64,000 nt of DNA from Thermoanaerobaculia bacterium (lineage in GTDB: Bacteria > Acidobacteriota > Thermoanaerobaculia > Multivoradales > Multivoraceae): contig OY762911.1 in the NCBI GenBank assembly GCA_963666565.1, forward strand, positions 4,512,001 to 4,576,000, in the 5' to 3' direction. Within the stretch, counting starts at the first letter, position 1, and the number at the start of each line of letters is the position of its first letter. Of this stretch, positions 1 through 64,000 are shown piece after piece. The translations under genes and the position numbers were made by a program. The notes beneath the pieces are model-generated. The model had not been told where the DNA came from and ran no database searches. It saw only the letters and a list, made by a program, of their open reading frames with translations.

Positions 1-558
1 CCGATCGTCGGCGAAGGCGAGACGGCGAACGATACCTACGTCGAGCAACTCGTCTCAAGCGCTGCCGCGGCCATCGACAAGGTCGTCGAACTCGGCGTCG
101 CCGACCGCGACCGGATCGCCGTCGGCGGCCACAGCTACGGCGCCTTCATGACCGCCAACCTGCTCGCCCACTCCGACCTGTTCGCCGCCGGCATCGCCCG
201 CAGCGGTGCCTACAACCGCTCGCTCACCCCGTTCGGCTTCCAGAACGAACGCCGCACCTTCTGGGAAGCCCAGCACGTCTACGCCGCCATGTCGCCGTTC
301 TTCCACGCCGAGAAGGTGAACGAGCCGATCCTGCTCACCCACGGCGAGATCGACAACAACTCCGGCACCTTCCCGATCCAGTCCGAGCGCTTCTACCAGG
401 CGCTCAAGGGCCACGGCGCCACGGTGCGCTACGTCACGATGCCTCACGAGTCCCACGGCTACGCCGCGCGGGAGTCGGTGCTACATGTCGTAGCCGAAAT
501 GCTGAACTGGTGCGACCGCTACCTGGGCGATGGGCTGAAGGCGAGGACCTCGAAGTAG
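1..558 (+). CDS. S9 family (prolyl oligopeptidase-like) serine peptidase, C-terminal part; 5' end outside window
   Basis: Frame 1 is open from base 1. It has the GGHSYG nucleophile motif, HGEIDNN (Asp) and ESHGY (His). Confidence 0.85.
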   Translation, partial: PIVGEGETANDTYVEQLVSSAAAAIDKVVELGVADRDRIAVGGHSYGAFMTANLLAHSDLFAAGIARSGAYNRSLTPFGFQNERRTFWEAQHVYAAMSPFFHAEKVNEPILLTHGEIDNNSGTFPIQSERFYQALKGHGATVRYVTMPHESHGYAARESVLHVVAEMLNWCDRYLGDGLKARTSK

Positions 559-1802
559 CGGTTCATTCGCTCGTAGTCGGTGGAGTCGAGGAAGGCCTTC
601 ACCTCCGCCAGGGCCCGCTTCTCGATCTTCTCCGGCGAGGAGTCGAAGATGTCGGCTTCCGTCAGGAGAACCCGCCGGTAGAAGTACGGAAACGCGCCGT
701 CCAACTCGAGGGGGAGGTTGCCTGGATCCACTCCTTGGACCGGGCTTCGCCGCATGAACCGGATCAGGCTCTTTACGGCTCCGCGTTCCTTGCCAGCTAC
801 CCGAGCGCCCCCGAGCTTCACCGTCATGCTTCGGTGGGTGAACTCGAACCACCAACCCTGATCGCCGACACCCAGAGCGTTCATGCGCTTGAACCAGCCC
901 TTCTCCCAGAACGACACCCAGGAAACACCGGGAGCTCCGCGCGCCTCCGTCTTGAACTTCTCGCCCTTCAGGTGCTCCTTGACGGCGTCACACAAGTCGC
1001 CTGGACGCTGGCGGAAGTCCCGCAGCAGGCTGTCGACTGCGATCTCATCATCCGGTGGTACGCCCCAGCACGCGGGGACGACGCCAGGCTTCCACTCGCG
1101 CAGCATCTTCTCGAGGGTTGGCCTTCGGTCCTTCAACAATCGTCGGAAGCCGTCAGAAGACGGCCCCAAGCCGAGGATGTTCCGGTCGACGATCTCGATG
1201 TACTGGCGGAGAAACGCCTCCACTTCCTCGGAAGAGACACAGCCCTGTTCAAGAAGCGAACCCACAAGGCACCGGACCTCGTGCCAGCTCAGATGGAGAT
1301 AGTCCTTGTGCTTCGGATCGCCGCTCTCCGAAGCGGTCAGCAGGACGCCCTGAACCCTGTACGAGGCGCCGTGCTTCTTGCACTGTTCCTTGACATAGCC
1401 ACGAAGCTGCTTCACATGCTCGGACGCGCGCCGGCACGGCTTGTTCTCGATGACGAGCTGGACCTTTGGCTCCTTCTCAAGAAACACCATCACGTCAACG
1501 CGGTCGCGTTCCCGTTCGACCCGGACATCCTCGGCAGCGAAGCCGGCCGCCATGTCGAGCCCCTTCAACTTGCCGCTGTGCTTCTTCTTCTGCAGGCACT
1601 CCCCGATCTTCCTGAGGAACGCGTCGCCTACGCCGTGTGTCTCGCCCGGCGTCAGCAGCCAGGCCAGCACGTTGCTGTGCCGGATCTCGTAGTCGCTGTA
1701 CCGGAGCACTTCGAACGCGTTGAAGTTCCGCTCCTTCATCAGGGCCGCGTAGTCCTTGAAGGCCCTGTCGTCGAGCAGTTCCCGCACTCGCTTCTTGTCC
1801 AT
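519..1802 (-). CDS. PD-(D/E)XK nuclease family protein (PDDEXK_4-like) with an unrecognised C-terminal region
   Basis: FNAFEVL..EIRHSNVLAWLLTP..HGVGDAFL and RVDVMV...LVIENK motifs. GGGAGG SD lies upstream. Confidence 0.75.
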   Translation of the reverse strand: MDKKRVRELLDDRAFKDYAALMKERNFNAFEVLRYSDYEIRHSNVLAWLLTPGETHGVGDAFLRKIGECLQKKKHSGKLKGLDMAAGFAAEDVRVERERDRVDVMVFLEKEPKVQLVIENKPCRRASEHVKQLRGYVKEQCKKHGASYRVQGVLLTASESGDPKHKDYLHLSWHEVRCLVGSLLEQGCVSSEEVEAFLRQYIEIVDRNILGLGPSSDGFRRLLKDRRPTLEKMLREWKPGVVPACWGVPPDDEIAVDSLLRDFRQRPGDLCDAVKEHLKGEKFKTEARGAPGVSWVSFWEKGWFKRMNALGVGDQGWWFEFTHRSMTVKLGGARVAGKERGAVKSLIRFMRRSPVQGVDPGNLPLELDGAFPYFYRRVLLTEADIFDSSPEKIEKRALAEVKAFLDSTDYERMNRYFEVLAFSPSPR

Positions 1803-1844
1803 CGCTGTTCCTCCCAGAACCGCTATTGCCGGTACCGACGACCT

Positions 1845-2028
1845 CCAGTCTGCGCCGGGAGCCGGAGGGGAGGGTCCAGCGGGCTGGAGGCAAGCGACGG
1901 CCGACGACCTTCCATCAACCGACGCCGACGCGGAGCGCAGCCGACCGAAGCGAGCGCCTACATCCCACTCACCCAGAGAGCGCGAGCGGCCGCTGGGACC
2001 CTCCCCTCCGGCTCCCGGCGTGGACGGG
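1845..2028. repeat. Long palindromic element E1 (arms 1845-1882 and 1990-2028, 107 nt loop)
   Basis: The arms are near-perfect reverse complements, and the loop is homologous to the loop of E2 at 12823-12998. Confidence 0.8.
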
Positions 2029-3462
2029 TGCCACGAACCGACGTGAGGCAGGAGTTGGGAGCAGGGCCGCGTCGGCGGATTCCTCGATGATCCGGTCGAG
2101 CTCCAGCTCGACGCTCTCCGCGTCGGGCGGCGTCTCGACCTCGCCCGTCGTCACGAGGTCGAGCAACCGGCCCTCCTCGTCGAAGGCGCGGAAGATCGAT
2201 CCTTCGTCGGACAGCTCGGCCATCCAAAAGTGGGGCTCGCTCGCCGAGCGCGCGATGTACCAGCGTTCCTCGGCGTCGACGGTCCGCGCGTCCATGCCCA
2301 TGCAGCCGTCGCCGAGGTAGAGCACGCCCTCGCCCTCCCCGACTACCTCTCCGAGCCGGATCGGATGGCTGCGCTTGAGGACGTGGTCGTGGTTCTCCAG
2401 CGCCACCGTCAACCGGCCCCGATGGAAGACCTCCTCCCACGCCTCCCGACCCGCGGCCGAACCCTCGTACGAGCGGTGGGCCGGATAGAGGGGGACGTGG
2501 TAGAGCGCGAGCCTGTTCGGCAGGTCCGCGTCGGCCTCCATGTGCGACGCCAGCCACGCCGCCTGGTCTTCGTGGGACACGATGTGGCCGCTGTCCAGCA
2601 CGTAAAGCGCCCCGGCCGCCCCGAGACCGCGGCGAAAGTACGTCGCGCCGCCGTCGTCCGAGATCGCGGCCGACGCGGGTCGAGGCGTTGCCGCCTCCAC
2701 CGTCCCGGCGACATTCTCGCTCGCAGGCGCCGTTCCGGCGGCCTGGTTCTGCGCGAACAGCCCGAAGAAGAACGGCGCCTTCCGTTCCGGCGGCGCCGAC
2801 GCGGGAACCCCGCCGTCGCGGCCGACGTTCACCTCGTGGTTGCCGATCGCCAGCACCAGCGGAACCGTGTGGCCTTCCGGCGTAACCAACGCCTCGGTGA
2901 CGTGCTCCAGCCACGTCCGCCAGCGCGGCCACCGCGAAACGAGCCCGTTCGCGTAAGCCAGGTCGCCGCCGATGACGAGCATGTGCGGCGACTGCCGCGC
3001 CGCCTCAGCCAGAAGCGCCAGCGATAGCGATTCCGTGCCGACGTCGCCGCCCGCCGCCAGACGCACCGGACCATCGCGCGGCACCGTGCGGAAGCTCCGC
3101 GTCTCGCCCACGGACCGCCCGTCGAGGAGGATCTCGAAGCGGTAGGTCCCGCCCGGCGCCAGACCGCGCAACTCGACGCGGGAAACGCGGACGCCCGGAA
3201 CGCCGGCGATCTCGGTCGCGTCCCCGGCGACCGACGACGTCTGTCCGTCCTCCCCCGCAGGGCGCCACTCCACGCTTGCCGACCGTGGCAGCCTCTGATC
3301 CGGGCCATCCGCCTCGACGACCAGGTTGACGGTCATCGTCGTCGACGTGTCGCCCTGCCAGGTCAGGTGGACCGAGTGCCAAGGCGGCTCGCCGCCGGAG
3401 CCGGAACATCCCGCAACGAGGAGCGCCGCGAGAACGACGGTCGATGGCGTGGAGAGCCTCAA
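1969..3462 (-). CDS. Purple acid phosphatase-like metallophosphoesterase with FN3-like N-domain, putative lipoprotein (start uncertain, TTG assumed)
   Basis: VHLTW N-domain, GDVG, GDLAYANG, GNHE and ENHDH motifs, and an LLVAGC lipobox-like signal. The longer ORF call extends through a REP. Confidence 0.75.
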   Translation of the reverse strand: MRLSTPSTVVLAALLVAGCSGSGGEPPWHSVHLTWQGDTSTTMTVNLVVEADGPDQRLPRSASVEWRPAGEDGQTSSVAGDATEIAGVPGVRVSRVELRGLAPGGTYRFEILLDGRSVGETRSFRTVPRDGPVRLAAGGDVGTESLSLALLAEAARQSPHMLVIGGDLAYANGLVSRWPRWRTWLEHVTEALVTPEGHTVPLVLAIGNHEVNVGRDGGVPASAPPERKAPFFFGLFAQNQAAGTAPASENVAGTVEAATPRPASAAISDDGGATYFRRGLGAAGALYVLDSGHIVSHEDQAAWLASHMEADADLPNRLALYHVPLYPAHRSYEGSAAGREAWEEVFHRGRLTVALENHDHVLKRSHPIRLGEVVGEGEGVLYLGDGCMGMDARTVDAEERWYIARSASEPHFWMAELSDEGSIFRAFDEEGRLLDLVTTGEVETPPDAESVELELDRIIEESADAALLPTPASRRFVAPVHAGSRRGGSQRPLALSG

Positions 3463-3516
3463 GCGACGAACGCCAACGCGGAAGGCGGCGGCGGGCTCCG
3501 TCCGGCGCGCGTTTCT

Positions 3517-3557
3517 GGCCGCCCGCGGCGGCAGCGGGTCAGAAGACCCGCGCACCC
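3517..3557 (-). repeat. REP-like element
   Basis: Reverse complement matches the consensus GGTGCGCGGGTCTTCTGACCCGCTGCCGCCGAAGGCGGCC. Confidence 0.8.
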
Positions 3558-3568
3558 AGGCAGGGGAG

Positions 3569-4435
3569 CTAGGGTGCGGCTTCACGGAGTTGCTCCATCA
3601 CGGTCTGCGCGTTCTCGGGCCGGCCGAGGTGCAGCCCCATCCCCGGCATCGGCGCCACCGGCACGAGGACGCGGGCGACACGCAGCTCGGCGAGCGAACG
3701 CAAACTCGACAGGTCCTCGCCGATGCCCGCGGTGATCTCGAGCGCGTCCGGGTCGCGGCCGTGCTCGGCGGCCACGTCCCGCGCGAGGCCGATCAGTTCG
3801 GCCGAGGCCCCGCGCGCGGGAAAGAAACCGTCGCCCAACCGGCCCGCACGTCGCGCCGCCGGCTTCGAGTGGCCGCCGACGACGATCGGCACGCTGCCGT
3901 TCACCGGTTGCGGGCGGCAGTACGCGGCCTCGAAACGGACGAACTCGCCGTGGTAGGTCGGACGCTCCGCGCCCCACAGCTCGCGCATGGCCTCGACGTA
4001 CTCGTCGGTCCGGCGCCCCCGGTTCGCGAAGGGCGCGCCGATCGCGTCGAACTCCTCCTTCAGCCAGCCGACGCCGATCCCCAGCAGGAGCCGGCCGCCG
4101 GTCAGGTGATCCAGGGTGGCGATCTGCTTGGCCGCCACCACCGGGTTGTGCTGGGGCACGATCAGGATCCCGGTGCCGAAGCGGATCCGCCGCGTCCGCG
4201 AGGCGACGAACGCCATCCAGATCAGCGGGTCGGGCAGAGGAAAGTCGTCCCTGCCGCCGGCCATCTTGCCGTCCGGCGAGTAGGGGTAGGCCGACTCGTA
4301 ACCGCCCGGGACGACCGTGTGCTCGACCGTCCAGATCGACTCGAAGCCCGCCTCGTCCGCGGCAACCGCCAACTCCACCGCCAGGCCAGGATCGACGAAG
4401 CGACCCGTGTTGCAGTACCTGAGTCCGAACCTCAT
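3569..4435 (-). CDS. LLM-class F420-dependent oxidoreductase (Rv2161c-like)
   Basis: GFESIWTVEH, ATLDHLTGGRLLLGIGVGWLKEEF and PIVVGGHS motifs. Confidence 0.85.
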   Translation of the reverse strand: MRFGLRYCNTGRFVDPGLAVELAVAADEAGFESIWTVEHTVVPGGYESAYPYSPDGKMAGGRDDFPLPDPLIWMAFVASRTRRIRFGTGILIVPQHNPVVAAKQIATLDHLTGGRLLLGIGVGWLKEEFDAIGAPFANRGRRTDEYVEAMRELWGAERPTYHGEFVRFEAAYCRPQPVNGSVPIVVGGHSKPAARRAGRLGDGFFPARGASAELIGLARDVAAEHGRDPDALEITAGIGEDLSSLRSLAELRVARVLVPVAPMPGMGLHLGRPENAQTVMEQLREAAP

Positions 4436-4467
4436 AGGCCGCGCAGTGTAACCGTCCCTCCGCTACG

Positions 4468-5016
4468 ATGCCGGCGGTGCGCGAGGCTGCAGGCAAGGCC
4501 AAGGTCGCCGACATCGACTGGTCGTCCTGGCGCGCCGTCGACCGGGCAACCCTGACCTTCGTCGTCGAGGGCGACCGCGTCCTCCTGATCCGCAAGAAGC
4601 GCGGCCTGGGCGCCGGCAAGGTCAACGGTCCCGGCGGCCGCCTCGAGGCCGGCGAGGAACCGATCAATTGCGCGGTTCGAGAAGTCGAGGAAGAGCTCGG
4701 CATCACGCCCCTGGGACTCGAGTATCGCGGCGAGAATCTGTTCCAGTTCGTGGACGGCTACTCGATTCACGTCTACGCCTTCACCGCCTCCGGGTACCGG
4801 GGCGACCTTCGCGAAACGGACGAGGCCGCGCCGATGTGGACGGACCTGGACGCCATTCCCTACGACGAGATGTGGGAGGACGACCGGCTCTGGTTGCCCC
4901 ACTCCCTTGACGGTCTGGCGCCCCGAGGCCGCTACATCTTCGACGGCGACCGAATGCTGGACTGGGAGCTTGAAGTCGACGGGAAGTTCTACAGTCCGAA
5001 ACGGCCGACCGCGTAG
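4468..5016 (+). CDS. Nudix hydrolase, 8-oxo-dGTP diphosphatase (MTH1-like)
   Basis: Nudix box GGRLEAGEEPINCAVREVEEELG and the KKRGLGAGK / MWEDDRLWLP MTH1-type motifs. Confidence 0.85.
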   Translation: MPAVREAAGKAKVADIDWSSWRAVDRATLTFVVEGDRVLLIRKKRGLGAGKVNGPGGRLEAGEEPINCAVREVEEELGITPLGLEYRGENLFQFVDGYSIHVYAFTASGYRGDLRETDEAAPMWTDLDAIPYDEMWEDDRLWLPHSLDGLAPRGRYIFDGDRMLDWELEVDGKFYSPKRPTA

Positions 5017-5020
5017 CGCC

Positions 5021-5154
5021 CGGTGCGCGGGTTTCCGGCCCGCTGCCGCCGAAGGCGGCGGCGACATCGTCGCCGGGCTTCGGCCGGCGGCTTCTTTCCG
5101 GGCTGCGCCGCTCCGCGGCGACGCCCGCGAGCGGGTCAGAAGACCCGCGCACCC
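5021..5154. repeat. REPIN-like inverted REP doublet
   Basis: Degenerate REP on + (5021-5060) and REP on - (5131-5154). The internal spacer is homologous to the doublet at 47653-47819. Confidence 0.75.
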
Positions 5155-6392
5155 GGCTGGCGGAAACGCACCCAGCGGCCGTGGCGCAGCCGCTCTTCCG
5201 GCGGCACGAGCCCCAGCCAGCGCGCGAACCGCCGCCGGTCGGCGAAGCGCGAGACCTCCGCCAGGCGCACATCCACCGGCAGGAACCGCAGGGCCGCCAG
5301 TGCGGCCAGGGCCGCCTCGTCCGGCCCGGCCGCCTCGGCGGCGAACCGCAGCAGGAGTCTCCGCTCCAGCCGCTCGAACTCGGCCTCCAGTTGGTGCTCC
5401 ACGCGGAGCGCGGCGCCGCACGATGCGGTCGCCGCGCGCCGGAGCGGCTCGTACCGGGGTTCCACGTAGAAGTCGAAGCTGCTCGCGGAGAGTCCCCGAA
5501 GACGGCTGATCTCCCCCGCCGGCGGCGCCATCTTGACTCCGGGCGTCAGCGCCTTCCACTGCTCGAAGCTGACCGGCCGCGGTGCGCCGTAGTCCGGCTC
5601 GGGCGTCGGCACGTGAAGCGCCATCGCGACCACGATCCAGCCGCCCGCGGCCAACCCCGCCTCCAGGTCGCCCGCGGCGCGGACGCCCGTATCGTCCACG
5701 GCAGGAAACCCGTCGCTCAGCCAGAAGAGGAAGCAGGGCGGATCGGCGCAGCCCCGAGCGGTCGCAGCCGGCCCTGAAGACCGTTCGGCGGTACGCGCTT
5801 CCTTCGAGACGGCCTGCAGTCTCCCGCGTCCCGAGGTCTCCGCGAGCAGCCGATCCGCCGAGGCGCGCACCACCTCGCGATAGGACTCGAGCCCGGGCGG
5901 TCGGCTCCCGGACTCGAAGTAGGCATCGCGGCCGAGGTCCTCGCCGGCGATCTCATTCAGCGCGGTCTCGACGGCCCGCGTCTGCGTCGACGCGGCCAAC
6001 CGCCGCTCCACGCCGCCGGGGGCGCCGTCGTCCACCACGATCCCGACCGGCCCCAGCGCCGTCAACCGCGGCGCGTGCCGCGCCAGCGCCTCGACGCCCA
6101 GACGCACCGTCTCCGGCTTCGCCAGCACCGCGTCGACGTAGACGAGCACCGGACGCGGGTTCGCCTTCAGGTCGAGCGCCGACACGCCGGTCACGCCGCG
6201 ACGTTCGCCGGCGACCTCCACCACGAAGTCGCCGGGCTCGAAGTCCGACGGCCTGATCCTGCCCAGCCGGGGCAGTTCGATCGCGACCGACGCCTCGGCC
6301 ACGTCGACCGCGTCGGTGAACGTCCGGTCCGCCGGCGGCTGGGCCGGCAAGACCGCGGCAAACAGGACGAGCAAGGAGGACACGACCTTCAT
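5136..6392 (-). CDS. Secreted hypothetical protein, VWFA-related (Acidobacterial-type) N-terminus
   Basis: Signal peptide MKVVSSLLVLFAAVLPA followed by FTDAVDV..V, and a WLSDG motif. The stop codon falls inside the REP. Confidence 0.5.
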   Translation of the reverse strand: MKVVSSLLVLFAAVLPAQPPADRTFTDAVDVAEASVAIELPRLGRIRPSDFEPGDFVVEVAGERRGVTGVSALDLKANPRPVLVYVDAVLAKPETVRLGVEALARHAPRLTALGPVGIVVDDGAPGGVERRLAASTQTRAVETALNEIAGEDLGRDAYFESGSRPPGLESYREVVRASADRLLAETSGRGRLQAVSKEARTAERSSGPAATARGCADPPCFLFWLSDGFPAVDDTGVRAAGDLEAGLAAGGWIVVAMALHVPTPEPDYGAPRPVSFEQWKALTPGVKMAPPAGEISRLRGLSASSFDFYVEPRYEPLRRAATASCGAALRVEHQLEAEFERLERRLLLRFAAEAAGPDEAALAALAALRFLPVDVRLAEVSRFADRRRFARWLGLVPPEERLRHGRWVRFRQPGARVF

Positions 6393-6570
6393 GGTCTCGC
6401 CAGAGTACCGAGGCAAGGACTCCAGGAGACAAGGGGCAGGAGCACCGACGCACGACGAGTTCCGGGGCTATAGTCCCAACGATGCGGGCCGCGGGCCGGC
6501 CGATCCTCCGGGTCGCCGGGCCGGCCGCGACCCGGACCGGGCCGATGATCGAAGAAGGAGACACCTTCGA

Positions 6571-7809
6571 ATGGCGCACCACACCACGCGACGCGCATTC
6601 CTGGGCGCCGTCGGGGCGGCCGGCGGCGCCACCCTCGCCTGCGGTTCAGGCGTGACCGTCGGCGCCGCGGCGCCCGCCGCAAGCCACGAGCCGATTCCGC
6701 TGGACGCGCCGCTCCCGGTGGAGGACGTGCCGACGCCGGCGCTCCTCATCGACGTCGCGAAGATGGAACTGAATCTGGCGAAGATGGCCGCCCACGCGGA
6801 GGAGCGGAGCATCGGCCTGCGTCCCCACACGAAAACCCACAAGTGCCCGCTGCTGGCGAAGCGGCAGATCGAACTCGGCGCGGTCGGCGTCTGCTGCGCC
6901 AAGGTCGGCGAGGCGGAAGTCATGGTGGAGGCCGGAATCGGCGAAGTCCTGATCACGTCGCCGGTCGTCACCGACGACAAGATCGGCCGGGTCGTCGCTC
7001 TCTCCAGGCGAAGCCCCGAAGTCGCCCTGGTGGTCGATAATCTGCCCGCCGCCGAGCGGTTGAACGAAGCGGCCGCCGCGGCAGGGGCCACGCAGCGGGT
7101 GCTGGTCGACCTGGACGTCGGCACCCGGCGCACCGGCATCGCCACCGGCGAACCGGCGCTCGAGCTGGCGCGGGCCATCGACGGCCTGCCCAACCTCGAC
7201 CTGCGCGGCCTCCAGGCTTACGCCGGGCACCTGATGCACGTCCACGGCCACGCCGAGCGGCAGGCCCGGTCGCTCGCGGCGCTCGAAGCCGCGGTCGAGA
7301 CGAAGCGGCTGATCGAGGCAGACGGCATCCCGGTCAGCGTGCTGAGCGGCGGCGGCACCGGCACCTGGGACATCGACTCGGAGGTCGACGGGATGACCGA
7401 CCTGCAGGTCGGCTCCTACCTGTTCATGGACGAGCAGTACCTGCGGATCGGCGGTCGCAACGGGGATGTCTTCGACGACTTCGAGACCTCGCTCTTCGTC
7501 CAGGTGACGGCGATCAGCCAGCCCGTGCCGGAGCTGATCACGACGGACGGCGGCTACAAGGCGTTCGCCTCGGACGCCGACCGTCCCCAGCTCGCCGACG
7601 TCGGCGGCGTGGTCTACGGCTGGGGCGGCGACGAGCACGGCATCCTGCGGATCGCCGACGCGACCAGGCCGGTCCGGCTCGGCGACCGGCTCCGCTGCGT
7701 CACGCCCCACTGCGATCCGACGGTCAACCTCTACGACGTGTACTACCCGGTGCGGGACGGCCGGGTCGAGGAACTGTGGCCGATCGGCGCCCGGGGCAAG
7801 TCGCAGTAG
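6571..7809 (+). CDS. DSD1 / D-threonine aldolase family PLP-dependent enzyme with Tat signal
   Basis: TPALLID, LRPHTKTHK (PLP Lys), DEHG and PHCDPTVNL motifs. TRRAFL twin-Arg signal; AAGGAG SD. Confidence 0.85.
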   Translation: MAHHTTRRAFLGAVGAAGGATLACGSGVTVGAAAPAASHEPIPLDAPLPVEDVPTPALLIDVAKMELNLAKMAAHAEERSIGLRPHTKTHKCPLLAKRQIELGAVGVCCAKVGEAEVMVEAGIGEVLITSPVVTDDKIGRVVALSRRSPEVALVVDNLPAAERLNEAAAAAGATQRVLVDLDVGTRRTGIATGEPALELARAIDGLPNLDLRGLQAYAGHLMHVHGHAERQARSLAALEAAVETKRLIEADGIPVSVLSGGGTGTWDIDSEVDGMTDLQVGSYLFMDEQYLRIGGRNGDVFDDFETSLFVQVTAISQPVPELITTDGGYKAFASDADRPQLADVGGVVYGWGGDEHGILRIADATRPVRLGDRLRCVTPHCDPTVNLYDVYYPVRDGRVEELWPIGARGKSQ

Positions 7810-7927
7810 CGCCGATGCCGGCGCCGGCCCCGTTCATGCCGAGCGGCCACGGCGCCGACCACCCAGCCGCCGTGGCGGCCAGCACGCACCGGCGGCGCCC
7901 TCTCGGCGTCCTCCCGGATCCGAGCCG

Positions 7928-8491
7928 GTGACCGGGCGAGGCACGCCGCCGCCAGCGACGGTGTTTCGCCGGCCGATCGTGGGCGTGATGGGCTCGGGCG
8001 CGGAGAGTCACGAGGACCTGGCGGCGCCGCTCGGCCGCGCGGTCGCCGAGGCCGGCTGGCACCTGCTGACTGGCGGCGGCCGCGGCACGATGACGGCAGT
8101 GAGCCGCGCCTTTGCCGAGACGGATGGACGCCAGGGCCTGTGCCTGGGAATCGTCCCGCGCGAGCAGGACGGCGACGGCTCGCCGGACGGCTACCCGAAC
8201 CCGTGGGTCGAGGTCGTCGTCCGCACCCACCTGCCGCTGTCGGGAGCGTCCGGGACCGGCCCGTTCTCGCGCAACCACATCAACGTCCTCTCGGCCGACG
8301 CGGTGGTCGCGCTGCCCGGAAGCGCCGGCACCTGGAGCGAGATCGAACTGGCGCTCCGCTACGGCCGGCCGCTCGCTGTCTTCGACCGTCCGCCGGGCGA
8401 CAGCGAGCAGGCAACCCGCGCCGCCGCGGCCGGCGCTGCGGTCGTCACGGACCTCGAAGAACTGCTCGACTGGCTCCGCGGGACGCTCTGA
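7928..8491 (+). CDS. LOG / Moco-carrier-like Rossmann-fold nucleotide-binding protein
   Basis: VGVMGSG, LLTGGGRGTM and SRNHINVLSADAVVALPGSAGTWSE motifs. Confidence 0.75.
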   Translation: MTGRGTPPPATVFRRPIVGVMGSGAESHEDLAAPLGRAVAEAGWHLLTGGGRGTMTAVSRAFAETDGRQGLCLGIVPREQDGDGSPDGYPNPWVEVVVRTHLPLSGASGTGPFSRNHINVLSADAVVALPGSAGTWSEIELALRYGRPLAVFDRPPGDSEQATRAAAAGAAVVTDLEELLDWLRGTL

Positions 8492-8581
8492 GGCGTCATC
8501 CGCCGCGGGCGACTCGGCCATCCGGCCTGCACCCCTCACTCCGGCGCGCGGCCTGCCGTCAGCGGTTACCATCCGCACTCC

Positions 8582-9460
8582 ATGAACGGCGCCGTCCAGG
8601 AGATGATCGACCTGCTGCAGATGGAGCAGATCGAGGAGAACCTGTTCCGCGCGCAGAACGGCCCCGGCAACCACGTCTTCGGCGGCCAGGTGCTGGGACA
8701 GGCCATCGTCGCCGCCTCGAAGACGGTCGAGAACCGGCATCTTCACTCCATCCACGCCTACTTCCTGCGCCGCGGCGACCCGAAGCGGCCGATCCTCTTC
8801 GACGTGGACCGCATCCGCGACGGGAGGAGCTTCACGACGCGCCGGGTCGTCGGCATTCAGCACGGCCGGGCCATCTTCAACATGTCCTCGTCCTTCCAGG
8901 TCGAGGAAGGCGGCCTGGAACACCAGTCCGGCATGCCCGACGTGCCGCCGCCCGACGATCTGCCCTCCGACGGGGACATCTACCGCAAGATGGCGAAGGA
9001 CGACCCGTCCTACCGGCGCTTCGCCCACCGCTTCGAGGCGATCGACAGCCGCCAGGTCGAGGGCATCCAGATGCTGCCGCGCGGCGACCGCCCGGCCACC
9101 GAACCGCGCAAGAACACCTGGCTCCGCTGCCGGGAACGGCTGCCCGACGACCGCACCGTCCACCTCTCCTTCCTCGCCTACATGTCGGACCTCGACTTCA
9201 TGGCCGTCTCCATGCAGCCGCACGGCCCGTCGATGAAGGGCTACCGGATCCAGGGCGCCAGCCTCGACCACGCGCTCTGGTTTCACCGCCCCTTCCGCGC
9301 CGACGAGTGGCTCCTGTTCAGCAAGGAGAGCCCGACCGCCGCCGGCGCCCGCGGCTTCGTCCGCGGCCACGTCTTCAACCGGCAGGGCGAACTCGTCGCG
9401 TCGGCGAACCAGGAGTGCCTCATCCGCCTGCGGGAGCGAGAGCACAGCGTCGCGGGCTGA
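8582..9460 (+). CDS. tesB: Acyl-CoA thioesterase II
   Basis: VFGGQVLGQA, HSIHAYFLRRGD, RDGRSFTTRRV, ASLDHALWFH and QE motifs. Confidence 0.92.
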   Translation: MNGAVQEMIDLLQMEQIEENLFRAQNGPGNHVFGGQVLGQAIVAASKTVENRHLHSIHAYFLRRGDPKRPILFDVDRIRDGRSFTTRRVVGIQHGRAIFNMSSSFQVEEGGLEHQSGMPDVPPPDDLPSDGDIYRKMAKDDPSYRRFAHRFEAIDSRQVEGIQMLPRGDRPATEPRKNTWLRCRERLPDDRTVHLSFLAYMSDLDFMAVSMQPHGPSMKGYRIQGASLDHALWFHRPFRADEWLLFSKESPTAAGARGFVRGHVFNRQGELVASANQECLIRLREREHSVAG

Positions 9461-9461
9461 G

Positions 9462-9527
9462 GACTACCCCGACTACCCCGGTCTACTACCCCGACTACCC
9501 CGGTTCACTACCCCGACTACCCCGACT
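9462..9527. repeat. Tandem repeat (G)ACTACCCC x6 with a 22-nt higher-order period
   Basis: Directly visible between tesB and the next gene. Confidence 0.9.
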
Positions 9528-9589
9528 TTCGTCCCGCCTCGCCGACCGGGCTCGCTATGATCCGCGCTCCACGCGCTTCCCGGACTGCC

Positions 9590-11050
9590 ATGACAGATCG
9601 CACACGTCGCTCCGGCGACGCCCTTCTCGCCGAACTCGGCACCGCCCTCGGGGACGACGTCGTCCTCACGGGCGGCGACGTTTCGGCGCGGGCCGGCGAC
9701 GGTTCCGGGACCGTGCCGTGCGCGGCCCGCGCCGTGCTGCGGCCGCGGACGACGGAGCAGCTCTCGGCCGCCCTCGCGGCCTGCCACCGCTTCGGCCAGC
9801 CGGTGATCCCCCAGGGCGGGCTGACCGGGCTGGTCGGCGGCGGCGTCGCCGGCGACCTGGAGGTCGCGATCACGCTGGAGCGGATGAACGCGATCGAGGA
9901 GATCGATCCGGTCGGTCGGACGATGACGGTGCAGGCCGGGGCCGTGCTGCAGAAGATCCAGGAAGCGGCCGAGGCCGAGGACCTGCTCTTCCCGCTCGAC
10001 CTGGGCGCCCGCGGAACCTGCACGATCGGCGGCAACGTGGCGACGAACGCAGGCGGCAACCGGACGATCCGCTACGGCATGACCCGGGACTCCGTGCTCG
10101 GCATCGAAGCCGTGCTCGCCGACGGCACGGTGCTCTCCAGCCTGAACAAGATGGTCAAGAACAACGCCGGCTACGACCTGAAGCACCTGTTCGTCGGCTC
10201 CGAGGGCACGCTCGGGATCGTCACCCGCGTCGTGCTGCGGCTGGAGCGGCGGCCCCGCAGCCACGACTGCGCCCTGCTGGCGGTCCCGGGCTTCACCGAA
10301 GTGGTCGAGCTGCTGCGCCGGCTGGAAGAGGAGATCGGCGGCTCGATGAGCGCCTTCGAGGTCATGTGGCGCGAGTTCTACGAGCTCGTCACCGGCCCGA
10401 AGGCGAGGACGGCGCCGCCGATTCCGCACGGCGACCCCTACTACGTGCTGGTCGAGTCGCTGGGCGCCCGCCCCGAGCAGGACGCGGCGCAGTTCGAGGA
10501 GACGCTCGGCGAGTGCATGGAAGCCGGCCTGATCGGCGACGCGGTGCTCGGCCGGTCCAGAGCCGAGCGCGACGAGATCTGGGCGCTGCGCGACGACGTC
10601 GAGCAGCTCAACCACCTGGCGCCGATCTTCACCTTCGACGTCAGCCTGCGCATCGCCGACATGGAGAGCTACGTCGGCGGCGTCAAGACCGCCCTGACGG
10701 AACGCTGGCCGGAGAGCCGGTGCGTCGTCTTCGGCCACCTCGGCGACGGCAACCTGCACGTGGTCGTCGGCGTCGGCGATGGCTCGCCGCAAGCGCGCAG
10801 CGCGGTCGAGGAGATCGTCTACGGCCGACTCGAGCTGATCGGCGGCTCGGTTTCGGCGGAGCACGGGATCGGCTTCGAGAAGCGGGCCCATCTCGGGCGC
10901 AGCCGGACGCCGGCGGAGATCGAGTTGATGAAGACGCTCAAGCGCACGCTCGACCCGAAGGGCATTCTGAGCCCAGGCCGCGTGTTCGAGGCGGAAGGCG
11001 CGCCAGAGACGGGCGCTCACGCCGGCGCCAGCGTCCGGCTGCCGGCCTAG
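9590..11050 (+). CDS. FAD-linked oxidase (GlcD / D-2-hydroxyacid dehydrogenase family)
   Basis: PQGGLTGLVGG, TIGGNVATNAGG, GSEGTLG, GHLGDGNLH and SAEHGIG motifs. Confidence 0.88.
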   Translation: MTDRTRRSGDALLAELGTALGDDVVLTGGDVSARAGDGSGTVPCAARAVLRPRTTEQLSAALAACHRFGQPVIPQGGLTGLVGGGVAGDLEVAITLERMNAIEEIDPVGRTMTVQAGAVLQKIQEAAEAEDLLFPLDLGARGTCTIGGNVATNAGGNRTIRYGMTRDSVLGIEAVLADGTVLSSLNKMVKNNAGYDLKHLFVGSEGTLGIVTRVVLRLERRPRSHDCALLAVPGFTEVVELLRRLEEEIGGSMSAFEVMWREFYELVTGPKARTAPPIPHGDPYYVLVESLGARPEQDAAQFEETLGECMEAGLIGDAVLGRSRAERDEIWALRDDVEQLNHLAPIFTFDVSLRIADMESYVGGVKTALTERWPESRCVVFGHLGDGNLHVVVGVGDGSPQARSAVEEIVYGRLELIGGSVSAEHGIGFEKRAHLGRSRTPAEIELMKTLKRTLDPKGILSPGRVFEAEGAPETGAHAGASVRLPA

Positions 11051-11154
11051 GAGCTTGCGCCGCAGACGCTGCGAAGCGGCGTCGGACGCACTCGCCCGTC
11101 TTGGGTCAGGAGGTGTCGGCGCCCAGGTGACGCCAGGTTCGACCGGCAGGGACG

Positions 11155-12189
11155 TCAGGCGTACTCGGGGGCCAGTTCGTCCCGCAGGCGCTCGAGCAGT
11201 TCCTTCGTCTTCACGATTCCCTCTTCGGCGGCTATCCGGCCCTCGAACTCGATGCCGACCCAGCCGCGGTAGCCGGCGTCGAGGACGATCCGCATCATCT
11301 CCCGGTAGTCGATCGTCGTCTCGTCGCCGTTCTCGTCGAAGGCGTAGCTCTTGGCGCTGACGGCCTTCGCGAAGGGCATCAGGTCGGTGACGCCCTGGTA
11401 GCGGTCGTACCACTCCTCCGGCTCCTCGGAGACGCGGAAGTTGCCGAAGTCCGGCAGGGAACCGATCCGCGGATGCTCGACCATCGCCAGCGTGCCGGCC
11501 AGCCACTCGCCGTTGCTCGATATGCCGCCGTGGTTCTCGACCAGGACGTCGACGCCGTAGCCGTCGGCGTACTCGCACAACTGGCGAAGCCCGTCCGCGG
11601 CCAGCTTCTGCTGCTCCTCGAACGAGCCCGCGCTCGCCGCGTTCACGCGGATCGAGCGGCAGCCGAGGAAGGCCGCCGCCTCGACCCACTTGTGGTGGTT
11701 CTCGACCGTCTGAGCGCGCTCCGCCGCGTCCGGCGCGCCGATCGATCCCTCCGCGTCGCACATGATGAGCAGGCTCGTCACGCCCTCCCCGTCGCAGCGC
11801 GACTTGAGCTCGGCCAGGTACTCCTCGTCGCGGGCGCGGTCGAAGAAGAATGTGTTCACGTACTCGACCGCCTCGATGCCGAGGCCGCGGGCGCGGGCCG
11901 GGAAGTCGAGGTGGTCCAGTTCGCCCCGGTAGAGGGAGCGAGGGTCGCTCTGGAGAACGTCGCCGAACGAGCCGTCGGCCAACGCGCTCAACGACGGTCC
12001 GAACAGCTCCCGGAAGTACGACCACTCGGCCAGGGAGATGCGGTAGAGGGGCTCGGCGGCCGGCGACGCGGCAGCCGCGTCCTCGCCTTCAGGGGCAGGG
12101 CCGCCATCCATGCAGCCGGCCGCGGCAGCGGCGCCCAGCACGGCGCCCGTCTTGAGGAGATGCCTGCGGTCGATCTTCGCGTTGTACAT
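11155..12189 (-). CDS. Sugar phosphate isomerase/epimerase (xylose isomerase-like TIM barrel) with Tat signal
   Basis: DRRHLLK Tat signal, ISLAEWS, VENHGG, LPDFGNF and VGIEFEG motifs. Confidence 0.85.
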   Translation of the reverse strand: MYNAKIDRRHLLKTGAVLGAAAAAGCMDGGPAPEGEDAAAASPAAEPLYRISLAEWSYFRELFGPSLSALADGSFGDVLQSDPRSLYRGELDHLDFPARARGLGIEAVEYVNTFFFDRARDEEYLAELKSRCDGEGVTSLLIMCDAEGSIGAPDAAERAQTVENHHKWVEAAAFLGCRSIRVNAASAGSFEEQQKLAADGLRQLCEYADGYGVDVLVENHGGISSNGEWLAGTLAMVEHPRIGSLPDFGNFRVSEEPEEWYDRYQGVTDLMPFAKAVSAKSYAFDENGDETTIDYREMMRIVLDAGYRGWVGIEFEGRIAAEEGIVKTKELLERLRDELAPEYA

Positions 12190-12274
12190 GGCCGGAGAGT
12201 GTAGCGCCCCCCTGTCGTCACCGCTCGGCGGCGCGGGTCGCCCCGCGCCGGCCGGATGACCGGCGCACCGACAG

Positions 12275-12370
12275 TTCGTGTGGACGTGCAGGTCGCCGAA
12301 CAAGGCCTGGCGGTCGGCGGGGGCGCCGGTTCCCTGCACGGACGCGTCGGCGGCGGTCGGAGCAGGTCCA
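12275..12370 (-). pseudogene. Remnant of a DUF3604-like gene N-terminus
   Basis: Translates RQALFGDLHVHT, then breaks at a degenerate REP (about 12250-12273). Confidence 0.45.
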
Positions 12371-12442
12371 GACGGTGTCGTGACCGGCGAAACCTCCACG
12401 CTTCATCTCCGTAGTCCTGAGGCAGGAGGAGTACAACTCGAA

Positions 12443-12721
12443 ATGGAAGTCCTTGCCATCCTGACTCTCGGCGCCATCGCCCTCGGGCTGCTCGCCGTCT
12501 TCGCCGCCGTCGCCTTCGTCGCGAAGGTCGCGTTCAACATCGTCCTTCTGCCGTTCAAGGTCATCGGCTTCATCGCCGCCACGCTGCTGGCCGCCATCCT
12601 GATCCCGATCGCGATCGTCGCGCTGCCCGTGGCCCTTGCCGTCGGCGTGGTGATGCTTGTCGTCGGCGGACTGGTCGCGGCCATCTGCGCCGGATTCGGC
12701 CTGCTGGCCGCCGTCTTCTAG
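12443..12721 (+). CDS. Small hydrophobic membrane protein
   Basis: AGGAGG SD then ATG; almost entirely hydrophobic 92 aa. Confidence 0.75.
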   Translation: MEVLAILTLGAIALGLLAVFAAVAFVAKVAFNIVLLPFKVIGFIAATLLAAILIPIAIVALPVALAVGVVMLVVGGLVAAICAGFGLLAAVF

Positions 12722-12752
12722 GGGAGACGGCCTACGGCCGGCGCGACTTCCT

Positions 12753-12792
12753 GGCCGCCTTCGGCGGCAGCGGGTCAGAGGACCCGCGCACC
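12753..12792 (-). repeat. REP-like element
   Basis: Matches the REP consensus. Confidence 0.8.
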
Positions 12793-12822
12793 GACAATGC
12801 GTCGTTCGGCCGACGCCGTTCA

Positions 12823-12998
12823 GCCAGTCCGGGCGCCTGTGGGACGGCTCCCGGCGGACTCGAAGCGAGCGACGCTCGACGCCAGTTCAACTACCGACGC
12901 CGAGCCGGAGCGAGCGGAGTGGAGTGAGCGCCGTCCTTACGTCCTCCTCCGAAGCGCGAACGGCCGCCGGGAGCCGTCCCACAGGCGCCCGGACTGGC
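12823..12998. repeat. Long palindromic element E2 (perfect 35 bp arms, 106 nt loop)
   Basis: 12823-12857 is the exact reverse complement of 12964-12998. Confidence 0.9.
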
Positions 12999-13016
12999 GG
13001 ATGCAGCCGCTTCCAG

Positions 13017-14411
13017 TCAGCGGACCAGGTGCCACTCGGTCTGGCGGCCGGCCAGGTAGAGCACCTGCTCGCCGTCGTAGACGGCGCTCTGTTCCAGCTT
13101 GATCTGGACGTCCTGGCCGCCCCACATCTCGAGCTCGACCTTCACGTTGCCTTCGATCGCGTAGCCGGTGTCGGGGTAGAGCGGCCAGTCGCCCCGGATC
13201 GGCGTCGGTCCCTGGTTGTCCCACATGCCGATGGTGGGTCCCGGGGCGTGGCCGAACGCGCCGAGCGGGTGCGTGTAGGTGCTGGAGCGCAGGCCCTCGT
13301 CGGTGGCGATGGAGATCGTGCCGGCCAGGATCTCGTTGCCCCTACGGCCGGTGCGGAACTCGCCGGTCAGGATGTCCTGCCAGCGGTTGCCGGCGGCCAG
13401 GGCACGCCGCAACTCCGCCGGCGCCTCGCTCTCGCCCAGGCGCAGCACGTAGCCCATCTCTTGCGTGTCGGTACACAGACCGAGGTAACAGATGCCCACG
13501 TCCGTGTGGAGGACGTCGCCGCGCTGGATGACGAAGTCGCCGCTGCCGCCGCAGAAGGGCTCGTCGGCGGCGCAGCCGCTGCCTTCGTCCGCGGCACGGC
13601 GCTGCGCGTTGACCGAGGGCAGGAACCAGATGTCGAGCCCGAGGTCCTCGAACCGTTGGGCGATAAACCAGACGACGTCGTCGGTCGTCGTCGCTCCCGG
13701 AGTGATCGTCCGCTCCGAGAACGCCTCCGCGATGACGCCGCGCGCCACGGAGACGATCCGCGGCCAGGCCTCAAGTTGCAGCGGGCTGCGCGTCTCGAGC
13801 CAGCGCACGACCAGCTCCTCGGCGCTGGTCACCCGCTCCTTGAGCTCCGGCGTCAGCACTTCGAGGAGCCGTTCGTGGAGCGCCGCCGACAGGCCGTCCG
13901 CGACGGGCCAGTGGCGCGACACGTTGACGCCGATCCGCTTCGGATCGCGCGCGGCGATCACCTCGCCCAGCCCCTGCCACTGCTCCTCCAGGTCGCCGCC
14001 CTCCCAGGCCGACTCGTAAAGCGCGTCGTACGGATAGCGGTTGACCGTCAGGAGTTCGAGGCCGCCGTTGTCCGGCCCCCGGTCGAAGAAGACGAGCATC
14101 GTCGTCCGCCGGGCGGCGAACACGGGCCGCGGCACCAGGCTGAAGAACACCGGGTCTTCGTTGTACTCCCGGTTGACGACGAGCCACATGTCGATGCCGG
14201 TCTCGCGCATCAGCTGCGGCAGGAGCTCGTTCAGCCGTTCTTCGAGCATGCGGTTGTAGGGCGCCACCCGGTCCCGATGCGGGAGCACGTGGCCGGGGCC
14301 GTCGAGTACCCGGCCCTGCTCGAAGCCGGCGCTCTGGGCGCCGGCGGGCGTCGCGGCGAGCGCGAGCAGACCGATCGCCGCAATCAGCCTGGGGACAACG
14401 AATCGCTTCAT
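13017..14411 (-). CDS. Secreted M24 family (Xaa-Pro) peptidase
   Basis: Signal peptide; HTDVG..YLGLCTDTQE, YTHPLG..GHAPGP, AIE and LEQ metal ligands. Confidence 0.85.
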   Translation of the reverse strand: MKRFVVPRLIAAIGLLALAATPAGAQSAGFEQGRVLDGPGHVLPHRDRVAPYNRMLEERLNELLPQLMRETGIDMWLVVNREYNEDPVFFSLVPRPVFAARRTTMLVFFDRGPDNGGLELLTVNRYPYDALYESAWEGGDLEEQWQGLGEVIAARDPKRIGVNVSRHWPVADGLSAALHERLLEVLTPELKERVTSAEELVVRWLETRSPLQLEAWPRIVSVARGVIAEAFSERTITPGATTTDDVVWFIAQRFEDLGLDIWFLPSVNAQRRAADEGSGCAADEPFCGGSGDFVIQRGDVLHTDVGICYLGLCTDTQEMGYVLRLGESEAPAELRRALAAGNRWQDILTGEFRTGRRGNEILAGTISIATDEGLRSSTYTHPLGAFGHAPGPTIGMWDNQGPTPIRGDWPLYPDTGYAIEGNVKVELEMWGGQDVQIKLEQSAVYDGEQVLYLAGRQTEWHLVR

Positions 14412-15586
14412 GTTTCCAGTACCTCCAGGCGGCCTGCCACGACCGCCGTCCGAGCCGTCTCCAGCAGACGGCGACGAAAGCCGCCCGCCGTCTCGGCAAG
14501 CTGGGCTGCCTCAAGCGGAAGCTGACCGCCGCCGATCAGCCGGCGGACGACTTCAACTCCGGCGTAGCGGGCAACGAGCGCGCGGTCGACGCCGGATCCC
14601 GCGTCGTCTTCGTCTTCTTCGTCCTCCCGCCCTTCTCCGCCGGCCCTTTCCGAACCCGCGGCCGCCGCCAGGAACGCCGCGACGACCTCCTCCGGCTGCC
14701 CCGCCAGGAGCAGGTGGGCCAAGCCAGTTCCGATGTCGAACTCCGAGTCTCCCGAGCCGCCGTACTGCGGATCCACGACGCGCACGTCGCCGTTCGGCAG
14801 CACGAGCCAGTTCGCGGGATGGAACGCGCCGTGAACCAGGCTGGCGCCGGCGCCGAGGAAGCGGCTGCCCAGCTCGGCGACGGCCTCGCGGAAGCCGCGG
14901 TCCGCCCGCAGCGCGGCTGCCGCGCCGCCCAGGCCGGCCTCCACCGCGTCCAGCGCGGCGGCGTCCGGCGCCGGGCCGTCGGGACCGAAGCCGTTGCCCC
15001 CGGTCGCGTCCGAGCCAAACGGCGCGTCGAACAGCATGCGGTGGCTCAACGCCTTCATGCCGCCGCTCACGCCCTCCGCGTCCCCGTCGCCGCCGTGCGT
15101 GCCGAGCCGAAGCTCCCGCAGGAACCCGCCCAGGGACTCCGCGGCCCCCTCGCCGAGCGAACCGCCCCGGTAGAGCGACGCAAGGTTCGAAGCGCCGCGG
15201 AAGTCCTCAAGCAGCAGCAGGAACCTAGCTTCGTTGGCGGCCATCAGCCGCGGCATGAGAGCCGCCGCCCCGCGCACGCGAGCCACCTCCGCATAGAACG
15301 CGCGCTCGCTTCGCCAGCGATCGGCCGGCATGGCGACCGACTCGTCCCGCCGCAACCACGGCAGCGACTGCTTCAGCACCGCGGTGCGCCACCCCCCGCG
15401 CAGTTCCTGGAGTTCGACCCGCATGACGGTGCTGGACTCGCCACCGAGCGAACTGCAGGTAGTCACCTGCTCCTCGTCGCCCAGCCAGCCAACGGCGCCC
15501 ATCACCAAGTCCACTCGACCCGCCTGGTCGGCCGACAGGACGTGAACTTCGGGGTGTTCCGCCTCGAACTCGCCCCGCCGGTTCAT
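14408..15586 (-). CDS. APH / methylthioribose-kinase-like phosphotransferase-fold protein, catalytic Asp apparently replaced
   Basis: VLKQSLPW, LLLEDF, LVHGAFHPANW (family consensus HGD) and VVDPQY motifs. Confidence 0.7.
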   Translation of the reverse strand: MNRRGEFEAEHPEVHVLSADQAGRVDLVMGAVGWLGDEEQVTTCSSLGGESSTVMRVELQELRGGWRTAVLKQSLPWLRRDESVAMPADRWRSERAFYAEVARVRGAAALMPRLMAANEARFLLLLEDFRGASNLASLYRGGSLGEGAAESLGGFLRELRLGTHGGDGDAEGVSGGMKALSHRMLFDAPFGSDATGGNGFGPDGPAPDAAALDAVEAGLGGAAAALRADRGFREAVAELGSRFLGAGASLVHGAFHPANWLVLPNGDVRVVDPQYGGSGDSEFDIGTGLAHLLLAGQPEEVVAAFLAAAAGSERAGGEGREDEEDEDDAGSGVDRALVARYAGVEVVRRLIGGGQLPLEAAQLAETAGGFRRRLLETARTAVVAGRLEVLET

Positions 15587-15664
15587 CGGCGCAAGCTATC
15601 ACCGGGCAGAGGCCGCCGACGCCAGCAAGGGAAGGCGCCGGCCTGACGGCCGGCCCGTACTCCT

Positions 15665-15704
15665 GGTCGCCTGCGGCGACAGCGGGTCAGAAGACCCGCG
15701 CACC
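15665..15704 (-). repeat. REP-like element (long form from about 15634)
   Basis: Matches the REP consensus with a compensatory GTCGCC/GGCGAC second stem. Confidence 0.8.
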
Positions 15705-15816
15705 GACACCCTGGCTGAACCGACAGCGAACGGCCAGTCGAAGATGTCCAGCCCGACCGGCGAGCGGCCATGACCGCCGCAGCCCCGCGGGGCGCGGATG
15801 CTCCTAGAATGCACCC

Positions 15817-16572
15817 GTGGACGGTGCTCGGAGCGCAACGAACCCGGTGCTGAGGATCGCGATGTGGTCCGGCCCCCGGAACATCTCGACCGCGATGCTG
15901 CGGGCCTGGGGGAACCGCGACGACGCCTTCGTGTGCGACGAGCCGCTCTACGCGAACTACCTGCTCGAACACGGGCTCGACCATCCCGGCCGGGACGAGA
16001 TCCTCGCCAACCACGACAGCGACCTGGAGCGGGTTGTGAGGTGGCTGACGGCGGAAGCGCCGGAAGAGAAGCCGATCTTCTACCAGAAGCACATGGCGCA
16101 TCACCTGCTGCCAGAGACGGACCGATCCTGGGTGGCGAGCCTCATCAACGTCTTCCTGATCCGCGATCCGGCGGAGATGCTGACGTCGCTGATCCACATC
16201 CTCCCGGAACCGAAGCTGTCCGACACCGGCCTGCCCCAGCAGCGGGAACTCTTCGACCTGGAACGGCAACGCCTCGGCCACGCGCCCGCAGTGCTCGACT
16301 CCGCCGACGTGCTGCGCAACCCCCGCGCCGGCCTCGAGAGCCTGTGCCGCGCCGTCGGCGCCGAGTTCGACGAGGCGATGCTGCACTGGCCGCCCGGCCG
16401 CCGCGAGACGGACGGCGTCTGGGCGCCGCACTGGTACGGCGCCGTCGAGAAGAGCACCTGTTTCGCGCCCTACCGGCCCAAGAACGAGCCGGTCCCCGAG
16501 TTCCTTGCCGACGTGCTCGAGAAGTGCCAGCGGCACTACGATCACCTCGCCGCTCATCGCCTCCTCTTCTGA
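15817..16572 (+). CDS. Sulfotransferase-like P-loop protein (Sulfotransfer_5 type)
   Basis: RIAMWSGPRNISTAMLRAW, DEPLYA, YQKHMAHH and DGVWAPHWY motifs. Confidence 0.8.
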   Translation: MDGARSATNPVLRIAMWSGPRNISTAMLRAWGNRDDAFVCDEPLYANYLLEHGLDHPGRDEILANHDSDLERVVRWLTAEAPEEKPIFYQKHMAHHLLPETDRSWVASLINVFLIRDPAEMLTSLIHILPEPKLSDTGLPQQRELFDLERQRLGHAPAVLDSADVLRNPRAGLESLCRAVGAEFDEAMLHWPPGRRETDGVWAPHWYGAVEKSTCFAPYRPKNEPVPEFLADVLEKCQRHYDHLAAHRLLF

Positions 16573-16589
16573 AACCAACCGAACCCGCC

Positions 16590-17489
16590 ATGCTCCAGAA
16601 GGCCAACCCCAGAAACCGGGATCTGCTGATCAACATCGACGGCGAACTGATCCACCGCGACCGCGCCGGGATCAGCCCCTTCGACTCCGCCGTCCAGGGC
16701 GGCGACGCGGTCTGGGAGGGGCTGCGCCTCTACGACGGCCGCATCTTCAAGCTCGAACAGCACCTGGACCGCCTCCGCCACTCGGCGCTGGCGCTGGCCT
16801 TCGCGGAAATCCCGTCGCACGAGGAGATCGTCGGCGAGATCCGCCGCACCCTGGAAGCGAACGGGATGCGGGACAACGTCCACATCCGCCTGACCCTCAC
16901 CCGCGGCGTCAAGATCACCTCCGGCATGGACCCGCGGCTCAACGTCGCCGGGCCCACCCTGATCGTCCTCGCCGAGCACAAGGCGCCGGTCTACGGCGCC
17001 CGGCCGATCCGGCTGATCACCGCCTCGATCCGCCGCTTCCCGCCCGACTGCATGGACCCGAAGATCCACCACGCCAACCTGATCCAGTCCATCCTCGCCA
17101 AGATCGAGGCGAACGCCGCCGGCGCCGACGACGCCCTGATGCTCGACCGCCAGGGCTTCGTCGCCGAAACGAACGCGACCCACGTCTTCCTGGTGCGCGG
17201 CGGCGTCGTGGCGACCAGCCACTGCCACGCCTGTCCCGAGGGAGTGACCCGCTCGACCGTGCTCGAACTCTGCCGGGAGAACGGCATTCCGCACGAGGTG
17301 GTCGACTTCACCCAGGCCGAACTCTACCGGGCCGACGAGGCGTTCTGCACCGGCACGATGGGCGAGCTCGTGGCGGTCGTCGAGGTCGACGGACGCCCGA
17401 TAGGTTGCGGCGACCGGCCGGTGCTGGCGCGGCTGCAGGCGCTGTTCCGGGACCTGACCGCGAGCAGCGGCTATCCCATCCTGGATTGA
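16590..17489 (+). CDS. Class IV aminotransferase (branched-chain / D-amino acid type)
   Basis: DSAVQGGDAVWEGLR, HLDRL, PKIHHANL, AETNATH, EGVTR and ADEAFCTGTMGE motifs. Confidence 0.88.
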   Translation: MLQKANPRNRDLLINIDGELIHRDRAGISPFDSAVQGGDAVWEGLRLYDGRIFKLEQHLDRLRHSALALAFAEIPSHEEIVGEIRRTLEANGMRDNVHIRLTLTRGVKITSGMDPRLNVAGPTLIVLAEHKAPVYGARPIRLITASIRRFPPDCMDPKIHHANLIQSILAKIEANAAGADDALMLDRQGFVAETNATHVFLVRGGVVATSHCHACPEGVTRSTVLELCRENGIPHEVVDFTQAELYRADEAFCTGTMGELVAVVEVDGRPIGCGDRPVLARLQALFRDLTASSGYPILD

Positions 17490-17566
17490 CGCCGGCGGAC
17501 TTCGCAAGGCGCCATGCTCGGCCCCAGCCCCTCACCTCGCGAGAACGCAGCGTCGATTCCCGGAAG

Positions 17567-19642
17567 ATGACCGCGTCAGAGCCGCAGCCGGAAGCGACCC
17601 CCGCCCCGACCACGCGCCTGCAGAAGTGGCTGCTCGCGGCGCTGCTGCTGTGGGCGCTCGCCGCCCGGGTGCTCTTCAGTTGGCCAGACCCGACGATGAA
17701 CCGGCTCTGGGACGAGCGCTACAACGCCGGCAACGTCGCCACGGCGCTGGCGTTCGACCAGTGGCGGCCCCTCCGGACGCACTACCCGACGCTGTCCTAC
17801 ATGCCGCACACGGTCGTGCTCAAGCTGTACGAGGAAGCCCGTGCCCTGCCGCTGCTGGAAGACGCGCCGACGACGTTCGGCATCGCCCGCGACGGCCGCG
17901 CACACCTGACCCCGATCGCCGTGCGGGTCTGCCGCATCCTTCAGACGCTGGTGGGAACCGCCTCGCTGTTCGTCGTGTTCCTGATCGGACGGCGCCTCTT
18001 CGGCCCCTGGGTCGGCCTCGGGGCCGCCTTCCTGCTCGCGGTCGCTCCCTGGCACCTGCGCCAGTCCGGCGTGTTCAAGCCCGACATCATGCTCGTGCTG
18101 GCCGCGGTGCTGGCGCTGTACGCGATGCTCCGGGCGCGGCGCGCCCCTAGCGCCGGAAGCTACGCCGTAGCGGGCGCCCTGGTCGGCGCGACGGCGGCGG
18201 CCAAGTGGAACGGCGCCGCCCTGGCCCTGCCGCTGCTCGCCGCCCTCGTCCTGGGCGGCGTCTCCAGCCCCGGCCTGCTGCTCCGCCGCGCCGCGGCCGC
18301 GGCGGCGGCGGGCGCCGCCACGCTGCTGGCGCTGAACCCCTGGCTCGTCCTGGCGCCCGACCTCTACCGGCGCCACCTAGGCAACACCGTGAGCCACTAC
18401 CGGGAGCGGCTCGCCGAGGTCGGCGCGAGCCTCTTCGACCAGCCGCTCTCCGCCGTGACGAGTCTCGCCGGCGGCGTCTACTTCGGCCCGGTGCTGGGCG
18501 CGGCGGCCCTGCTCGGCCTGGCGTGGATGCTGGCGCTCGCCCTGCGCGCGGGGCGCGGCGTCGCGAGCGCGCTGCCGGGCACGGGACGAGGGGCCGCGGG
18601 CGAACCGCGCGGCGCGAGCGGCGGCGCCGCCGGCGCACTGCCAGACGCGGGCCGCGGCATCGCGGGCGGCGGCGCCACCGTCGCGGACGCGTGGATCCTC
18701 CTCGTCTTCTTCGGCGGCTACGTCGCTTCGCTGTGGGTCGTCACCCGCTACCCCAAGCCGCCGAACTGGCTGATCGTCGCCCCGGTCGTCGCTCTCGCCG
18801 GCGCCTGGTGCATCGGCCGGCTGCTCCAGGCCGCGCGTACGCTTCCCCGCGGGCCGATCCAGGCGACCGCCGTCGCCGTCCTGGCGCTCGCGGCGGGAGC
18901 CGCCGGACTCGACAAGGCCCGCTTCGTGCACGCCACCGTCTACGACACGAACGTGCCGCTGACCTCGGCCGCGGCGGCCCGGGCCGCGGGCAGCCCGAAG
19001 CCGCTGCGGGGCCGCACCATGTTCTCCGAACTGCCGCTCGGCAAACAGGACATCGACCCCCGCACCTGGGACGGCGCCTTCGTCCCCACGCTGATCCAGA
19101 CGGAAGACCTCGCCGCCGAAGCCAGCGCGGAACGCGACGCCGCCGACGTGCTGCTGTTCGGCGGCGCGCGGCTGGCGCCTGGAGAGGATCCGGTCTATCG
19201 CGAACTGGCGGCGCCCGATGGCGGCGTCGAGGTCCGGCGCTTCGACCCACGGCCGTTCCGGCTGCGCGGCGATTCGGTCGTCCTCGTCCGGCGTCCCTTC
19301 CTGGCCCTCGGCGGGCCGGAGGCGGCGCCCTTCGCCGCGGCCGGAGACGGCGTCCACGAGGTCGAGCCCGCCGCGCTGGAGGCCGGAGACGGCGATCCGG
19401 GGCCGGGGCGGCTCCTCGTTTCGCTCGAGGTCGCGGTGCGCGTGCCTGCGGCCGCGGCGGCCGACGTCGCCGTGGAGGTCGACGGCGTTCGCCTCCCCTG
19501 CCGCCACACCCAGAAGGGCCGCGCGCGCCGGCGCTGCCTGACGCCGCGCTTCGAGGCGCCGGAGTCGCCAGTACGGATCCTCGTCGAGCCGCCGCGCGAC
19601 GTGATCGACGTCACCGTCTTCCACTGGCGCCGGCCCGGCTGA
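17567..19642 (+). CDS. ArnT / GT39 family membrane glycosyltransferase
   Basis: WDE acidic loop after TM1, many TM helices, KPD and AAKWNG motifs. Confidence 0.75.
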   Translation: MTASEPQPEATPAPTTRLQKWLLAALLLWALAARVLFSWPDPTMNRLWDERYNAGNVATALAFDQWRPLRTHYPTLSYMPHTVVLKLYEEARALPLLEDAPTTFGIARDGRAHLTPIAVRVCRILQTLVGTASLFVVFLIGRRLFGPWVGLGAAFLLAVAPWHLRQSGVFKPDIMLVLAAVLALYAMLRARRAPSAGSYAVAGALVGATAAAKWNGAALALPLLAALVLGGVSSPGLLLRRAAAAAAAGAATLLALNPWLVLAPDLYRRHLGNTVSHYRERLAEVGASLFDQPLSAVTSLAGGVYFGPVLGAAALLGLAWMLALALRAGRGVASALPGTGRGAAGEPRGASGGAAGALPDAGRGIAGGGATVADAWILLVFFGGYVASLWVVTRYPKPPNWLIVAPVVALAGAWCIGRLLQAARTLPRGPIQATAVAVLALAAGAAGLDKARFVHATVYDTNVPLTSAAAARAAGSPKPLRGRTMFSELPLGKQDIDPRTWDGAFVPTLIQTEDLAAEASAERDAADVLLFGGARLAPGEDPVYRELAAPDGGVEVRRFDPRPFRLRGDSVVLVRRPFLALGGPEAAPFAAAGDGVHEVEPAALEAGDGDPGPGRLLVSLEVAVRVPAAAAADVAVEVDGVRLPCRHTQKGRARRRCLTPRFEAPESPVRILVEPPRDVIDVTVFHWRRPG

Positions 19643-19810
19643 ATCGAGCCGGCGGCAAGGTCGCCGCTTCGCGGCGCGTTCACTTCAGAAGCCGGCGGGG
19701 ACGCCGGCGCACCCGGTGCGCGGCCCCGTTCCCTGCGCGACAGCGCAGCCTTACGGCTGCGCACGCTCGTGGCCCCTTGCCGTCAGCCCCGTTCTGTGCA
19801 ACCATGCTCC

Positions 19811-19837
19811 TGCTGCAATGCAGCAAGCAGTGCAGCA
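19811..19837. promoter_or_regulatory. Palindromic operator TGCTGCA-A-TGCAGCA plus a second half-site (PhaR-box-like)
   Basis: Perfect 7-1-7 palindrome containing CTGC-N3-GCAG, 55 nt upstream of the WS/DGAT operon. Confidence 0.55.
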
Positions 19838-19879
19838 TAACCCTCCCCACTCGCGATCCGCCCCCGTTCTGGAGACGCC

Positions 19880-21478
19880 ATGGCCACGGAACTGAACCGA
19901 TTCCTGAGCCCCCTCGACGCCACGTTCCTCTACGTCGAGCGCCCCAACGAGACGATGCACATCGGCGGCTGCATGGTCTACGAAGGCGAGTTCTCGAAGG
20001 AGTACGTGATCGAACAGCTTGCCGCCCGCATGCACCTGCTGCCCCGCTACCGCCAGCGCGTGCTGTTCCCGCCCTTCCTCGTCTCGCATCCCGTCTGGGT
20101 CGACGACCCGGCCTTCGACCTGGAGAACCACGTCGAGGAAGTGTGGATCCCGGAAGACAGCGACCACCAGGTGCTCGGCCGCGCGGCCGCCGAGGCCTAC
20201 GGCGGCATGCTCGACCGCAACCGCCCGCTCTGGAAGGGCATCCTGCTGCGCGGCATCCCGGGGCACACCGCCATCGTCTGGAAGGTCCACCACGCGATGG
20301 TCGACGGCGTCTCCGGCGTCGATCTGTCCATGGTGCTGAGCGACTTCTCGCCCACCGACGAACTGCCGGCGCCGCCCGCCGAGACCTGGGCGCCGAAGCC
20401 CCTGCCCGACTCCCTGAGCCTGCTCCAGGAAGCGACGCAGCATCGTCTCGGGCAGCTCAACGAGTCCTGGACGAACGCCGCCTTCGACGCCATGCGCCCC
20501 AATCTGATGGCCGACCGCGCCCGGGAGCTGATGGCCGCCGGCGCCGCGACCCTGCCGGTCTCCTCGGCGCCCGCGCCGAGAACCGTCTTCAACCGGCCGG
20601 TGGGCAAGAAGCGGGGCTTCGCCTGGGCCCAGTTCTCCTTCCCGGCGATGCGGGCGGTCAAGTCGGCCCTGGGCGGCACGGTGAACGACGTCGTGCTCAC
20701 CGTGCTCGCCGGCGGCATCGGCCGCTACCTGCGCGAGCGCGGCCAGGACACGAGCCGGCTCGAACTGCGCGCCATGTGCCCCGTCAGCATGCGCGAGCAG
20801 GACGAACGCGGCCAGCTCGGCAACCTCGTCTCCAACATGATCGCCCCCCTGTTCGTCGGCGTCGACGACCCGGTCGAGCGGCTGGGCCGCCAACGCGACG
20901 CGATGAACAAGCTGAAGGAGGCCGGACAGGCGAAGGCCCTCTACCAGATGACCCGGTTCGGCGACCGGGTGCCGCCGCTGATGGCCGCGGCCGCCGCCAC
21001 GATGCCCTTCTCCCAGACCCTGTTCAACACGGTGTCGACGAACGTGCCCGGCCCGATGATCCCGCTCTACTTCGGGCCCCACAAGCTGGTCGACTGGCTG
21101 CCGCTCGGCATCGTCTCGAACAACATCGGGCTGTTCGTCGCCATCCTGAGCTACAACCAGCGCATCACCCTGGGCATGACGGTGGACGGGAAACTGATCC
21201 CGGACCCGTGGTTCCTCGCCGAGTGCCTGGAGGAGTCCTACGCGGAACTGCGCCAGACGGCCGGCATCGAGGAAGACGAGCCGACCGGCGCCCGCTGCTT
21301 CGCGGCCGCCGCGCCGCCGGCCCCCGCCGAGGCGGCCGAGACGGCCGAAGCGGCCGAGCCTGAAGAAGCGCCGGCCGAGGCGCCCGGAACGGCCGAAGCG
21401 GCGCCGGAACCCGCCACCGGCGCCGAGCCGCGCGCGGCCGCCGACTCCGGCGACGGCGCCCTGCGAGGAGTCGCCTGA
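19880..21478 (+). CDS. Wax ester / triacylglycerol synthase (WS/DGAT) O-acyltransferase
   Basis: LSPLDATFL..E...MHIG, LDRNRPLW, HHAMVDG, TVNDVVL and TNVPGP motifs. Confidence 0.92.
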   Translation: MATELNRFLSPLDATFLYVERPNETMHIGGCMVYEGEFSKEYVIEQLAARMHLLPRYRQRVLFPPFLVSHPVWVDDPAFDLENHVEEVWIPEDSDHQVLGRAAAEAYGGMLDRNRPLWKGILLRGIPGHTAIVWKVHHAMVDGVSGVDLSMVLSDFSPTDELPAPPAETWAPKPLPDSLSLLQEATQHRLGQLNESWTNAAFDAMRPNLMADRARELMAAGAATLPVSSAPAPRTVFNRPVGKKRGFAWAQFSFPAMRAVKSALGGTVNDVVLTVLAGGIGRYLRERGQDTSRLELRAMCPVSMREQDERGQLGNLVSNMIAPLFVGVDDPVERLGRQRDAMNKLKEAGQAKALYQMTRFGDRVPPLMAAAAATMPFSQTLFNTVSTNVPGPMIPLYFGPHKLVDWLPLGIVSNNIGLFVAILSYNQRITLGMTVDGKLIPDPWFLAECLEESYAELRQTAGIEEDEPTGARCFAAAAPPAPAEAAETAEAAEPEEAPAEAPGTAEAAPEPATGAEPRAAADSGDGALRGVA

Positions 21479-22389
21479 TGACGGCATCGGCACGGCGCCG
21501 GCCAACCGGCCCGATCTGGAGCGCGAACCCGCGCCTCCTGCGGGACTCGGTGCCGGCCGCCCTGCCGCTGTGGCGCGAGGCGTTCGCGGCCGCCGAGTTC
21601 TCGCTGCTGCCGTTCACGCCGATCTTCCACGGCATCGGCGCGGCACGCGGAGACGGCGCCGCGGTGATCGTGGTTCCCGGCTTCACCGGCACCGACGGCT
21701 ACCTGGCGCCGATGCGCGGCTGGCTCCGCCGCATCGGCTACCGGCCCTTCCGCTCCGGCGTCGGCCACAACGCGGACTGCCTCGACCGGCTCGGCAGCCG
21801 GCTGACCGGCACGCTCCAGGGCGCAGCGGACGAGACGGGACGGCGCGTCCATCTCGTCGGCCACAGCCTGGGCGGCATGCTGTCCCGCGGCGTCGCGGGC
21901 CTCCGTCCCGACCTGGTCGCGTCCGTCACCACGATGGGCTCGCCCATCCGCGGCGTCCGCTCGCATCCCCTGGTGATGCGGATGGCGGAGGCCGTGCGCC
22001 GCCGCGTCGTTGCCCAGGACGCCGACCGCGACCCCGGCTGCTTCTCGGGAGATTGCCGCTGCGACATCGTGCGCGCGGTGCAGAGTCCGTTCCCGGACGG
22101 CGTTCCGCAGCTCGCCATCTTCACCCGGCGGGACGGCGTCGTCGCCTGGCGCTACACCCGGCTGCACGATCCCTCGCAGAACCGGGAAGTGCCCGGCACC
22201 CACTCCGGCCTGGCCGCCAATCCGCTTGCCTACTATCACCTCGCCCGCTTCCTGAAGCGTCATCCGAGCCCCGGGCTCAGGCCGTCCGACGCCGCGCTTC
22301 CGGTTCCGCTGACGACGCCGAAGCGGACCTCCCGGGTTCGGCCGGCGCCTGCGCCCGAAGCGGAGAACGGCCGGGAGTCCGCGTCGTGA
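21478..22389 (+). CDS. Alpha/beta hydrolase (lipase / esterase)
   Basis: VPGF oxyanion motif, GHSLGG, DGVV and THSGL triad. Confidence 0.85.
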   Translation: MTASARRRPTGPIWSANPRLLRDSVPAALPLWREAFAAAEFSLLPFTPIFHGIGAARGDGAAVIVVPGFTGTDGYLAPMRGWLRRIGYRPFRSGVGHNADCLDRLGSRLTGTLQGAADETGRRVHLVGHSLGGMLSRGVAGLRPDLVASVTTMGSPIRGVRSHPLVMRMAEAVRRRVVAQDADRDPGCFSGDCRCDIVRAVQSPFPDGVPQLAIFTRRDGVVAWRYTRLHDPSQNREVPGTHSGLAANPLAYYHLARFLKRHPSPGLRPSDAALPVPLTTPKRTSRVRPAPAPEAENGRESAS

Positions 22390-23783
22390 CCGCCGCCAAC
22401 GCGCCGCTCCAGGCGGACCAGGCAGTCCTCTGGAACCTGGAACGCCGCAGCCCCGGATTGCACGTCGCGGGCCTCGCGCTGGTGGACGGCGAGGTCGACC
22501 GGCGGGAACTCCTCCGCTGGATGACCCGGCTCCGCCGGCTCCCCCGCTTCGGCCTGCGCGTCGAGGCGCCGCCCTACGGCACGCCCCGCTGGCGCCCGGC
22601 CCCGTTCGAGCTCGAGGACCATCTCCACGTCGTGTCGAACGGCGACCCGGCGGCCGCGCTCGACGAAGCCCTGAGCAGGCCGCTCGATCCCGGCCGGCCG
22701 CTGTGGGAGCTCCACCTGGCGCCCGGCTACCACGACGGCGGCGACGCGCTGCTGGTGAAGTCCCACCTCATCGCGGTCGACGGCCTGGCGACGGGCGACC
22801 TGTTCCACGCCCTCTTCGCGAGCGGCACGGAAGTCGACGAGATGGAAGCCGCCGAACCGGCCGCCAACGGCGCCGGGACCGCCGCCGGATCGCTGCCGGC
22901 GGAGTGGGTCGAGAACTGGACCCGGACCGGCCAGGACCTGTTCGCGGGCCTCCGGCAGTTCGCCTCGGAGGACACCCGCACCGCCTTCCTGACCCTGAGC
23001 GAGACGATGCCCGACATCGGCCTCCCTCCGCTGCCCCTGCCGTTCAACCGGAAGCTGAGCGGGCGGCGACGCCTGATCCGGGCCGCCTTCCCCTACCACG
23101 ACATCCGTTCCATCCGCGCCCGGCTGGGCGGCACGCTCTCCGACGTCGTCGTCGCCCTGGCCGGCGGCGCGCTGGAGCGGTACCTGGGCGGCAGGGGAGC
23201 GTCGGTCCGCGGCCGCAGCCTGCGCGTCGCCCTGGCCACCGACCTCCCCGAGCGCGGCGGCAAGCGGCGGAGCCTGCTGCCCGTCGAGGTTCCCCTCGGG
23301 ATCGGCGCCGCCGAGCGGCTGCGTTCCGTTCATCAACTCGCGCGCCTGCTGCGCGCCGCCCGGGTTGCCGACGCACTGTCCCGCCTGACCGGCATGCAGC
23401 GGGCCGCGGGTCCGCTGGCCGCCGCCGCGCTCGCGACGACATCCTCCGTCCGGCCGCCCTTCCACCTCACCGTGGCCAACGCGAACGGCCCCCAGATCCC
23501 GCAGTTCCTGGCCGGCCGCCCCCTCGCCGGCTACACGCCGTCCTGGCCGGTCGGCCTGGGCCAGGGCCTCTCCTGCGCGTTCTTCGCCTACAACCAATCG
23601 CTGCACGTCGGTCTCACCGTGGACGAGGGCGCCTGCCCCGACGCCGGCACGCTGCCGCGCCTGCTCGCGGAGTCGTTCGACGAACTCCGCCGGGCAGCCG
23701 ACAGCGCGCCTCGCCGCCGGGCGCGCCGCGCTCCGTTCGCGGACCGAACCGCCGCAGTTCCACAGCCCGAGGAGACCCCATGA
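22386..23783 (+). CDS. WS/DGAT paralog with a degenerate active site
   Basis: LDPGRPLWE, HLIAVDG (vs HHxxxDG), GGTLSDVVV and NANGP motifs. The GTG start overlaps the upstream TGA. Confidence 0.8.
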   Translation: MTAANAPLQADQAVLWNLERRSPGLHVAGLALVDGEVDRRELLRWMTRLRRLPRFGLRVEAPPYGTPRWRPAPFELEDHLHVVSNGDPAAALDEALSRPLDPGRPLWELHLAPGYHDGGDALLVKSHLIAVDGLATGDLFHALFASGTEVDEMEAAEPAANGAGTAAGSLPAEWVENWTRTGQDLFAGLRQFASEDTRTAFLTLSETMPDIGLPPLPLPFNRKLSGRRRLIRAAFPYHDIRSIRARLGGTLSDVVVALAGGALERYLGGRGASVRGRSLRVALATDLPERGGKRRSLLPVEVPLGIGAAERLRSVHQLARLLRAARVADALSRLTGMQRAAGPLAAAALATTSSVRPPFHLTVANANGPQIPQFLAGRPLAGYTPSWPVGLGQGLSCAFFAYNQSLHVGLTVDEGACPDAGTLPRLLAESFDELRRAADSAPRRRARRAPFADRTAAVPQPEETP

Positions 23784-24160
23784 ACCGAGCGAACATCCCC
23801 AGACAGGCGCTCGACTTCCAGAAGCAGATTCTGGACTTCCAGAGAACCGCGTTCGAGAACGGCTACGACGCGATCGTCGCCCTCCAGCAGCGCCAGCTCG
23901 AACTCGCCGACCGGATGATGAACCAGGCGCCGAACCTCCCCGACGAGGCCCGCGAGCTGATCCGAACCTGGCGCGACGCCGCCGAGGAGAGTCAGCGCCA
24001 GTTCAAGACCACGGTCGACGGCTCGTTCGACGCCGTGACGGCCTACCTCGACCGCCTCGCCGGCGACTCCGGCGCGCCCGCCGCGCCCGCCGCGCCGAGC
24101 GATGAGCCGGCCGACCAGGCCTCGACCGAACCCCAGGCCCAAGAGGAGGCAGCCCAGTGA
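23780..24160 (+). CDS. Phasin-like amphipathic helical protein
   Basis: QILDFQRTAFENGYDAIVALQ and LPDEARELIRTW helical pattern; GAGGAG SD; sits in a lipid operon. Confidence 0.55.
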   Translation: MNRANIPRQALDFQKQILDFQRTAFENGYDAIVALQQRQLELADRMMNQAPNLPDEARELIRTWRDAAEESQRQFKTTVDGSFDAVTAYLDRLAGDSGAPAAPAAPSDEPADQASTEPQAQEEAAQ

Positions 24161-24726
24161 ACGACATGGCGACCCGGTACCCGCGGACGGTCCGCCTCAA
24201 GAACCAGTCCTTCCAGTTCAGCCTCCTGAGACAGGAAGACCGCGATCACGTGCTCGCCTTCGCGCGCGCGCTGCCGGAAGAGGACCTCCGGTTCCTCCGC
24301 GTCGACATGACGGATCCGAAGGTAGTCGACAACTGGGTCGAAGGCGCGATGGCCGGCACCCGCGTCGCCGTGCTCGCCCTGAACGGCGACCGCGTCGTCG
24401 GCTACGGCAGCCTGAACCGGCGCGAGTCGTCCTGGATGAGGCACCTAGGCGAGATCCGGATCATGGTGCTGCCCGAGGTCCGCCAACTCGGCCTCGGCGG
24501 TCACCTGGCGCACGACGTCTTCAACCTCGCCCAGCAGATCGGGCTGACCAAGATCGTCGCCCAGATGGCCCGCGAACAGCGCGGCGCCCGTCAGATGTTC
24601 CAGAACCTGGGCTTCTCGGTGGAGGCCCTGCTGGCCGACTGGGTGATCGACCCGAACGACGCCACGCACGACCTGATCCTCATGTCGTACGACGTAACGG
24701 GGCTGGAGGCCGGGGCGGGAGCGTAG
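24157..24726 (+). CDS. GNAT family N-acetyltransferase
   Basis: VVGYGSL, VRQLGLGGHL acetyl-CoA motif and FQNLGF. Confidence 0.85.
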   Translation: MNDMATRYPRTVRLKNQSFQFSLLRQEDRDHVLAFARALPEEDLRFLRVDMTDPKVVDNWVEGAMAGTRVAVLALNGDRVVGYGSLNRRESSWMRHLGEIRIMVLPEVRQLGLGGHLAHDVFNLAQQIGLTKIVAQMAREQRGARQMFQNLGFSVEALLADWVIDPNDATHDLILMSYDVTGLEAGAGA

Positions 24727-24790
24727 GCCCGCGAATAGCGCAACAGCCGATCTTCCCCCGGGTCTCGAAGCTGCCGGCGCGCGGGTGCCG

Positions 24791-24820
24791 GGTACGCGGG
24801 CCTTCTGGCCCGCTGCCGCC
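24791..24820 (+). repeat. Degenerate REP-like element
   Basis: GCGGGCC-TTCT-GGCCCGC, a compensatory variant of the first REP stem. Confidence 0.6.
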
Positions 24821-24841
24821 GGGAAACTCAGCCGGAATCCG

Positions 24842-25342
24842 TCTTGGTCCATAGAGCCGCGTGGTCGGCTCGCGACGGTCCGCGCGACGCCGCGCGGCCG
24901 GCGTCTCATGTACCATCGTCCCGTTGCCGCGGTTTCCCCGCGCGGGGTGACTGCCGACGGGAGAAACGGAACGACGGCAACGGAATCGAAGACCGGGAGC
25001 ACCTCCTTCTTGACCGAATCGGACGCGGCAGCGCGGCTTGAAGCGATACGTCGCGAGATGCGCGCCGAGCGCGCCCGGGACCACGCCGAGTTGCGCGGCG
25101 AGATGGGCGAGCTGCGTGCCGAACTGCGCGGCGAGATGGGCGAACTCCGCGACGAACTGCGCGGAGAGATGAGCGAACTGCGCGGCGAACTCCGCGGAGA
25201 GATGGGCGAACTCCGCGACGAGATTCGCGGCGACATGGAGAAGCTGCGCGCCGACCTGACCTGGCGCATGCTGCTGGTGGTGGGGGCCCTGCTGGCTGCC
25301 GCGACGGCGCTGGATCGGCTGCTGCTGGCCTGACCGTCACGG
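24842..25342 (+). repeat. Direct-repeat cassette copy 1 (promoter + hairpin leader + coiled-coil gene)
   Basis: Highly similar to 27617-28106 and 38889-39308. Confidence 0.9.
24971..25333 (+). CDS. DUF1640 / CCDC90-like coiled-coil protein with C-terminal TM helix, copy 1 (120 aa from ACG; alternative TTG at 25010)
   Basis: ELRGEMG / ELRAELRGEMG repeats followed by TWRMLLVVGALLAAA. Confidence 0.65.
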   Translation, partial: TTATESKTGSTSFLTESDAAARLEAIRREMRAERARDHAELRGEMGELRAELRGEMGELRDELRGEMSELRGELRGEMGELRDEIRGDMEKLRADLTWRMLLVVGALLAAATALDRLLLA

Positions 25343-25369
25343 CGCCGCCGCGCCGACCTTGCGCACGGC

Positions 25370-25591
25370 TCAATCGGTACTCGGTTTCGACCCTGTGGGC
25401 GGCCGCAAGCCGGTGCCGAGGCCGCCGAACCACAGCTTGAACATCTCCTGCGGGTCGGCGTACTTCAGGTTGGCCGCCATGCGGTCGCGGAACTTCTCCA
25501 GCATCTCGTTCTGGATGCCGGCCAGATCGGGGAGGCCCAGGAAGGCCCGCGCTTCTTCGGGGGTGCAGTCGATGTCGAGCTTGATCTTCAC
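25370..25591 (-). CDS. DUF6489-like small protein
   Basis: KIKLDIDCTPEEARAFLGLPDL signature; GGGAGA SD. Confidence 0.75.
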   Translation of the reverse strand: MKIKLDIDCTPEEARAFLGLPDLAGIQNEMLEKFRDRMAANLKYADPQEMFKLWFGGLGTGLRPPTGSKPSTD

Positions 25592-25739
25592 GGGTTCTCC
25601 CTTCGCGCAACGGGTTGCAGGTCACGGGGACGGGCCGCCGCCGACCTGCCGGCCGAGCGTCTGCGCCGCGGACGGCGACTAGCATACGACCCGAACGCCG
25701 GGCCGCCTGCCCCGACGTTGAACCGAGAGGAGACGAAGC

Positions 25740-27536
25740 ATGAACCGGAGTCGCGCCACGCCGGGTCTACCGGGCCTGGTCTTGCTCGCCTGCCTGCTCG
25801 GGCCTGCCGGCGGGCTCCTGGCCCAGCCGCCCGCCACGGTCATCCAGGGCGCGCGCGTGTTCACTGGCGACGACGTGCTCGAAGAGGCGACCGTCCTGAT
25901 CCGCGGCCGCACGATCGAGTCAGTCACTCTGGACGCCCACGTTCCGGCAGGCGCCGGCGCCGACGCGGAGATCGTCGACGGCGCCGGCATGACCCTGCTG
26001 CCGGGGCTGATCGACAGCCATACGCACAACTTCGGACCGTCGCTCCAGCAGGCGCTGAACTTCGGCGTCACCACCGTTCTCGACATGCTCACCGGTGAGA
26101 ACATGGCTTCCCAGTGGCGCCGGCAGCAGGCCGCGGGCGCGGTTCCGGAGCGAGCCGACGTGTTCGCGGGCGGGGGCGTGACCGTGGCTGGCGGGCACGG
26201 CACGCAGTTCGGCATCTCGCTGACGACCCTGGACGATCCGGAGCGGACGGAGACCTTCATCGCCGATCGGGCCGCCGCCGGCGCCGACTTCATCAAGGTG
26301 ATCTACGAGCCGGGAATGGAAGGGCGGCCGTTGCCGACCTTGGCCGTCTCGACCCTGCCCCGTATCGTGGCCGCCGCTCGCACTCACGACCTTCTCGCTG
26401 TCTTCCACATCAGCACGGCGGAGGCGGCCGGGGAGGCCATCGCCGCGGGCGCCGATGGCCTGGCCCACATGTACTTCGACGGCGCGGGCGGCCAGGAACT
26501 CATCGAAGCGGCCCGCAATGCCGGGATCTTCGTCGTCCCGACGCTCGCGGTGCTCGAAACGGTCACCGGGACCGGCGGCGGCCGCGAGTTGGCGGCGGAT
26601 CCGCCGATCGCGCCGTTTCTCACGCCCGAGCAGCGGGGCGGTCTGGACCAGGACTTCGGCCAGGCGCCGGACCCCGAGGCAATGGCGACAATCCTGGCCG
26701 ACGTCGGCGCGCTGCACGCCGCCGGAGTGCCGATTCTGGCCGGCTCGGACGCACCGAATCCGGGCACCGCGCACGGCGCGAGCGTCCACCGCGAACTGGA
26801 GCTGCTCGTCCGCGCCGGTCTGACTCCCGTCGAGGCTCTGCGGGCCGCAACCGCCGTGCCCGCCGACACGTTCGGGCTGGACGACCGCGGCCGCATCGCG
26901 CCCGGCTTCAAGGCGGACCTCCTGCTGGTTCGCGGCGACGCGACCGCCGACGTGCTCGCGACCCGCGACATCGCGGCGATCTGGAAGGACGGAACGCGCT
27001 TCGAGCGCCAGACCGCCGAACTCCCGACCGACCGACCGCGTCTGGAACCCGCCCTGCTCGACGACTTCGAGGGCCTGGGCGCCGGCGCCCTGCCCCCCAA
27101 GTGGTCGCACTCGACCGACGCACTTGCCGGCGGCAAGTCGACGGTGACGAGCGTCGCGGCGCCCCGCGACGAGGGCGGCAGCGCGCTCCGGATCGAGGGC
27201 GAGATCAAGGAGGGCTTCGCCTTCCCGTGGTCCGGGGTCATGGTCCTGCTCGGTTCTCAGTTCAACGACCCCTTCGACGCCGGCGGTATCCGCGCCCTGG
27301 CCTTCGAGGCCCGTGGCGAGGGCGCGACCTACCAGGCGATGGCGTTCGCCGAGAGCCTGGGAATGCGGCCGGCGGCCGCGGCCTTCGAGGCCGGCGAAGA
27401 TTGGCGCCGGGTGGAGATTCCGCTGTCGTCGTTCCGCGGTCTCGACCCTTCGGGCGTCTGGGCGTTCTTCATCGGCGGCCCCACCGAGCACGGCGCCTTC
27501 TGGCTCGAGATCGACAACGTCGAGCTGGTCGAGTAG
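25740..27536 (+). CDS. Secreted amidohydrolase with C-terminal CIA30 / carbohydrate-binding-like domain
   Basis: Signal peptide, PGLIDSHTH, GVTTVLDM, AGSDAPN and GRIAPGFKADL motifs, then a beta-sandwich C-domain. Confidence 0.85.
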   Translation: MNRSRATPGLPGLVLLACLLGPAGGLLAQPPATVIQGARVFTGDDVLEEATVLIRGRTIESVTLDAHVPAGAGADAEIVDGAGMTLLPGLIDSHTHNFGPSLQQALNFGVTTVLDMLTGENMASQWRRQQAAGAVPERADVFAGGGVTVAGGHGTQFGISLTTLDDPERTETFIADRAAAGADFIKVIYEPGMEGRPLPTLAVSTLPRIVAAARTHDLLAVFHISTAEAAGEAIAAGADGLAHMYFDGAGGQELIEAARNAGIFVVPTLAVLETVTGTGGGRELAADPPIAPFLTPEQRGGLDQDFGQAPDPEAMATILADVGALHAAGVPILAGSDAPNPGTAHGASVHRELELLVRAGLTPVEALRAATAVPADTFGLDDRGRIAPGFKADLLLVRGDATADVLATRDIAAIWKDGTRFERQTAELPTDRPRLEPALLDDFEGLGAGALPPKWSHSTDALAGGKSTVTSVAAPRDEGGSALRIEGEIKEGFAFPWSGVMVLLGSQFNDPFDAGGIRALAFEARGEGATYQAMAFAESLGMRPAAAAFEAGEDWRRVEIPLSSFRGLDPSGVWAFFIGGPTEHGAFWLEIDNVELVE

Positions 27537-27616
27537 CGGCCGGCGCGCGGAGCGACGACCCCGGAGACCGGAAGCAGGCAATAGCGCCCGCATTCACAGG
27601 GCGGCTGCCGGGCGTT

Positions 27617-28106
27617 TCTCGGTCCATAGAGCCTGACTGTCGGCTCGCGACGGTCCGCGCGACGCCGCGCGGCCGGCGCCTCATGTACCATCGTCCCGTT
27701 GCCGTGGTTCCGCTGCGCGGGGCGATCACCCAACGGGAGAAACGGAATGACGGCAATGGAATCGAAGACCGGGAGCACCTCCTTCTTGACCGAATCGGAC
27801 GCGGCAGTGCGGCTTGAAGCGATCCGTCGCGAGATGCGCGCCGAGCGCGCGCGGGACCACGCGGAACTGCGTGGCGAACTCCGCGCCGAGATGGGCGAAC
27901 TCCGCGCCGAGATGGGGGAGCTGCGCGGCGAATTCCGCGCCGAGATGGGCGAACTCCACGGCGAGATGGCCGAACTCCGCGGCGAGATTCGCGGCGACAT
28001 GGAGAAGCTGCGCGCCGACCTGACCTGGCGCATGCTGCTGGTGGTGGGCGCACTGTTGGCTGCCGCGACGGCGCTGGACCGGCTGCTGCTGGCCTGACCG
28101 TCACGG
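27617..28106 (+). repeat. Direct-repeat cassette copy 2
   Basis: Homologous to copies 1 and 3; left flank of the CRISPR-Cas island. Confidence 0.9.
27747..28097 (+). CDS. DUF1640 / CCDC90-like coiled-coil membrane protein, copy 2 (116 aa, ATG start)
   Basis: GGGAGA SD, 6 nt spacer, ATG; heptad/hendecad repeats and a TM helix. Confidence 0.75.
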   Translation: MTAMESKTGSTSFLTESDAAVRLEAIRREMRAERARDHAELRGELRAEMGELRAEMGELRGEFRAEMGELHGEMAELRGEIRGDMEKLRADLTWRMLLVVGALLAAATALDRLLLA

Positions 28107-28114
28107 CGGCCGCA

Positions 28115-28180
28115 GCCGCGAGTTGGCGGCAGATCCGCCGATCGATCCCTTCCTCACGCCCGAGCAGCGTGGCGGTCTGG
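28115..28180 (+). pseudogene. 66 bp fragment homologous to the amidohydrolase gene (26581-26646)
   Basis: 60/66 identical by manual alignment; four of the six differences are synonymous. Confidence 0.8.
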
Positions 28181-28203
28181 TCGAGGCTCGCAGGCCGCGC
28201 GTC

Positions 28204-28278
28204 GCTTCAGTGGGGCCGGCGCGCGCGCCGCGGAGACGTTGAGGACGTAGCGGCACCGACGCCCGCTTCAACGATGCC
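28204..28278 (-). repeat. Degenerate repeat(s) of a second I-G-like CRISPR repeat type
   Basis: The minus strand of 28204-28237 reads GTCTCCGCGGCGCGCGCGCCGGCCCCACTGAAGC. A second GCTTCAACGA end occurs at 28265. Confidence 0.4.
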
Positions 28279-28367
28279 AATGGCAACCGAAAAGACTGCA
28301 CACTCGAGGAGACGCCGGTAGAGGTCGGGGCAGGCGTCCGGAGAACGCCGCAGGACTCCGGTGTCGG

Positions 28368-29575
28368 CGCTCAACGAAGGCCGGAGCACAAGCCCCGGCG
28401 ACAGCCGTCGATCAGGACGCCCGTGGTCTGAGAGAGCGACCGCTCAACGAAGGCCGGAGCATAAGCCCCGGCGACAGCCGGCCCAGTGATACGCATGAAG
28501 GACAACGTAGGGGTTCGCTCAACGAAGGCCGGAGCATAAGCCCCGGCGACAGAGGTCTCCTCGGGCGGCAGGTCGCTCAGGTCGATGCCCGCTCAACGAA
28601 GGCCGGAGCAAAAGCCCCGGCGACAGCCGCGGATGGACCTGGCCGAGTATCATGCTTGGCAGTGCGCTCAACGAAGGCCGGAGCAAAAGCCCCGGCGACA
28701 GTCGTTGAAGCCGTCCTGGAAGACGAACTGTTCCTCCGCTCAACGAAGGCCGGAGCAAAGCCCCGGCGACAGCCGGGGACCGTGCGTGGGGGGCCGGGGA
28801 CGGTGCGTCGCTCAACGAAGGCCGGAGCAAAAGCCCCGGCGACAGCAGGGCCGGCCGTAGTCACTGGTCAGGGCGCGAACCGCTCAACGAAGGCCGGAGC
28901 AAAAGCCCCGGCGACAGTCCGCGGCGATCCGGCGGTAGCCGTCGCCCCGCCGCGCTCAACGAAGGCCGGAGCAAAAGCCCCGGCGACAGTCCAGGCCGTC
29001 CTGGGCGCACTCGGCGTTCCCCACCGACGCTCAACGAAGGCCGGAGCAAAAGCCCCGGCGACAGTCGTTCGCGTGCGTTGACGATGCGCGCGCCCATTGG
29101 GCGCTCAACGAAGGCCGGAGCAAAAGCCCCGGCGACAGGAACCCCTCCGTCGAGGGCGCGTCGTAGCACTGGTACGCTCAACGAAGGCCGGAGCAAAAGC
29201 CCCGGCGACAGGTCCGGCAGCGCCGTGAGGCCCGTGCAGCCGCTCAGCGCTCAACGAAGGCCGGAGCAAAAGCCCCGGCGACAGGAGATCGAGCCTTCGC
29301 AGCTCGACATCCACCTGCCCGCTCAACGAAGGCCGGAGCAAAAGCCCCGGCGACAGCTGGATCAGCTTGCGCCGGGCGCTCAGGATCGACATCGCTCAAC
29401 GAAGGCCGGAGCAAAAGCCCCGGCGACAGCTGGTGGATCATGGGCATCGGGCTCGCGTACTCGATCGCTCAACGAAGGCCGGAGCAAAAGCCCCGGCGAC
29501 AGTGCCCGTACCCACGACGACCGCGGGCGAGGCTCCAGCGCTCAACGAAGGCCGGAGCAAAAGCCCCGGCGACAG
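28368..29575 (-). CRISPR. CRISPR array: 17 repeats (37 nt, CTGTCGCCGGGGCTTTTGCTCCGGCCTTCGTTGAGCG) and 16 spacers of 35-38 nt
   Basis: Repeats counted at 28368, 28441, 28516, 28590, 28665, 28737, 28809, 28881, 28953, 29028, 29102, 29175, 29248, 29320, 29393, 29466 and 29539. Loop variants sit at the left (trailer) end, and repeat 6 has a 1 nt deletion. Confidence 0.98.
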
Positions 29576-29779
29576 TGCTAACGCTACAGAATTGTCCCGT
29601 TTCGCGCGATCTCGGCAGCACGGGGGTCGAAGACCTGACCAAACGACTCCAGTGTCCGTCGGTCCGGCCTTCTTCGCACACCAGATCGCCCCAAATCCCG
29701 CCGACCGAGCACCGGACGGGGACGCCGCAAGCGGGTTCACGGTCATTGGTGCCTGAATCACCGCGGGTTCGCACCAAGG
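29576..29779 (-). promoter_or_regulatory. CRISPR leader
   Basis: Non-coding interval between cas2 and the invariant end of the array. Confidence 0.7.
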
Positions 29780-30070
29780 TCAGACGAACCAGGGCTCCCC
29801 AGTCTCGCGCTGCTGTTCTCTGCCGAAGCGACTGCGGGCTTCCTCGATGGGCGCGGCGAAGCGATAGACGATCACCGAGTCCTGCCGGCTGTCGATCACG
29901 TCTTGCACCTCGCCGATCATGCGGGTCAGCCGCGTCGGCGACAATCGACACTCGAAAACGGACATCTGCACCCGCTGGCCGTACTTCTCGCAAACCTGCG
30001 CAACGCGCCGGAGACGCGAGGCGCCCTTGCCCTCCGTATCGGCGATGTCGTAGGTGACGAGGACGTCCAT
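29780..30070 (-). CDS. cas2: CRISPR-associated endonuclease Cas2 (I-C-like)
   Basis: VLVTYDI, RLRRVAQVCEKYGQRVQMSVFEC and DSVIVY motifs. Confidence 0.95.
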   Translation of the reverse strand: MDVLVTYDIADTEGKGASRLRRVAQVCEKYGQRVQMSVFECRLSPTRLTRMIGEVQDVIDSRQDSVIVYRFAAPIEEARSRFGREQQRETGEPWFV

Positions 30071-30073
30071 CGC

Positions 30074-31090
30074 TCAAGCCAGAACGAACGGCGGATACAC
30101 GGGGAGATCGCCTCGCAGGTGGCGCGCCAGCAGAGTCGCCTGAATCGACGGCAGCGCCCACCGGCCCACCCGCCGGCCCGACACCCGGTGGAGCACGGCA
30201 GTCTCCTTGTGGCGTTCCCACTCCTTGATCAGGCCTGCCCGGCCGTCGTCGCTCATGTAGACGCCGCCTCCCGGCGTGCGGACGAAGCTGTCGTGCCCCA
30301 CCTGTCGCCTCCGCACCAAGGACACGACGAAGCGGTCCGTGAGAGCACGCAGTTCCTCGGCAAGGTCGAGGGCCAACGAGGGCCTGCCGGACCGCGGCCG
30401 ATGGAAGAAGCCCATCTGGTAGTCCAGACCGACACTCTCCGTCGCGCCAATGAACTCAGTGACGAGAAGTCCGTAGCAGAACCCAAACATCGCGTTCACG
30501 GGATCGCGTGGCGGCCGCCGATTTCTCTTTGAGAAGCGGAGGTCGCACTTGGAGAGGGCCTGCCCGACTGCCCCGAAATAGATGCGGGCGGCGTCGCCTT
30601 CGACGCCTCGAACGTGGTCTGGGGTCTCCGCGCCGGCCAACCGCCCGACGCGATCTCCGATCTGCCTCGCCCGTTTCGCCAAACCCTCGGACTCGAAGGA
30701 GTCCCGTTCGTCGCGCGCCCAGCGTTCCACGACCTTGCGGCTGTTCTGGAGCTTCGCGGCCACGAAGGCCTTCGCCAGCGAGAGGGAATGAGCGGCATCC
30801 GAGACCGCACCATAGAGCGCCGACCGCAGGTGGACGTTGCCGCCCGTGACGCCGCCGACGACGAACCGCACTCTTCCCGACATCCCAACGGAACTGACCC
30901 GAACGCCGCGACGCACGCATGCCTCCAGCGCCTGGGTGGTTACCTGCGCACCTCCGATCAGAACGACCGCGTCGACCCCTTCAAGCGGGATCTTCCGGGC
31001 GCCCTCGGGAGTCGACACCAGAAGCGAACCGCGGCGAAACCGGACCTTGGCTCGGTGCTCGCGAACGTAGACGGAACTCAGGTAGCGCAT
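30074..31090 (-). CDS. cas1: CRISPR-associated endonuclease Cas1 (I-C-like)
   Basis: RGVEGDAARIYF, RNRRPPRDPVNA, GFFH..RSGRPSLALDLAEE and C-terminal LRGDLPVYPPF. Confidence 0.95.
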   Translation of the reverse strand: MRYLSSVYVREHRAKVRFRRGSLLVSTPEGARKIPLEGVDAVVLIGGAQVTTQALEACVRRGVRVSSVGMSGRVRFVVGGVTGGNVHLRSALYGAVSDAAHSLSLAKAFVAAKLQNSRKVVERWARDERDSFESEGLAKRARQIGDRVGRLAGAETPDHVRGVEGDAARIYFGAVGQALSKCDLRFSKRNRRPPRDPVNAMFGFCYGLLVTEFIGATESVGLDYQMGFFHRPRSGRPSLALDLAEELRALTDRFVVSLVRRRQVGHDSFVRTPGGGVYMSDDGRAGLIKEWERHKETAVLHRVSGRRVGRWALPSIQATLLARHLRGDLPVYPPFVLA

Positions 31091-31695
31091 CGAAACACAT
31101 GCCGCGCCACATAGCGCTCGATCCGAGCCGGCGCGGCCGTCACGTCGGGAAGGCAGTGGTAGTGAAGCTGACACTCCTTGCAGCGCTGGTCATTGGGCGC
31201 CTCGGGCAAGACGGCGTCGACAAGCTGGTCCCGGATCTGCTGCACGACTTCTGCTACCTGGCCCCGCAGCGCCACGGTGAACTCGACGCAAACCCGGCGT
31301 CGCGGCCCGCCGTACCAGACGAAGCCCTCCGGCACCTCGACGCTCAGCATCTCCTCGAGGCACAGAGCCTGGGCGCAAAGTTGCAGGTCGGCCGCCGAAC
31401 CGTGACGAACGCCCGACTTGTACTCCACCGGGCGCGCCGCTCCGCCCTCAAGCTCAACCGCATCGGCTCTGCCAGAGAGCCCCAACGCCTCCGACCACAA
31501 CGGGATCGCCCGGAGGACGAAGCGGCCTCGCTCCTGCCGGTGCTCGCCGCCATCCACCCGCCGGTGCGAACGCGATCCACGAACGGTATGGGCGTTGTCG
31601 GCCCAGACGCCGTCGCAGTGGATCAAGGCGCACTGTCGTGGGCAGTAGACGAAGTGCTCGATCGCGGAGATCGGGACGATGGGTTCAGAAGTCAC
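31078..31695 (-). CDS. cas4: CRISPR-associated Cas4 (stand-alone)
   Basis: ISAIEHFVYCPRQ, GRADAVE, PVEYK, QLCAQALCLEEM and CKECQLHYHC Fe-S cysteines. Confidence 0.95.
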   Translation of the reverse strand: MTSEPIVPISAIEHFVYCPRQCALIHCDGVWADNAHTVRGSRSHRRVDGGEHRQERGRFVLRAIPLWSEALGLSGRADAVELEGGAARPVEYKSGVRHGSAADLQLCAQALCLEEMLSVEVPEGFVWYGGPRRRVCVEFTVALRGQVAEVVQQIRDQLVDAVLPEAPNDQRCKECQLHYHCLPDVTAAPARIERYVARHVFRCAT

Positions 31696-32585
31696 AGGGG
31701 CTCAGCCCCGAACCCTCTTGTGGGGTCCAGGTCAGCTCGGCGTTGAAACGCAACTGTGCGCCACGCCGCGTGGACACCCAAGCTCGGCCAAGCCTCTCTC
31801 GGCCCCGGCTTCCAAGCGTCCAGGAGCGCGTCGATCGCTCGGAAGTCAAGCAGTTGGCACCATGCGGGCCACACGAACTGGCGGTCCTTCCGATCTCTCT
31901 TCAGCCTCCAGCCTCTCTGTACCACGCCCGCCCGCCCGAACCGCTTCCCGTTCACAGCAACTCCCGGCCCACGAACCGGCAACAGCGCGAGACCAAAGAA
32001 GGCGAGCAACTCGACCATCGGCTCGACCTGCGGATCCGTGCTGTCCGCCAAAGAGCCCAAGCGGCTCAAGTCAAAGCCAAGTCCGTTGCTCTGGACTCTG
32101 AGCGCTTGCCCAGAAAGCCCGTCCGAAATCCGTTCCGCAGTGGGCTGAACTTCGGCATGCACACGCAGCAGGCGGGAGAACAGTGTCAGGCCTTGCGGTG
32201 CAGGCGGATCAAACGGCGCATGCTCGACCTTCTCTCCATCATCGAGTTGCAGATCGGTAACGGTCGACGAGAGCGTCCAAGAGTAGGGATGGCCACGGGT
32301 CGCCCGAACTCGTGCGCGGAAGTCCTGCCAAGAGACGTGCCGGCCAAATCGACCCACTCCTTGTCGCTCGTCCGCAAGCGGCATGTCCCGGAGCACCTCC
32401 TTACTTGGCCAAGAGGCGACGAGGGCCGAAACCGGGTCAATGTCCTCAGCAGCAAGGACCGCCACCGCCGTTGTCCCCGAGGTCCAGCCAAGCCGAATCC
32501 TCGAATCCAACACCGTGGTCCCAACAGCCGCCAACCAGCCGTTGAGCCAAGAGGCCTGCAAGCCGGGACACTCAACGCGGTTCAT
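31692..32585 (-). CDS. Short Cas8g (Cas8u2 / Csb3-like) large subunit, 297 aa
   Basis: Lies after cas3 in the I-G operon with ATGA overlaps. LNGWLAAVG N-terminal and ELLAFFGLALLPV..FVWPAW motifs. Confidence 0.6.
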   Translation of the reverse strand: MNRVECPGLQASWLNGWLAAVGTTVLDSRIRLGWTSGTTAVAVLAAEDIDPVSALVASWPSKEVLRDMPLADERQGVGRFGRHVSWQDFRARVRATRGHPYSWTLSSTVTDLQLDDGEKVEHAPFDPPAPQGLTLFSRLLRVHAEVQPTAERISDGLSGQALRVQSNGLGFDLSRLGSLADSTDPQVEPMVELLAFFGLALLPVRGPGVAVNGKRFGRAGVVQRGWRLKRDRKDRQFVWPAWCQLLDFRAIDALLDAWKPGPREAWPSLGVHAAWRTVAFQRRADLDPTRGFGAEPL

Positions 32586-35407
32586 GCGCCCGACCCCCTA
32601 CCACTGCCGACGCCTCCGGAAGATACGGCGTGGTCGGCCTGCCTGAGGACGGCTTCGAGGAGGGCAAGCCCCCACGGCCCGAATCGATCGTTCAAGCGCC
32701 CGAACCGGGCCGGCTGATCCCAGTCGACAATGGACAGATCCGCCCCTGCTTCGACCCGCACACCGTCAAACAGCGCGGACACACGGCCTGCCGTGCCGTC
32801 GCCGACCGGCAGGACTAGCGGGCGCCCTCGACCGTGGTGACTGACGATCAGGTGCAGAAGAAGGTCGACTTCCCACGAACCGCAGACAGAGGGCTGTGAC
32901 CGGAGCCAATCTCTCGCCAGACGTAAGGAGAGTTCTTCGTGGCGGCCTCCCCTGGGCCACCCGGCAGCTGCTCTCCTGGGCTCCCAAAGGTGACGCGGCG
33001 TCGCCGACTTCGCAACAAGAGCGCCGCCCTTCTCCCGGTCGGGGACGAGCCACCGTTGAAACCGCAGGTCCGCCTTGCCCACGTCATGCCACGAACCGGC
33101 TCTCTCAAGGACCTCAGCAAGCTCGGCGGCGACGCCGATGTGTTCGGCGATCGAACGCGCCTGACCTGCAACCGCGCGGCCGTGAAGCGCAAGGTCGACG
33201 GCCGCTATGGCGAGCGACCTCTCGTCGCGCTCGTCGCTCGGCCGTTCCGCGGGAGCACCGCTCCTGGGCAGGCGAGAAACCTCGTGCGCGCTCGACGCTA
33301 CCCGCCTGTCCAGGGAGGCGAGGAAACCGCTCCATTCCTGCTCGGTCCATCCTGGCGGCAGGACCTCCTCAAGATGATCGAGAATCTGTTCGACCGCCTC
33401 CACACGTTCATCGTCGTCGACGCCCTCATCGTCATCGGAAACGCCCAAGGCGACGTTCACGAGGCTGGTCAGCTCGACGCCGCAAAGCCGGCGCAGCGCT
33501 GACGCGTCGAGCGGCAGTCCGCGATCCACCAAGGAGACATCGACAACGGGCGCCGTGGACGACGGGTTCCAGCCGAACTCGTCGATCAAGCCCCGGTCTG
33601 AAGGCAAGACACACGTATCCCCGGGTCTCAGGCCGCTGATGGACACCATCTCGACCGTGACGCGGTCGGAACGCAGGCGGCAGAGTTCCTCGTCCTCACC
33701 CAGAGCTTCCCTCGCCTCGCCGATCGGTACCTGAACGGCCTCCCGGTCGGTAGCCCTAGGCCACAACGACTCGCCTTCGCCCGGAACATGGGCCCTCCAA
33801 AGCAGCGACACCGAGAAGTCCGGGCAGGCGATCCCGGAGAAGTACGGTTCCACCGGCGCTTCGCCTTCGGGCGGCGTGGTCGTCTTCGTCCACTCCCACA
33901 GCAGCGCGGGCAGCACCTCGGGCGCCCGCCCCGGGTCGTCGCCCGGCGGGCCGAGAGTCTTCGAAACCTGACGAGGCGACAGATCGACTGCCGCTGACCT
34001 GCCGCCGTCCAGGGCCGATTCCAGTCTCCCCAGAACACGGGCGGGCTCTTCGTCATAGACCGGCCACACCTCAACCGAACCGGTCGCGCCGCGACGGCGC
34101 TTCGGCGACTTCGACGGAGGCAGATGGACGTAGACGCCGCGTGCCTGCGGATACCGGCCCAGCCGGTTCAACCTGCCGAGTCGCTGCGTCAATGCCCGTA
34201 CGCCGCAGGCCTCCGTGACCAGATACTCCGCGTCGACGTCGGCGCCGACTTCCAGAGTCTGGGTCGCGACAACGACCAGGTGACGCTTTCTCGCCCTGGC
34301 AGCGTCGCGCTTCGACGCCATGCCGTGGACCGGGTCGAGGATCTGCTGCCGGATCTTCTCCGCCTCCCGCTCACGGGATCGACCGGTCAGCAACCGAATG
34401 TCGGCGAAACCGCTGGCCGTCTTGTTCCGGAGAAGCTCGAACGCCGCCCTCGCCTGCCTGGGCGTGTTGGCGAACACGAGGCAACTGGCCTTGGCTGGCG
34501 CCTCGGGGAGCAGCTCAAGGGCCGCTTCCGCCAGCAGCTTCGCGACATCGCCGCTCTTGCGGGCTCGCACTTCGACCGGCTTCGCCGCGTCCAGGCGCTT
34601 CTTCACGACATCGTGCGCCAGATCGTCGGACCCAAGGTCGAACCGCTCCGTTTCGCCGGCGTCTCCGGTCGCCGTGAGCGCCACGACCCTCGGCCTTGAA
34701 CGACACTCGCCGAGGATCGCCCGAGCCCGGGGAGTGCATTCCTCCAGGGCCGGTATCAGCTTCTGAAGGTGGGTCGCCAGGTGCGCTTCGTCAACGAGAA
34801 CGAGACTGTCGGTACCCGCAAGCGCTGCGTCGACCGGACGCATGGAGCGCGATGACCCGTAGCCGCGGAACAACAGCCGCGATCCGTACATGGGTACCGT
34901 GGCCAGAAGCACTGCGGGCTTCGACGGATCCGTCGGCCGGCGCGAAACGACGCCGCCCCGGAGACGGATGACGTCCAGCGGGTCGCCGTCCTGACCGGCT
35001 GAGAGCGAGGAAAGCCGCTCGGCTACGGCGGCAACAGCTTCAAGGGACTCGCCACGAAGCCCGGCCCGGTCCGGACTCCGGAGCTTGTCCAGAATCGCAT
35101 CGGCATGATCGGCGGTGGAATCGACGAGCAGGCGCCGGTTGACGATCCACCAGATCCGGGTCGGGGCGGTGCGGTCGGCGGGCGCGCAATCGGCCTGTGA
35201 CGCGAGCCACCAGATCGCAATGTCGAGACAGGCCGTCTTCCCGAGGCCCGTCGGTACGCCTATCTCGGCCGGCCACCCTTCCGAGGCCACGAGACGCGCC
35301 AACCGGTCCTGCCAGGGGAAGGGATCCCGCCCGTTGACCGCGCTATAGAAGGCGGTAAAGGACGGCATGGCGGCGGAACCCGGCCGGACCGGCACGGTCC
35401 TCGCCAC
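32582..35407 (-). CDS. cas3: Type I-G Cas3 helicase with C-terminal HD nuclease
   Basis: PFPWQ, PTGLGKT, DEAH, TAT, VATQTLEVGAD and QRLGRLNR motifs, then WHDVGK, RHE, SHHG and RQAD. Confidence 0.95.
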   Translation of the reverse strand: MARTVPVRPGSAAMPSFTAFYSAVNGRDPFPWQDRLARLVASEGWPAEIGVPTGLGKTACLDIAIWWLASQADCAPADRTAPTRIWWIVNRRLLVDSTADHADAILDKLRSPDRAGLRGESLEAVAAVAERLSSLSAGQDGDPLDVIRLRGGVVSRRPTDPSKPAVLLATVPMYGSRLLFRGYGSSRSMRPVDAALAGTDSLVLVDEAHLATHLQKLIPALEECTPRARAILGECRSRPRVVALTATGDAGETERFDLGSDDLAHDVVKKRLDAAKPVEVRARKSGDVAKLLAEAALELLPEAPAKASCLVFANTPRQARAAFELLRNKTASGFADIRLLTGRSREREAEKIRQQILDPVHGMASKRDAARARKRHLVVVATQTLEVGADVDAEYLVTEACGVRALTQRLGRLNRLGRYPQARGVYVHLPPSKSPKRRRGATGSVEVWPVYDEEPARVLGRLESALDGGRSAAVDLSPRQVSKTLGPPGDDPGRAPEVLPALLWEWTKTTTPPEGEAPVEPYFSGIACPDFSVSLLWRAHVPGEGESLWPRATDREAVQVPIGEAREALGEDEELCRLRSDRVTVEMVSISGLRPGDTCVLPSDRGLIDEFGWNPSSTAPVVDVSLVDRGLPLDASALRRLCGVELTSLVNVALGVSDDDEGVDDDERVEAVEQILDHLEEVLPPGWTEQEWSGFLASLDRRVASSAHEVSRLPRSGAPAERPSDERDERSLAIAAVDLALHGRAVAGQARSIAEHIGVAAELAEVLERAGSWHDVGKADLRFQRWLVPDREKGGALVAKSATPRHLWEPRRAAAGWPRGGRHEELSLRLARDWLRSQPSVCGSWEVDLLLHLIVSHHGRGRPLVLPVGDGTAGRVSALFDGVRVEAGADLSIVDWDQPARFGRLNDRFGPWGLALLEAVLRQADHAVSSGGVGSGRGSGA

Positions 35408-36861
35408 TACCGGCCCCTCTCACCGTCGCCGGTCGCCTGTGCCGGGACGCAGAGGCCAAACCCCCGCTGGCGTCCCGAGCCGATGACGACCGGCCCGCGA
35501 ATCGGCTCCTTGAACCAAAGCTCGACATGCGAGTAGGGCAGCCTTGGCCTGCCCGGCCGATTCACCTCCACCGGCGCCAGGTCGACGGCCCCGCGAACCA
35601 ATGGACCACGGGTCGACCGGAACGCCAGAGGCGCGGGCAAACCAGCGTGCCGGCACCACCGCGACAGTTCCGCGAGAGTCACGGGGCCCCGCCGTTCGTG
35701 GATGGCCGGAAAGACCGTCACCCAACCCCGCGAGGAGCGAGTCCAGCGCGACGGATTCGCGGCCAGAGGGCGTTCGGTGCCGTCGTGAGGCGAAACGCGC
35801 ACGTCAACGCCGCCGCCGGTCAGTCTCCGGACGGCGAGCGCGGCGTCGCGACAACGCCGCCGCTCGATCGACTCCTGTTCCGGCGGGAGCCAAAGCGCGA
35901 GACCGAAGATGCGGCCCCGGGACCGGGGGAATCCGGCATCCGGCAGAGCAAGAAACCGGGCAATGTCATAGCCACGTTCGGCGAATCCGTGACCGTGCAG
36001 CACTGGCAGCGGCTCGCCGAAAAGGCCCTGGTACCTGCTCAGCGTGGCCTTCTTGAAAAGCGCGGTGACGTCCGAAACGCGGCGGCCCGAAACCGGGGTC
36101 CGCAGTCGGAGCCAGGCGACGACGCCTCCTCGGTCCGGCGTCGTGCTGAAGCTGAGTCGGGGCGACCTGTAGCTCTCCTCGTGGCGCAGCGCCGGGTATT
36201 GGGACCGCGCCACGGAGGCGCCGCGGTCGACCCAGGCGTCGTACATCGCGTCGAGGATGGACAGGTCGCCTTCCGCGGGCACGGCGATCGCCAGATCGCC
36301 GTCGGGGTCCGGAGTGAAGGCGGCGGTCCCGCCGTCCAGGCCGGGAGGCCGGGTCAGCACTCGCAGTCTTGCCGGCGAGTCCGATGTCCCGAAGTAGCCG
36401 ACCCGGGCAGCGCGAAGCCGAAGCGCATCGACGATCGGCGCGGCTGGCGTCTGGGCTTCCCAAATGTAGGTGATCCGGGGAACCCGAGGCGCAACGCGGA
36501 CCCCCGGGCGAACCTCGGCACTTTTACGCCCGACATACTCTTGGTATGCGGTCGTCTCTCCCGTGCGCTGGTGCCTAAAGAACCGGCGCGAGTGTTTCAC
36601 CACGAATCGGGGCAAGAGTTCTTGGTGCTGCGGGTCCGGATCGGCGTGGATGACCGGCGGCGGCAGGCGCTCGAACCACGTCAGTTCGGCACCGTCGGTG
36701 ACGCGGCATCTCGTCCCAGTGCCGTCAGCGGCCACCAGCGCGGCGAAGAGTCTCGACGGCGATGGCGGCCATTCTCCCTGGGTCAGGAGACCGGTGCTCG
36801 AGGCGCCGCTGCCATCTCCGCGGAACGTCCCGTGCAGCAGATCGACCGAGATGGCGAACAT
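35407..36861 (-). CDS. csb2: Type I-G Cas5/Cas6 fusion Csb2
   Basis: EWPPSPSRLFAALVA and C-terminal G-rich loop IRGPVVIGSGRQRGFGLC. Confidence 0.9.
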   Translation of the reverse strand: MFAISVDLLHGTFRGDGSGASSTGLLTQGEWPPSPSRLFAALVAADGTGTRCRVTDGAELTWFERLPPPVIHADPDPQHQELLPRFVVKHSRRFFRHQRTGETTAYQEYVGRKSAEVRPGVRVAPRVPRITYIWEAQTPAAPIVDALRLRAARVGYFGTSDSPARLRVLTRPPGLDGGTAAFTPDPDGDLAIAVPAEGDLSILDAMYDAWVDRGASVARSQYPALRHEESYRSPRLSFSTTPDRGGVVAWLRLRTPVSGRRVSDVTALFKKATLSRYQGLFGEPLPVLHGHGFAERGYDIARFLALPDAGFPRSRGRIFGLALWLPPEQESIERRRCRDAALAVRRLTGGGVDVRVSPHDGTERPLAANPSRWTRSSRGWVTVFPAIHERRGPVTLAELSRWCRHAGLPAPLAFRSTRGPLVRGAVDLAPVEVNRPGRPRLPYSHVELWFKEPIRGPVVIGSGRQRGFGLCVPAQATGDGERGR

Positions 36862-36862
36862 C

Positions 36863-38071
36863 TCAGTCCGCGAGGTCGGGCCACGTAGCTCGAATGACCT
36901 TGCGGAGGTCCTCCTTGGGTGTGAGAACGACCGGCTCTTCGCGCCAGCCGTCGAGGGGCACGCCCGCGGACTCCGCGTGTTCCACGGAATCCAACAGCAA
37001 AGCTGCCGCCCCATCGGCATCGCCGAGTGCGCACTCATCGTCGCCCCCGTCCCCAAGCCACGTCACCGTGGACCGCGTCGGTCGAAGGTCGGCGCCCGAC
37101 CGGAGCGCGAAACTGCCGCCGAACGCGTGCATATGGGCGTACAGGCCCAGGGCGACAAGAAGCGCGCGCGAGGCCGCGTCCGCGCCTGCGGAGTAACCGG
37201 CCCCGAGACTCACTCGCCGCAACTGAGCGAAGGAAACGGTGGCCCGCTGACTCACCCGGGCAAAGGAAATCGCAGCGGCTGCTGGCTGGTCATCATCCTG
37301 TCCGCCCATGAACGGGATCTGGCCGTGACCGATCTTCGACAGCTTGCCACCCTTCTTACCCGGCTTGCTGCCTTCGCGGATTCTCCACTTGGTCTGATCG
37401 CTATCCTGGTGCTCAACCGCTTCGTCCACGTTGAGATTCAGCGCATCGCCTTTCAGGCCAAGGACTCTCGTATCCGTCGAGGCGGGTTTCCATCCCACGA
37501 TCTCCGACACCCACGCACGGGCGTGTTTCGTGTTGTGGCGCTTCTTGCCCAGATGCGACTGCCAGAATCCGTACAGCAACGCCTGAGGGAACCACGCCAT
37601 CAGGGGCCCAGCCTCCTGTGCGGTGGCGCCGAAGATCGACTTCCCCACCTCCGTCCTGATGAAGTCCTCGTCGCCGAGCCTGGCGTCCCTGAGGTAGGCG
37701 TCGGCGTTGCGGTGCGGAAACTCCAGACTCGACAGCCGCCTCGGAAGATGGGCCGGCAGATTCGGCAGACTCGACAAGTCGAGAACGAACTCCGGCACCG
37801 GCACCCGGTCCCGGTTCCGGCGCAGCGCGTCCTCAAGACGGTTCGCCTGCGACGGCACGTTGTCGATCACGATGACCGGCGTGGGTCCGTCGTCGTCAGG
37901 AGAGCCCCAACGCGTGTCTTTCTGGTACCTGCCGCCTTCGTACACGGCGGGCTTCACTGGACCGCCCGGGCCCGCCAGAGGAGTCAGTTCCGTGTCGATG
38001 CGGATGCCGGCTTCAAAGGAGTCGTCGGCACAAGCCGAGAGCAGTGAGTTCAGCTCGATCATGCGTTCCAT
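36863..38071 (-). CDS. csb1: Type I-G Cas7 Csb1
   Basis: VKPAVY, IDNVPSQANRLE, PHRNADAYLR, ALLYGFWQS, GHGQIP and LRSGADL motifs. Confidence 0.9.
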   Translation of the reverse strand: MERMIELNSLLSACADDSFEAGIRIDTELTPLAGPGGPVKPAVYEGGRYQKDTRWGSPDDDGPTPVIVIDNVPSQANRLEDALRRNRDRVPVPEFVLDLSSLPNLPAHLPRRLSSLEFPHRNADAYLRDARLGDEDFIRTEVGKSIFGATAQEAGPLMAWFPQALLYGFWQSHLGKKRHNTKHARAWVSEIVGWKPASTDTRVLGLKGDALNLNVDEAVEHQDSDQTKWRIREGSKPGKKGGKLSKIGHGQIPFMGGQDDDQPAAAAISFARVSQRATVSFAQLRRVSLGAGYSAGADAASRALLVALGLYAHMHAFGGSFALRSGADLRPTRSTVTWLGDGGDDECALGDADGAAALLLDSVEHAESAGVPLDGWREEPVVLTPKEDLRKVIRATWPDLAD

Positions 38072-38215
38072 GTGGGGGGTCTTTCATTACAGAGAGATAG
38101 CACGCGACGCCGGAACATACTTGAGCATGGGCGCATAGGTCAAGAAGCGGTCGGGAGCCGCCACGGCCTTCCAGTGAGGTCCGCCAACGCGGACTCGCCT
38201 CGAACACCGCATACA

Positions 38216-38244
38216 TTGCGGCGCGTAACGCATCGCGCTACAGT
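38216..38244 (+). promoter_or_regulatory. higBA promoter (TTGCGG-17-TACAGT) overlapped by the palindromic operator GTAACGC-ATC-GCGCTAC
   Basis: Sigma70-like spacing with an imperfect palindrome at 38225-38241. The GTG start lies 7 nt after the -10, implying a leaderless mRNA. Confidence 0.6.
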
Positions 38245-38251
38245 TGCAACG

Positions 38252-38524
38252 GTGAGGATCAGGCACAAGGGGCTTCGGGCACTGCATGAGCGAGATGATC
38301 GGTCCCGACTTCCCGCGGCCTTCGTGCCTCGGCTGAGGCGCATCCTCTTCCGGCTGCATGAGGCAGACCACCCGCAAAGCGCCGATGCACCGGGCTTCCG
38401 GCTTCATCCGTTGAAGGGCGACCGTTCTGGCCAGTGGAGTGTACGCGTCTCCGGCAACTGGCGGGTCGTGTTCCGATTCGAGGATGGCGAAGCCGTGGAC
38501 GTGGACCTGATCGACTACCACTAG
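38252..38524 (+). CDS. higB: HigB / RelE-family toxin
   Basis: RHKGLR, FRLHPLKGDRSGQWSVRVSGNWRVVFRF and C-terminal DYH. Confidence 0.92.
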   Translation: MRIRHKGLRALHERDDRSRLPAAFVPRLRRILFRLHEADHPQSADAPGFRLHPLKGDRSGQWSVRVSGNWRVVFRFEDGEAVDVDLIDYH

Positions 38525-38545
38525 CGCGAGAGGAGAGAACCCACG

Positions 38546-38893
38546 ATGAACAAGCGAGAGAACGATCGTGTCGGCCCAATGGTGAACCCTCCGCATCTGG
38601 GCGAGCTCATTCGCGAGAGCATGGACGACGTCGGATGGAACGTCACCGAGACGGCGGCCCGACTGGGCTGCGAACGTGGAACTCTCTCGCGCCTGCTGAA
38701 CGGCAGGGCGGGTGTCTCCGCCAAGATGGCGCTGGCGCTCGAGGACATCGGTTGGGGAACCGCCGTCCATTGGATGCGGATGCAGGCCAGCTACGACCTG
38801 GCGCAGGCGCGGCGCTTGCGAGCAACCGCACGAGGCGCTACGACGGCCCAACTCCAAACGCCTCGAACCGCCCCCGCAACGGCACGCTCGTGA
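38546..38893 (+). CDS. higA: HigA-family XRE antitoxin
   Basis: PPHLGELI, HTH AARLGCERGTLSRLLNG, SAKMALAL and WMRMQASYDL. Confidence 0.92.
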   Translation: MNKRENDRVGPMVNPPHLGELIRESMDDVGWNVTETAARLGCERGTLSRLLNGRAGVSAKMALALEDIGWGTAVHWMRMQASYDLAQARRLRATARGATTAQLQTPRTAPATARS

Positions 38894-39308
38894 CGCCGCG
38901 CGGTCGGCGTCTCATGTACCATCGTCCCTCTGCCGCGGTTTCCCCGCACGGGGCGACTGCCGACGGGAGAACGGAACGACGGTAACGGAATCGAAGACCG
39001 GGAGCACCTCCTTCTTGACCGAATCGGACGCGGCAGTGCGGCTTGAAGCGATCCGTCGCGAGATGCGCGCCGAGCGCGCGCGGGACCACGCGGAACTGCG
39101 TGGCGAACTCCGCGCCGAGATGGGGGAGCTGCGCGGCGAACTCCGCGCCGAGATGGGCGAACTCCGCGGCGAGATAGCCGAACTCCGCGGCGAGATTCGC
39201 GGCGACATGGAGAAGCTCCGCGCCGACCTCACCTGGCGCATGCTGCTCGTGGTGGGCGCCTTGCTGGCCGTCGCGACGGCGCTGGACCGGCTGCTGCTGG
39301 CCTGACCC
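38889..39308 (+). repeat. Direct-repeat cassette copy 3
   Basis: Homologous to copies 1 and 2; right flank of the CRISPR-Cas island. Confidence 0.9.
38976..39305 (+). CDS. DUF1640 / CCDC90-like coiled-coil membrane protein, copy 3 (109 aa from ACG)
   Basis: Same protein as copy 2 minus one heptad. Confidence 0.65.
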   Translation, partial: TTVTESKTGSTSFLTESDAAVRLEAIRREMRAERARDHAELRGELRAEMGELRGELRAEMGELRGEIAELRGEIRGDMEKLRADLTWRMLLVVGALLAVATALDRLLLA

Positions 39309-39397
39309 TCGCGGCGGCGGTCGCCGCGCCGACTTCATCCATCGAGGCGATCGCACCGGACGGCGCACGGGAGCTCCGGCGAGGCTACAATCGCCGA

Positions 39398-40624
39398 ATG
39401 TCCGAGACGCCTTCGCCCGAGCCCGGCCCCGGCGGCCCGCTCGAGGGCATCCGGGTCCTCGACTTCACGAGTTTCATCGCCGGTTCCTACGGCGCCATGC
39501 TGCTCGGCGACATGGGCGCGGACGTTCTGAAGATCGAGTCGCCGGGCGGCGACAACGCCCGCCACTGGGGGCCGTTCATCGAGGGCGAGAGCCGGATGTT
39601 CCAGGCCTGGAACCGGAACAAGCGCGGCCTCTCCGTCGACCTGAAGACGGAGCAGGGCCGGCAGGTGATCTACGACCTCGCCCGGAACGCCGACGTGGCG
39701 ATGGAGAACTTCCGCCCCGGCGTCGCCGCGAGGCTCGGCATCGACTACGAGACCCTCAGCCGCTACAACCCGGGGCTGGTCTACGCCTCGTCGAGCGCGT
39801 TCGGCGGCAGCGGCCCATACGCCCAGCGGCCCGGCTACGACCCGGTCCTCCAGTCGATGGCCGGCGCCGCTCACCTGCAGCAGCTCATGAACGGCGTCGC
39901 CGCGATCTGCCCGGTCGCGGTGTCCGACTACATGGCGGCGGTGCTCACCGTCTGTTCGATCAACGCCGCCCTTCTCCACCGCGAACGCACCGGCGAGGGC
40001 CAGTACATCGAGACCTCTCTGCTGCAGGCGATCATGACCGCCCAGGCGCAGTCCTACCTCCAGCCGCTCGAAGCCGAGATCACGGGGCCGCCCGGCATCT
40101 TCCCCTACCGGATGTTCGCCGCCGCCGACGGGCCGATCTTCATCGCCGCCGGCACGGACAAGTTCTGGCGGCTGTTCTGCGAGGCGATCGGCCGCGGCGA
40201 TCTCGCCGAGGACCCGCGCTACCGGACGAACCCGCAGCGCGTCGGCAGCGCCGCCGAACTGAGCGCCGAGATCGATCCGATCGTGGCGCGGAGACCGGCA
40301 CGGGAACTGGAGGCGGAACTGGTCGCGGTCGGCGTTCCCTGCGCCGCGGTGCGTTCGGCCGAGGAGTTCTTCGACGATCCCCAGGTCGAGGCGATGGCGA
40401 TGAGCCAGGTCGTCCGGCACCCGCAGCTCGGCGCCCTGCGCATGGCGGGCGTTCCCTGGCGTTTCTCGCGGACGCCGGGCGCGATTCGCAGGCCCGCTCC
40501 GCAACTCGGCGAGCACACGGACGAAGTCCTCGCGGAACTGGGCTACAACGACGAACGGATCGCGGCGCTGCGGACCTCCGGCGCCATCCGCGGCGCCCCG
40601 GCCGACGCCGGCGGCGGTTCCTGA
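39398..40624 (+). CDS. CaiB/BaiF family CoA transferase
   Basis: PLEGIRVLDF, LGDMGADVLKIE, NRNKR, ENFRPG, GYD and APQLGEHT motifs. Confidence 0.92.
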   Translation: MSETPSPEPGPGGPLEGIRVLDFTSFIAGSYGAMLLGDMGADVLKIESPGGDNARHWGPFIEGESRMFQAWNRNKRGLSVDLKTEQGRQVIYDLARNADVAMENFRPGVAARLGIDYETLSRYNPGLVYASSSAFGGSGPYAQRPGYDPVLQSMAGAAHLQQLMNGVAAICPVAVSDYMAAVLTVCSINAALLHRERTGEGQYIETSLLQAIMTAQAQSYLQPLEAEITGPPGIFPYRMFAAADGPIFIAAGTDKFWRLFCEAIGRGDLAEDPRYRTNPQRVGSAAELSAEIDPIVARRPARELEAELVAVGVPCAAVRSAEEFFDDPQVEAMAMSQVVRHPQLGALRMAGVPWRFSRTPGAIRRPAPQLGEHTDEVLAELGYNDERIAALRTSGAIRGAPADAGGGS

Positions 40625-40648
40625 CCCACGGCCGTTCTCCGTCATGAC

Positions 40649-43168
40649 GTGAGTGCCGCAGCGTTCTACCGGGATCGGGGTCCCGGCACATCGGGTTCCA
40701 CGGCCGACGCGGCAACGCGCGTAGTCCTCGTCGGCGCCGGGCACACGCACATCCAGGTCCTCCGGCACTGGGCGATGCATCCGGATCCGGCGGTCGAGGC
40801 GACCCTCGTCGTCGACACGCCGATCGCCGTCTACTCCGGCATGGCGCCCGGACTGGTCGCGGGACAGTACGAGCGGCACGAGCTGGAGATCGACGCCGTG
40901 CCGCTCGCGCGGCGGGCGGGCGTGCGGGTGGTCCTCGCGCCCTGCATCGGCGTCGAGGCGACGGCGCGCCGCGTCCTGGTCGAGGGACGCGAGCCGCTCC
41001 CCTTCGACGTCGCCTCCTTCGATACAGGCTCCACGGTGGCCGGGCTCGACCTGCCCGGCGTGCGCGAGCACGCGGTCCCGACGCGGCCGATCAACCGGCT
41101 GGCGGCGGCGATTTCCGGCCGCGTCGAGGCGCTCGCCAGCCGGCGGCCGAACGTGGTCGTCGTGGGCAGCGGGGCCGGCGGCATCGAGCTCGCCTTCTGC
41201 ATCGACGCCCGGCTGCGCGGTCTGGACATGGAACCCCGGGTGACGATCGTCGAGGCGGGCGGCCGCATCCTGCCCGGCTACCACCCGGCGCTGGCCCGGC
41301 GAATCGAGGCGGCGGCGCGCGCACGCGGCATCCGGACCCTGGTGGAGACGCCGGTCGCGGCGGTCGAGGCGGACTCCGTGCAGCTCGAGAACGGCAGCAG
41401 CATCGAGTCCGACCTGACCTTCTGGGTCACCGGCGCCGCCGCGCTGTCGATCTTCGAGGGTTCCGACCTGCCCCTGTGCGATCGCGGCTTCGTTCGCACC
41501 CGCGCCACCCTGCAGGTGGAGGGCCACGACCACGTCTTCGCCGTCGGCGACTGCGCGACGCTGATCGAGCAGCCGAACCGCCCGCGCGCCGGCGTCTACG
41601 CGGTACGCATGGGGCCCTACCTGATCGAGAACCTGGAGCGCCTGCGGACCGGCCAGCGACTCCGGCGGTACAGGCCGCAGGGCGACTTCCTGGCGCTGCT
41701 CAACCTCGGCGACGGGCGCGCCGCAGGCGCCAAGTGGGGCGCCGCGTTCGAGGGCCGCTGGGTCATGCGGCTCAAGGACCGGATCGACCGCCGGTTCATG
41801 CAGCGCTTCCAGACGCTGGACCCGGACGGCGCGCCGTTGCCCGCGTTCCCGCCGATGGAGGCGGGTCCCGGAGGGCACGGAGCGGGCGGCGGCGCGGAAT
41901 CGATGAGCGATGGGAACGGGCCGGAGTCGGCCCCGATGTTCTGCGGCGGCTGCGCGGCGAAGGTCGGGCCCGACCGGCTCGGCAGCGCGCTGCGCCGCGC
42001 GGGTCTCTCTCCGCCGGCGACGACACGCCACGGGTCGGGCAAGCAGGTCGACGCGCCCGTGCTGGACGAGGCGGGCGCCGGTCCCGGAACCGCCGCGCCC
42101 CCGGCGCCCGAACCGAAGACTTCAGGGCGCGAGCAGAACGCCGAGGTCATCCTCGACGCGGCGACGCCGGACGACGCGGTGGCCTACAGCACGCCGGCGG
42201 GCGACCGGATCGTCGCTTCGCTCGACGCCTTCCCCGCGTTCACCGACGACCCGTGGCTGGTAGGTCGGATAGCAGCGGTGAACGCCTGCTCCGACCTCCA
42301 CGCGACCGGGGTCGCGCCCCGGTTCGCGCAGGCCCTGGTCACGCTGCCCCAGGCCGCTCACGGCGAGGAGGCGGAGGAGCTGCTCGTCCAGGTCCTCGCC
42401 GGCGCGCGCGCGGCGCTCGACGCCGAGGACGTGCTCCTGCTCGGAGGCCACACGAACACCGGGCCGGAGCTCGTCGTCGGCTTCCACGTCGAGGGCGTCG
42501 CTGGCGATGGCCGCGGGGCCGGCGGCCGCGGCGCAGCTTCCGGCGCCCGTGGCGAGGCCGGCGGGCCGAGCGGCCGCGGCGAAGCCGCCGGCGACGGCAA
42601 CCTGCTGCTCAAGAGCGCGGTCCGGCCCGGCGACGCGCTGGTGCTGACCAAGCCGCTCGGCAGCGGCGTCCTGCTGGCCGCCGACCGGATGGGTCTGTGC
42701 CCCGGCCGCTGGCTGCGGTCCTGCCTGGCGTCGATGCAGACGAGCAACCGCGGCGCGATGGAAGCGGCCCGGCGCGCCGGAGTCCGCGCCGCGACCGACG
42801 TCAGCGGATTCGGCCTCGCGGGCCACGTCGGCGAGATGGCTCAGGCGAGCGGCGTGGACATCGAGATCGAGGTGGACTCCTTACCCGCCCTTCCTGGCGC
42901 GCTGGAGCTTCTGGGCCGCGGCGAGCGCAGCACGAGCCACGAGCAGAACGCCCGGCTGCCGATCGAGATCGAGCGCGTGGCGCCGCCGGGGCCGCGCCTG
43001 GAAGTCGCCTTCGATCCCCAGACCGCCGGCGGGCTGGTGCTGGCGGTATCGCCGGAGCGCGCCGGCAGTCTGATCGACGATCTGCACTCCCGAGGCCTCG
43101 GGTCGGCCCGTGTCGTCGCGCGAGCGCGCAGGCCGGAGTCCGAGCGGCCGCGCCTGATTCTCCGTTAG
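40649..43168 (+). CDS. selD: Pyridine nucleotide-disulfide oxidoreductase / selenide,water dikinase (SelD-like) fusion
   Basis: LVGAGHTH, GSGAGG and FAVGDC in the N-domain. CGGCAAKVG, DDA, NACSD, GGHT, LTKPLGSG, TDVSGFGLAGH and DPQTAGGL in the C-domain. Confidence 0.85.
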   Translation: MSAAAFYRDRGPGTSGSTADAATRVVLVGAGHTHIQVLRHWAMHPDPAVEATLVVDTPIAVYSGMAPGLVAGQYERHELEIDAVPLARRAGVRVVLAPCIGVEATARRVLVEGREPLPFDVASFDTGSTVAGLDLPGVREHAVPTRPINRLAAAISGRVEALASRRPNVVVVGSGAGGIELAFCIDARLRGLDMEPRVTIVEAGGRILPGYHPALARRIEAAARARGIRTLVETPVAAVEADSVQLENGSSIESDLTFWVTGAAALSIFEGSDLPLCDRGFVRTRATLQVEGHDHVFAVGDCATLIEQPNRPRAGVYAVRMGPYLIENLERLRTGQRLRRYRPQGDFLALLNLGDGRAAGAKWGAAFEGRWVMRLKDRIDRRFMQRFQTLDPDGAPLPAFPPMEAGPGGHGAGGGAESMSDGNGPESAPMFCGGCAAKVGPDRLGSALRRAGLSPPATTRHGSGKQVDAPVLDEAGAGPGTAAPPAPEPKTSGREQNAEVILDAATPDDAVAYSTPAGDRIVASLDAFPAFTDDPWLVGRIAAVNACSDLHATGVAPRFAQALVTLPQAAHGEEAEELLVQVLAGARAALDAEDVLLLGGHTNTGPELVVGFHVEGVAGDGRGAGGRGAASGARGEAGGPSGRGEAAGDGNLLLKSAVRPGDALVLTKPLGSGVLLAADRMGLCPGRWLRSCLASMQTSNRGAMEAARRAGVRAATDVSGFGLAGHVGEMAQASGVDIEIEVDSLPALPGALELLGRGERSTSHEQNARLPIEIERVAPPGPRLEVAFDPQTAGGLVLAVSPERAGSLIDDLHSRGLGSARVVARARRPESERPRLILR

Positions 43169-43264
43169 CCGGCAACCATCCCGGACGCACCCCTCGCTGC
43201 GTTCAAGCCTGCGTCGTCGCCTGGACGCAAACAGAGCGTAAATCCGTGCTACGCTCTCCGACTC

Positions 43265-44413
43265 GTGGACGCCTCGCGAACCGCCCATGCGCACGAACCG
43301 CGACCAGCCGCGGCGCCGGCCGGCGCGGTGCGCGGCCGCGGTGCCGCGGCCAACCCTCGGAACCGGTTCGAACGGATCGACATCGACTTCGAACCGGGCG
43401 AGAGCGCCGCGGAGCGCGGCGCCGCGCCGCCGACCGAGCTGTTCCGGGACGACTCGAAGACCATCCTCTCCCGCAACGACTCCCCGGACCTCGGCTTCGA
43501 GTACAGCCTGAACCCCTACCGGGGGTGCGAGCACGGCTGCATCTACTGCTACGCGCGCCCCACCCACGAGTACCTCGGCTTCTCCGCCGGACTGGACTTC
43601 GAGAGCCGCATCCTGGTCAAGGAACGGGCGCCGGAACTGCTGCGGAAGGCGCTTCTGAACCCGCGCTGGAAGCCGCAGACGATCGTGCTCTCCGGCGTCA
43701 CCGACCCGTACCAGCCGATCGAGCGGCGCCTGCGGATCACTCGCCGCTGCCTCGAGGTCCTGGCCGAGTTCCGCAATCCGGTGGCTATCATCACGAAGAA
43801 CCACCTGGTCACCCGCGACATCGACCTGCTCGCGGAACTCAACCGGTTCGGGGCCTGCGGCGTCTTCCTCTCCATCACGTCGGTCTCGGCCTCGCTCTCG
43901 GCGCGGATGGAACCGCGGGCCTCCGCGCCGCGGCGGCGGTTCGAGGCGCTGCGCGAACTGAGCGCCGCCGGCATTCCCTGCGGCGTGATGACCGCGCCGA
44001 TCGTCCCCGGCCTGAACGACGACCAGATCCCCGCGATCCTGGAGGCGGCGGCCGAAGCCGGAGCGAGCCGCGCGGGCTACATCCTCCTTCGCCTGCCGCA
44101 CGGTCTGCGCGAACTCTTCTCGGAGTGGCTCGCGACCCACTTCCCGGATCGCCGGGAGCGGGTGCTCAACCGGCTGCGGGAAGCGCGCGGCGGCAACCTG
44201 AACGACCCGCGCTTCCACAGCCGCATGAAGGGCGGCGGGGAGTACGCGGAGCAGATCGGCAGGTTGTTCGAGACGGTACGCAAACGCGTCGGGCTGGAAG
44301 GCGGCCAGGACCGTCGCACCGGCAGCCAGTCGGCGGCGGCGTTCCGGCGCCGAACCCCGCAGAGGAGCCTCTTCGACGAAGCGGCCGTTCCGAAGGCCCG
44401 CCCCGGCGCCTGA
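43265..44413 (+). CDS. PA0069-family radical SAM protein (SplB-like)
   Basis: NPYRGCEHGCIYCYARPTHEYLG and TDPYQPIE motifs. Confidence 0.9.
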   Translation: MDASRTAHAHEPRPAAAPAGAVRGRGAAANPRNRFERIDIDFEPGESAAERGAAPPTELFRDDSKTILSRNDSPDLGFEYSLNPYRGCEHGCIYCYARPTHEYLGFSAGLDFESRILVKERAPELLRKALLNPRWKPQTIVLSGVTDPYQPIERRLRITRRCLEVLAEFRNPVAIITKNHLVTRDIDLLAELNRFGACGVFLSITSVSASLSARMEPRASAPRRRFEALRELSAAGIPCGVMTAPIVPGLNDDQIPAILEAAAEAGASRAGYILLRLPHGLRELFSEWLATHFPDRRERVLNRLREARGGNLNDPRFHSRMKGGGEYAEQIGRLFETVRKRVGLEGGQDRRTGSQSAAAFRRRTPQRSLFDEAAVPKARPGA

Positions 44414-44431
44414 ATCGGACCGTGTGCGGAC

Positions 44432-44460
44432 TTGGGCCGGCGGCGACTCGCTGCTACACT
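44432..44460 (+). promoter_or_regulatory. Putative rpsD promoter TTGGGC-17-TACACT with extended -10
   Basis: Sigma70-like spacing and TGn extension, followed by a ~130 nt leader. Confidence 0.5.
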
Positions 44461-44598
44461 CCGCTGCCTTGACGACGAAGCGGCGCGCGCCTCCGGTCGA
44501 CAGGCGGCGCCGGTGAACGGAGCAGCGCCGGGACCGCCGGGTCGGCAGTCTCGCGCAGTGCGAATCCGCGACCATCACAGCACATCGGAGAACCAGAG

Positions 44599-45192
44599 TT
44601 GAAGTTCAACGGGCCCAAGGTCAAGCTCTCGCGCAAGCTGGGCATACCGCTGACGCCCAAGGCCTCCCGGTACATGGAGAAGAAGGGCCATCCGCCGGGC
44701 ATGCACGGCCTGAAGCGGCGGCGGCGGCAGAGCAACTACGGGCGGCAGTTGCTCGAGAAGCAACGGCTGCGCTACCAGTACAACGTCAGCGAGCGCCAGC
44801 TCCGCAACTACTACAAGCGGGCGACGCGGATGAAGGGCGTCACCGGCGACAACCTGGTCGGCCTGCTGGAGACCCGTCTCGACTCCGTCGTCCACCGGGC
44901 GTTCGCCCCCAGCGTGTTCGCCGCGCGCCAGTTCGTCGGCCACGGCCACATCCTGGTCAACGGCCGGCGGGTCGACATTCCGTCCTACGGGGTGAAGGAA
45001 GGCGACGTCGTCGAGGTGCGCGAAAAGAGCCGGAAGCTGCGCTGCTTCAACGAGCCGCGCGGCGTGACGGTGCCCACCTACGTCGAGACGGACGAGACCG
45101 GCTACCAGGCGACCCTGCGCAACACGCCGGTCCGGGACGAGGTGCCGATCGTCTGCGAGGTGCCCCTGGTCATCGAGTTCTACTCCCGCTGA
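44599..45192 (+). CDS. rpsD: 30S ribosomal protein S4
   Basis: GPKVKLSRKLG, PPGMHG, YGRQLLEKQRLR, LETRLD, ARQFVGHGH and VIEFYSR. TTG start with GGAG SD. Confidence 0.95.
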   Translation: MKFNGPKVKLSRKLGIPLTPKASRYMEKKGHPPGMHGLKRRRRQSNYGRQLLEKQRLRYQYNVSERQLRNYYKRATRMKGVTGDNLVGLLETRLDSVVHRAFAPSVFAARQFVGHGHILVNGRRVDIPSYGVKEGDVVEVREKSRKLRCFNEPRGVTVPTYVETDETGYQATLRNTPVRDEVPIVCEVPLVIEFYSR

Positions 45193-45212
45193 CCGCAAGG
45201 AAACGAAGTCCG

Positions 45213-45947
45213 ATGCTCGATCTGCGTGTCCGGCGGTCAGGCGCCGCTCTCGCAGCGGCCGCTCTGGCGGCGGCCGCCCTTCTCGTTGGCGCGGCGCCTT
45301 CGGCCGCCGCCGAGTTCAGCGTCAGCGGCACGGTCAGCTACGTGGGGGAACCGCTCAGGCGTTTCCCGTTGCGGATGGACGCCGACCCGAACTGCGCGGC
45401 GATGTACGAAGGCAAGCGCGTCCTCTCGCGCGACAGCCTGGTCGGCGACGACGGCGCGGTAGCGAACGTCTTCGTCTACCTGCAGGAGGCGCCCGAAGGC
45501 GCCGCCGGCGACCGGCCCGAGGAAGCCGTCCGGCTGGAGCAGCGCGGCTGCCTCTACACGCCGCGGATCATCGGCGTCCGCGTCGAGCAGGACATCGAGA
45601 TCGTCAACGACGACCCGACTCTCCACAACGTCCGCGCCCTGGCCAGGGCGAACCGCCCGTTCAACATCGGTCAGCCCGCCCGCGGCACGAGGACGAAGTC
45701 CTTCCGCGCGCCGGAGAAGCCGATTCAGGTCAAGTGCGACGTCCATCCCTGGATGTCCGCCTACGTCTTCGTCATGGAGCACTCGTTCCACTCGACCACC
45801 GGCCGCGACGGCAGGTACCGGATCGACGGACTTCCCGCCGGCTCGCACGAACTCGTGTTCTGGCACGAGAAGCTCGGCGAACAGGTCGTCGAAGTCGAAG
45901 TCGCCGCCGACGTCGAGGACCTGGACCTCACCTTCGAAGGCGAGTAA
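45213..45947 (+). CDS. Secreted cupredoxin-like / carboxypeptidase-regulatory-like domain protein
   Basis: Signal peptide; QRGCLYTP, NDDPTLHNV, KCDVHPWM and WHEKLG motifs. Confidence 0.75.
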   Translation: MLDLRVRRSGAALAAAALAAAALLVGAAPSAAAEFSVSGTVSYVGEPLRRFPLRMDADPNCAAMYEGKRVLSRDSLVGDDGAVANVFVYLQEAPEGAAGDRPEEAVRLEQRGCLYTPRIIGVRVEQDIEIVNDDPTLHNVRALARANRPFNIGQPARGTRTKSFRAPEKPIQVKCDVHPWMSAYVFVMEHSFHSTTGRDGRYRIDGLPAGSHELVFWHEKLGEQVVEVEVAADVEDLDLTFEGE

Positions 45948-45976
45948 GTGCCGGCCTCCTTCCACACCACGGGTTG

Positions 45977-46396
45977 ATGCCCTACGGCGTCCGGAAGATC
46001 GGAGGCGTCGGTCCCGCAGTTGCCGCCAGGCTGGCGCAGGCCGGAATCCGGACCTCGGACGGTCTCCTGGCCGCCTGCCCCGACCGCCGCGAGCGCCGCC
46101 GCCTGTCGGAACGGACGGGGCTGCCCGAGCGCCAGATACAGCGGTTCGTCAACCGTGCCGACCTGATGCGGATTCGCGGCGTCGGCGGGGACTTCGCGGA
46201 GCTGCTCGTCGCCTCGGGCGTCCGCACCGTGCGCGACCTGAGCCGCCGCAGGTCGCTCAACCTCGCGCTGAAGATGAGCGCCGTGAACGCGGACAGGAAG
46301 CTGAGCCGGCGCGCGCCGTCGCCGTCCATGGTCGAGCGCTGGATCGCCAACGCGCAGGAGCTGAAGGAGGCGGCCGGCCGAGGCCGCCCTGGCTGA
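45977..46396 (+). CDS. DUF4332 (helix-hairpin-helix) protein
   Basis: IGGVGP..A.RL..AGI and ADLMRIRGVG..FAELL..SGV motifs. Confidence 0.8.
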   Translation: MPYGVRKIGGVGPAVAARLAQAGIRTSDGLLAACPDRRERRRLSERTGLPERQIQRFVNRADLMRIRGVGGDFAELLVASGVRTVRDLSRRRSLNLALKMSAVNADRKLSRRAPSPSMVERWIANAQELKEAAGRGRPG

Positions 46397-47643
46397 TGGC
46401 GGACGGGCGACCCCTCGGCATCGGTTTCGTCGGCAGCGGCTTCATCGCCCGCTTCCATGTCCGTTCGTGGACCGCGGTCCGGGGCGCCGACATCCGGGGC
46501 GTCTGGAGCCCGAACATCGAGAGCGCCGAGTCCGCGGCGGCGCTCGCCCGCGAACTCGACGTCGGCGACGCCAGGGCATTCGAGTCGATCGCGGCGATGG
46601 TCGAGGACGATTCGGTGGACGCGATCTGGATCTGCGGCCGCAACGACCGCCGGATCGAGAACATGGAGGAGATCGCGGAGGCCGTCGCCGGTGGACGCGG
46701 CCATCTGGTCGGCGTCGCCTGCGAAAAGCCGCTCGCCCGGAACGCGGGCGAAGCGCTGCGGATGGTCGAACTCGCGCGCGAGATCGGCGTCCTCGACGGC
46801 TACCTGGAGAACCAGGTGTTCAGCCCCGCCGTGGTCCGCGGCCGCGAACTGGCCTGGGAGCGCGGCGCGCGGGCGGCCGGGCGGCCGTACCTGGCGCGCG
46901 CGGCCGAGGAGCACTCGGGCCCGCACAACGCCTGGTTCTGGCAGGGCGAACTCCAGGGCGGCGGCGTACTGAACGACATGATGTGCCACTCGGTCGAGGC
47001 GGCGCGCTTCCTGCTGACCGAACCGGGCAAGCCGCGGAGCAGCCTGACCCCGAAGCGGGTCCACGCGCAGATCCACTGCCTGAAGTGGCAGCGTCCCGAG
47101 TACGCCCGCAAGCTGCGCGACGAGTACGGAGACGCCGTCGACTACGCGCGGCGGCCCGCCGAGGACTTCGCCCGCGCGATGGTCGAGTACGAAGACGAGA
47201 ACGGCACGCCGCTGGTGGTGGAAGCGACGACCTCGTGGAGCTACGTGGGCGCCGGCCTGCGCCTGTCGATGGAACTGCTCGGGCCGGAGTACTCGATGCG
47301 GGCGAACAGCCTCGACACGGAGCTCGAGCTCTTCTTCAGCCGCGACCTGGTTCAGCGAAGCGGCGAGGACCTGGTGGAGAAGCAGAACGCCGAGATGGGC
47401 CTCATGCCCGTGCTGCCGAACGAGCCGGCCGCCTACGGCTACGACGCCGAGAACCGGCACATGGTCGAGAGCTTCCGCCGCGGCGTGCGGCCGCGGGAGA
47501 CCTTCGAAGACGGCCTGGAGGTCACCCGGCTGCTGATGGCCGCCTACATGAGCGCCGAACTCGGCCGGGCCGTCGAGTATCCGCCCGAGGGCCTCGACGA
47601 GTTCGTGCCGGCGGTCGCCCGCGGCGACTGGAACCCCGCGTAG
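46396..47643 (+). CDS. Gfo/Idh/MocA family oxidoreductase
   Basis: GFVGSGFIA, CEKP and GGGVLNDMMCH motifs. Confidence 0.9.
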   Translation: MADGRPLGIGFVGSGFIARFHVRSWTAVRGADIRGVWSPNIESAESAAALARELDVGDARAFESIAAMVEDDSVDAIWICGRNDRRIENMEEIAEAVAGGRGHLVGVACEKPLARNAGEALRMVELAREIGVLDGYLENQVFSPAVVRGRELAWERGARAAGRPYLARAAEEHSGPHNAWFWQGELQGGGVLNDMMCHSVEAARFLLTEPGKPRSSLTPKRVHAQIHCLKWQRPEYARKLRDEYGDAVDYARRPAEDFARAMVEYEDENGTPLVVEATTSWSYVGAGLRLSMELLGPEYSMRANSLDTELELFFSRDLVQRSGEDLVEKQNAEMGLMPVLPNEPAAYGYDAENRHMVESFRRGVRPRETFEDGLEVTRLLMAAYMSAELGRAVEYPPEGLDEFVPAVARGDWNPA

Positions 47644-47652
47644 GTACCCCCT

Positions 47653-47819
47653 GGGTGCGCGGGTCTTCCGACCCGCTGCCGCCGGAGGCGGCCGAAAGAA
47701 GGCACCGGCCGTCAAGCCAGCTCCGCCATCGTCGCCGGCCTTCCGGCTGGCGGCCTTGTCTTCCGGGCTGCGCCGCCGCGCGGCTTCGCCCGTGAGCGGG
47801 TCGGAAGACCCGCGCACCC
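47653..47819. repeat. REPIN-like inverted REP doublet
   Basis: REP on + (47653-47693) and on - (47796-47819), between convergent genes. Confidence 0.8.
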
Positions 47820-47828
47820 AGCAGGCGC

Positions 47829-49025
47829 CTACTCCCCCACCTCGTAGTAGTCGACGAAGCCGATCATCATCTCGTCCGTCGTCTCCCGTCCCCAGGACAC
47901 GTTACGGGTCGGATCGGGGTTCCGCGGATTGCCGGCGCTGTTGTCGTAGGTCGCCGTACAGCGCAGCTTCGTGCCGGCGGGCATCGGCTTCGGCTCAGTC
48001 AGGCGGTAGGTGGTCTGCCAGTCGAAGTCATAGCCCTCGACGCGCAGCAGGATCTCGGCGCGGCCGTCCGGGTACTCCGCCCGAAACTCGAACGTGTCGC
48101 CACGCAGGTGCATGTGCGGCCTGAGCGACAGCAGCCGGGCGGCGCGCGGGAAGTTCAGCTCGGCCTCGAACCTGACGTCCCGTTCGCCCGCCGGAATCCA
48201 CAGGAAGGGCGTCGAGCAGAGCGCCGTGAAGGACTCGTGGCGAGGCGGCTCGGCGGCCAGGATCAGGCCGATCCGGCTCCGGTCCGTCTCTTCCCTTCCC
48301 GTCGGCGTGTAGTGCATCTGGAAGTCGAGCACGGCGCCGGCCGGCAGCCGGCGGCCGACCCCCGGCGGCATGACGAGGGGCCCGGTGCCCGGCGCGTAGC
48401 CGCCGAGATCTCCCGCCGTGCGCGGATCGCCGCCGAGACTTTCGCGGACGGCGCCCGCACCGGGGAATGCCTGCACGATGACGTGATGGACCACGGCCGG
48501 GTTGCCGGGCCGCGTCTCCGCCGCCTGGATCCACACGTCCTCGGTCAGACCCGTTTCCACGCGGTAGCCGTGGTACGGAACGTCACCGGCCGCGGGCACC
48601 GTCACGTCTTCCGGCAGTTCGAAGACGAGATCGGGAACGCCGATGCTCCAGGAAGGAACGGGCCGTTCCACCGCCACCGCCTCCGGCGACGCCGATCCGG
48701 GCAGGCTGCCGCCATCGATCCAGGCCAGCAGCTTCGCTTTCTCCGACGCCGGCAGGCGCCGCTCGTTCGCGAACTCGCCGTAGCGCGGGTCGGCCTGCCA
48801 GGGAGGCATCGCCCCCGAGGCGACAGCGCGGCGGATCGAGGACGACCAGGCGCGCGCCTGCTCGAACGTCCGCAGCGCGAACGGCGCAGGACCGCCCTCC
48901 GTGTGACAACCGGCGCAGCGACTCCAGAACACTCCCGCGACCGCGTCGAAGTCGACCGCGGTCGCCGGCTGGGCGAGTGCCGTCAGGCCGAACCAGAGCG
49001 CGGCCGCACCGGACCCGGCGTTCAG
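47829..49025 (-). CDS. Secreted heme-c (CxxCH) plus copper type II monooxygenase-like protein; start non-canonical (CTG assumed)
   Basis: CAGCH, MPPW, VVHHVIV, QMHY, PHMHLRG, YDFDWQ and DEMM motifs. Confidence 0.7.
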   Translation of the reverse strand: MNAGSGAAALWFGLTALAQPATAVDFDAVAGVFWSRCAGCHTEGGPAPFALRTFEQARAWSSSIRRAVASGAMPPWQADPRYGEFANERRLPASEKAKLLAWIDGGSLPGSASPEAVAVERPVPSWSIGVPDLVFELPEDVTVPAAGDVPYHGYRVETGLTEDVWIQAAETRPGNPAVVHHVIVQAFPGAGAVRESLGGDPRTAGDLGGYAPGTGPLVMPPGVGRRLPAGAVLDFQMHYTPTGREETDRSRIGLILAAEPPRHESFTALCSTPFLWIPAGERDVRFEAELNFPRAARLLSLRPHMHLRGDTFEFRAEYPDGRAEILLRVEGYDFDWQTTYRLTEPKPMPAGTKLRCTATYDNSAGNPRNPDPTRNVSWGRETTDEMMIGFVDYYEVGE

Positions 49026-50392
49026 GGCCCGCTCGCGCCGTCCGCCTGATTCGTGATCCGGTACAGCTTGCTCCGGGTGCGGATGTAGAGGCTGCCGTCG
49101 GCGATGGCCGGCGTCGACATGGCCATCTCGTCGAGCGAGTTCTTGCCCACGACCTGGAACTCGTCGCCGGCCTCGATCACGAACGTGTCGCCGTCCTCGC
49201 TGAGCACGAAGATCTTGCCGTTGTAGGCCCACGGAGACGCCGTGAAGGCGCCCGAGCCGCGCTCGATGCGCTGCTTGCCGTAGATCTCGGCGCCGGTCTT
49301 CGGATCGTGCGCGGTGAAGAAGCCGCGGTCGAGCAGCGTGTAGAACCGGTCGCCGTAGATCAGCGGCGTCGGGTTGTAGGCGCCGGCCTGGGGCTGGTAC
49401 CAGACCACCCAGCGGTTGCTCTGCTGGTCCTTCTCGAGCGTGATATCGCCCTCGGCGCCCGGCTTGATCGCGTAGACCGGACGGACCTGATCGCCGATGT
49501 AGCCCGACGACACGTAGAGCAGGCCGTACTTCGAGAACGGCTGCGGGATCGCGATGGACGACATGCCGCCGAAGTACCACAGGAGGTTCCCCTCCTCGTC
49601 GTACGAGCGCACCTGGTCGGTGCCCGGCGTGATCACCTCGGTGCGAAGTTCGTTCTCCCACACGAAGGGGGTCGCCCAGTTGCTGCCCTCCTCGCGGGCG
49701 TCGCGCCAGAGTTCCTCTCCCGTCGCCGCGTCGAGGGCCATCAGGAAGGACTGGTCCTCGTTGTCGTTCACGACGTAGAGCTGCCCGTTGTGAACGACCG
49801 GCGACGCCGCCGTGCCCCAGCCGAAGCGGGTGCGGACAACCTCGAAGCGCCGTTCCCAGACCGGTTCGCCGTCGAGCGTGAAGGCGAAGACGCCGACGTT
49901 GCCGAAGTAGGCATAGATCCGCTCGCCGTCCGTCACCGGCGTCTCCGACGCGTACGTGTTCTTCAGGTGCCGCGGGAAGTCCGGCGCGCCGGCCAGCACC
50001 TCGCGCTCCCAGCACTTCTCGCCGGTATCGACCTGGAAGCAGTAGACCGACCAGTGGTGATCGTCGGCCGACGGCTGCATCCGGTTGCCGCCCATGTACA
50101 GACCCTTCTTCGGCTCCTCGACATCGCCCTCGCTCCACACGGTGGTCAGGAAGACGCGGTCGCCCTGCACGATGGGCGAGGACCATCCCAGACCCGGCAC
50201 GTCGACGACCCAGGCCACGTTCTCCGTGGCGCTCCAGGTCTCCGGCAGGCGGGGATCGTCGTCGGCGACGCTCATCGCGTCCGCGCCGCGGAAGGAGGGC
50301 CAGTTGTCGGTGGACGGCGGCGCGGCCAGCGCGGCGCCTGTAAAGTGAAGGGCGGCCGCGGCGGCCGCGAACACGGGTCGAAGTGCGCGCAT
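49022..50392 (-). CDS. PQQ-binding-like (BamB-like) beta-propeller protein
   Basis: Signal peptide; NWPSFRG, GWSSPIV, ASETPVTDG and TASP repeats. Confidence 0.85.
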   Translation of the reverse strand: MRALRPVFAAAAAALHFTGAALAAPPSTDNWPSFRGADAMSVADDDPRLPETWSATENVAWVVDVPGLGWSSPIVQGDRVFLTTVWSEGDVEEPKKGLYMGGNRMQPSADDHHWSVYCFQVDTGEKCWEREVLAGAPDFPRHLKNTYASETPVTDGERIYAYFGNVGVFAFTLDGEPVWERRFEVVRTRFGWGTAASPVVHNGQLYVVNDNEDQSFLMALDAATGEELWRDAREEGSNWATPFVWENELRTEVITPGTDQVRSYDEEGNLLWYFGGMSSIAIPQPFSKYGLLYVSSGYIGDQVRPVYAIKPGAEGDITLEKDQQSNRWVVWYQPQAGAYNPTPLIYGDRFYTLLDRGFFTAHDPKTGAEIYGKQRIERGSGAFTASPWAYNGKIFVLSEDGDTFVIEAGDEFQVVGKNSLDEMAMSTPAIADGSLYIRTRSKLYRITNQADGASGP

Positions 50393-50495
50393 CGGAGTCT
50401 CCAGGCGGAGGTGGCTATGGCGTGACGGGTGCGTTCGAGAGCGTGCGCCAGCTTAGCACCGGCAACGAGTGCCGGTGCGCGGGCTTGCCGGTGTC

Positions 50496-50535
50496 GGTGC
50501 GCGGGTCTTCTGACCCGCTGCCGCCGAAGGCGGCC
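50496..50535 (+). repeat. REP-like element (partial second copy at about 50474)
   Basis: Exact match to the consensus. Confidence 0.85.
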
Positions 50536-50572
50536 AACAAGACGCGCGCGGAGCGGCGACCGATCCGCCGCG

Positions 50573-51067
50573 CTACCTCTCGGACACGCGCCGCTCCAGG
50601 TCGAGCAGCGCCTGCTTCGTCGGCAGGCCGCCGCCGTAACCGACCAGCCGTCCGCCGCTGCCGATCACCCGGTGGCAGGGCACCACGACCGGCAACGGGT
50701 TCCTGCCGTTCGCCGCGCCCACCGCGCGCGATGCGGTCGGCTTGCCGATCCGCCCGGCAAGCTCGCCGTAGGAGATCGTCCGCCCGAACGGGATGCGCCG
50801 CAGTTCGTCCCACACCCGGAGCTGGAACTCCGTGCCGCGAGCCGCGAGCGGCAAGTCGAACTCCCGCCTGTCGCCGGCAAAGTACTCCTCGAGCTGCCGC
50901 TTCGTCTCCGCCAACGCGGGCGGCAGCGCGCCGTTCGCCGGTAGCCACGCCGGGTCCGGCGGCTCGGCCGCGCGGTTCGGCAACGCGATCTGGCCGATCG
51001 ACTCCTCGTCGCCGACGAGGCGGAGCGCGCCGATGGGTGTCTGGAAGTCGTGGAAGGTCATGGTCAT
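50573..51067 (-). CDS. ogt: Methylated-DNA--protein-cysteine methyltransferase
   Basis: GTEFQLRVW, IPFGRTISYG, RAVGAANGRNP and PCHRV motifs. Confidence 0.93.
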   Translation of the reverse strand: MTMTFHDFQTPIGALRLVGDEESIGQIALPNRAAEPPDPAWLPANGALPPALAETKRQLEEYFAGDRREFDLPLAARGTEFQLRVWDELRRIPFGRTISYGELAGRIGKPTASRAVGAANGRNPLPVVVPCHRVIGSGGRLVGYGGGLPTKQALLDLERRVSER

Positions 51068-51160
51068 CGGTCGGTTCTCCTTGAGGTCGGGGATCGGCGT
51101 AGTCCCTGACGCTGCTGTCCGGGGCGACCGACTCCATCGGGTTCGTTGCCAGCCCGCCGA

Positions 51161-51194
51161 TTACCCTATTGAACAACTCCGTTCAGTAGCGTAA
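51161..51194. promoter_or_regulatory. AT-rich inverted repeat upstream of ogt (operator-like)
   Basis: TTACCCTATTGAAC-N6-GTTCAGTAGCGTAA: 14 bp arms with 2 mismatches. Confidence 0.5.
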
Positions 51195-51278
51195 CTCTCC
51201 GTCTGGCGCCGAGTGGTACGCGGCCGCAGAAACCCGCGATCACTCCGGGCGCGTCCAGGCGGCCGCCGATCCGGAACG

Positions 51279-52202
51279 CTAGCCTCCGCCGGCCCAGCGC
51301 CACAACAGGATCGCGGCGTAGGCGCGTGCCGGTCGCCAGTTCTCGGCAATCGCCTCCAGTTCAGACGCGCTCGGCGGTTCGGCGGGGTTCGCCGCCTTGC
51401 GCAGGCCCAGGTCGCTGGCCGGAAACGCGTCTGCGTCGCCCAGTGCACGCATGGCGACGTACTCGACCGTCCACGGGCCGATGCCCTTGATCGCAAGCAG
51501 CCGCTCGCGGACCTCCGCCGGGTCGGCGTCCAGGCGCAGACGGCCGGCCGCCACCTCCGCCGCTGTCGCGCGTAGCGCCTCCGCGCGGGATGCGGGCAGG
51601 CCGATCGTCCGCAGATCGAACGCGGCGACCCGCTCCGGCGACGGGAAGGTGCGCTCCAGGCCAGGCGCTCGCAGCGATTCCGGCAGCTCCGCGCCCAGGG
51701 CGGCAACCAGCCGGCCAGCCAGCGTGCGGGCGCCGGCCACCGAGATCTGCTGCCCGAGGATCGCGCGCACGACGGTCTCGAAGCGGTCCCAGGCGCCCGG
51801 AATCCGCACGCTCGCGACTTCTCGGCTCAGTGCCGTGAACTCTGGCGCCGACCGGAGCGCTGCGGCGATGCGAACCGGATCCGCGTCGAGGTCGAAGAGC
51901 CGCCGTACTCGCCGCTCGACCTCTTCCTCAAGCAGCGATTCGAGGTCTTCGCCCGCATTGGCGTGGACTTCCGCCCGAATGCGGGAGCCGTCAAGGTCGA
52001 TCCGCAGGACCGCAGGTCTCGGGTCGCTTTCCGGCGGCCTCGCCCACAGCCGCGCGAGGTCGACCGTCCGGCGATAGAGCAGGCGCTCCACGTTGACGAC
52101 CTCTACACCCGCCAAGGCGCGGACCGCGAAGAACTCAAGCAGCCCTCGTACGTCGAACGGCCGCGGCCAAGGCGCTTCGTGAGAGCAGACGACGTGCGTC
52201 AT
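51279..52202 (-). CDS. alkA: DNA-3-methyladenine glycosylase II
   Basis: RIPGAWDRFE..VRAILGQQISV, HhH IKGIGPWT, DAFPASD and WRPARAYA motifs. Confidence 0.88.
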   Translation of the reverse strand: MTHVVCSHEAPWPRPFDVRGLLEFFAVRALAGVEVVNVERLLYRRTVDLARLWARPPESDPRPAVLRIDLDGSRIRAEVHANAGEDLESLLEEEVERRVRRLFDLDADPVRIAAALRSAPEFTALSREVASVRIPGAWDRFETVVRAILGQQISVAGARTLAGRLVAALGAELPESLRAPGLERTFPSPERVAAFDLRTIGLPASRAEALRATAAEVAAGRLRLDADPAEVRERLLAIKGIGPWTVEYVAMRALGDADAFPASDLGLRKAANPAEPPSASELEAIAENWRPARAYAAILLWRWAGGG

Positions 52203-52286
52203 CCAGGGTGCGAGCATAGTCGTCCGACACGCCCGATCCGCGATAGCCTCACCGCCCCCTGACCCCTCAACGACCGGAAACCGACC

Positions 52287-53435
52287 ATGACCGAACTCCC
52301 CGCCGACGGCCTCGCCCTCCGCTCCACGATCCGCTCCGACGACAAGGGCGGCGGCACCGTCGAACTCGCACTTGTCCGGGCGCCGGTGCCGGAACCCGGC
52401 CCGGAGCAGGTGGTCGTCCGGGTCGAGGCGGCGCCGATCAACCCGTCCGACCTGGGCGTGCTGTTCGGTCCCGCCGACGTCTCGGCCGTCCGCGCGTCGG
52501 ACGGCGAGCACGGTCCCGTCGTCGTGGCCGACATCCCGAAGGGCCTCGCGCGCCTGGTCGCGGGACGGCTCGATCAAGCAATACCGGCCGGCAACGAGGG
52601 GGCCGGCGTGGTCGTCGCCGCCGGTTCGTCGCCGGCCGCCCAGGCCCTGATCGGCCGAACGGTCGCCGTCCTCGGCGGCTCGATGTACGCGGAGTACCGG
52701 CTGGCCGAGGCCCGGCAGTGCCTGGCGCTGCACGAGGGCACGACGCCGGCCGAAGGCGCGTCGTGCTTCGTCAATCCGCTGACCGCCCTCGGGATGGTCG
52801 AGACGATGCGGCTCGAGGGCCACACGGCGCTGGTCCACACCGCGGCCGCCTCGAACCTCGGCCAGATGCTCCAGAAGATCTGCACCGCCGACGACGTGCC
52901 GCTGGTCAACGTCGTCCGGCGGGCGGAGCACCGGGAACTCCTGGCCGGTATCGGCGCAACCCACGTCGTGAACCTGAGCACCGAGACATTCATGGCGGAT
53001 CTCGTGGCCGCGATCGGGGACGCCGGCGCCACCCTCGGCTTCGACGCCACCGGCGGCGGCAAGCTGGCCGGCCAGATCCTGACCGCGATGGAGGCGGCGC
53101 TCTCCGCCAACGCCCCCGAGTACAGCCGCTACGGCTCGGCGACCCACAAGCAGGTCTACATCTACGGTGGGCTCGACCGCAGCCAGACCGTGCTCACCCG
53201 CAACTTCGGAATGGCCTGGGGCCTGGGCGGCTGGCTGCTGCCCCACTTCCTGCGCCGCATCGGCCACGAGGCCTCGGAACGGCTCCGGCAGCGGGTCGCC
53301 GACGAGATCAAGACGACGTTCGCGTCGAGCTACGCGAAGACGGTGACGTTGCGGGAGGCTCTGGACCCGGCGTCGATCGCGGTGTACGCGAGGCAGGCGA
53401 CCGGTGAGAAGTACCTGGTGACGCCGCACGGGTAG
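52287..53435 (+). CDS. MDR superfamily (quinone / enoyl reductase-like) oxidoreductase
   Basis: AAPINPSD, GNEGAG, FVNPLTA and HTAAASNLG motifs. Confidence 0.85.
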   Translation: MTELPADGLALRSTIRSDDKGGGTVELALVRAPVPEPGPEQVVVRVEAAPINPSDLGVLFGPADVSAVRASDGEHGPVVVADIPKGLARLVAGRLDQAIPAGNEGAGVVVAAGSSPAAQALIGRTVAVLGGSMYAEYRLAEARQCLALHEGTTPAEGASCFVNPLTALGMVETMRLEGHTALVHTAAASNLGQMLQKICTADDVPLVNVVRRAEHRELLAGIGATHVVNLSTETFMADLVAAIGDAGATLGFDATGGGKLAGQILTAMEAALSANAPEYSRYGSATHKQVYIYGGLDRSQTVLTRNFGMAWGLGGWLLPHFLRRIGHEASERLRQRVADEIKTTFASSYAKTVTLREALDPASIAVYARQATGEKYLVTPHG

Positions 53436-53480
53436 GCGGCTGCGCCAAGCGGCGCCGGCCTGACGGCCGGCTGTTCTCCT

Positions 53481-53520
53481 GGCCGCCTGCGGCGGCAGCG
53501 GGTCAGAAGACCCGCGCACC
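53481..53520 (-). repeat. REP-like element (long form from about 53450)
   Basis: Matches the consensus and shares the third hairpin with the copies at 15634, 56539 and 61819. Confidence 0.85.
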
Positions 53521-53570
53521 CGGTGCGAACGTCGACGTCCGGCGCCGCGGGGTAACTGAACTGCGACTCT

Positions 53571-54506
53571 CTACACGCGGCGATACGCCAGATCGCCCTC
53601 CATGTAGGTGAGGCAGAAGCGGTCCGGCTCGACGCCGCCGTTCGGGCTGCGGAACCACAGCGGGCGCCGGTAGAAGACCTCGCCGCCGAGCGACTCCGCG
53701 GCGCGCAGCAGGCTCTCTTCCGTGGTCAGGACGGTCGCCTCCGCGCAGCCTTCCCGGCCCAGCCGGTCGAGGATCGCGGCAAGCGCCAGGTCCGCGTCCT
53801 GTTCAAGCCAGGGCATGTGGACGATGCGGCCCGTGGGCGGGTCGTTGGCCCGGTTGACGTAGAGCAGGACGGGACCCAGCGGCTCGCCGGACCGTTCGAG
53901 GGTGAAGAGCAGGCCGTCGTGCTCCGGGCAGGCCGCCAGCCAGGCGAGGTGGCCCGGCTCGGCGAGGTTGACGAGCGTGCCCGCAGGCGGGGCCGGAGCG
54001 ACCGCCGCTGGCTCGTAAGCGCCAAGCGCCACACCGGGCTGCGCGGGGGCGACAGCAGCCGGCGACGCCGCCGTGCTCAGCCGCACCTCGAGCGCCTCGC
54101 CGACCTCGCGGAATCCGCGCATGACCAGCATCGCCTTCGTGGCCGCGGTGCCGCCGAGCACGACCTCGAAGTCCGTCTCGGGCGTGCGGCCGGCCAGCGG
54201 CACGCCCGCTCTGCCCCTCGATTCCGGCTCGACCATCCACAGCATCCGGTGAGCGCCCGTCGCCGTCCGGCCGTGGATCCGGTAGCGGCAGTGCAGCGAG
54301 GCCACGTGACCGACGACCCGTCCATGGCGTTCGGCGACGAGGGACTCGACCTCGGGTCCGTCTCCGTAACCGAACAGAAGCCAGCGCAGCACCTCCGGCT
54401 CGCGCCGGACGCCGTACACGGACTCGGTCAGGTCGGAGAGGCGAGGGAGTTCGCGCTCCCGAGTCGGTCGCAGGAGGATGTCCCGAACCGTGCGCACCCT
54501 GTCCAT
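53571..54506 (-). CDS. GNAT-fold protein
   Basis: GRVVGHV and WMVEPESRGRAG motifs. Confidence 0.6.
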   Translation of the reverse strand: MDRVRTVRDILLRPTRERELPRLSDLTESVYGVRREPEVLRWLLFGYGDGPEVESLVAERHGRVVGHVASLHCRYRIHGRTATGAHRMLWMVEPESRGRAGVPLAGRTPETDFEVVLGGTAATKAMLVMRGFREVGEALEVRLSTAASPAAVAPAQPGVALGAYEPAAVAPAPPAGTLVNLAEPGHLAWLAACPEHDGLLFTLERSGEPLGPVLLYVNRANDPPTGRIVHMPWLEQDADLALAAILDRLGREGCAEATVLTTEESLLRAAESLGGEVFYRRPLWFRSPNGGVEPDRFCLTYMEGDLAYRRV

Positions 54507-54517
54507 CGATCCGAAGG

Positions 54518-55327
54518 CTAGCGCCGCGCCGCCCGAAACGCCGCGTCGCGCTCGGCCCGCAGGCGCAGGCCCTCGCGGAACCGCTCGACGTTGGCTTCCG
54601 CGCGGCGGCGGAGCCGGCGGTACTTGAACTCGGCCTCCAGCAGCAGCAGTTCGTCCCAGCCCAGGCCCTCCTCCGTCCAGTGGTACTCGTGGGTGAGGAG
54701 CTGGATCCGGTCGTAGCGGTCGAGCAGGCGGGTCACCACGCCCTCGCGCCAGACCTGGGTGCTGTCCGAGAGGTACTTGATCCGCTCGAAGTACAGCGGG
54801 TCGTAGGCGTCGACCACGCCGGGAATCTCCAGAGTCCGGCCGGAGCGCATCGGCATGTGGGGACTCGCGGCCCGGATCTCCACGCCGAAGAACCCCTCCA
54901 TCAGAGAGATCGCGCGCCGCGCCAGTTCGACCGGATCGCCCCCCGAGCGTTCGAACAGGCCCAGGTCGTAGTGGAAGCCGAGGTCGTGCCCCAGGCCGAG
55001 GATCTGCTCGACCGCCTCCGCGCCGTCGGCCTCGAACAGGTTGTAGTCGGAACCGATCTGGACGAAGAAGGTCGAGCGGACGCCGGCGTCGTGATCGGCC
55101 CGCGCCAGGGTCAGCGCGGCGTCGAGGCTGAACTCGACGTCGTGGCGCATCAGGACGAAGCGCTCCACGTCCAGCAGCGCCTCGCCCATCGGCGCCGCCT
55201 CGCCGAACGAGAAGGTGCGGTGGGTCGAGACGATCCGCGCCAGGATCTCTCGGTAGTGATCGAGGGTGAAGTCCCCATCCGGATCGGCCGGGCGACCCGC
55301 TTTCCGTCCGGTCACGCCGGCTGCCAT
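54518..55327 (-). CDS. Polysaccharide deacetylase-like (NodB-fold) protein
   Basis: MRHDVE, STFFV, GHDLGFHYD, YLSDS and QLLTH motifs. Confidence 0.7.
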   Translation of the reverse strand: MAAGVTGRKAGRPADPDGDFTLDHYREILARIVSTHRTFSFGEAAPMGEALLDVERFVLMRHDVEFSLDAALTLARADHDAGVRSTFFVQIGSDYNLFEADGAEAVEQILGLGHDLGFHYDLGLFERSGGDPVELARRAISLMEGFFGVEIRAASPHMPMRSGRTLEIPGVVDAYDPLYFERIKYLSDSTQVWREGVVTRLLDRYDRIQLLTHEYHWTEEGLGWDELLLLEAEFKYRRLRRRAEANVERFREGLRLRAERDAAFRAARR

Positions 55328-56475
55328 TGCACTTCGCTCCACACTTCCGACGCCAGTTCCCGCACGGGCCGGACGGCGCCGCCGTCGATCCACTCGACCA
55401 GGCGGCGCGTCACGTCGGGGTAGTTCATCGGCGCCGGCTCGGGACCGTCGATCCAGGACTCGATCCTCTCCCGGACGAGACGGTCGACGACCGTCGCCAG
55501 GCCAAGGCTCCGGAGCGCGCGACCGTTCAGGAACTGCTCCGGGTGGCGGCCGATGGGCCGCACCAGCAGACGGCGTCCGAGATGAAGCGCCTCGCTGACC
55601 AGGGAGAAGCCGGCGTGCGTGACCACGCCGCGCGAGGCGACGAGATCGGCGACGAACGCGGCCCGGTCGTACGGGCGGATCGAGACGTTGCCGTGCTCGA
55701 CCGGTTCCGGCACCGGCCGGTAGACGACGAACCGGCAACGACTTACCGAGGTCAGCAACTCCAGGACGCTTTCCTCGCTCTCCGCCGGCAGGTAGACGAG
55801 AATCGGCGGGTCGTCCTTCGCGAATCTCCTCGCCCGGGAGCTTCTCGCCGGTCGCCCTCGTCGATCGCGAGCGCGAAAATGCCGCTCCGGCGGTGCGCCG
55901 TCGACCGGGCCGGCCGCAGCGACCCGGGCCGCTTCCGCCGCCGCGACCAGGTCGGGGCTGATCGTCGGCGGCAGGCTGGCGCCGCCGAACCGATGCCAGT
56001 GCAAACCGACGGCCAGCCGCACCGGCGTGTAGACGAACCCCGCCCGGCCCAGCAGCAGCCGAGCCGGCTCGGTCCAGCCGGGCAGCCGCAGCCGGCGCTG
56101 GAAGGCGTAGAGGTGGCCGACGCCGACGCTCGGAAGGCGCCAGCGGCGCGCGATCCAGGCCGAGACCGGTTCGTAGTCGGTCAACACGAGGTCGAAACCC
56201 GACGCGTCGAAACCGCGAACGTCGCGGAAGAAACGCGCCAGGCGCAGGTCGCTCACGGTCCGCAGCAACCGCACGCGGCCGCCGGCGGCGGCGCCGGTGA
56301 AGCCGGCAAGAAGCGTGTGGCTGGCCTGGATCGCGGGATCGGCGAACGCCGCCGAATCGCGACCGGTAAGCAGGCAGTGGACGTCGTGCCCGAGCCCGCG
56401 CAGCCCCTTCACCATGGCCGCCGACCGCACCAGGTGGCCGTGGCCGGTTCCCTGAACTCCGTAGAGGATCCTCAT
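55312..56475 (-). CDS. MJ1255/VC2487-family glycosyltransferase
   Basis: MRILYGVQGTGHGHLVRS, TDYEP, AGFSLVSEAL and EQFLN motifs. Confidence 0.88.
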   Translation of the reverse strand: MRILYGVQGTGHGHLVRSAAMVKGLRGLGHDVHCLLTGRDSAAFADPAIQASHTLLAGFTGAAAGGRVRLLRTVSDLRLARFFRDVRGFDASGFDLVLTDYEPVSAWIARRWRLPSVGVGHLYAFQRRLRLPGWTEPARLLLGRAGFVYTPVRLAVGLHWHRFGGASLPPTISPDLVAAAEAARVAAAGPVDGAPPERHFRARDRRGRPARSSRARRFAKDDPPILVYLPAESEESVLELLTSVSRCRFVVYRPVPEPVEHGNVSIRPYDRAAFVADLVASRGVVTHAGFSLVSEALHLGRRLLVRPIGRHPEQFLNGRALRSLGLATVVDRLVRERIESWIDGPEPAPMNYPDVTRRLVEWIDGGAVRPVRELASEVWSEVQWQPA

Positions 56476-56568
56476 GCCGAGCTGGCAGTTCGCGCTCCAT
56501 CCGCGCGGCGCGGAGTTGCATGGCACCGGCCGCCAAGCGGAGCCGGCCTTGCGGCCGGCCGATCTCCT

Positions 56569-56608
56569 GGCCGCCTTCGGCGGCAGCGGGTCGGAAGACC
56601 CGCGCACC
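56569..56608 (-). repeat. REP-like element (long form 56539-56613)
   Basis: Matches the consensus. Confidence 0.85.
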
Positions 56609-56795
56609 GACACGCGGCCGGTTCCATGCAACTCCGCGGCGGAACGTAGCACCCGCCCGCTTGCCGTCGCAAGCCGGAAAGCCGCCGGCAGCCGGCTGGT
56701 AGACTGCCCTTCTCCGTTTCCTTGCGGGTTCTCCCCGGTTCGCGCGCGAAAGCGCGGTCCGATCCCGGCGCCCGCAAGCGGCAGGGGGTGACATC

Positions 56796-58121
56796 ACGCG
56801 CGTTCTCATCGCAGGCATCGACGGCTACCTCGGCTGGCCGTTGGCCCAGTACCTGACCGCCCGCGGCCACGAGGTTTCCGGCATCGATGCCGGCTTCCGC
56901 CGCGAGTGGGTCGCCGAGATGGGCGGCCGTTCCGCCTTGCCGGTCGCCTCCGTCGAGGCCCGCCTCGACGCCTTCGAGTCCGCCTACGGCCGGCGTCCAC
57001 ACCTCGTTCAGGGCGACCTGACCGACAAGGACACGGTGCACCGGCTGTTCGAGGACGTCCGGCCAGAGGCGATCGTCCACCTCGGCGAATGCCCCTCGGC
57101 GCCCTACTCCATGATGGACGCCGACCACGCCATCTGGGTGCAGCGCAACAACATCGAGGGCACGATGAACGTGCTCTACGCGATGCGCGACCTGGCGCCG
57201 GAGTCGCACCTGGTCAAGCTGGGCACGATGGGCGAGTACGGCACGCCGAACCTCGACATCCCCGAGGGCTTCTTCGAGGTCGAGTACCGCGGCCGGCGCG
57301 ACCGCCTGCCCTTCCCCCGCCAGGCCGGCTCCTGGTACCACTGGAGCAAGGTCCACGACAGCAACAACGTCATGTTCGCGTGCCGCATCTTCGGGCTGCG
57401 GGCCACCGACGTCATGCAGGGCGTCGTCTACGGCACGCGCTTCATGGGCAGCGCGGCCGACCACCCCGCCGACCCCGCGCTCCACACCCGGCTCGACTTC
57501 GACCAGGCCTTCGGCACGGCGCTCAACCGCTTCTGCTGCCAGTCGACGATCGGCGAGCCGCTGACGCTGTTCGGCAAGGGCAACCAGCGCCGCGGCTTCC
57601 TGCCCATCTGCGACTCGATGCAGTGCCTGACCCTGGCGGTCGACAACCCGCCGGAAGCCGGCGACTACCGCGTGTTCAACCAGTTCGAGGAGACCTACAC
57701 GGTGTCCGAGCTGGCGGCGAAGGTCGCCGCGGTGGCCCGGCGTCTCGGCCTCGATCCCCGGATCCGGCGGATCGAGAACCCGCGCAAGGAACTCGAAGAG
57801 CACTACTACAACCCGGACCACGACCACCTGCTGGCGCTGGGCTACCGGCCGACCCGCGACATGGACTCGGAACTCAAGGCAATGCTCCAGGATCTGCTGC
57901 CCCACCACGACCGGATCGCGGCCAAGCGGGACGTGCTCCTGCCCGACATCCGCTGGGACGGCAGCCGCCGGAAGTCCGCCTTCCTGGACGCGGCGGCCCG
58001 CCTGGAGGGCGCGGCCGGCCTCGACGGATCGAAGGGTCCGCGGCCGGACGCCGCGGCCGCCGAACCGCCCCGGCCCGAGGCGGCCAACCGCCCCGATCGC
58101 CGGACGCCCGCTCCGCCCTGA
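56796..58121 (+). CDS. sqdB: UDP-sulfoquinovose synthase (SqdB / SQD1 / Agl3 family); predicted ACG start
   Basis: RVLIAGIDGYLGWP, SAPYSM, HLVKLGTMGEYGTP, YHWSKVHDS, FGTALNRFC, FNQFEE and NPRKELEEHYY motifs. Confidence 0.88.
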   Translation, partial: TRVLIAGIDGYLGWPLAQYLTARGHEVSGIDAGFRREWVAEMGGRSALPVASVEARLDAFESAYGRRPHLVQGDLTDKDTVHRLFEDVRPEAIVHLGECPSAPYSMMDADHAIWVQRNNIEGTMNVLYAMRDLAPESHLVKLGTMGEYGTPNLDIPEGFFEVEYRGRRDRLPFPRQAGSWYHWSKVHDSNNVMFACRIFGLRATDVMQGVVYGTRFMGSAADHPADPALHTRLDFDQAFGTALNRFCCQSTIGEPLTLFGKGNQRRGFLPICDSMQCLTLAVDNPPEAGDYRVFNQFEETYTVSELAAKVAAVARRLGLDPRIRRIENPRKELEEHYYNPDHDHLLALGYRPTRDMDSELKAMLQDLLPHHDRIAAKRDVLLPDIRWDGSRRKSAFLDAAARLEGAAGLDGSKGPRPDAAAAEPPRPEAANRPDRRTPAPP

Positions 58122-58139
58122 GGCCCGCGCCGCCGGCTG

Positions 58140-58904
58140 TCAGCCGACGAGCCGGAAGCGCGTGCCGCAGATCAGGATCAGGCCGTCGTCTCCCAGGCAG
58201 CCGCGGCCCTGCGCGGCCGAGCGGGCGCGGTCCGCGTCGACAGCCCGCAGGTCGAGGCCGCCCAGGCCCTCCGGCCGGCCGTCTTCCGGTAGCACGAAGC
58301 GAAGGTCGGCGTTCTCGAACCGGATCGTCGGCGTGCCGCCGGCGTCCTCAACCGGGAGCTCGGCGATCTCGCTCCAGCGGGCCGCGAGCCGGGCCGGGTC
58401 GGGCGTCTGGATCTCGGCCGCAACGATCGCGTCGACAACGTCGGTCCGGCGGCAGCGCTGCCAGTTCTCGCCCGCCGGTTCCCACGGTCCGTCGGGTTCC
58501 AGGCCGTTCGTCTGGCAGTCGATCTCGAAGAACGTGCCGCCGGTGTCCTTTGGGTGGAGCTGCATGTTCTGGAAGCCGTGGCGCTCGAACTGGTTGACCA
58601 GGCGAATGCCCAGTTCCTCGACCCGGCGGCGGCGCGGGCCGTGATCGTCGCACTGGGTGATGAACATGTAGCCGCCGTCGCCGCCGCGCTTCTGCAGGTA
58701 GCGGCCGCCGGCGGTGTTCTCCTCGACCGGGGCCACCACTTCCAGGAGCTGGTTGCCGATCGGCAGCAGAGCGTTCTCCAGACCGAAACGGCCGACGCCC
58801 GGATCGTTGTAGCAGACCTCGATGCCGAACACGGCCTCCAGGTCCGCCACCACCGGGGCGAGTTCTTCGGCTACCAGACAGATCTGCCTGAGGCGCAACC
58901 ACAT
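58140..58904 (-). CDS. VOC / glyoxalase-like protein
   Basis: LRLRQICLVA, FGLENAL, GGDGGYM and QLHPKDTGG motifs; AAGGAG SD. Confidence 0.8.
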   Translation of the reverse strand: MWLRLRQICLVAEELAPVVADLEAVFGIEVCYNDPGVGRFGLENALLPIGNQLLEVVAPVEENTAGGRYLQKRGGDGGYMFITQCDDHGPRRRRVEELGIRLVNQFERHGFQNMQLHPKDTGGTFFEIDCQTNGLEPDGPWEPAGENWQRCRRTDVVDAIVAAEIQTPDPARLAARWSEIAELPVEDAGGTPTIRFENADLRFVLPEDGRPEGLGGLDLRAVDADRARSAAQGRGCLGDDGLILICGTRFRLVG

Positions 58905-59060
58905 GACGAGTCTCCTTCGGGTGCTTCGATCGGGGACGGAGGCCGCATCATGGCACGATCCGGCGACCCGAGCGGCAACCGCGCCGGACTTCCGTGGCCG
59001 CGGGCCGGCTGCCCGCTTGCCCAAGCCTCCCGCGGCGGACCCCTCCGCGCCGTGCCGCGA

Positions 59061-60254
59061 CTACGCCTCGGGCCAGGAACCCCGGCCTTCGAGCAGGAAC
59101 GTCAGGTGCGGGTGGTAGAGCGCCGGCTCCAGCAGGAACGAGTCGTGCCCCTTGTCGGAGTGGACGATGATCCTCATGCAGCTCACTCCGGCCCGCTCCA
59201 GGGCGGCCATCAGTTCGCCCTGCTCTTCGGGGTAGTAGCAGACGTCCGAGTTGATCGAGAAGATGAGGAAACGCTGGTCCCGGCACCGCTCGAACGCCTG
59301 CTCCAACGACGCAACGCCGGCAGTGGCGGCGAGGTCGTACTGGCTCCAGGCGTCGAGGATCCGCAGGTAGGAGTTCGCGTCGAAACGCGAGGCGAACTTG
59401 CCGCCCTGGTGCCGCATGTAGGACTCGATCGGGTGGTTGACGCCGTACCACGGCACGCCGGACGCCTCCGCCACCGTGTTCCGCGCGCGCCGCCGCAGGG
59501 TCCGCAGCGAAACGAACGTCTTGTGGTTGATCTGCCGTGCGATCTTCATCCCCTCGAGCTCCGTGCCCGGCGGGTAGAGCCCGCCCTCGAAGCGAGGATC
59601 GTTGGCGATCGCCTGGATCTGCTCGAAGTTGTGGATCCGCTGGAGCGGCGTCACCTCCATGCCGGCGGCGATGACGACCACGTTGCGCACGCGCTCCGGG
59701 TACATGGCCGCCAGGTCGAGCACCGCCATGCCGCCGGTCGACGGGCCCACGCCCGCGTGCAGCGCGTCGATCCCGAGGCGGTCCGCCAGGCGCATCGCGG
59801 CCCTGACCGTGTCGGAGAAGCGGATCCGCGGAAAGGACGGACCCCAGGGCTCGCCGGTCGCCGGGTCGGTCGAGAGCGGCCCGGTCGAGCCGTAGCAACC
59901 GCCGATGTAGTTCACGCAGATGACGCAGAAGAGGTCCGTGTCGAGCGCCCGGCCCGAGCCGATGAACTCGTGCCACCAGCCCAGTTTCATCTCGTCCGTC
60001 CAGGCGCAGGCCAAGCCCGGCACGCCGTGGTTCGTGCCCGCCGCGTGGTGGCTGCCCGTCAGCGCGTGGAACAGCAGCACCGCGTTGTCCCGCGCGGCGT
60101 TCAGTTCGCCGTACTGCTCCCAGGCCAGGGTGTACTCGGACAGGGTGTCGCCGCAGGCCAGTTCGAGCGGCTCGTCGAAGCGCTCGAACCGGGTCTCGAC
60201 GACGCCGATGCCCCGGCTGGCGTCCGTCGGCTGCAGATCGCGGGCGGTCTCCAC
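59061..60254 (-). CDS. metX: Homoserine O-acyltransferase (MetX family)
   Basis: HALTGS, GGCYGSTGP, GPSTGG nucleophile, FDANSY and GHDSFL motifs. Confidence 0.85.
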   Translation of the reverse strand: METARDLQPTDASRGIGVVETRFERFDEPLELACGDTLSEYTLAWEQYGELNAARDNAVLLFHALTGSHHAAGTNHGVPGLACAWTDEMKLGWWHEFIGSGRALDTDLFCVICVNYIGGCYGSTGPLSTDPATGEPWGPSFPRIRFSDTVRAAMRLADRLGIDALHAGVGPSTGGMAVLDLAAMYPERVRNVVVIAAGMEVTPLQRIHNFEQIQAIANDPRFEGGLYPPGTELEGMKIARQINHKTFVSLRTLRRRARNTVAEASGVPWYGVNHPIESYMRHQGGKFASRFDANSYLRILDAWSQYDLAATAGVASLEQAFERCRDQRFLIFSINSDVCYYPEEQGELMAALERAGVSCMRIIVHSDKGHDSFLLEPALYHPHLTFLLEGRGSWPEA

Positions 60255-60323
60255 GGGCCAACACTATGGGCTTGCGACGGAGAACGCTACGGAAGCGGCG
60301 CCCGACGGCCCCCAGCGAGAGGG

Positions 60324-61712
60324 TCAACCGGACCCTTGCGGCGCCGCCACGCCCCGCGGCGCCAGCGCCCAGTAGCGCCCCCGGTGCGCCATGCGGCCGG
60401 CGATCGACTTGGCGCGCTCGCCCGAGCCCCAGTAGACGTCGCCGCGCACCGAACCGCGAATCGCGCCACCCGTGTCCTGGGCGACCAGCAGCCACTGCCG
60501 GCGCTCGTCCGGCGCCTCCGGCTCCGCGGCCGGGACCATCGCGTCAAGCCAGACGGGCACGCCGAGCGGGATGTGCTGCCGGTCCACCGCCAGCGAGCGC
60601 TCCGTCGTCAACGGCACCCCCTGCGCCCCCACCGGCCCCTCGCCCCGGATCTCGCGGAAGAAGACGTAGGACGGGTTCGTCTCCATCACCTCGCCGGCGC
60701 GCTCCGGGTTCGCGCGCAACCAGGCGTCGATCGACTGGAGCGAAACCTCGGCCAGTTCCATCACGCCCAAGTCGATCAGGGTGCGGCCGATCGCGTGGTA
60801 GGAGTGGCCGTTCTGGGCCGCGTAGCCGACGCGCAGAACCGTCCCGTCGTCGAGCTCGATGCGGCCCGAACCCTGGATGTGGAGAAAGAACGCGTCGATG
60901 GCGTCGTCGACCCAGACGATCTCCAGCCCCCGGCCGGCGAGCGAACCGGCGGAGATCGCCTGCCGGTCGTCGTAGACGTCGAGGCTGCCGCCGCGCACGC
61001 GGCCGGCGACGCGGCGACCCCGCAGGTCGTCGCGGAAGCGGCCGAGATCGACCATGACGAGATCGGAGGGGTGGGTGTAGAGCGGCACGTCGTAGCGCTC
61101 GCTGCGGCGCCTGCTGCCGCGAAGATGCGGCTCGAAGTAGCCGGTGAACAGGCCGAGCCGCCCGAGCCAGCCGGAGGCGTCCCCGGGTCGGCCGCCGGCC
61201 TCGCCCGCGTCCGCCCGGGACACCGGTACCGCCACGAGTTCGCGTTCGACGAGCGCTCGCACGGAGGGGCTGTCGGCATCGACGACCATCCTGCGCGCCG
61301 CCCCGTCCTCGCCAGCCGGCGCAGCCAGATCGTCCAGCGCGTCGCAGAAGGGCCGCCAGTCGCCCAGCGTGCCGCCCAGCTCGACCGGCTTCAGCGGCCG
61401 GTCAGCGGGCTGCGCCAGCAATCGGCCGCAACTGCGCAGCATCGCCGGCAGCGCCTCCTCCACCCGGTCGCCGGCCCAGCCCGGCAACGAGGCGACCTCG
61501 ACCGGCGCGCCGTAAACCTCGACCGACGGCCCGTCGACCGCCGACGGCGCGTCGGGCGCAAGCCCCGCCGTCAACCAGCCGGCGACCCGCTCCGGGCCAA
61601 CGGCCAGCACCGTCGCTACGAGCGCCCAGCCGAAGAGCAGGAACCGGCCAGCCCTCGAACCCCGCCGCGACGCCGTTCCGGGAGATTCTCCTCGTGCCGT
61701 CCGCGGCGCCAT
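60324..61712 (-). CDS. mltA: Membrane-bound lytic murein transglycosylase A
   Basis: FTGYFEP, HIQGSG, NPSYVFF, SLAVD and QDTGGAIRG..RGDVYWG (3D domain). Confidence 0.92.
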   Translation of the reverse strand: MAPRTARGESPGTASRRGSRAGRFLLFGWALVATVLAVGPERVAGWLTAGLAPDAPSAVDGPSVEVYGAPVEVASLPGWAGDRVEEALPAMLRSCGRLLAQPADRPLKPVELGGTLGDWRPFCDALDDLAAPAGEDGAARRMVVDADSPSVRALVERELVAVPVSRADAGEAGGRPGDASGWLGRLGLFTGYFEPHLRGSRRRSERYDVPLYTHPSDLVMVDLGRFRDDLRGRRVAGRVRGGSLDVYDDRQAISAGSLAGRGLEIVWVDDAIDAFFLHIQGSGRIELDDGTVLRVGYAAQNGHSYHAIGRTLIDLGVMELAEVSLQSIDAWLRANPERAGEVMETNPSYVFFREIRGEGPVGAQGVPLTTERSLAVDRQHIPLGVPVWLDAMVPAAEPEAPDERRQWLLVAQDTGGAIRGSVRGDVYWGSGERAKSIAGRMAHRGRYWALAPRGVAAPQGSG

Positions 61713-61742
61713 GCCCTGCGGATCGTAGCAGCCAACCTCCCC

Positions 61743-61895
61743 GGTGCGCGGGTCTTCTGACCCGCCGCCGCCGAAGGCGGCCAGGAAACGCACCGGCCGC
61801 AGACCCGCGCCGCTCCACGGTGCGCGGGTCTTCCGACCCGCTGCCGCCGAAGGCGGCCAGGAAACACGCCGGCCGCAAGGTCGGCGCCGCTCCCC
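61743..61895 (+). repeat. Tandem pair of long-form REP elements (period about 76 nt)
   Basis: Copies start at 61743 and 61819. Confidence 0.85.
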
Positions 61896-61928
61896 GCCGG
61901 GACACCCGCACGGTTACGCTTCCCGGCG

Positions 61929-63134
61929 ATGACCGGACGTCCCCTCCGCTGGCTGTTCTTCTACGACTGCATCTACCCCGAGTCCCTCGGCGGCGTGGAA
62001 CACCGGAACCACGAACTCGCCCGCGAACTGGGCCGGCTCGGGCACGAGGTCGTCCTTTCGGGCTGGGCCGAGTCGCCGGCCGAGCCCCACCCCAACGTCC
62101 GCGTGGCGCCGGTGGCGAAGGCGAGCCGCCGCTACCGCGAGCGCGGACGGCGTTCCGGGATCGAAGCGTTGACCCTGGCATCCCAGGTGCGGCGGATACC
62201 GCTCGACGGCGTCGACATCGTCGAGACCGCGAACATCCCGTATCTGCACTTGCCGCTGCTGGCCCGCCGCTGCCGGCGGCGGCGCATCCCGCTGCTCGTC
62301 ACCTGGCACGAGCACTGGGGGCACTACTGGCGCGAGCACCGGCCGCCGGGGCGGTTCGACCCCGGCATGTGGCGGTTCTACGCTCTCTGCGAACGCCTCT
62401 CGCTGCGCTACGGCAGCCAGGCGGTGGCGGTCAGCAGGCTCACCGCCGATCGGGTCGCCGGCGTGCGCGGCGAAGCGGTCGACGTCGTCCCCAACGGCGT
62501 TCCCTTCCAACGGATCCGCGAACTCGCCGCCGAACCGGACCCCCAGGCGCCGCCGCTCGTCTACGCAGGCCGGTTGATCCCGGAGAAGCGCGTCGACCTG
62601 CTGATCGACGCCGTCGCCAGACTGGCGGCCACCGAGACCGGCCGCCGGCTGGTTGCCGAGCGGGGCGCCCTGGCGCGCATCGTCGGCGACGGTCCGGCGG
62701 CCCCCCGACTTCGCGCACTGACCGACGGCTGCGGCGTGGGCGGCGTCGTCGACTTCGCGGGTCGGCTACCCCGCAACGAGGACGTCTGGCGTGCCGTCGC
62801 CGGCGCCGACCTTGCGGTCCAACCCTCCGCGCGCGAGGGCTTCGGGCTCTTCCCGCTGGAGGCGATGGCCGCCGGCGTGCCGGTGGTCCACTGCCGCTCG
62901 CCGAACAGCGCCGTGTCCGAACTCGTCCGCGACGGCCGGGAGGGCTGGGCGGTGGACGCCGACGCGGGACAGCTCGCGCGCCTGCTGGAACGGCTGCTCG
63001 CCGCGCCGGCCGAACTCGCCGCCGCTTCGCGTGCCGCGGTAGAGCGCGCCGCCGGCTACGACTGGCGCCAAGTCGCCGACCGGGTGATCGAGACCGGAAC
63101 CGAGTTGCTGCGCCGCGAGCGGTCCGTGGACTGA
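61929..63134 (+). CDS. GT4 family glycosyltransferase
   Basis: GGVE, GRLIPEKR, IVGDGP and EGFGLFPLEAMAAGVPVV motifs. Confidence 0.9.
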   Translation: MTGRPLRWLFFYDCIYPESLGGVEHRNHELARELGRLGHEVVLSGWAESPAEPHPNVRVAPVAKASRRYRERGRRSGIEALTLASQVRRIPLDGVDIVETANIPYLHLPLLARRCRRRRIPLLVTWHEHWGHYWREHRPPGRFDPGMWRFYALCERLSLRYGSQAVAVSRLTADRVAGVRGEAVDVVPNGVPFQRIRELAAEPDPQAPPLVYAGRLIPEKRVDLLIDAVARLAATETGRRLVAERGALARIVGDGPAAPRLRALTDGCGVGGVVDFAGRLPRNEDVWRAVAGADLAVQPSAREGFGLFPLEAMAAGVPVVHCRSPNSAVSELVRDGREGWAVDADAGQLARLLERLLAAPAELAAASRAAVERAAGYDWRQVADRVIETGTELLRRERSVD

Positions 63135-63310
63135 AAGCAGCTTCACAGGATCCGGAACGCCACGATCCCGCGCTTCCGGGACACGGGTTGGCGCGGTTTC
63201 CCGCCTGCCGGCCGCATCGAAACGACGATCTCCGGCGCTTCGGATTCCTCGAAGCGGCCGGCCCTGGCCCGGGGCCCGGCCCGACGGGCTGCTGTAAGGT
63301 CTCCGCCGTC

Positions 63311-63703
63311 GTGGGAACCGTGCTGCAGGCCGAGATCTCGGCGGGCGAACTGATCGACAAGATCACGATCCTCGAGATCAAGGCCGAGCGGGTCGCCGAC
63401 CCGGACAAGCTCGCGAACGTCCACCGGGAACTGCGGAGCCTGGCCGCGACCCGCGAGGACGCGCTGACGACCTCGAAGGAACTCGACGACCTGACGGCCG
63501 AACTCCGCCGGATCAACGAACGTCTCTGGGAGATCGAAGACGACATCCGCGACTGCGAGCGGAACCGCGACTTCGGCGAGCGCTTCATCGAACTCGCGCG
63601 GGCCGTCTACCGGACGAACGACCGCCGCGCCGCCGCGAAGCGCAGCATCAACGAGCTGCTGGGCTCCGAACTCATCGAAGAGAAGGACTACGCCGCCTAC
63701 TGA
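63311..63703 (+). CDS. DUF6165-like protein
   Basis: ISAGELIDKITILEIK, LWEIEDDIR, ARAVYRTNDRRA and EEKDY motifs. Confidence 0.8.
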   Translation: MGTVLQAEISAGELIDKITILEIKAERVADPDKLANVHRELRSLAATREDALTTSKELDDLTAELRRINERLWEIEDDIRDCERNRDFGERFIELARAVYRTNDRRAAAKRSINELLGSELIEEKDYAAY

Positions 63704-63716
63704 CCGGCCGCCTCCT

Positions 63717-63764
63717 GGGTGCGCGGACCTCCGATCCGCTGGGTGCGCGGGTCTTCTGACCCGC
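63717..63764 (+). repeat. Two short REP-like hairpins
   Basis: GGGTGCGCGGGTCTTCTGACCCGC at 63741 and a degenerate copy at 63717. Confidence 0.7.
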
Positions 63765-63788
63765 ATCGAGCGGCCCGCGTCCTCTCCC

Positions 63789-64000
63789 CTACCAGACCCC
63801 CTCGTTCGGCATCGAAGCCCACGGCTCCTCGACCGGGAGGGCGCCGCCCGCCTGCAGCAACTCGATGGAAATCCCGTCCGGCGACCGGATGAACGCCATC
63901 CGCCCGTCCCGCGGCGGCCGGTTGATCACAACGCCCTGCTCCTGGAGCGAGCGACAGGTGCCGTAGATGTCGTCCACCTCGAACGCCAGGTGACCGAAGT
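63789..64000 (-). CDS. gloA: Lactoylglutathione lyase (glyoxalase I), C-terminal part; 5' end outside window
   Basis: [12 protein letters not shown] and [25 protein letters not shown] motifs. Confidence 0.85.

Follow-up and report, generated by a model that had tools for sequence, protein, structure and literature searches.

Copies of a small membrane-protein gene at both ends of a type I-G CRISPR-Cas and HigBA module beside a genus-wide CRISPR hot spot in a Thermoanaerobaculia bacterium

Gene content of the locus

The stretch of DNA analysed here (the window, 64,000 nt) carries a CRISPR-Cas locus and a toxin-antitoxin pair between two of three copies of a short sequence, R. In agreement with the gene order originally predicted from R1 to R3, the locus reads GNAT gene, R1, DUF6489 gene (minus strand), amidohydrolase gene, R2, amidohydrolase fragment, CRISPR array, cas genes (minus strand), higB, higA, R3, and CoA-transferase gene. 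The syntenic core genes are those for DUF6489 (25370–25621, minus strand; PF20099, 40.8 bits) and the amidohydrolase (25740–27536, plus strand; PF01979), with the family III CoA-transferase gene (39398–40624, plus strand; PF02515) as a further core gene.

The CRISPR-Cas system is of type I-G, formerly I-U. Its array (28368–29575, placed on the minus strand from the strand of the cas genes) comprises 17 repeats, each 37 nt long, and 16 spacers, none of which has a full match in the rest of the genome; 16 repeats fit the pattern, one more has a 1-nt deletion, and degenerate repeats occur at the low-coordinate end. On the minus strand follow cas2 (29780–30073) and the separate but overlapping ORFs of cas1 (30074–31174) and cas4 (31078–31695), all assigned with Pfam and NCBIfam, a Cas3-extension-family gene (31692–32585; NF049934, 61.5 bits, below the cut-off of 65), cas3g (32582–35407; TIGR02621, 605.6 bits against a cut-off of 400; PADLOC Cas3g), csb2/cas5-6g (35407–37056; TIGR02165, 173.8 bits; PADLOC Cas56g), and csb1/cas7g (36863–38071; TIGR02570, 60.6 bits; PADLOC Cas7g). 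The plus strand then encodes higB (probable start at 38252, 90 aa; PF05015, 55.4 bits) and higA (38546–38893, 115 aa; TIGR02607, 67.6 bits), whose stop codon at 38891–38893 coincides with the onset of R3 homology, as had been noticed at the outset. The G+C content is 63–68% between 29.5 and 39 kb, against 70–77% in the flanks.

That the triplication of R is an assembly artefact is extremely improbable. Contigs from three runs of one study (X6, X8, and X9), possibly the source data of the genome assembly, match the region with no differences and bridge the passages from amidohydrolase to R2 (25434–27668), from higA to R3 (38494–39013), and from R3 to CoA-transferase (39278–40004), while a contig of run X1, from a related strain, joins R to DUF6489 (25118–25605). 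An artefact would be compatible with the finding that no contig of the three runs spans a whole R copy, but every unique junction is covered without a difference in all three, the copies differ by 12–16% plus in-frame indels, and the genome is one contig of 4.79 Mb.

The R gene and exchange between its copies

Repeat search and MAFFT alignment place the three copies, all in the same orientation and 0.45–0.54 kb in size, at 24842–25356 (R1), 27617–28120 (R2), and about 38889–39335 (R3); the similarity of R1 to R4 and R5, which lie elsewhere in the genome, begins further left, and the R1 feature thereby extends over 24814–25356 on the plus strand. By blastn, R1 and R2 are 86.6% identical over 515 nt, R2 and R3 88.1% over 463 nt, and R1 and R3 84.3% over 479 nt, so that the prediction of co-oriented, highly similar copies, non-coding DNA included, holds at 84.3–88.1% identity; its count of three is right for the window, but the whole genome contains five. 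A REP-like palindromic 37-mer (24786–24822), one of 161 hits genome-wide, 129 of them at least 30 nt long, lies just upstream of R1. R1 occupies the entire gap between the GNAT and DUF6489 genes.

Each of the three copies consists of a conserved leader of about 125–195 nt, truncated in R3, and a small ORF that begins with TTG (R1, 25010–25333, 107 aa; R2, 27786–28097, 103 aa; R3, 39015–39305, 96 aa). The leader is non-coding, given the 1-nt indels between copies in the MAFFT alignment. From about 24883 on, it is 85–98% identical between copies, against a divergence of 13–26% at synonymous sites, and its predicted fold comprises a long hairpin and a second hairpin over the ribosome-binding site, which covariation supports weakly, in 3 of 29 pairs. 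The leader is conserved and probably structured.

The product of 96–107 aa combines a coiled coil with a single membrane helix at its C terminus, and the CCDC90-like/DUF1640 family is a distant relative. PADLOC and NCBIfam gave no match. Homologues in relatives exceed the PF07798 cut-off and belong to housekeeping settings, among them operons for an ABC-2 transporter/glycosyltransferase and for the Mrp antiporter. R is a functional gene, with a pooled pN/pS of 0.108 (pS 0.13–0.26); a ratio of 0.11 marks a protein gene under purifying selection rather than mere recombination DNA.

Mosaic identity among the copies indicates gene conversion and bears out the expectation that they recombine. R2 and R3 are identical along one tract of 89 nt and differ at 3 positions along another of 99 nt, with copies differing by 8–15% elsewhere; comparable tracts link R1 and R3 in the leader (1/58 nt), R1 and R2 in the 3' part of the coding sequence (4/103 nt), and R2 and R4 (3/59 nt). 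Long direct repeats, for example insertion sequences, rrn operons, or paralogous genes, allow RecA to delete or amplify the segment between them. R resembles such repeats in that its 0.45–0.5 kb, 88% identity, and near-identical tract of about 190 nt make it an adequate substrate with evident gene conversion, and differs from insertion-sequence and rRNA-operon repeats in being a selected small membrane-protein gene with a leader.

A lineage-specific insertion beside a CRISPR hot spot

The amidohydrolase and CoA-transferase genes (matched in 33 of 41 genus genomes at E<=1e-80 and in 40 of 41, respectively) are adjacent in all 20 congeneric loci that were fetched, with a gap of at most 165 nt in 19 (spacer range 17–165 nt), and tblastn with the R protein gave no match in these 20 loci at either site. 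The segment from R2 to R3 is therefore a lineage-specific insertion of 11.8 kb, at both ends of which R2 and R3 form direct repeats that bracket CRISPR-Cas and HigBA, as predicted. The further proposal of a cassette array is not borne out by the comparison, since the R1–R2 interval consists of DUF6489 and amidohydrolase genes that adjoin each other as syntenic core in all 20 relatives.

In the relatives, the gap between the GNAT and DUF6489 genes measures at most 72 nt in eight, with inserts of 1–3 kb in four and larger ones in eight. Among these eight, five carry I-G cas genes, two carry I-E cas genes, and one carries a WYL regulator only. With inserts in 12 of 20 relatives, seven of them containing cas genes, the gap serves as a CRISPR hot spot across the genus and does so without R, which speaks against the view of R copies as landing pads. 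The relative G023 keeps the same I-G variant in this gap (Cas proteins 52–70% identical to those of the window), in the order GNAT, higA pseudogene, IS21-like motif, array, cas2 to csb1, WYL, DUF6489, amidohydrolase, CoA-transferase, and no R was found at its locus. In the window, the module lies beyond the DUF6489-amidohydrolase pair, and higBA is at the csb1 end rather than, as in G023, the array end.

Comparison with the spacers of relatives shows the ancestral spacer split around 27554–39354. Its first 10–16 nt or so remain at the left edge (27537–27553; 14 relatives compared) and the complete spacer precedes the CoA-transferase gene at the right edge (39355–39397), so that about 10 nt are present on both sides. 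The amidohydrolase fragment behind R2 had been recognised correctly, although it amounts to only about 80 nt (28107–28186, plus strand); it overlaps the 3' end of R2 by 14 nt, derives from the gene's interior (87.5–88% identity to 26573–26652 over 80 nt), and has no longer match. The window contains no tRNA, and no integrase or transposase domain was found among the 43 ORFs scanned in it, in line with the original statement, which needs amending for an 88-nt relic of an IS21-family right terminus (28281–28368, minus strand) directly before the first CRISPR repeat; the sole IstA/IstB element in the genome ends in a sequence that is 93% identical to it over 89 nt. Fragment and relic are scars of illegitimate events at the left junction; a motif resembling the relic also precedes the array in G023, and the relic thus predates the relocation.

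These edges bear on whether a ready-made island, from R2 to R3, entered the amidohydrolase/CoA-transferase spacer once by a site-specific or transposon-type process, its enzyme gene having since been lost and R being merely internal to its ends. This course of events is very unlikely. The stretch present on both sides recalls a short target duplication, but it is short and imperfect and failed an ungapped test in which 14 of 200 random flank pairs scored. The IS21 relic within the island would suit such an event, were it not shared with G023 and hence older than the relocation, and the window lacks integrase, transposase, and tRNA genes; on the other side stand an unrelated 2-kb defence-type insert in the same spacer of the relative G048 and an 18-nt direct repeat (two mismatches) that flanks R4.

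Origin of the arrangement and its relation to known systems

The explanation we favour, with modest confidence, is a genus defence hot spot remodelled through recombination between copies of an otherwise ordinary small gene amplified in this lineage, with no part for a dedicated integrase-free cassette-capture system; what had been put forward as a candidate for an undescribed system looks like recombination of an ordinary kind. The DUF6489-amidohydrolase pair marks the site where congeners keep I-G or I-E CRISPR-Cas, and on this account the module would have been re-seated into the amidohydrolase/CoA-transferase spacer via paralogous R genes; homologous recombination through R, a duplication, or the two together would have produced the present order, with deletions afterwards. 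Lying between the direct repeats R2 and R3, the module of about 11.3 kb would be exposed to RecA-dependent deletion or tandem amplification, and HigBA may select against cells without it. The contigs contain no R2/R3 hybrid junction and no circle, though data of this kind would not reveal one. A stabilising role of this kind, suggested by gene neighbourhoods, fits the genus-wide linkage of HigBA to cas genes: of 20 loci with close HigA homologues in other genus genomes, 13 have a Cas1 match no more than 5 kb away, the four fused-cas4/1 loci fetched all carry higBA or higA between cas4/1 and the effectors, higBA or higA follows the array in a further genome (G020), and one HigBA lineage accompanies both I-G and I-E loci.

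Two observations count against the hot-spot explanation. One is that R co-occurs with CRISPR and toxin-antitoxin genes beyond what a pure by-product would predict. R4 borders a second CRISPR locus, of type I-E, downstream of a higA; the closest homologue in another species (G018) sits inside a type I-G locus between cas4/1 and csb2, in a slot that holds higBA in four other species; and in two metagenome loci (L059 and L060) R adjoins an RHH-PIN pair. R is also found at CRISPR loci more often than expected by chance: of three R loci in the genome, two are no more than 5 kb away from CRISPR-Cas, for which the chance probability is about 2e-4. The other observation is that the position of higBA relative to G023 is as expected for a circular module reopened exactly at R, which fits R-mediated integration.

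R might accordingly be portable homology, such that defence modules with a single R circularise and integrate by RecA, in the Campbell manner, into any chromosomal R, and R-flanked islands hop, are lost, or are amplified while HigBA enforces retention. We regard this as unlikely, even though the ends of the insertion are exactly R2 and R3, the module is circularly permuted relative to G023 with its break at R, the I-E locus has R4 at its edge, copies as far as 2.1 Mb apart recombine, and the lone R1 in the hot spot resembles a solo repeat after excision. The 20 relatives use that hot spot without R at either site, core genes fill the R1–R2 interval, the I-E locus is flanked on a single side, R5 lacks defence neighbours (none of 5 proteins matched in PADLOC), the R protein is under strong purifying selection, and searches of viral contigs and plasmids gave no R.

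It is likewise doubtful that R is a functional companion of defence modules, a small membrane protein under the control of an RNA leader that acts as an addiction or abortive-infection-like gene or as a CRISPR or toxin-antitoxin accessory, its position reflecting function and not recombination. The multiple copies, the placement directly downstream of higA at two loci of this genome, the G018 copy in the higBA slot (higBA in 4/4 other loci), and the leader, more conserved than synonymous sites and with a predicted hairpin over the ribosome-binding site, would all suit such a role. Type I toxins are typically shorter than the 96–107 aa of R, however, and family members in relatives occur in housekeeping operons, R1 and R5 lack a defence partner, no PADLOC or NCBIfam match exists, and covariation in the leader is weak. 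A precedent is described for Clostridioides difficile, in which small membrane-protein type I toxins lie by CRISPR arrays (PMC5961336).

Recombination at a defence hot spot, the explanation favoured here, has a counterpart in cDHS1/2 of Pseudomonas aeruginosa, for which Johnson et al. (2023, PMC10250203) propose transfer by homologous recombination of the flanks. Both present, on that description, a variable slot between core genes, differing defence systems, and no obvious mobile-element machinery; here, however, the hot spot extends across species of a genus instead of strains of one species, the module lies two genes off the usual slot, and core genes alone do not bracket it, a small paralogous gene from outside the core lying at either end. 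The physical coupling of a toxin-antitoxin pair to a CRISPR-Cas locus recalls the C. difficile type I pairs and CreTA, described as modules guarding CRISPR-Cas (PMC9458426, PMC10097628), but HigBA is a protein type II pair that is not known to be under Cascade control, and dependence of the cells on the island is putative. A HigBA-CRISPR linkage is not described in the titles and abstract openings of the literature matches listed, and "HigB" does not appear in the text of a review on toxin-antitoxin systems and CRISPR (PMC12737573). The co-oriented repeated boundaries between gene blocks are reminiscent of integron arrays; unlike integrons, the R locus has no integrase, its boundaries are genes of 0.5 kb and not attC sites, and one "cassette" is made up of core genes that have kept their ancestral position.

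A repeated gene and the island between two of its copies

The genome studied here (G000) is a single 4.79 Mb contig (C1) with a G+C content of 70.6%. Besides the CRISPR array, a repeat search of the window returned a unit of ~0.5 kb, here termed R, in three co-oriented copies at 24842-25356 (R1), 27617-28120 (R2), and ~38889-39335 (R3), with blastn identities of 86.6% over 515 nt for R1-R2, 88.1% over 463 nt for R2-R3, and 84.3% over 479 nt for R1-R3. Against these three, five copies were found by blastn in the whole genome, the others being R4 (C1:2430401-2430896) and R5 (C1:4399819-4400395), both on the minus strand. The upstream stretch of each unit, or leader, is non-coding, as shown by the 1-nt indels that distinguish the copies in this part, and is followed by an open reading frame that in the window lies on the plus strand and starts with TTG at 25010 (R1, 107 aa), 27786 (R2, 103 aa), and 39015 (R3, 96 aa). 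The encoded protein has a conserved N-terminus, ELRGEMG-type heptads in varying number, and a hydrophobic C-terminal helix. A REP-like palindromic 37-mer (24786-24822), with 129 matches of at least 30 nt genome-wide and ~130-160 copies, is found just 5' of R1; further sites of this kind in the window are 3526-3557, 47653-47685, 50500-50526, and 53490-53523.

The order of genes was confirmed with Pfam, NCBIfam, and PADLOC, and the original prediction of three co-oriented repeats, of which R2 and R3 bracket CRISPR-Cas and higBA genes, proved correct. A GNAT gene (24157-24726) is followed by R1, DUF6489 (25370-25621, minus strand), an amidohydrolase gene (25740-27536), R2, a fragment of the amidohydrolase gene, and the array; cas2, cas1, cas4, a Cas3-extension gene, cas3g, csb2, and csb1, all on the minus strand, come after the array, and then higB, higA, R3, and a CoA-transferase gene (39398-40624). 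The array, which adjoins cas2, comprises 17 repeats (37 nt each) separated by 16 spacers (35-38 nt), none of the latter having a full match elsewhere in G000. The system is of type I-G (formerly I-U), as represented by Cas3g (TIGR02621, 605.6 bits, cut-off 400; PADLOC Cas3g, 653.8 bits; C-terminal HD domain at residues 736-862), Csb2/Cas5-6g (TIGR02165, 173.8 bits, cut-off 45), and Csb1/Cas7g (TIGR02570, 60.6 bits, cut-off 38), the last being long (402 aa) with its family match confined to residues 21-195. Type I-G loci typically have a Cas4g/Cas1g fusion; here it is absent, and cas4 (205 aa) and cas1 (366 aa) are instead separate reading frames with a 97-nt overlap (30074-31695) that score 135.3 and 270 bits, respectively, against NF049935 (cut-off 560); this split form is common to two other genomes of the genus, G020 and G023. 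No model of the large subunit Cas8g/Csx17 was matched, and a 297-aa gene reaches 61.5 bits against the Cas3-extension family, whose cut-off is 65. HigBA is a predicted type II toxin-antitoxin pair, in which higB, for a HigB/RelE-fold toxin (38252-38524; PF05015, 55.4 bits, cut-off 27), lies upstream of higA, for an HTH antitoxin (38546-38893; TIGR02607, 67.6 bits, cut-off 47.7). G+C content is 63-68% across 29.5-39 kb and 70-77% in the flanks.

The locus had also been described as free of integrases, transposases, and tRNAs. This holds for genes, as no tRNA was found within the window and no integrase or transposase domain among the 43 window ORFs scanned, but not for relics: the segment 28281-28368, which abuts the first CRISPR repeat, matches, at 93% identity, the right terminus of the sole IS21-family element of G000 (IstA and IstB, C1:4343-4345 kb; matching end C1:4345049-4345134, locus L066 ~7050-7134). 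The amidohydrolase fragment (~80 nt, 28107-28186) is 88% identical to 26573-26652 and overlaps the end of the R2 homology by 14 nt, an overlap suggestive of a microhomology junction; the fragment, ~80 nt long, is too short for its donor to be placed among relatives. A composite transposon differs from this arrangement in that its repeats encode a transposase and carry terminal inverted repeats, whereas R encodes a coiled-coil/TM protein of 96-107 aa without a transposase domain, and no inverted repeats were found in 22000-42000. When the R copies were searched for target duplications, R4 alone passed, with an 18-nt direct repeat (2 mismatches) directly after R4 and 72 nt before the start of homology (L001 ~7983-8000 and 8571-8588); this candidate was rejected, as a repeat this good also turns up in 10 of 200 random flank pairs.

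Conserved neighbors and a genus-wide CRISPR hot spot

Among the 41 other genomes of the genus, the CoA-transferase was matched in 40 and the amidohydrolase in 33, and the order DUF6489 (minus strand), amidohydrolase, CoA-transferase, Pyr_redox/AIRS was found in all 20 loci fetched. The gap between the amidohydrolase and CoA-transferase genes is at most 165 nt in 19 of the 20; the exception, G048, has a 2-kb insert (L038 9358-11398) encoding a 135-aa ORF and an AAA ATPase that matches PADLOC models of the HEC-01A, AbiL, and Gabija-A type. In G000 the first ~10 nt of the ancestral spacer follow the amidohydrolase stop codon and the entire spacer precedes the CoA-transferase start, and it follows from this split spacer and the 20 relatives that ~27554-39354, from R2 to R3 inclusive, was inserted specifically in this lineage (hereafter, the island). 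The synteny likewise shows that the pair enclosed by R1 and R2, DUF6489 and the amidohydrolase gene, belongs to the core and has stayed in its ancestral position. The locus differs from an integron, whose cassettes are bounded by attC, in that its boundaries are 0.5-kb genes and its R1-R2 "cassette" is a core pair syntenic in 20 of 20 relatives; an IntI-type tyrosine recombinase is also absent from the 43 window ORFs scanned.

In G000, R1 occupies the gap between the GNAT gene and DUF6489. The same gap is occupied in 12 of the 20 relatives and contains cas genes in seven: it measures at most 72 nt in eight genomes, holds inserts of 1-3 kb in four (one being a MazE-PIN pair), and exceeds this size in eight, where type I-G cas genes (five genomes: G047, G045, G052, G056, and G023), type I-E cas genes (G048 and G054), or a WYL regulator only (G002) are found. 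This gap is a genus-wide CRISPR hot spot that works without R. The R protein has no tblastn match at any of the 20 relative loci. The closest published concept is the core defense hot spot, as outlined in PMC10250203, which the locus resembles in its conserved flanks (20 of 20 relatives) and variable, defense-rich content; a second locus in G000, described below, is also variable.

One of these relatives, G023, carries the same I-G variant as the island, with a split cas4/cas1, a similar repeat, and Cas proteins that are 52-70% identical. Its genes are arranged as GNAT, a higA pseudogene (78% nt identity), an IS21-terminus-like motif, array, cas2 through csb1, WYL, DUF6489, amidohydrolase, and CoA-transferase, and R is absent from the locus. 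The IS21 scar beside the array of G000 is old, since the orthologous array of G023 is preceded by a terminal motif like it. The module lies on opposite sides of the DUF6489-amidohydrolase pair in the two genomes, and higBA, its orientation kept, is found at the csb1 end in G000 versus the array end in G023. Considered alone, the modules are circular permutations of one another, the break falling at the present sites of R2 and R3. This permutation would fit a circle that recombination within R had reopened, but falls short of proving it. None of the tandem-duplication and Campbell-type scenarios followed through manually gives the present order in fewer than about three steps of duplication, deletion, or recombination; as at least about three steps are needed from a G023-like order, no single path is proposed.

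R as a selected gene and as a recombination partner

Relatives of the R protein are present in 37 of the 41 other genomes of the genus at E<=1e-6 and in one of 16 genomes from other genera of the order. The window copies and R4 score 17.7-21.7 bits against PF07798 (CCDC90-like/DUF1640), below the Pfam gathering threshold of 33.5, and the homologs in relatives, to several of which R is 43-56% identical, exceed it at 36-68 bits; these homologs mostly adjoin ABC-2 transporter/glycosyltransferase or Mrp antiporter genes. Pooled over the five R copies, pN/pS is 0.108 with pS of 0.13-0.26, indicating that all five have been preserved as protein-coding genes and that none is very young. Starting at ~24883, leader identity is 85-98% among R1-R4 and 76-91% between these and R5. 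It remains recognizable, being partly conserved, in another genome of the genus (G018) and in two metagenome contigs (L059 and L060). The fold predicted by RNAalifold is a long hairpin with a second hairpin over the ribosome-binding site, in which 3 of 29 pairs covary. The leader belongs to no Rfam family, the sole match in 24000-40000 being a sub-threshold CRISPR repeat model, and a scan of R1 for sigma-70 promoters and terminators found nothing. The leader segments (24905-25012, 27680-27788, and 38911-39017 in the window; L001 8298-8406 and L002 8381-8488, both minus strand) are conserved about as well as synonymous sites, or better.

When identities between R copies are compared segment by segment, they are incongruent. 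R2 and R3 have no differences in the first 89 coding nt and three in the following 99, versus 10/68 and 7/58 in two leader segments and 8/103 in the 3' coding part. R1 differs from R3 at 1 of 58 positions in the proximal leader and from R2 at 4 of 103 in the 3' coding part, and R2 differs from R4, 2.1 Mb away, at 3 of 59 in the proximal leader. This mosaic is a gene-conversion signature and shows that the R copies serve as recombination partners, in keeping with the original prediction that they recombine; the mosaic says nothing of the crossing-over that would excise the island.

Sequencing runs were viewed as assembled Logan contigs; four of the nine runs listed contain 91-95% of sampled words, all four being from one study, from which the assembly may itself derive. 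In runs X6, X8, X9, and X1, short contigs identical to the window cover each unique junction; they end inside R, so that an R2xR3 deletion, duplication, or circle would not be visible in them. Contig joints considered as R-R recombinants were rejected, having sides of 19-42 nt or a paralogous R origin. One joint, 39328->24791 (X6, X8, and X9; genome-like depth of 36-50), connects an R 3' end, across 35 further letters, with the REP-like element that precedes R1; it probably stems from another REP-bearing locus or organism and was given no weight. In X1, labeled as a sponge metagenome, a 91%-identical contig links the 3' half of R to DUF6489 (25118-25605), and R1 is therefore common to a relative closer than any species representative.

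Taken as a whole, the first interpretation of the locus is partly supported, the direct repeats, their recombination, and a stabilizing TA pair being real or plausible. The proposal of an integrase-free cassette array with R copies as landing pads is not supported, the evidence against it being the core genes between R1 and R2, the hot spots in relatives that function with no R, the status of R as a selected gene, and the transposon and deletion scars at the junction. The locus provides a concrete case for the question of how defense systems enter and move between core hot spots that show no mobile-element machinery, in that one CRISPR-Cas module occupies two neighboring positions in two species and is flanked in one of them by demonstrably recombining paralogous copies. 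If the repeats are a mere by-product, it is an ordinary, though well-documented, example of hot-spot dynamics.

HigBA and R at CRISPR loci

A second CRISPR-Cas locus of G000, of type I-E, extends over C1:2434400-2446306 (L001 12016-16496; L065 1-8307) and has R4 at its edge, with R on one side only. In the orientation of R, it reads cas3 through cas1, cas2, array, a 62-aa ORF, a 573-aa gene, higA, a PIN gene on the other strand, R4, and a PQQ dehydrogenase gene; the array has at least 41 repeats with a 61-nt period, and an RNase T-like exonuclease gene is adjacent. The higA gene is 89% identical in nucleotides to that of the window, and the DNA of the 62-aa ORF matches the 3' end of higB (80 nt, 82%). 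The interval containing this locus, between PQQ dehydrogenase and PLP decarboxylase genes, measures 19 kb in G000, against a range of 2.6 to ~32 kb in relatives.

Of three independent R loci, two lie <5 kb from a CRISPR-Cas locus, for which the probability by chance is ~2e-4. R1 and R5 are without such neighbors, none of the five proteins flanking R5 having a PADLOC match. Convergent with R5 is a gene of 360-390 aa in three tandem copies (76-85% identical; L002 4527-7959, C1:~4396.3-4399.8 kb) that match neither Pfam nor PADLOC models. Searches for R in plasmids found none, and of 64 pattern matches in viral contigs none was confirmed.

HigA proteins at least 65% identical to that of the window are encoded at 20 loci in other genomes of the genus, 13 of which (in 12 genomes) lie <5 kb from a Cas1 match; within this CRISPR-linked lineage, HigA identity is 65-91%. 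All four fetched loci with a fused cas4/1 (G049, G045, G005, and G052) have higBA or higA between cas4/1 and the effector genes, and the array is followed by the lineage in G020, in G023, and at the type I-E locus of G000. HigBA is thus a steadier companion of CRISPR loci than R, and the linkage holds independently of R. It is plausible that HigBA stabilizes the CRISPR module, as originally proposed, the genus-wide linkage to cas genes being counted as indirect support. The lineage, which travels with type I-G and I-E loci across the genus, makes a candidate protein TA system, open to testing, that would guard and stabilize CRISPR-Cas. The second published comparator is that of TA modules guarding CRISPR loci or, as outlined in PMC5961336, adjoining them. 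In the literature searched, mainly titles and abstracts and including PMC12737573, no description was found of HigBA embedded in type I-G loci, nor, in similar material, of DUF1640-type genes at CRISPR loci.

The closest R homolog in another species (G018, 71% identity) lies inside a type I-G locus between cas4/1 and csb2, the slot that holds higBA or higA in the four fused-cas4/1 loci, and no higBA remnant was found there. R might be envisaged as a selection-maintained, leader-controlled small membrane companion of CRISPR/TA islands that could stand in for HigBA in an addiction or abortive role, the G018 slot being an example, its copies doubling as homology arms for integrase-free circularization and re-insertion between hot spots; this combined reading is considered improbable. 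A metagenome scan for R gave at least six relatives among the 596 pattern matches listed, two of them close, and in L059 and L060 a 72%-identical R lies beside an RHH-PIN pair.

Some smaller features of these loci may be recorded. In G018, short duplicated segments (L043 4970-5475 and 6251-6348), 81-90% identical, are found 5' of the R gene within the 1.8 kb of unassigned DNA replacing higBA in its type I-G locus. The RHH-PIN pair lies between R and gcpE in L059 (10244-10833) and after gcpE in its close relative L060 (11636-12383), where a ~50-nt duplicate of the gcpE start is located beside the pair.
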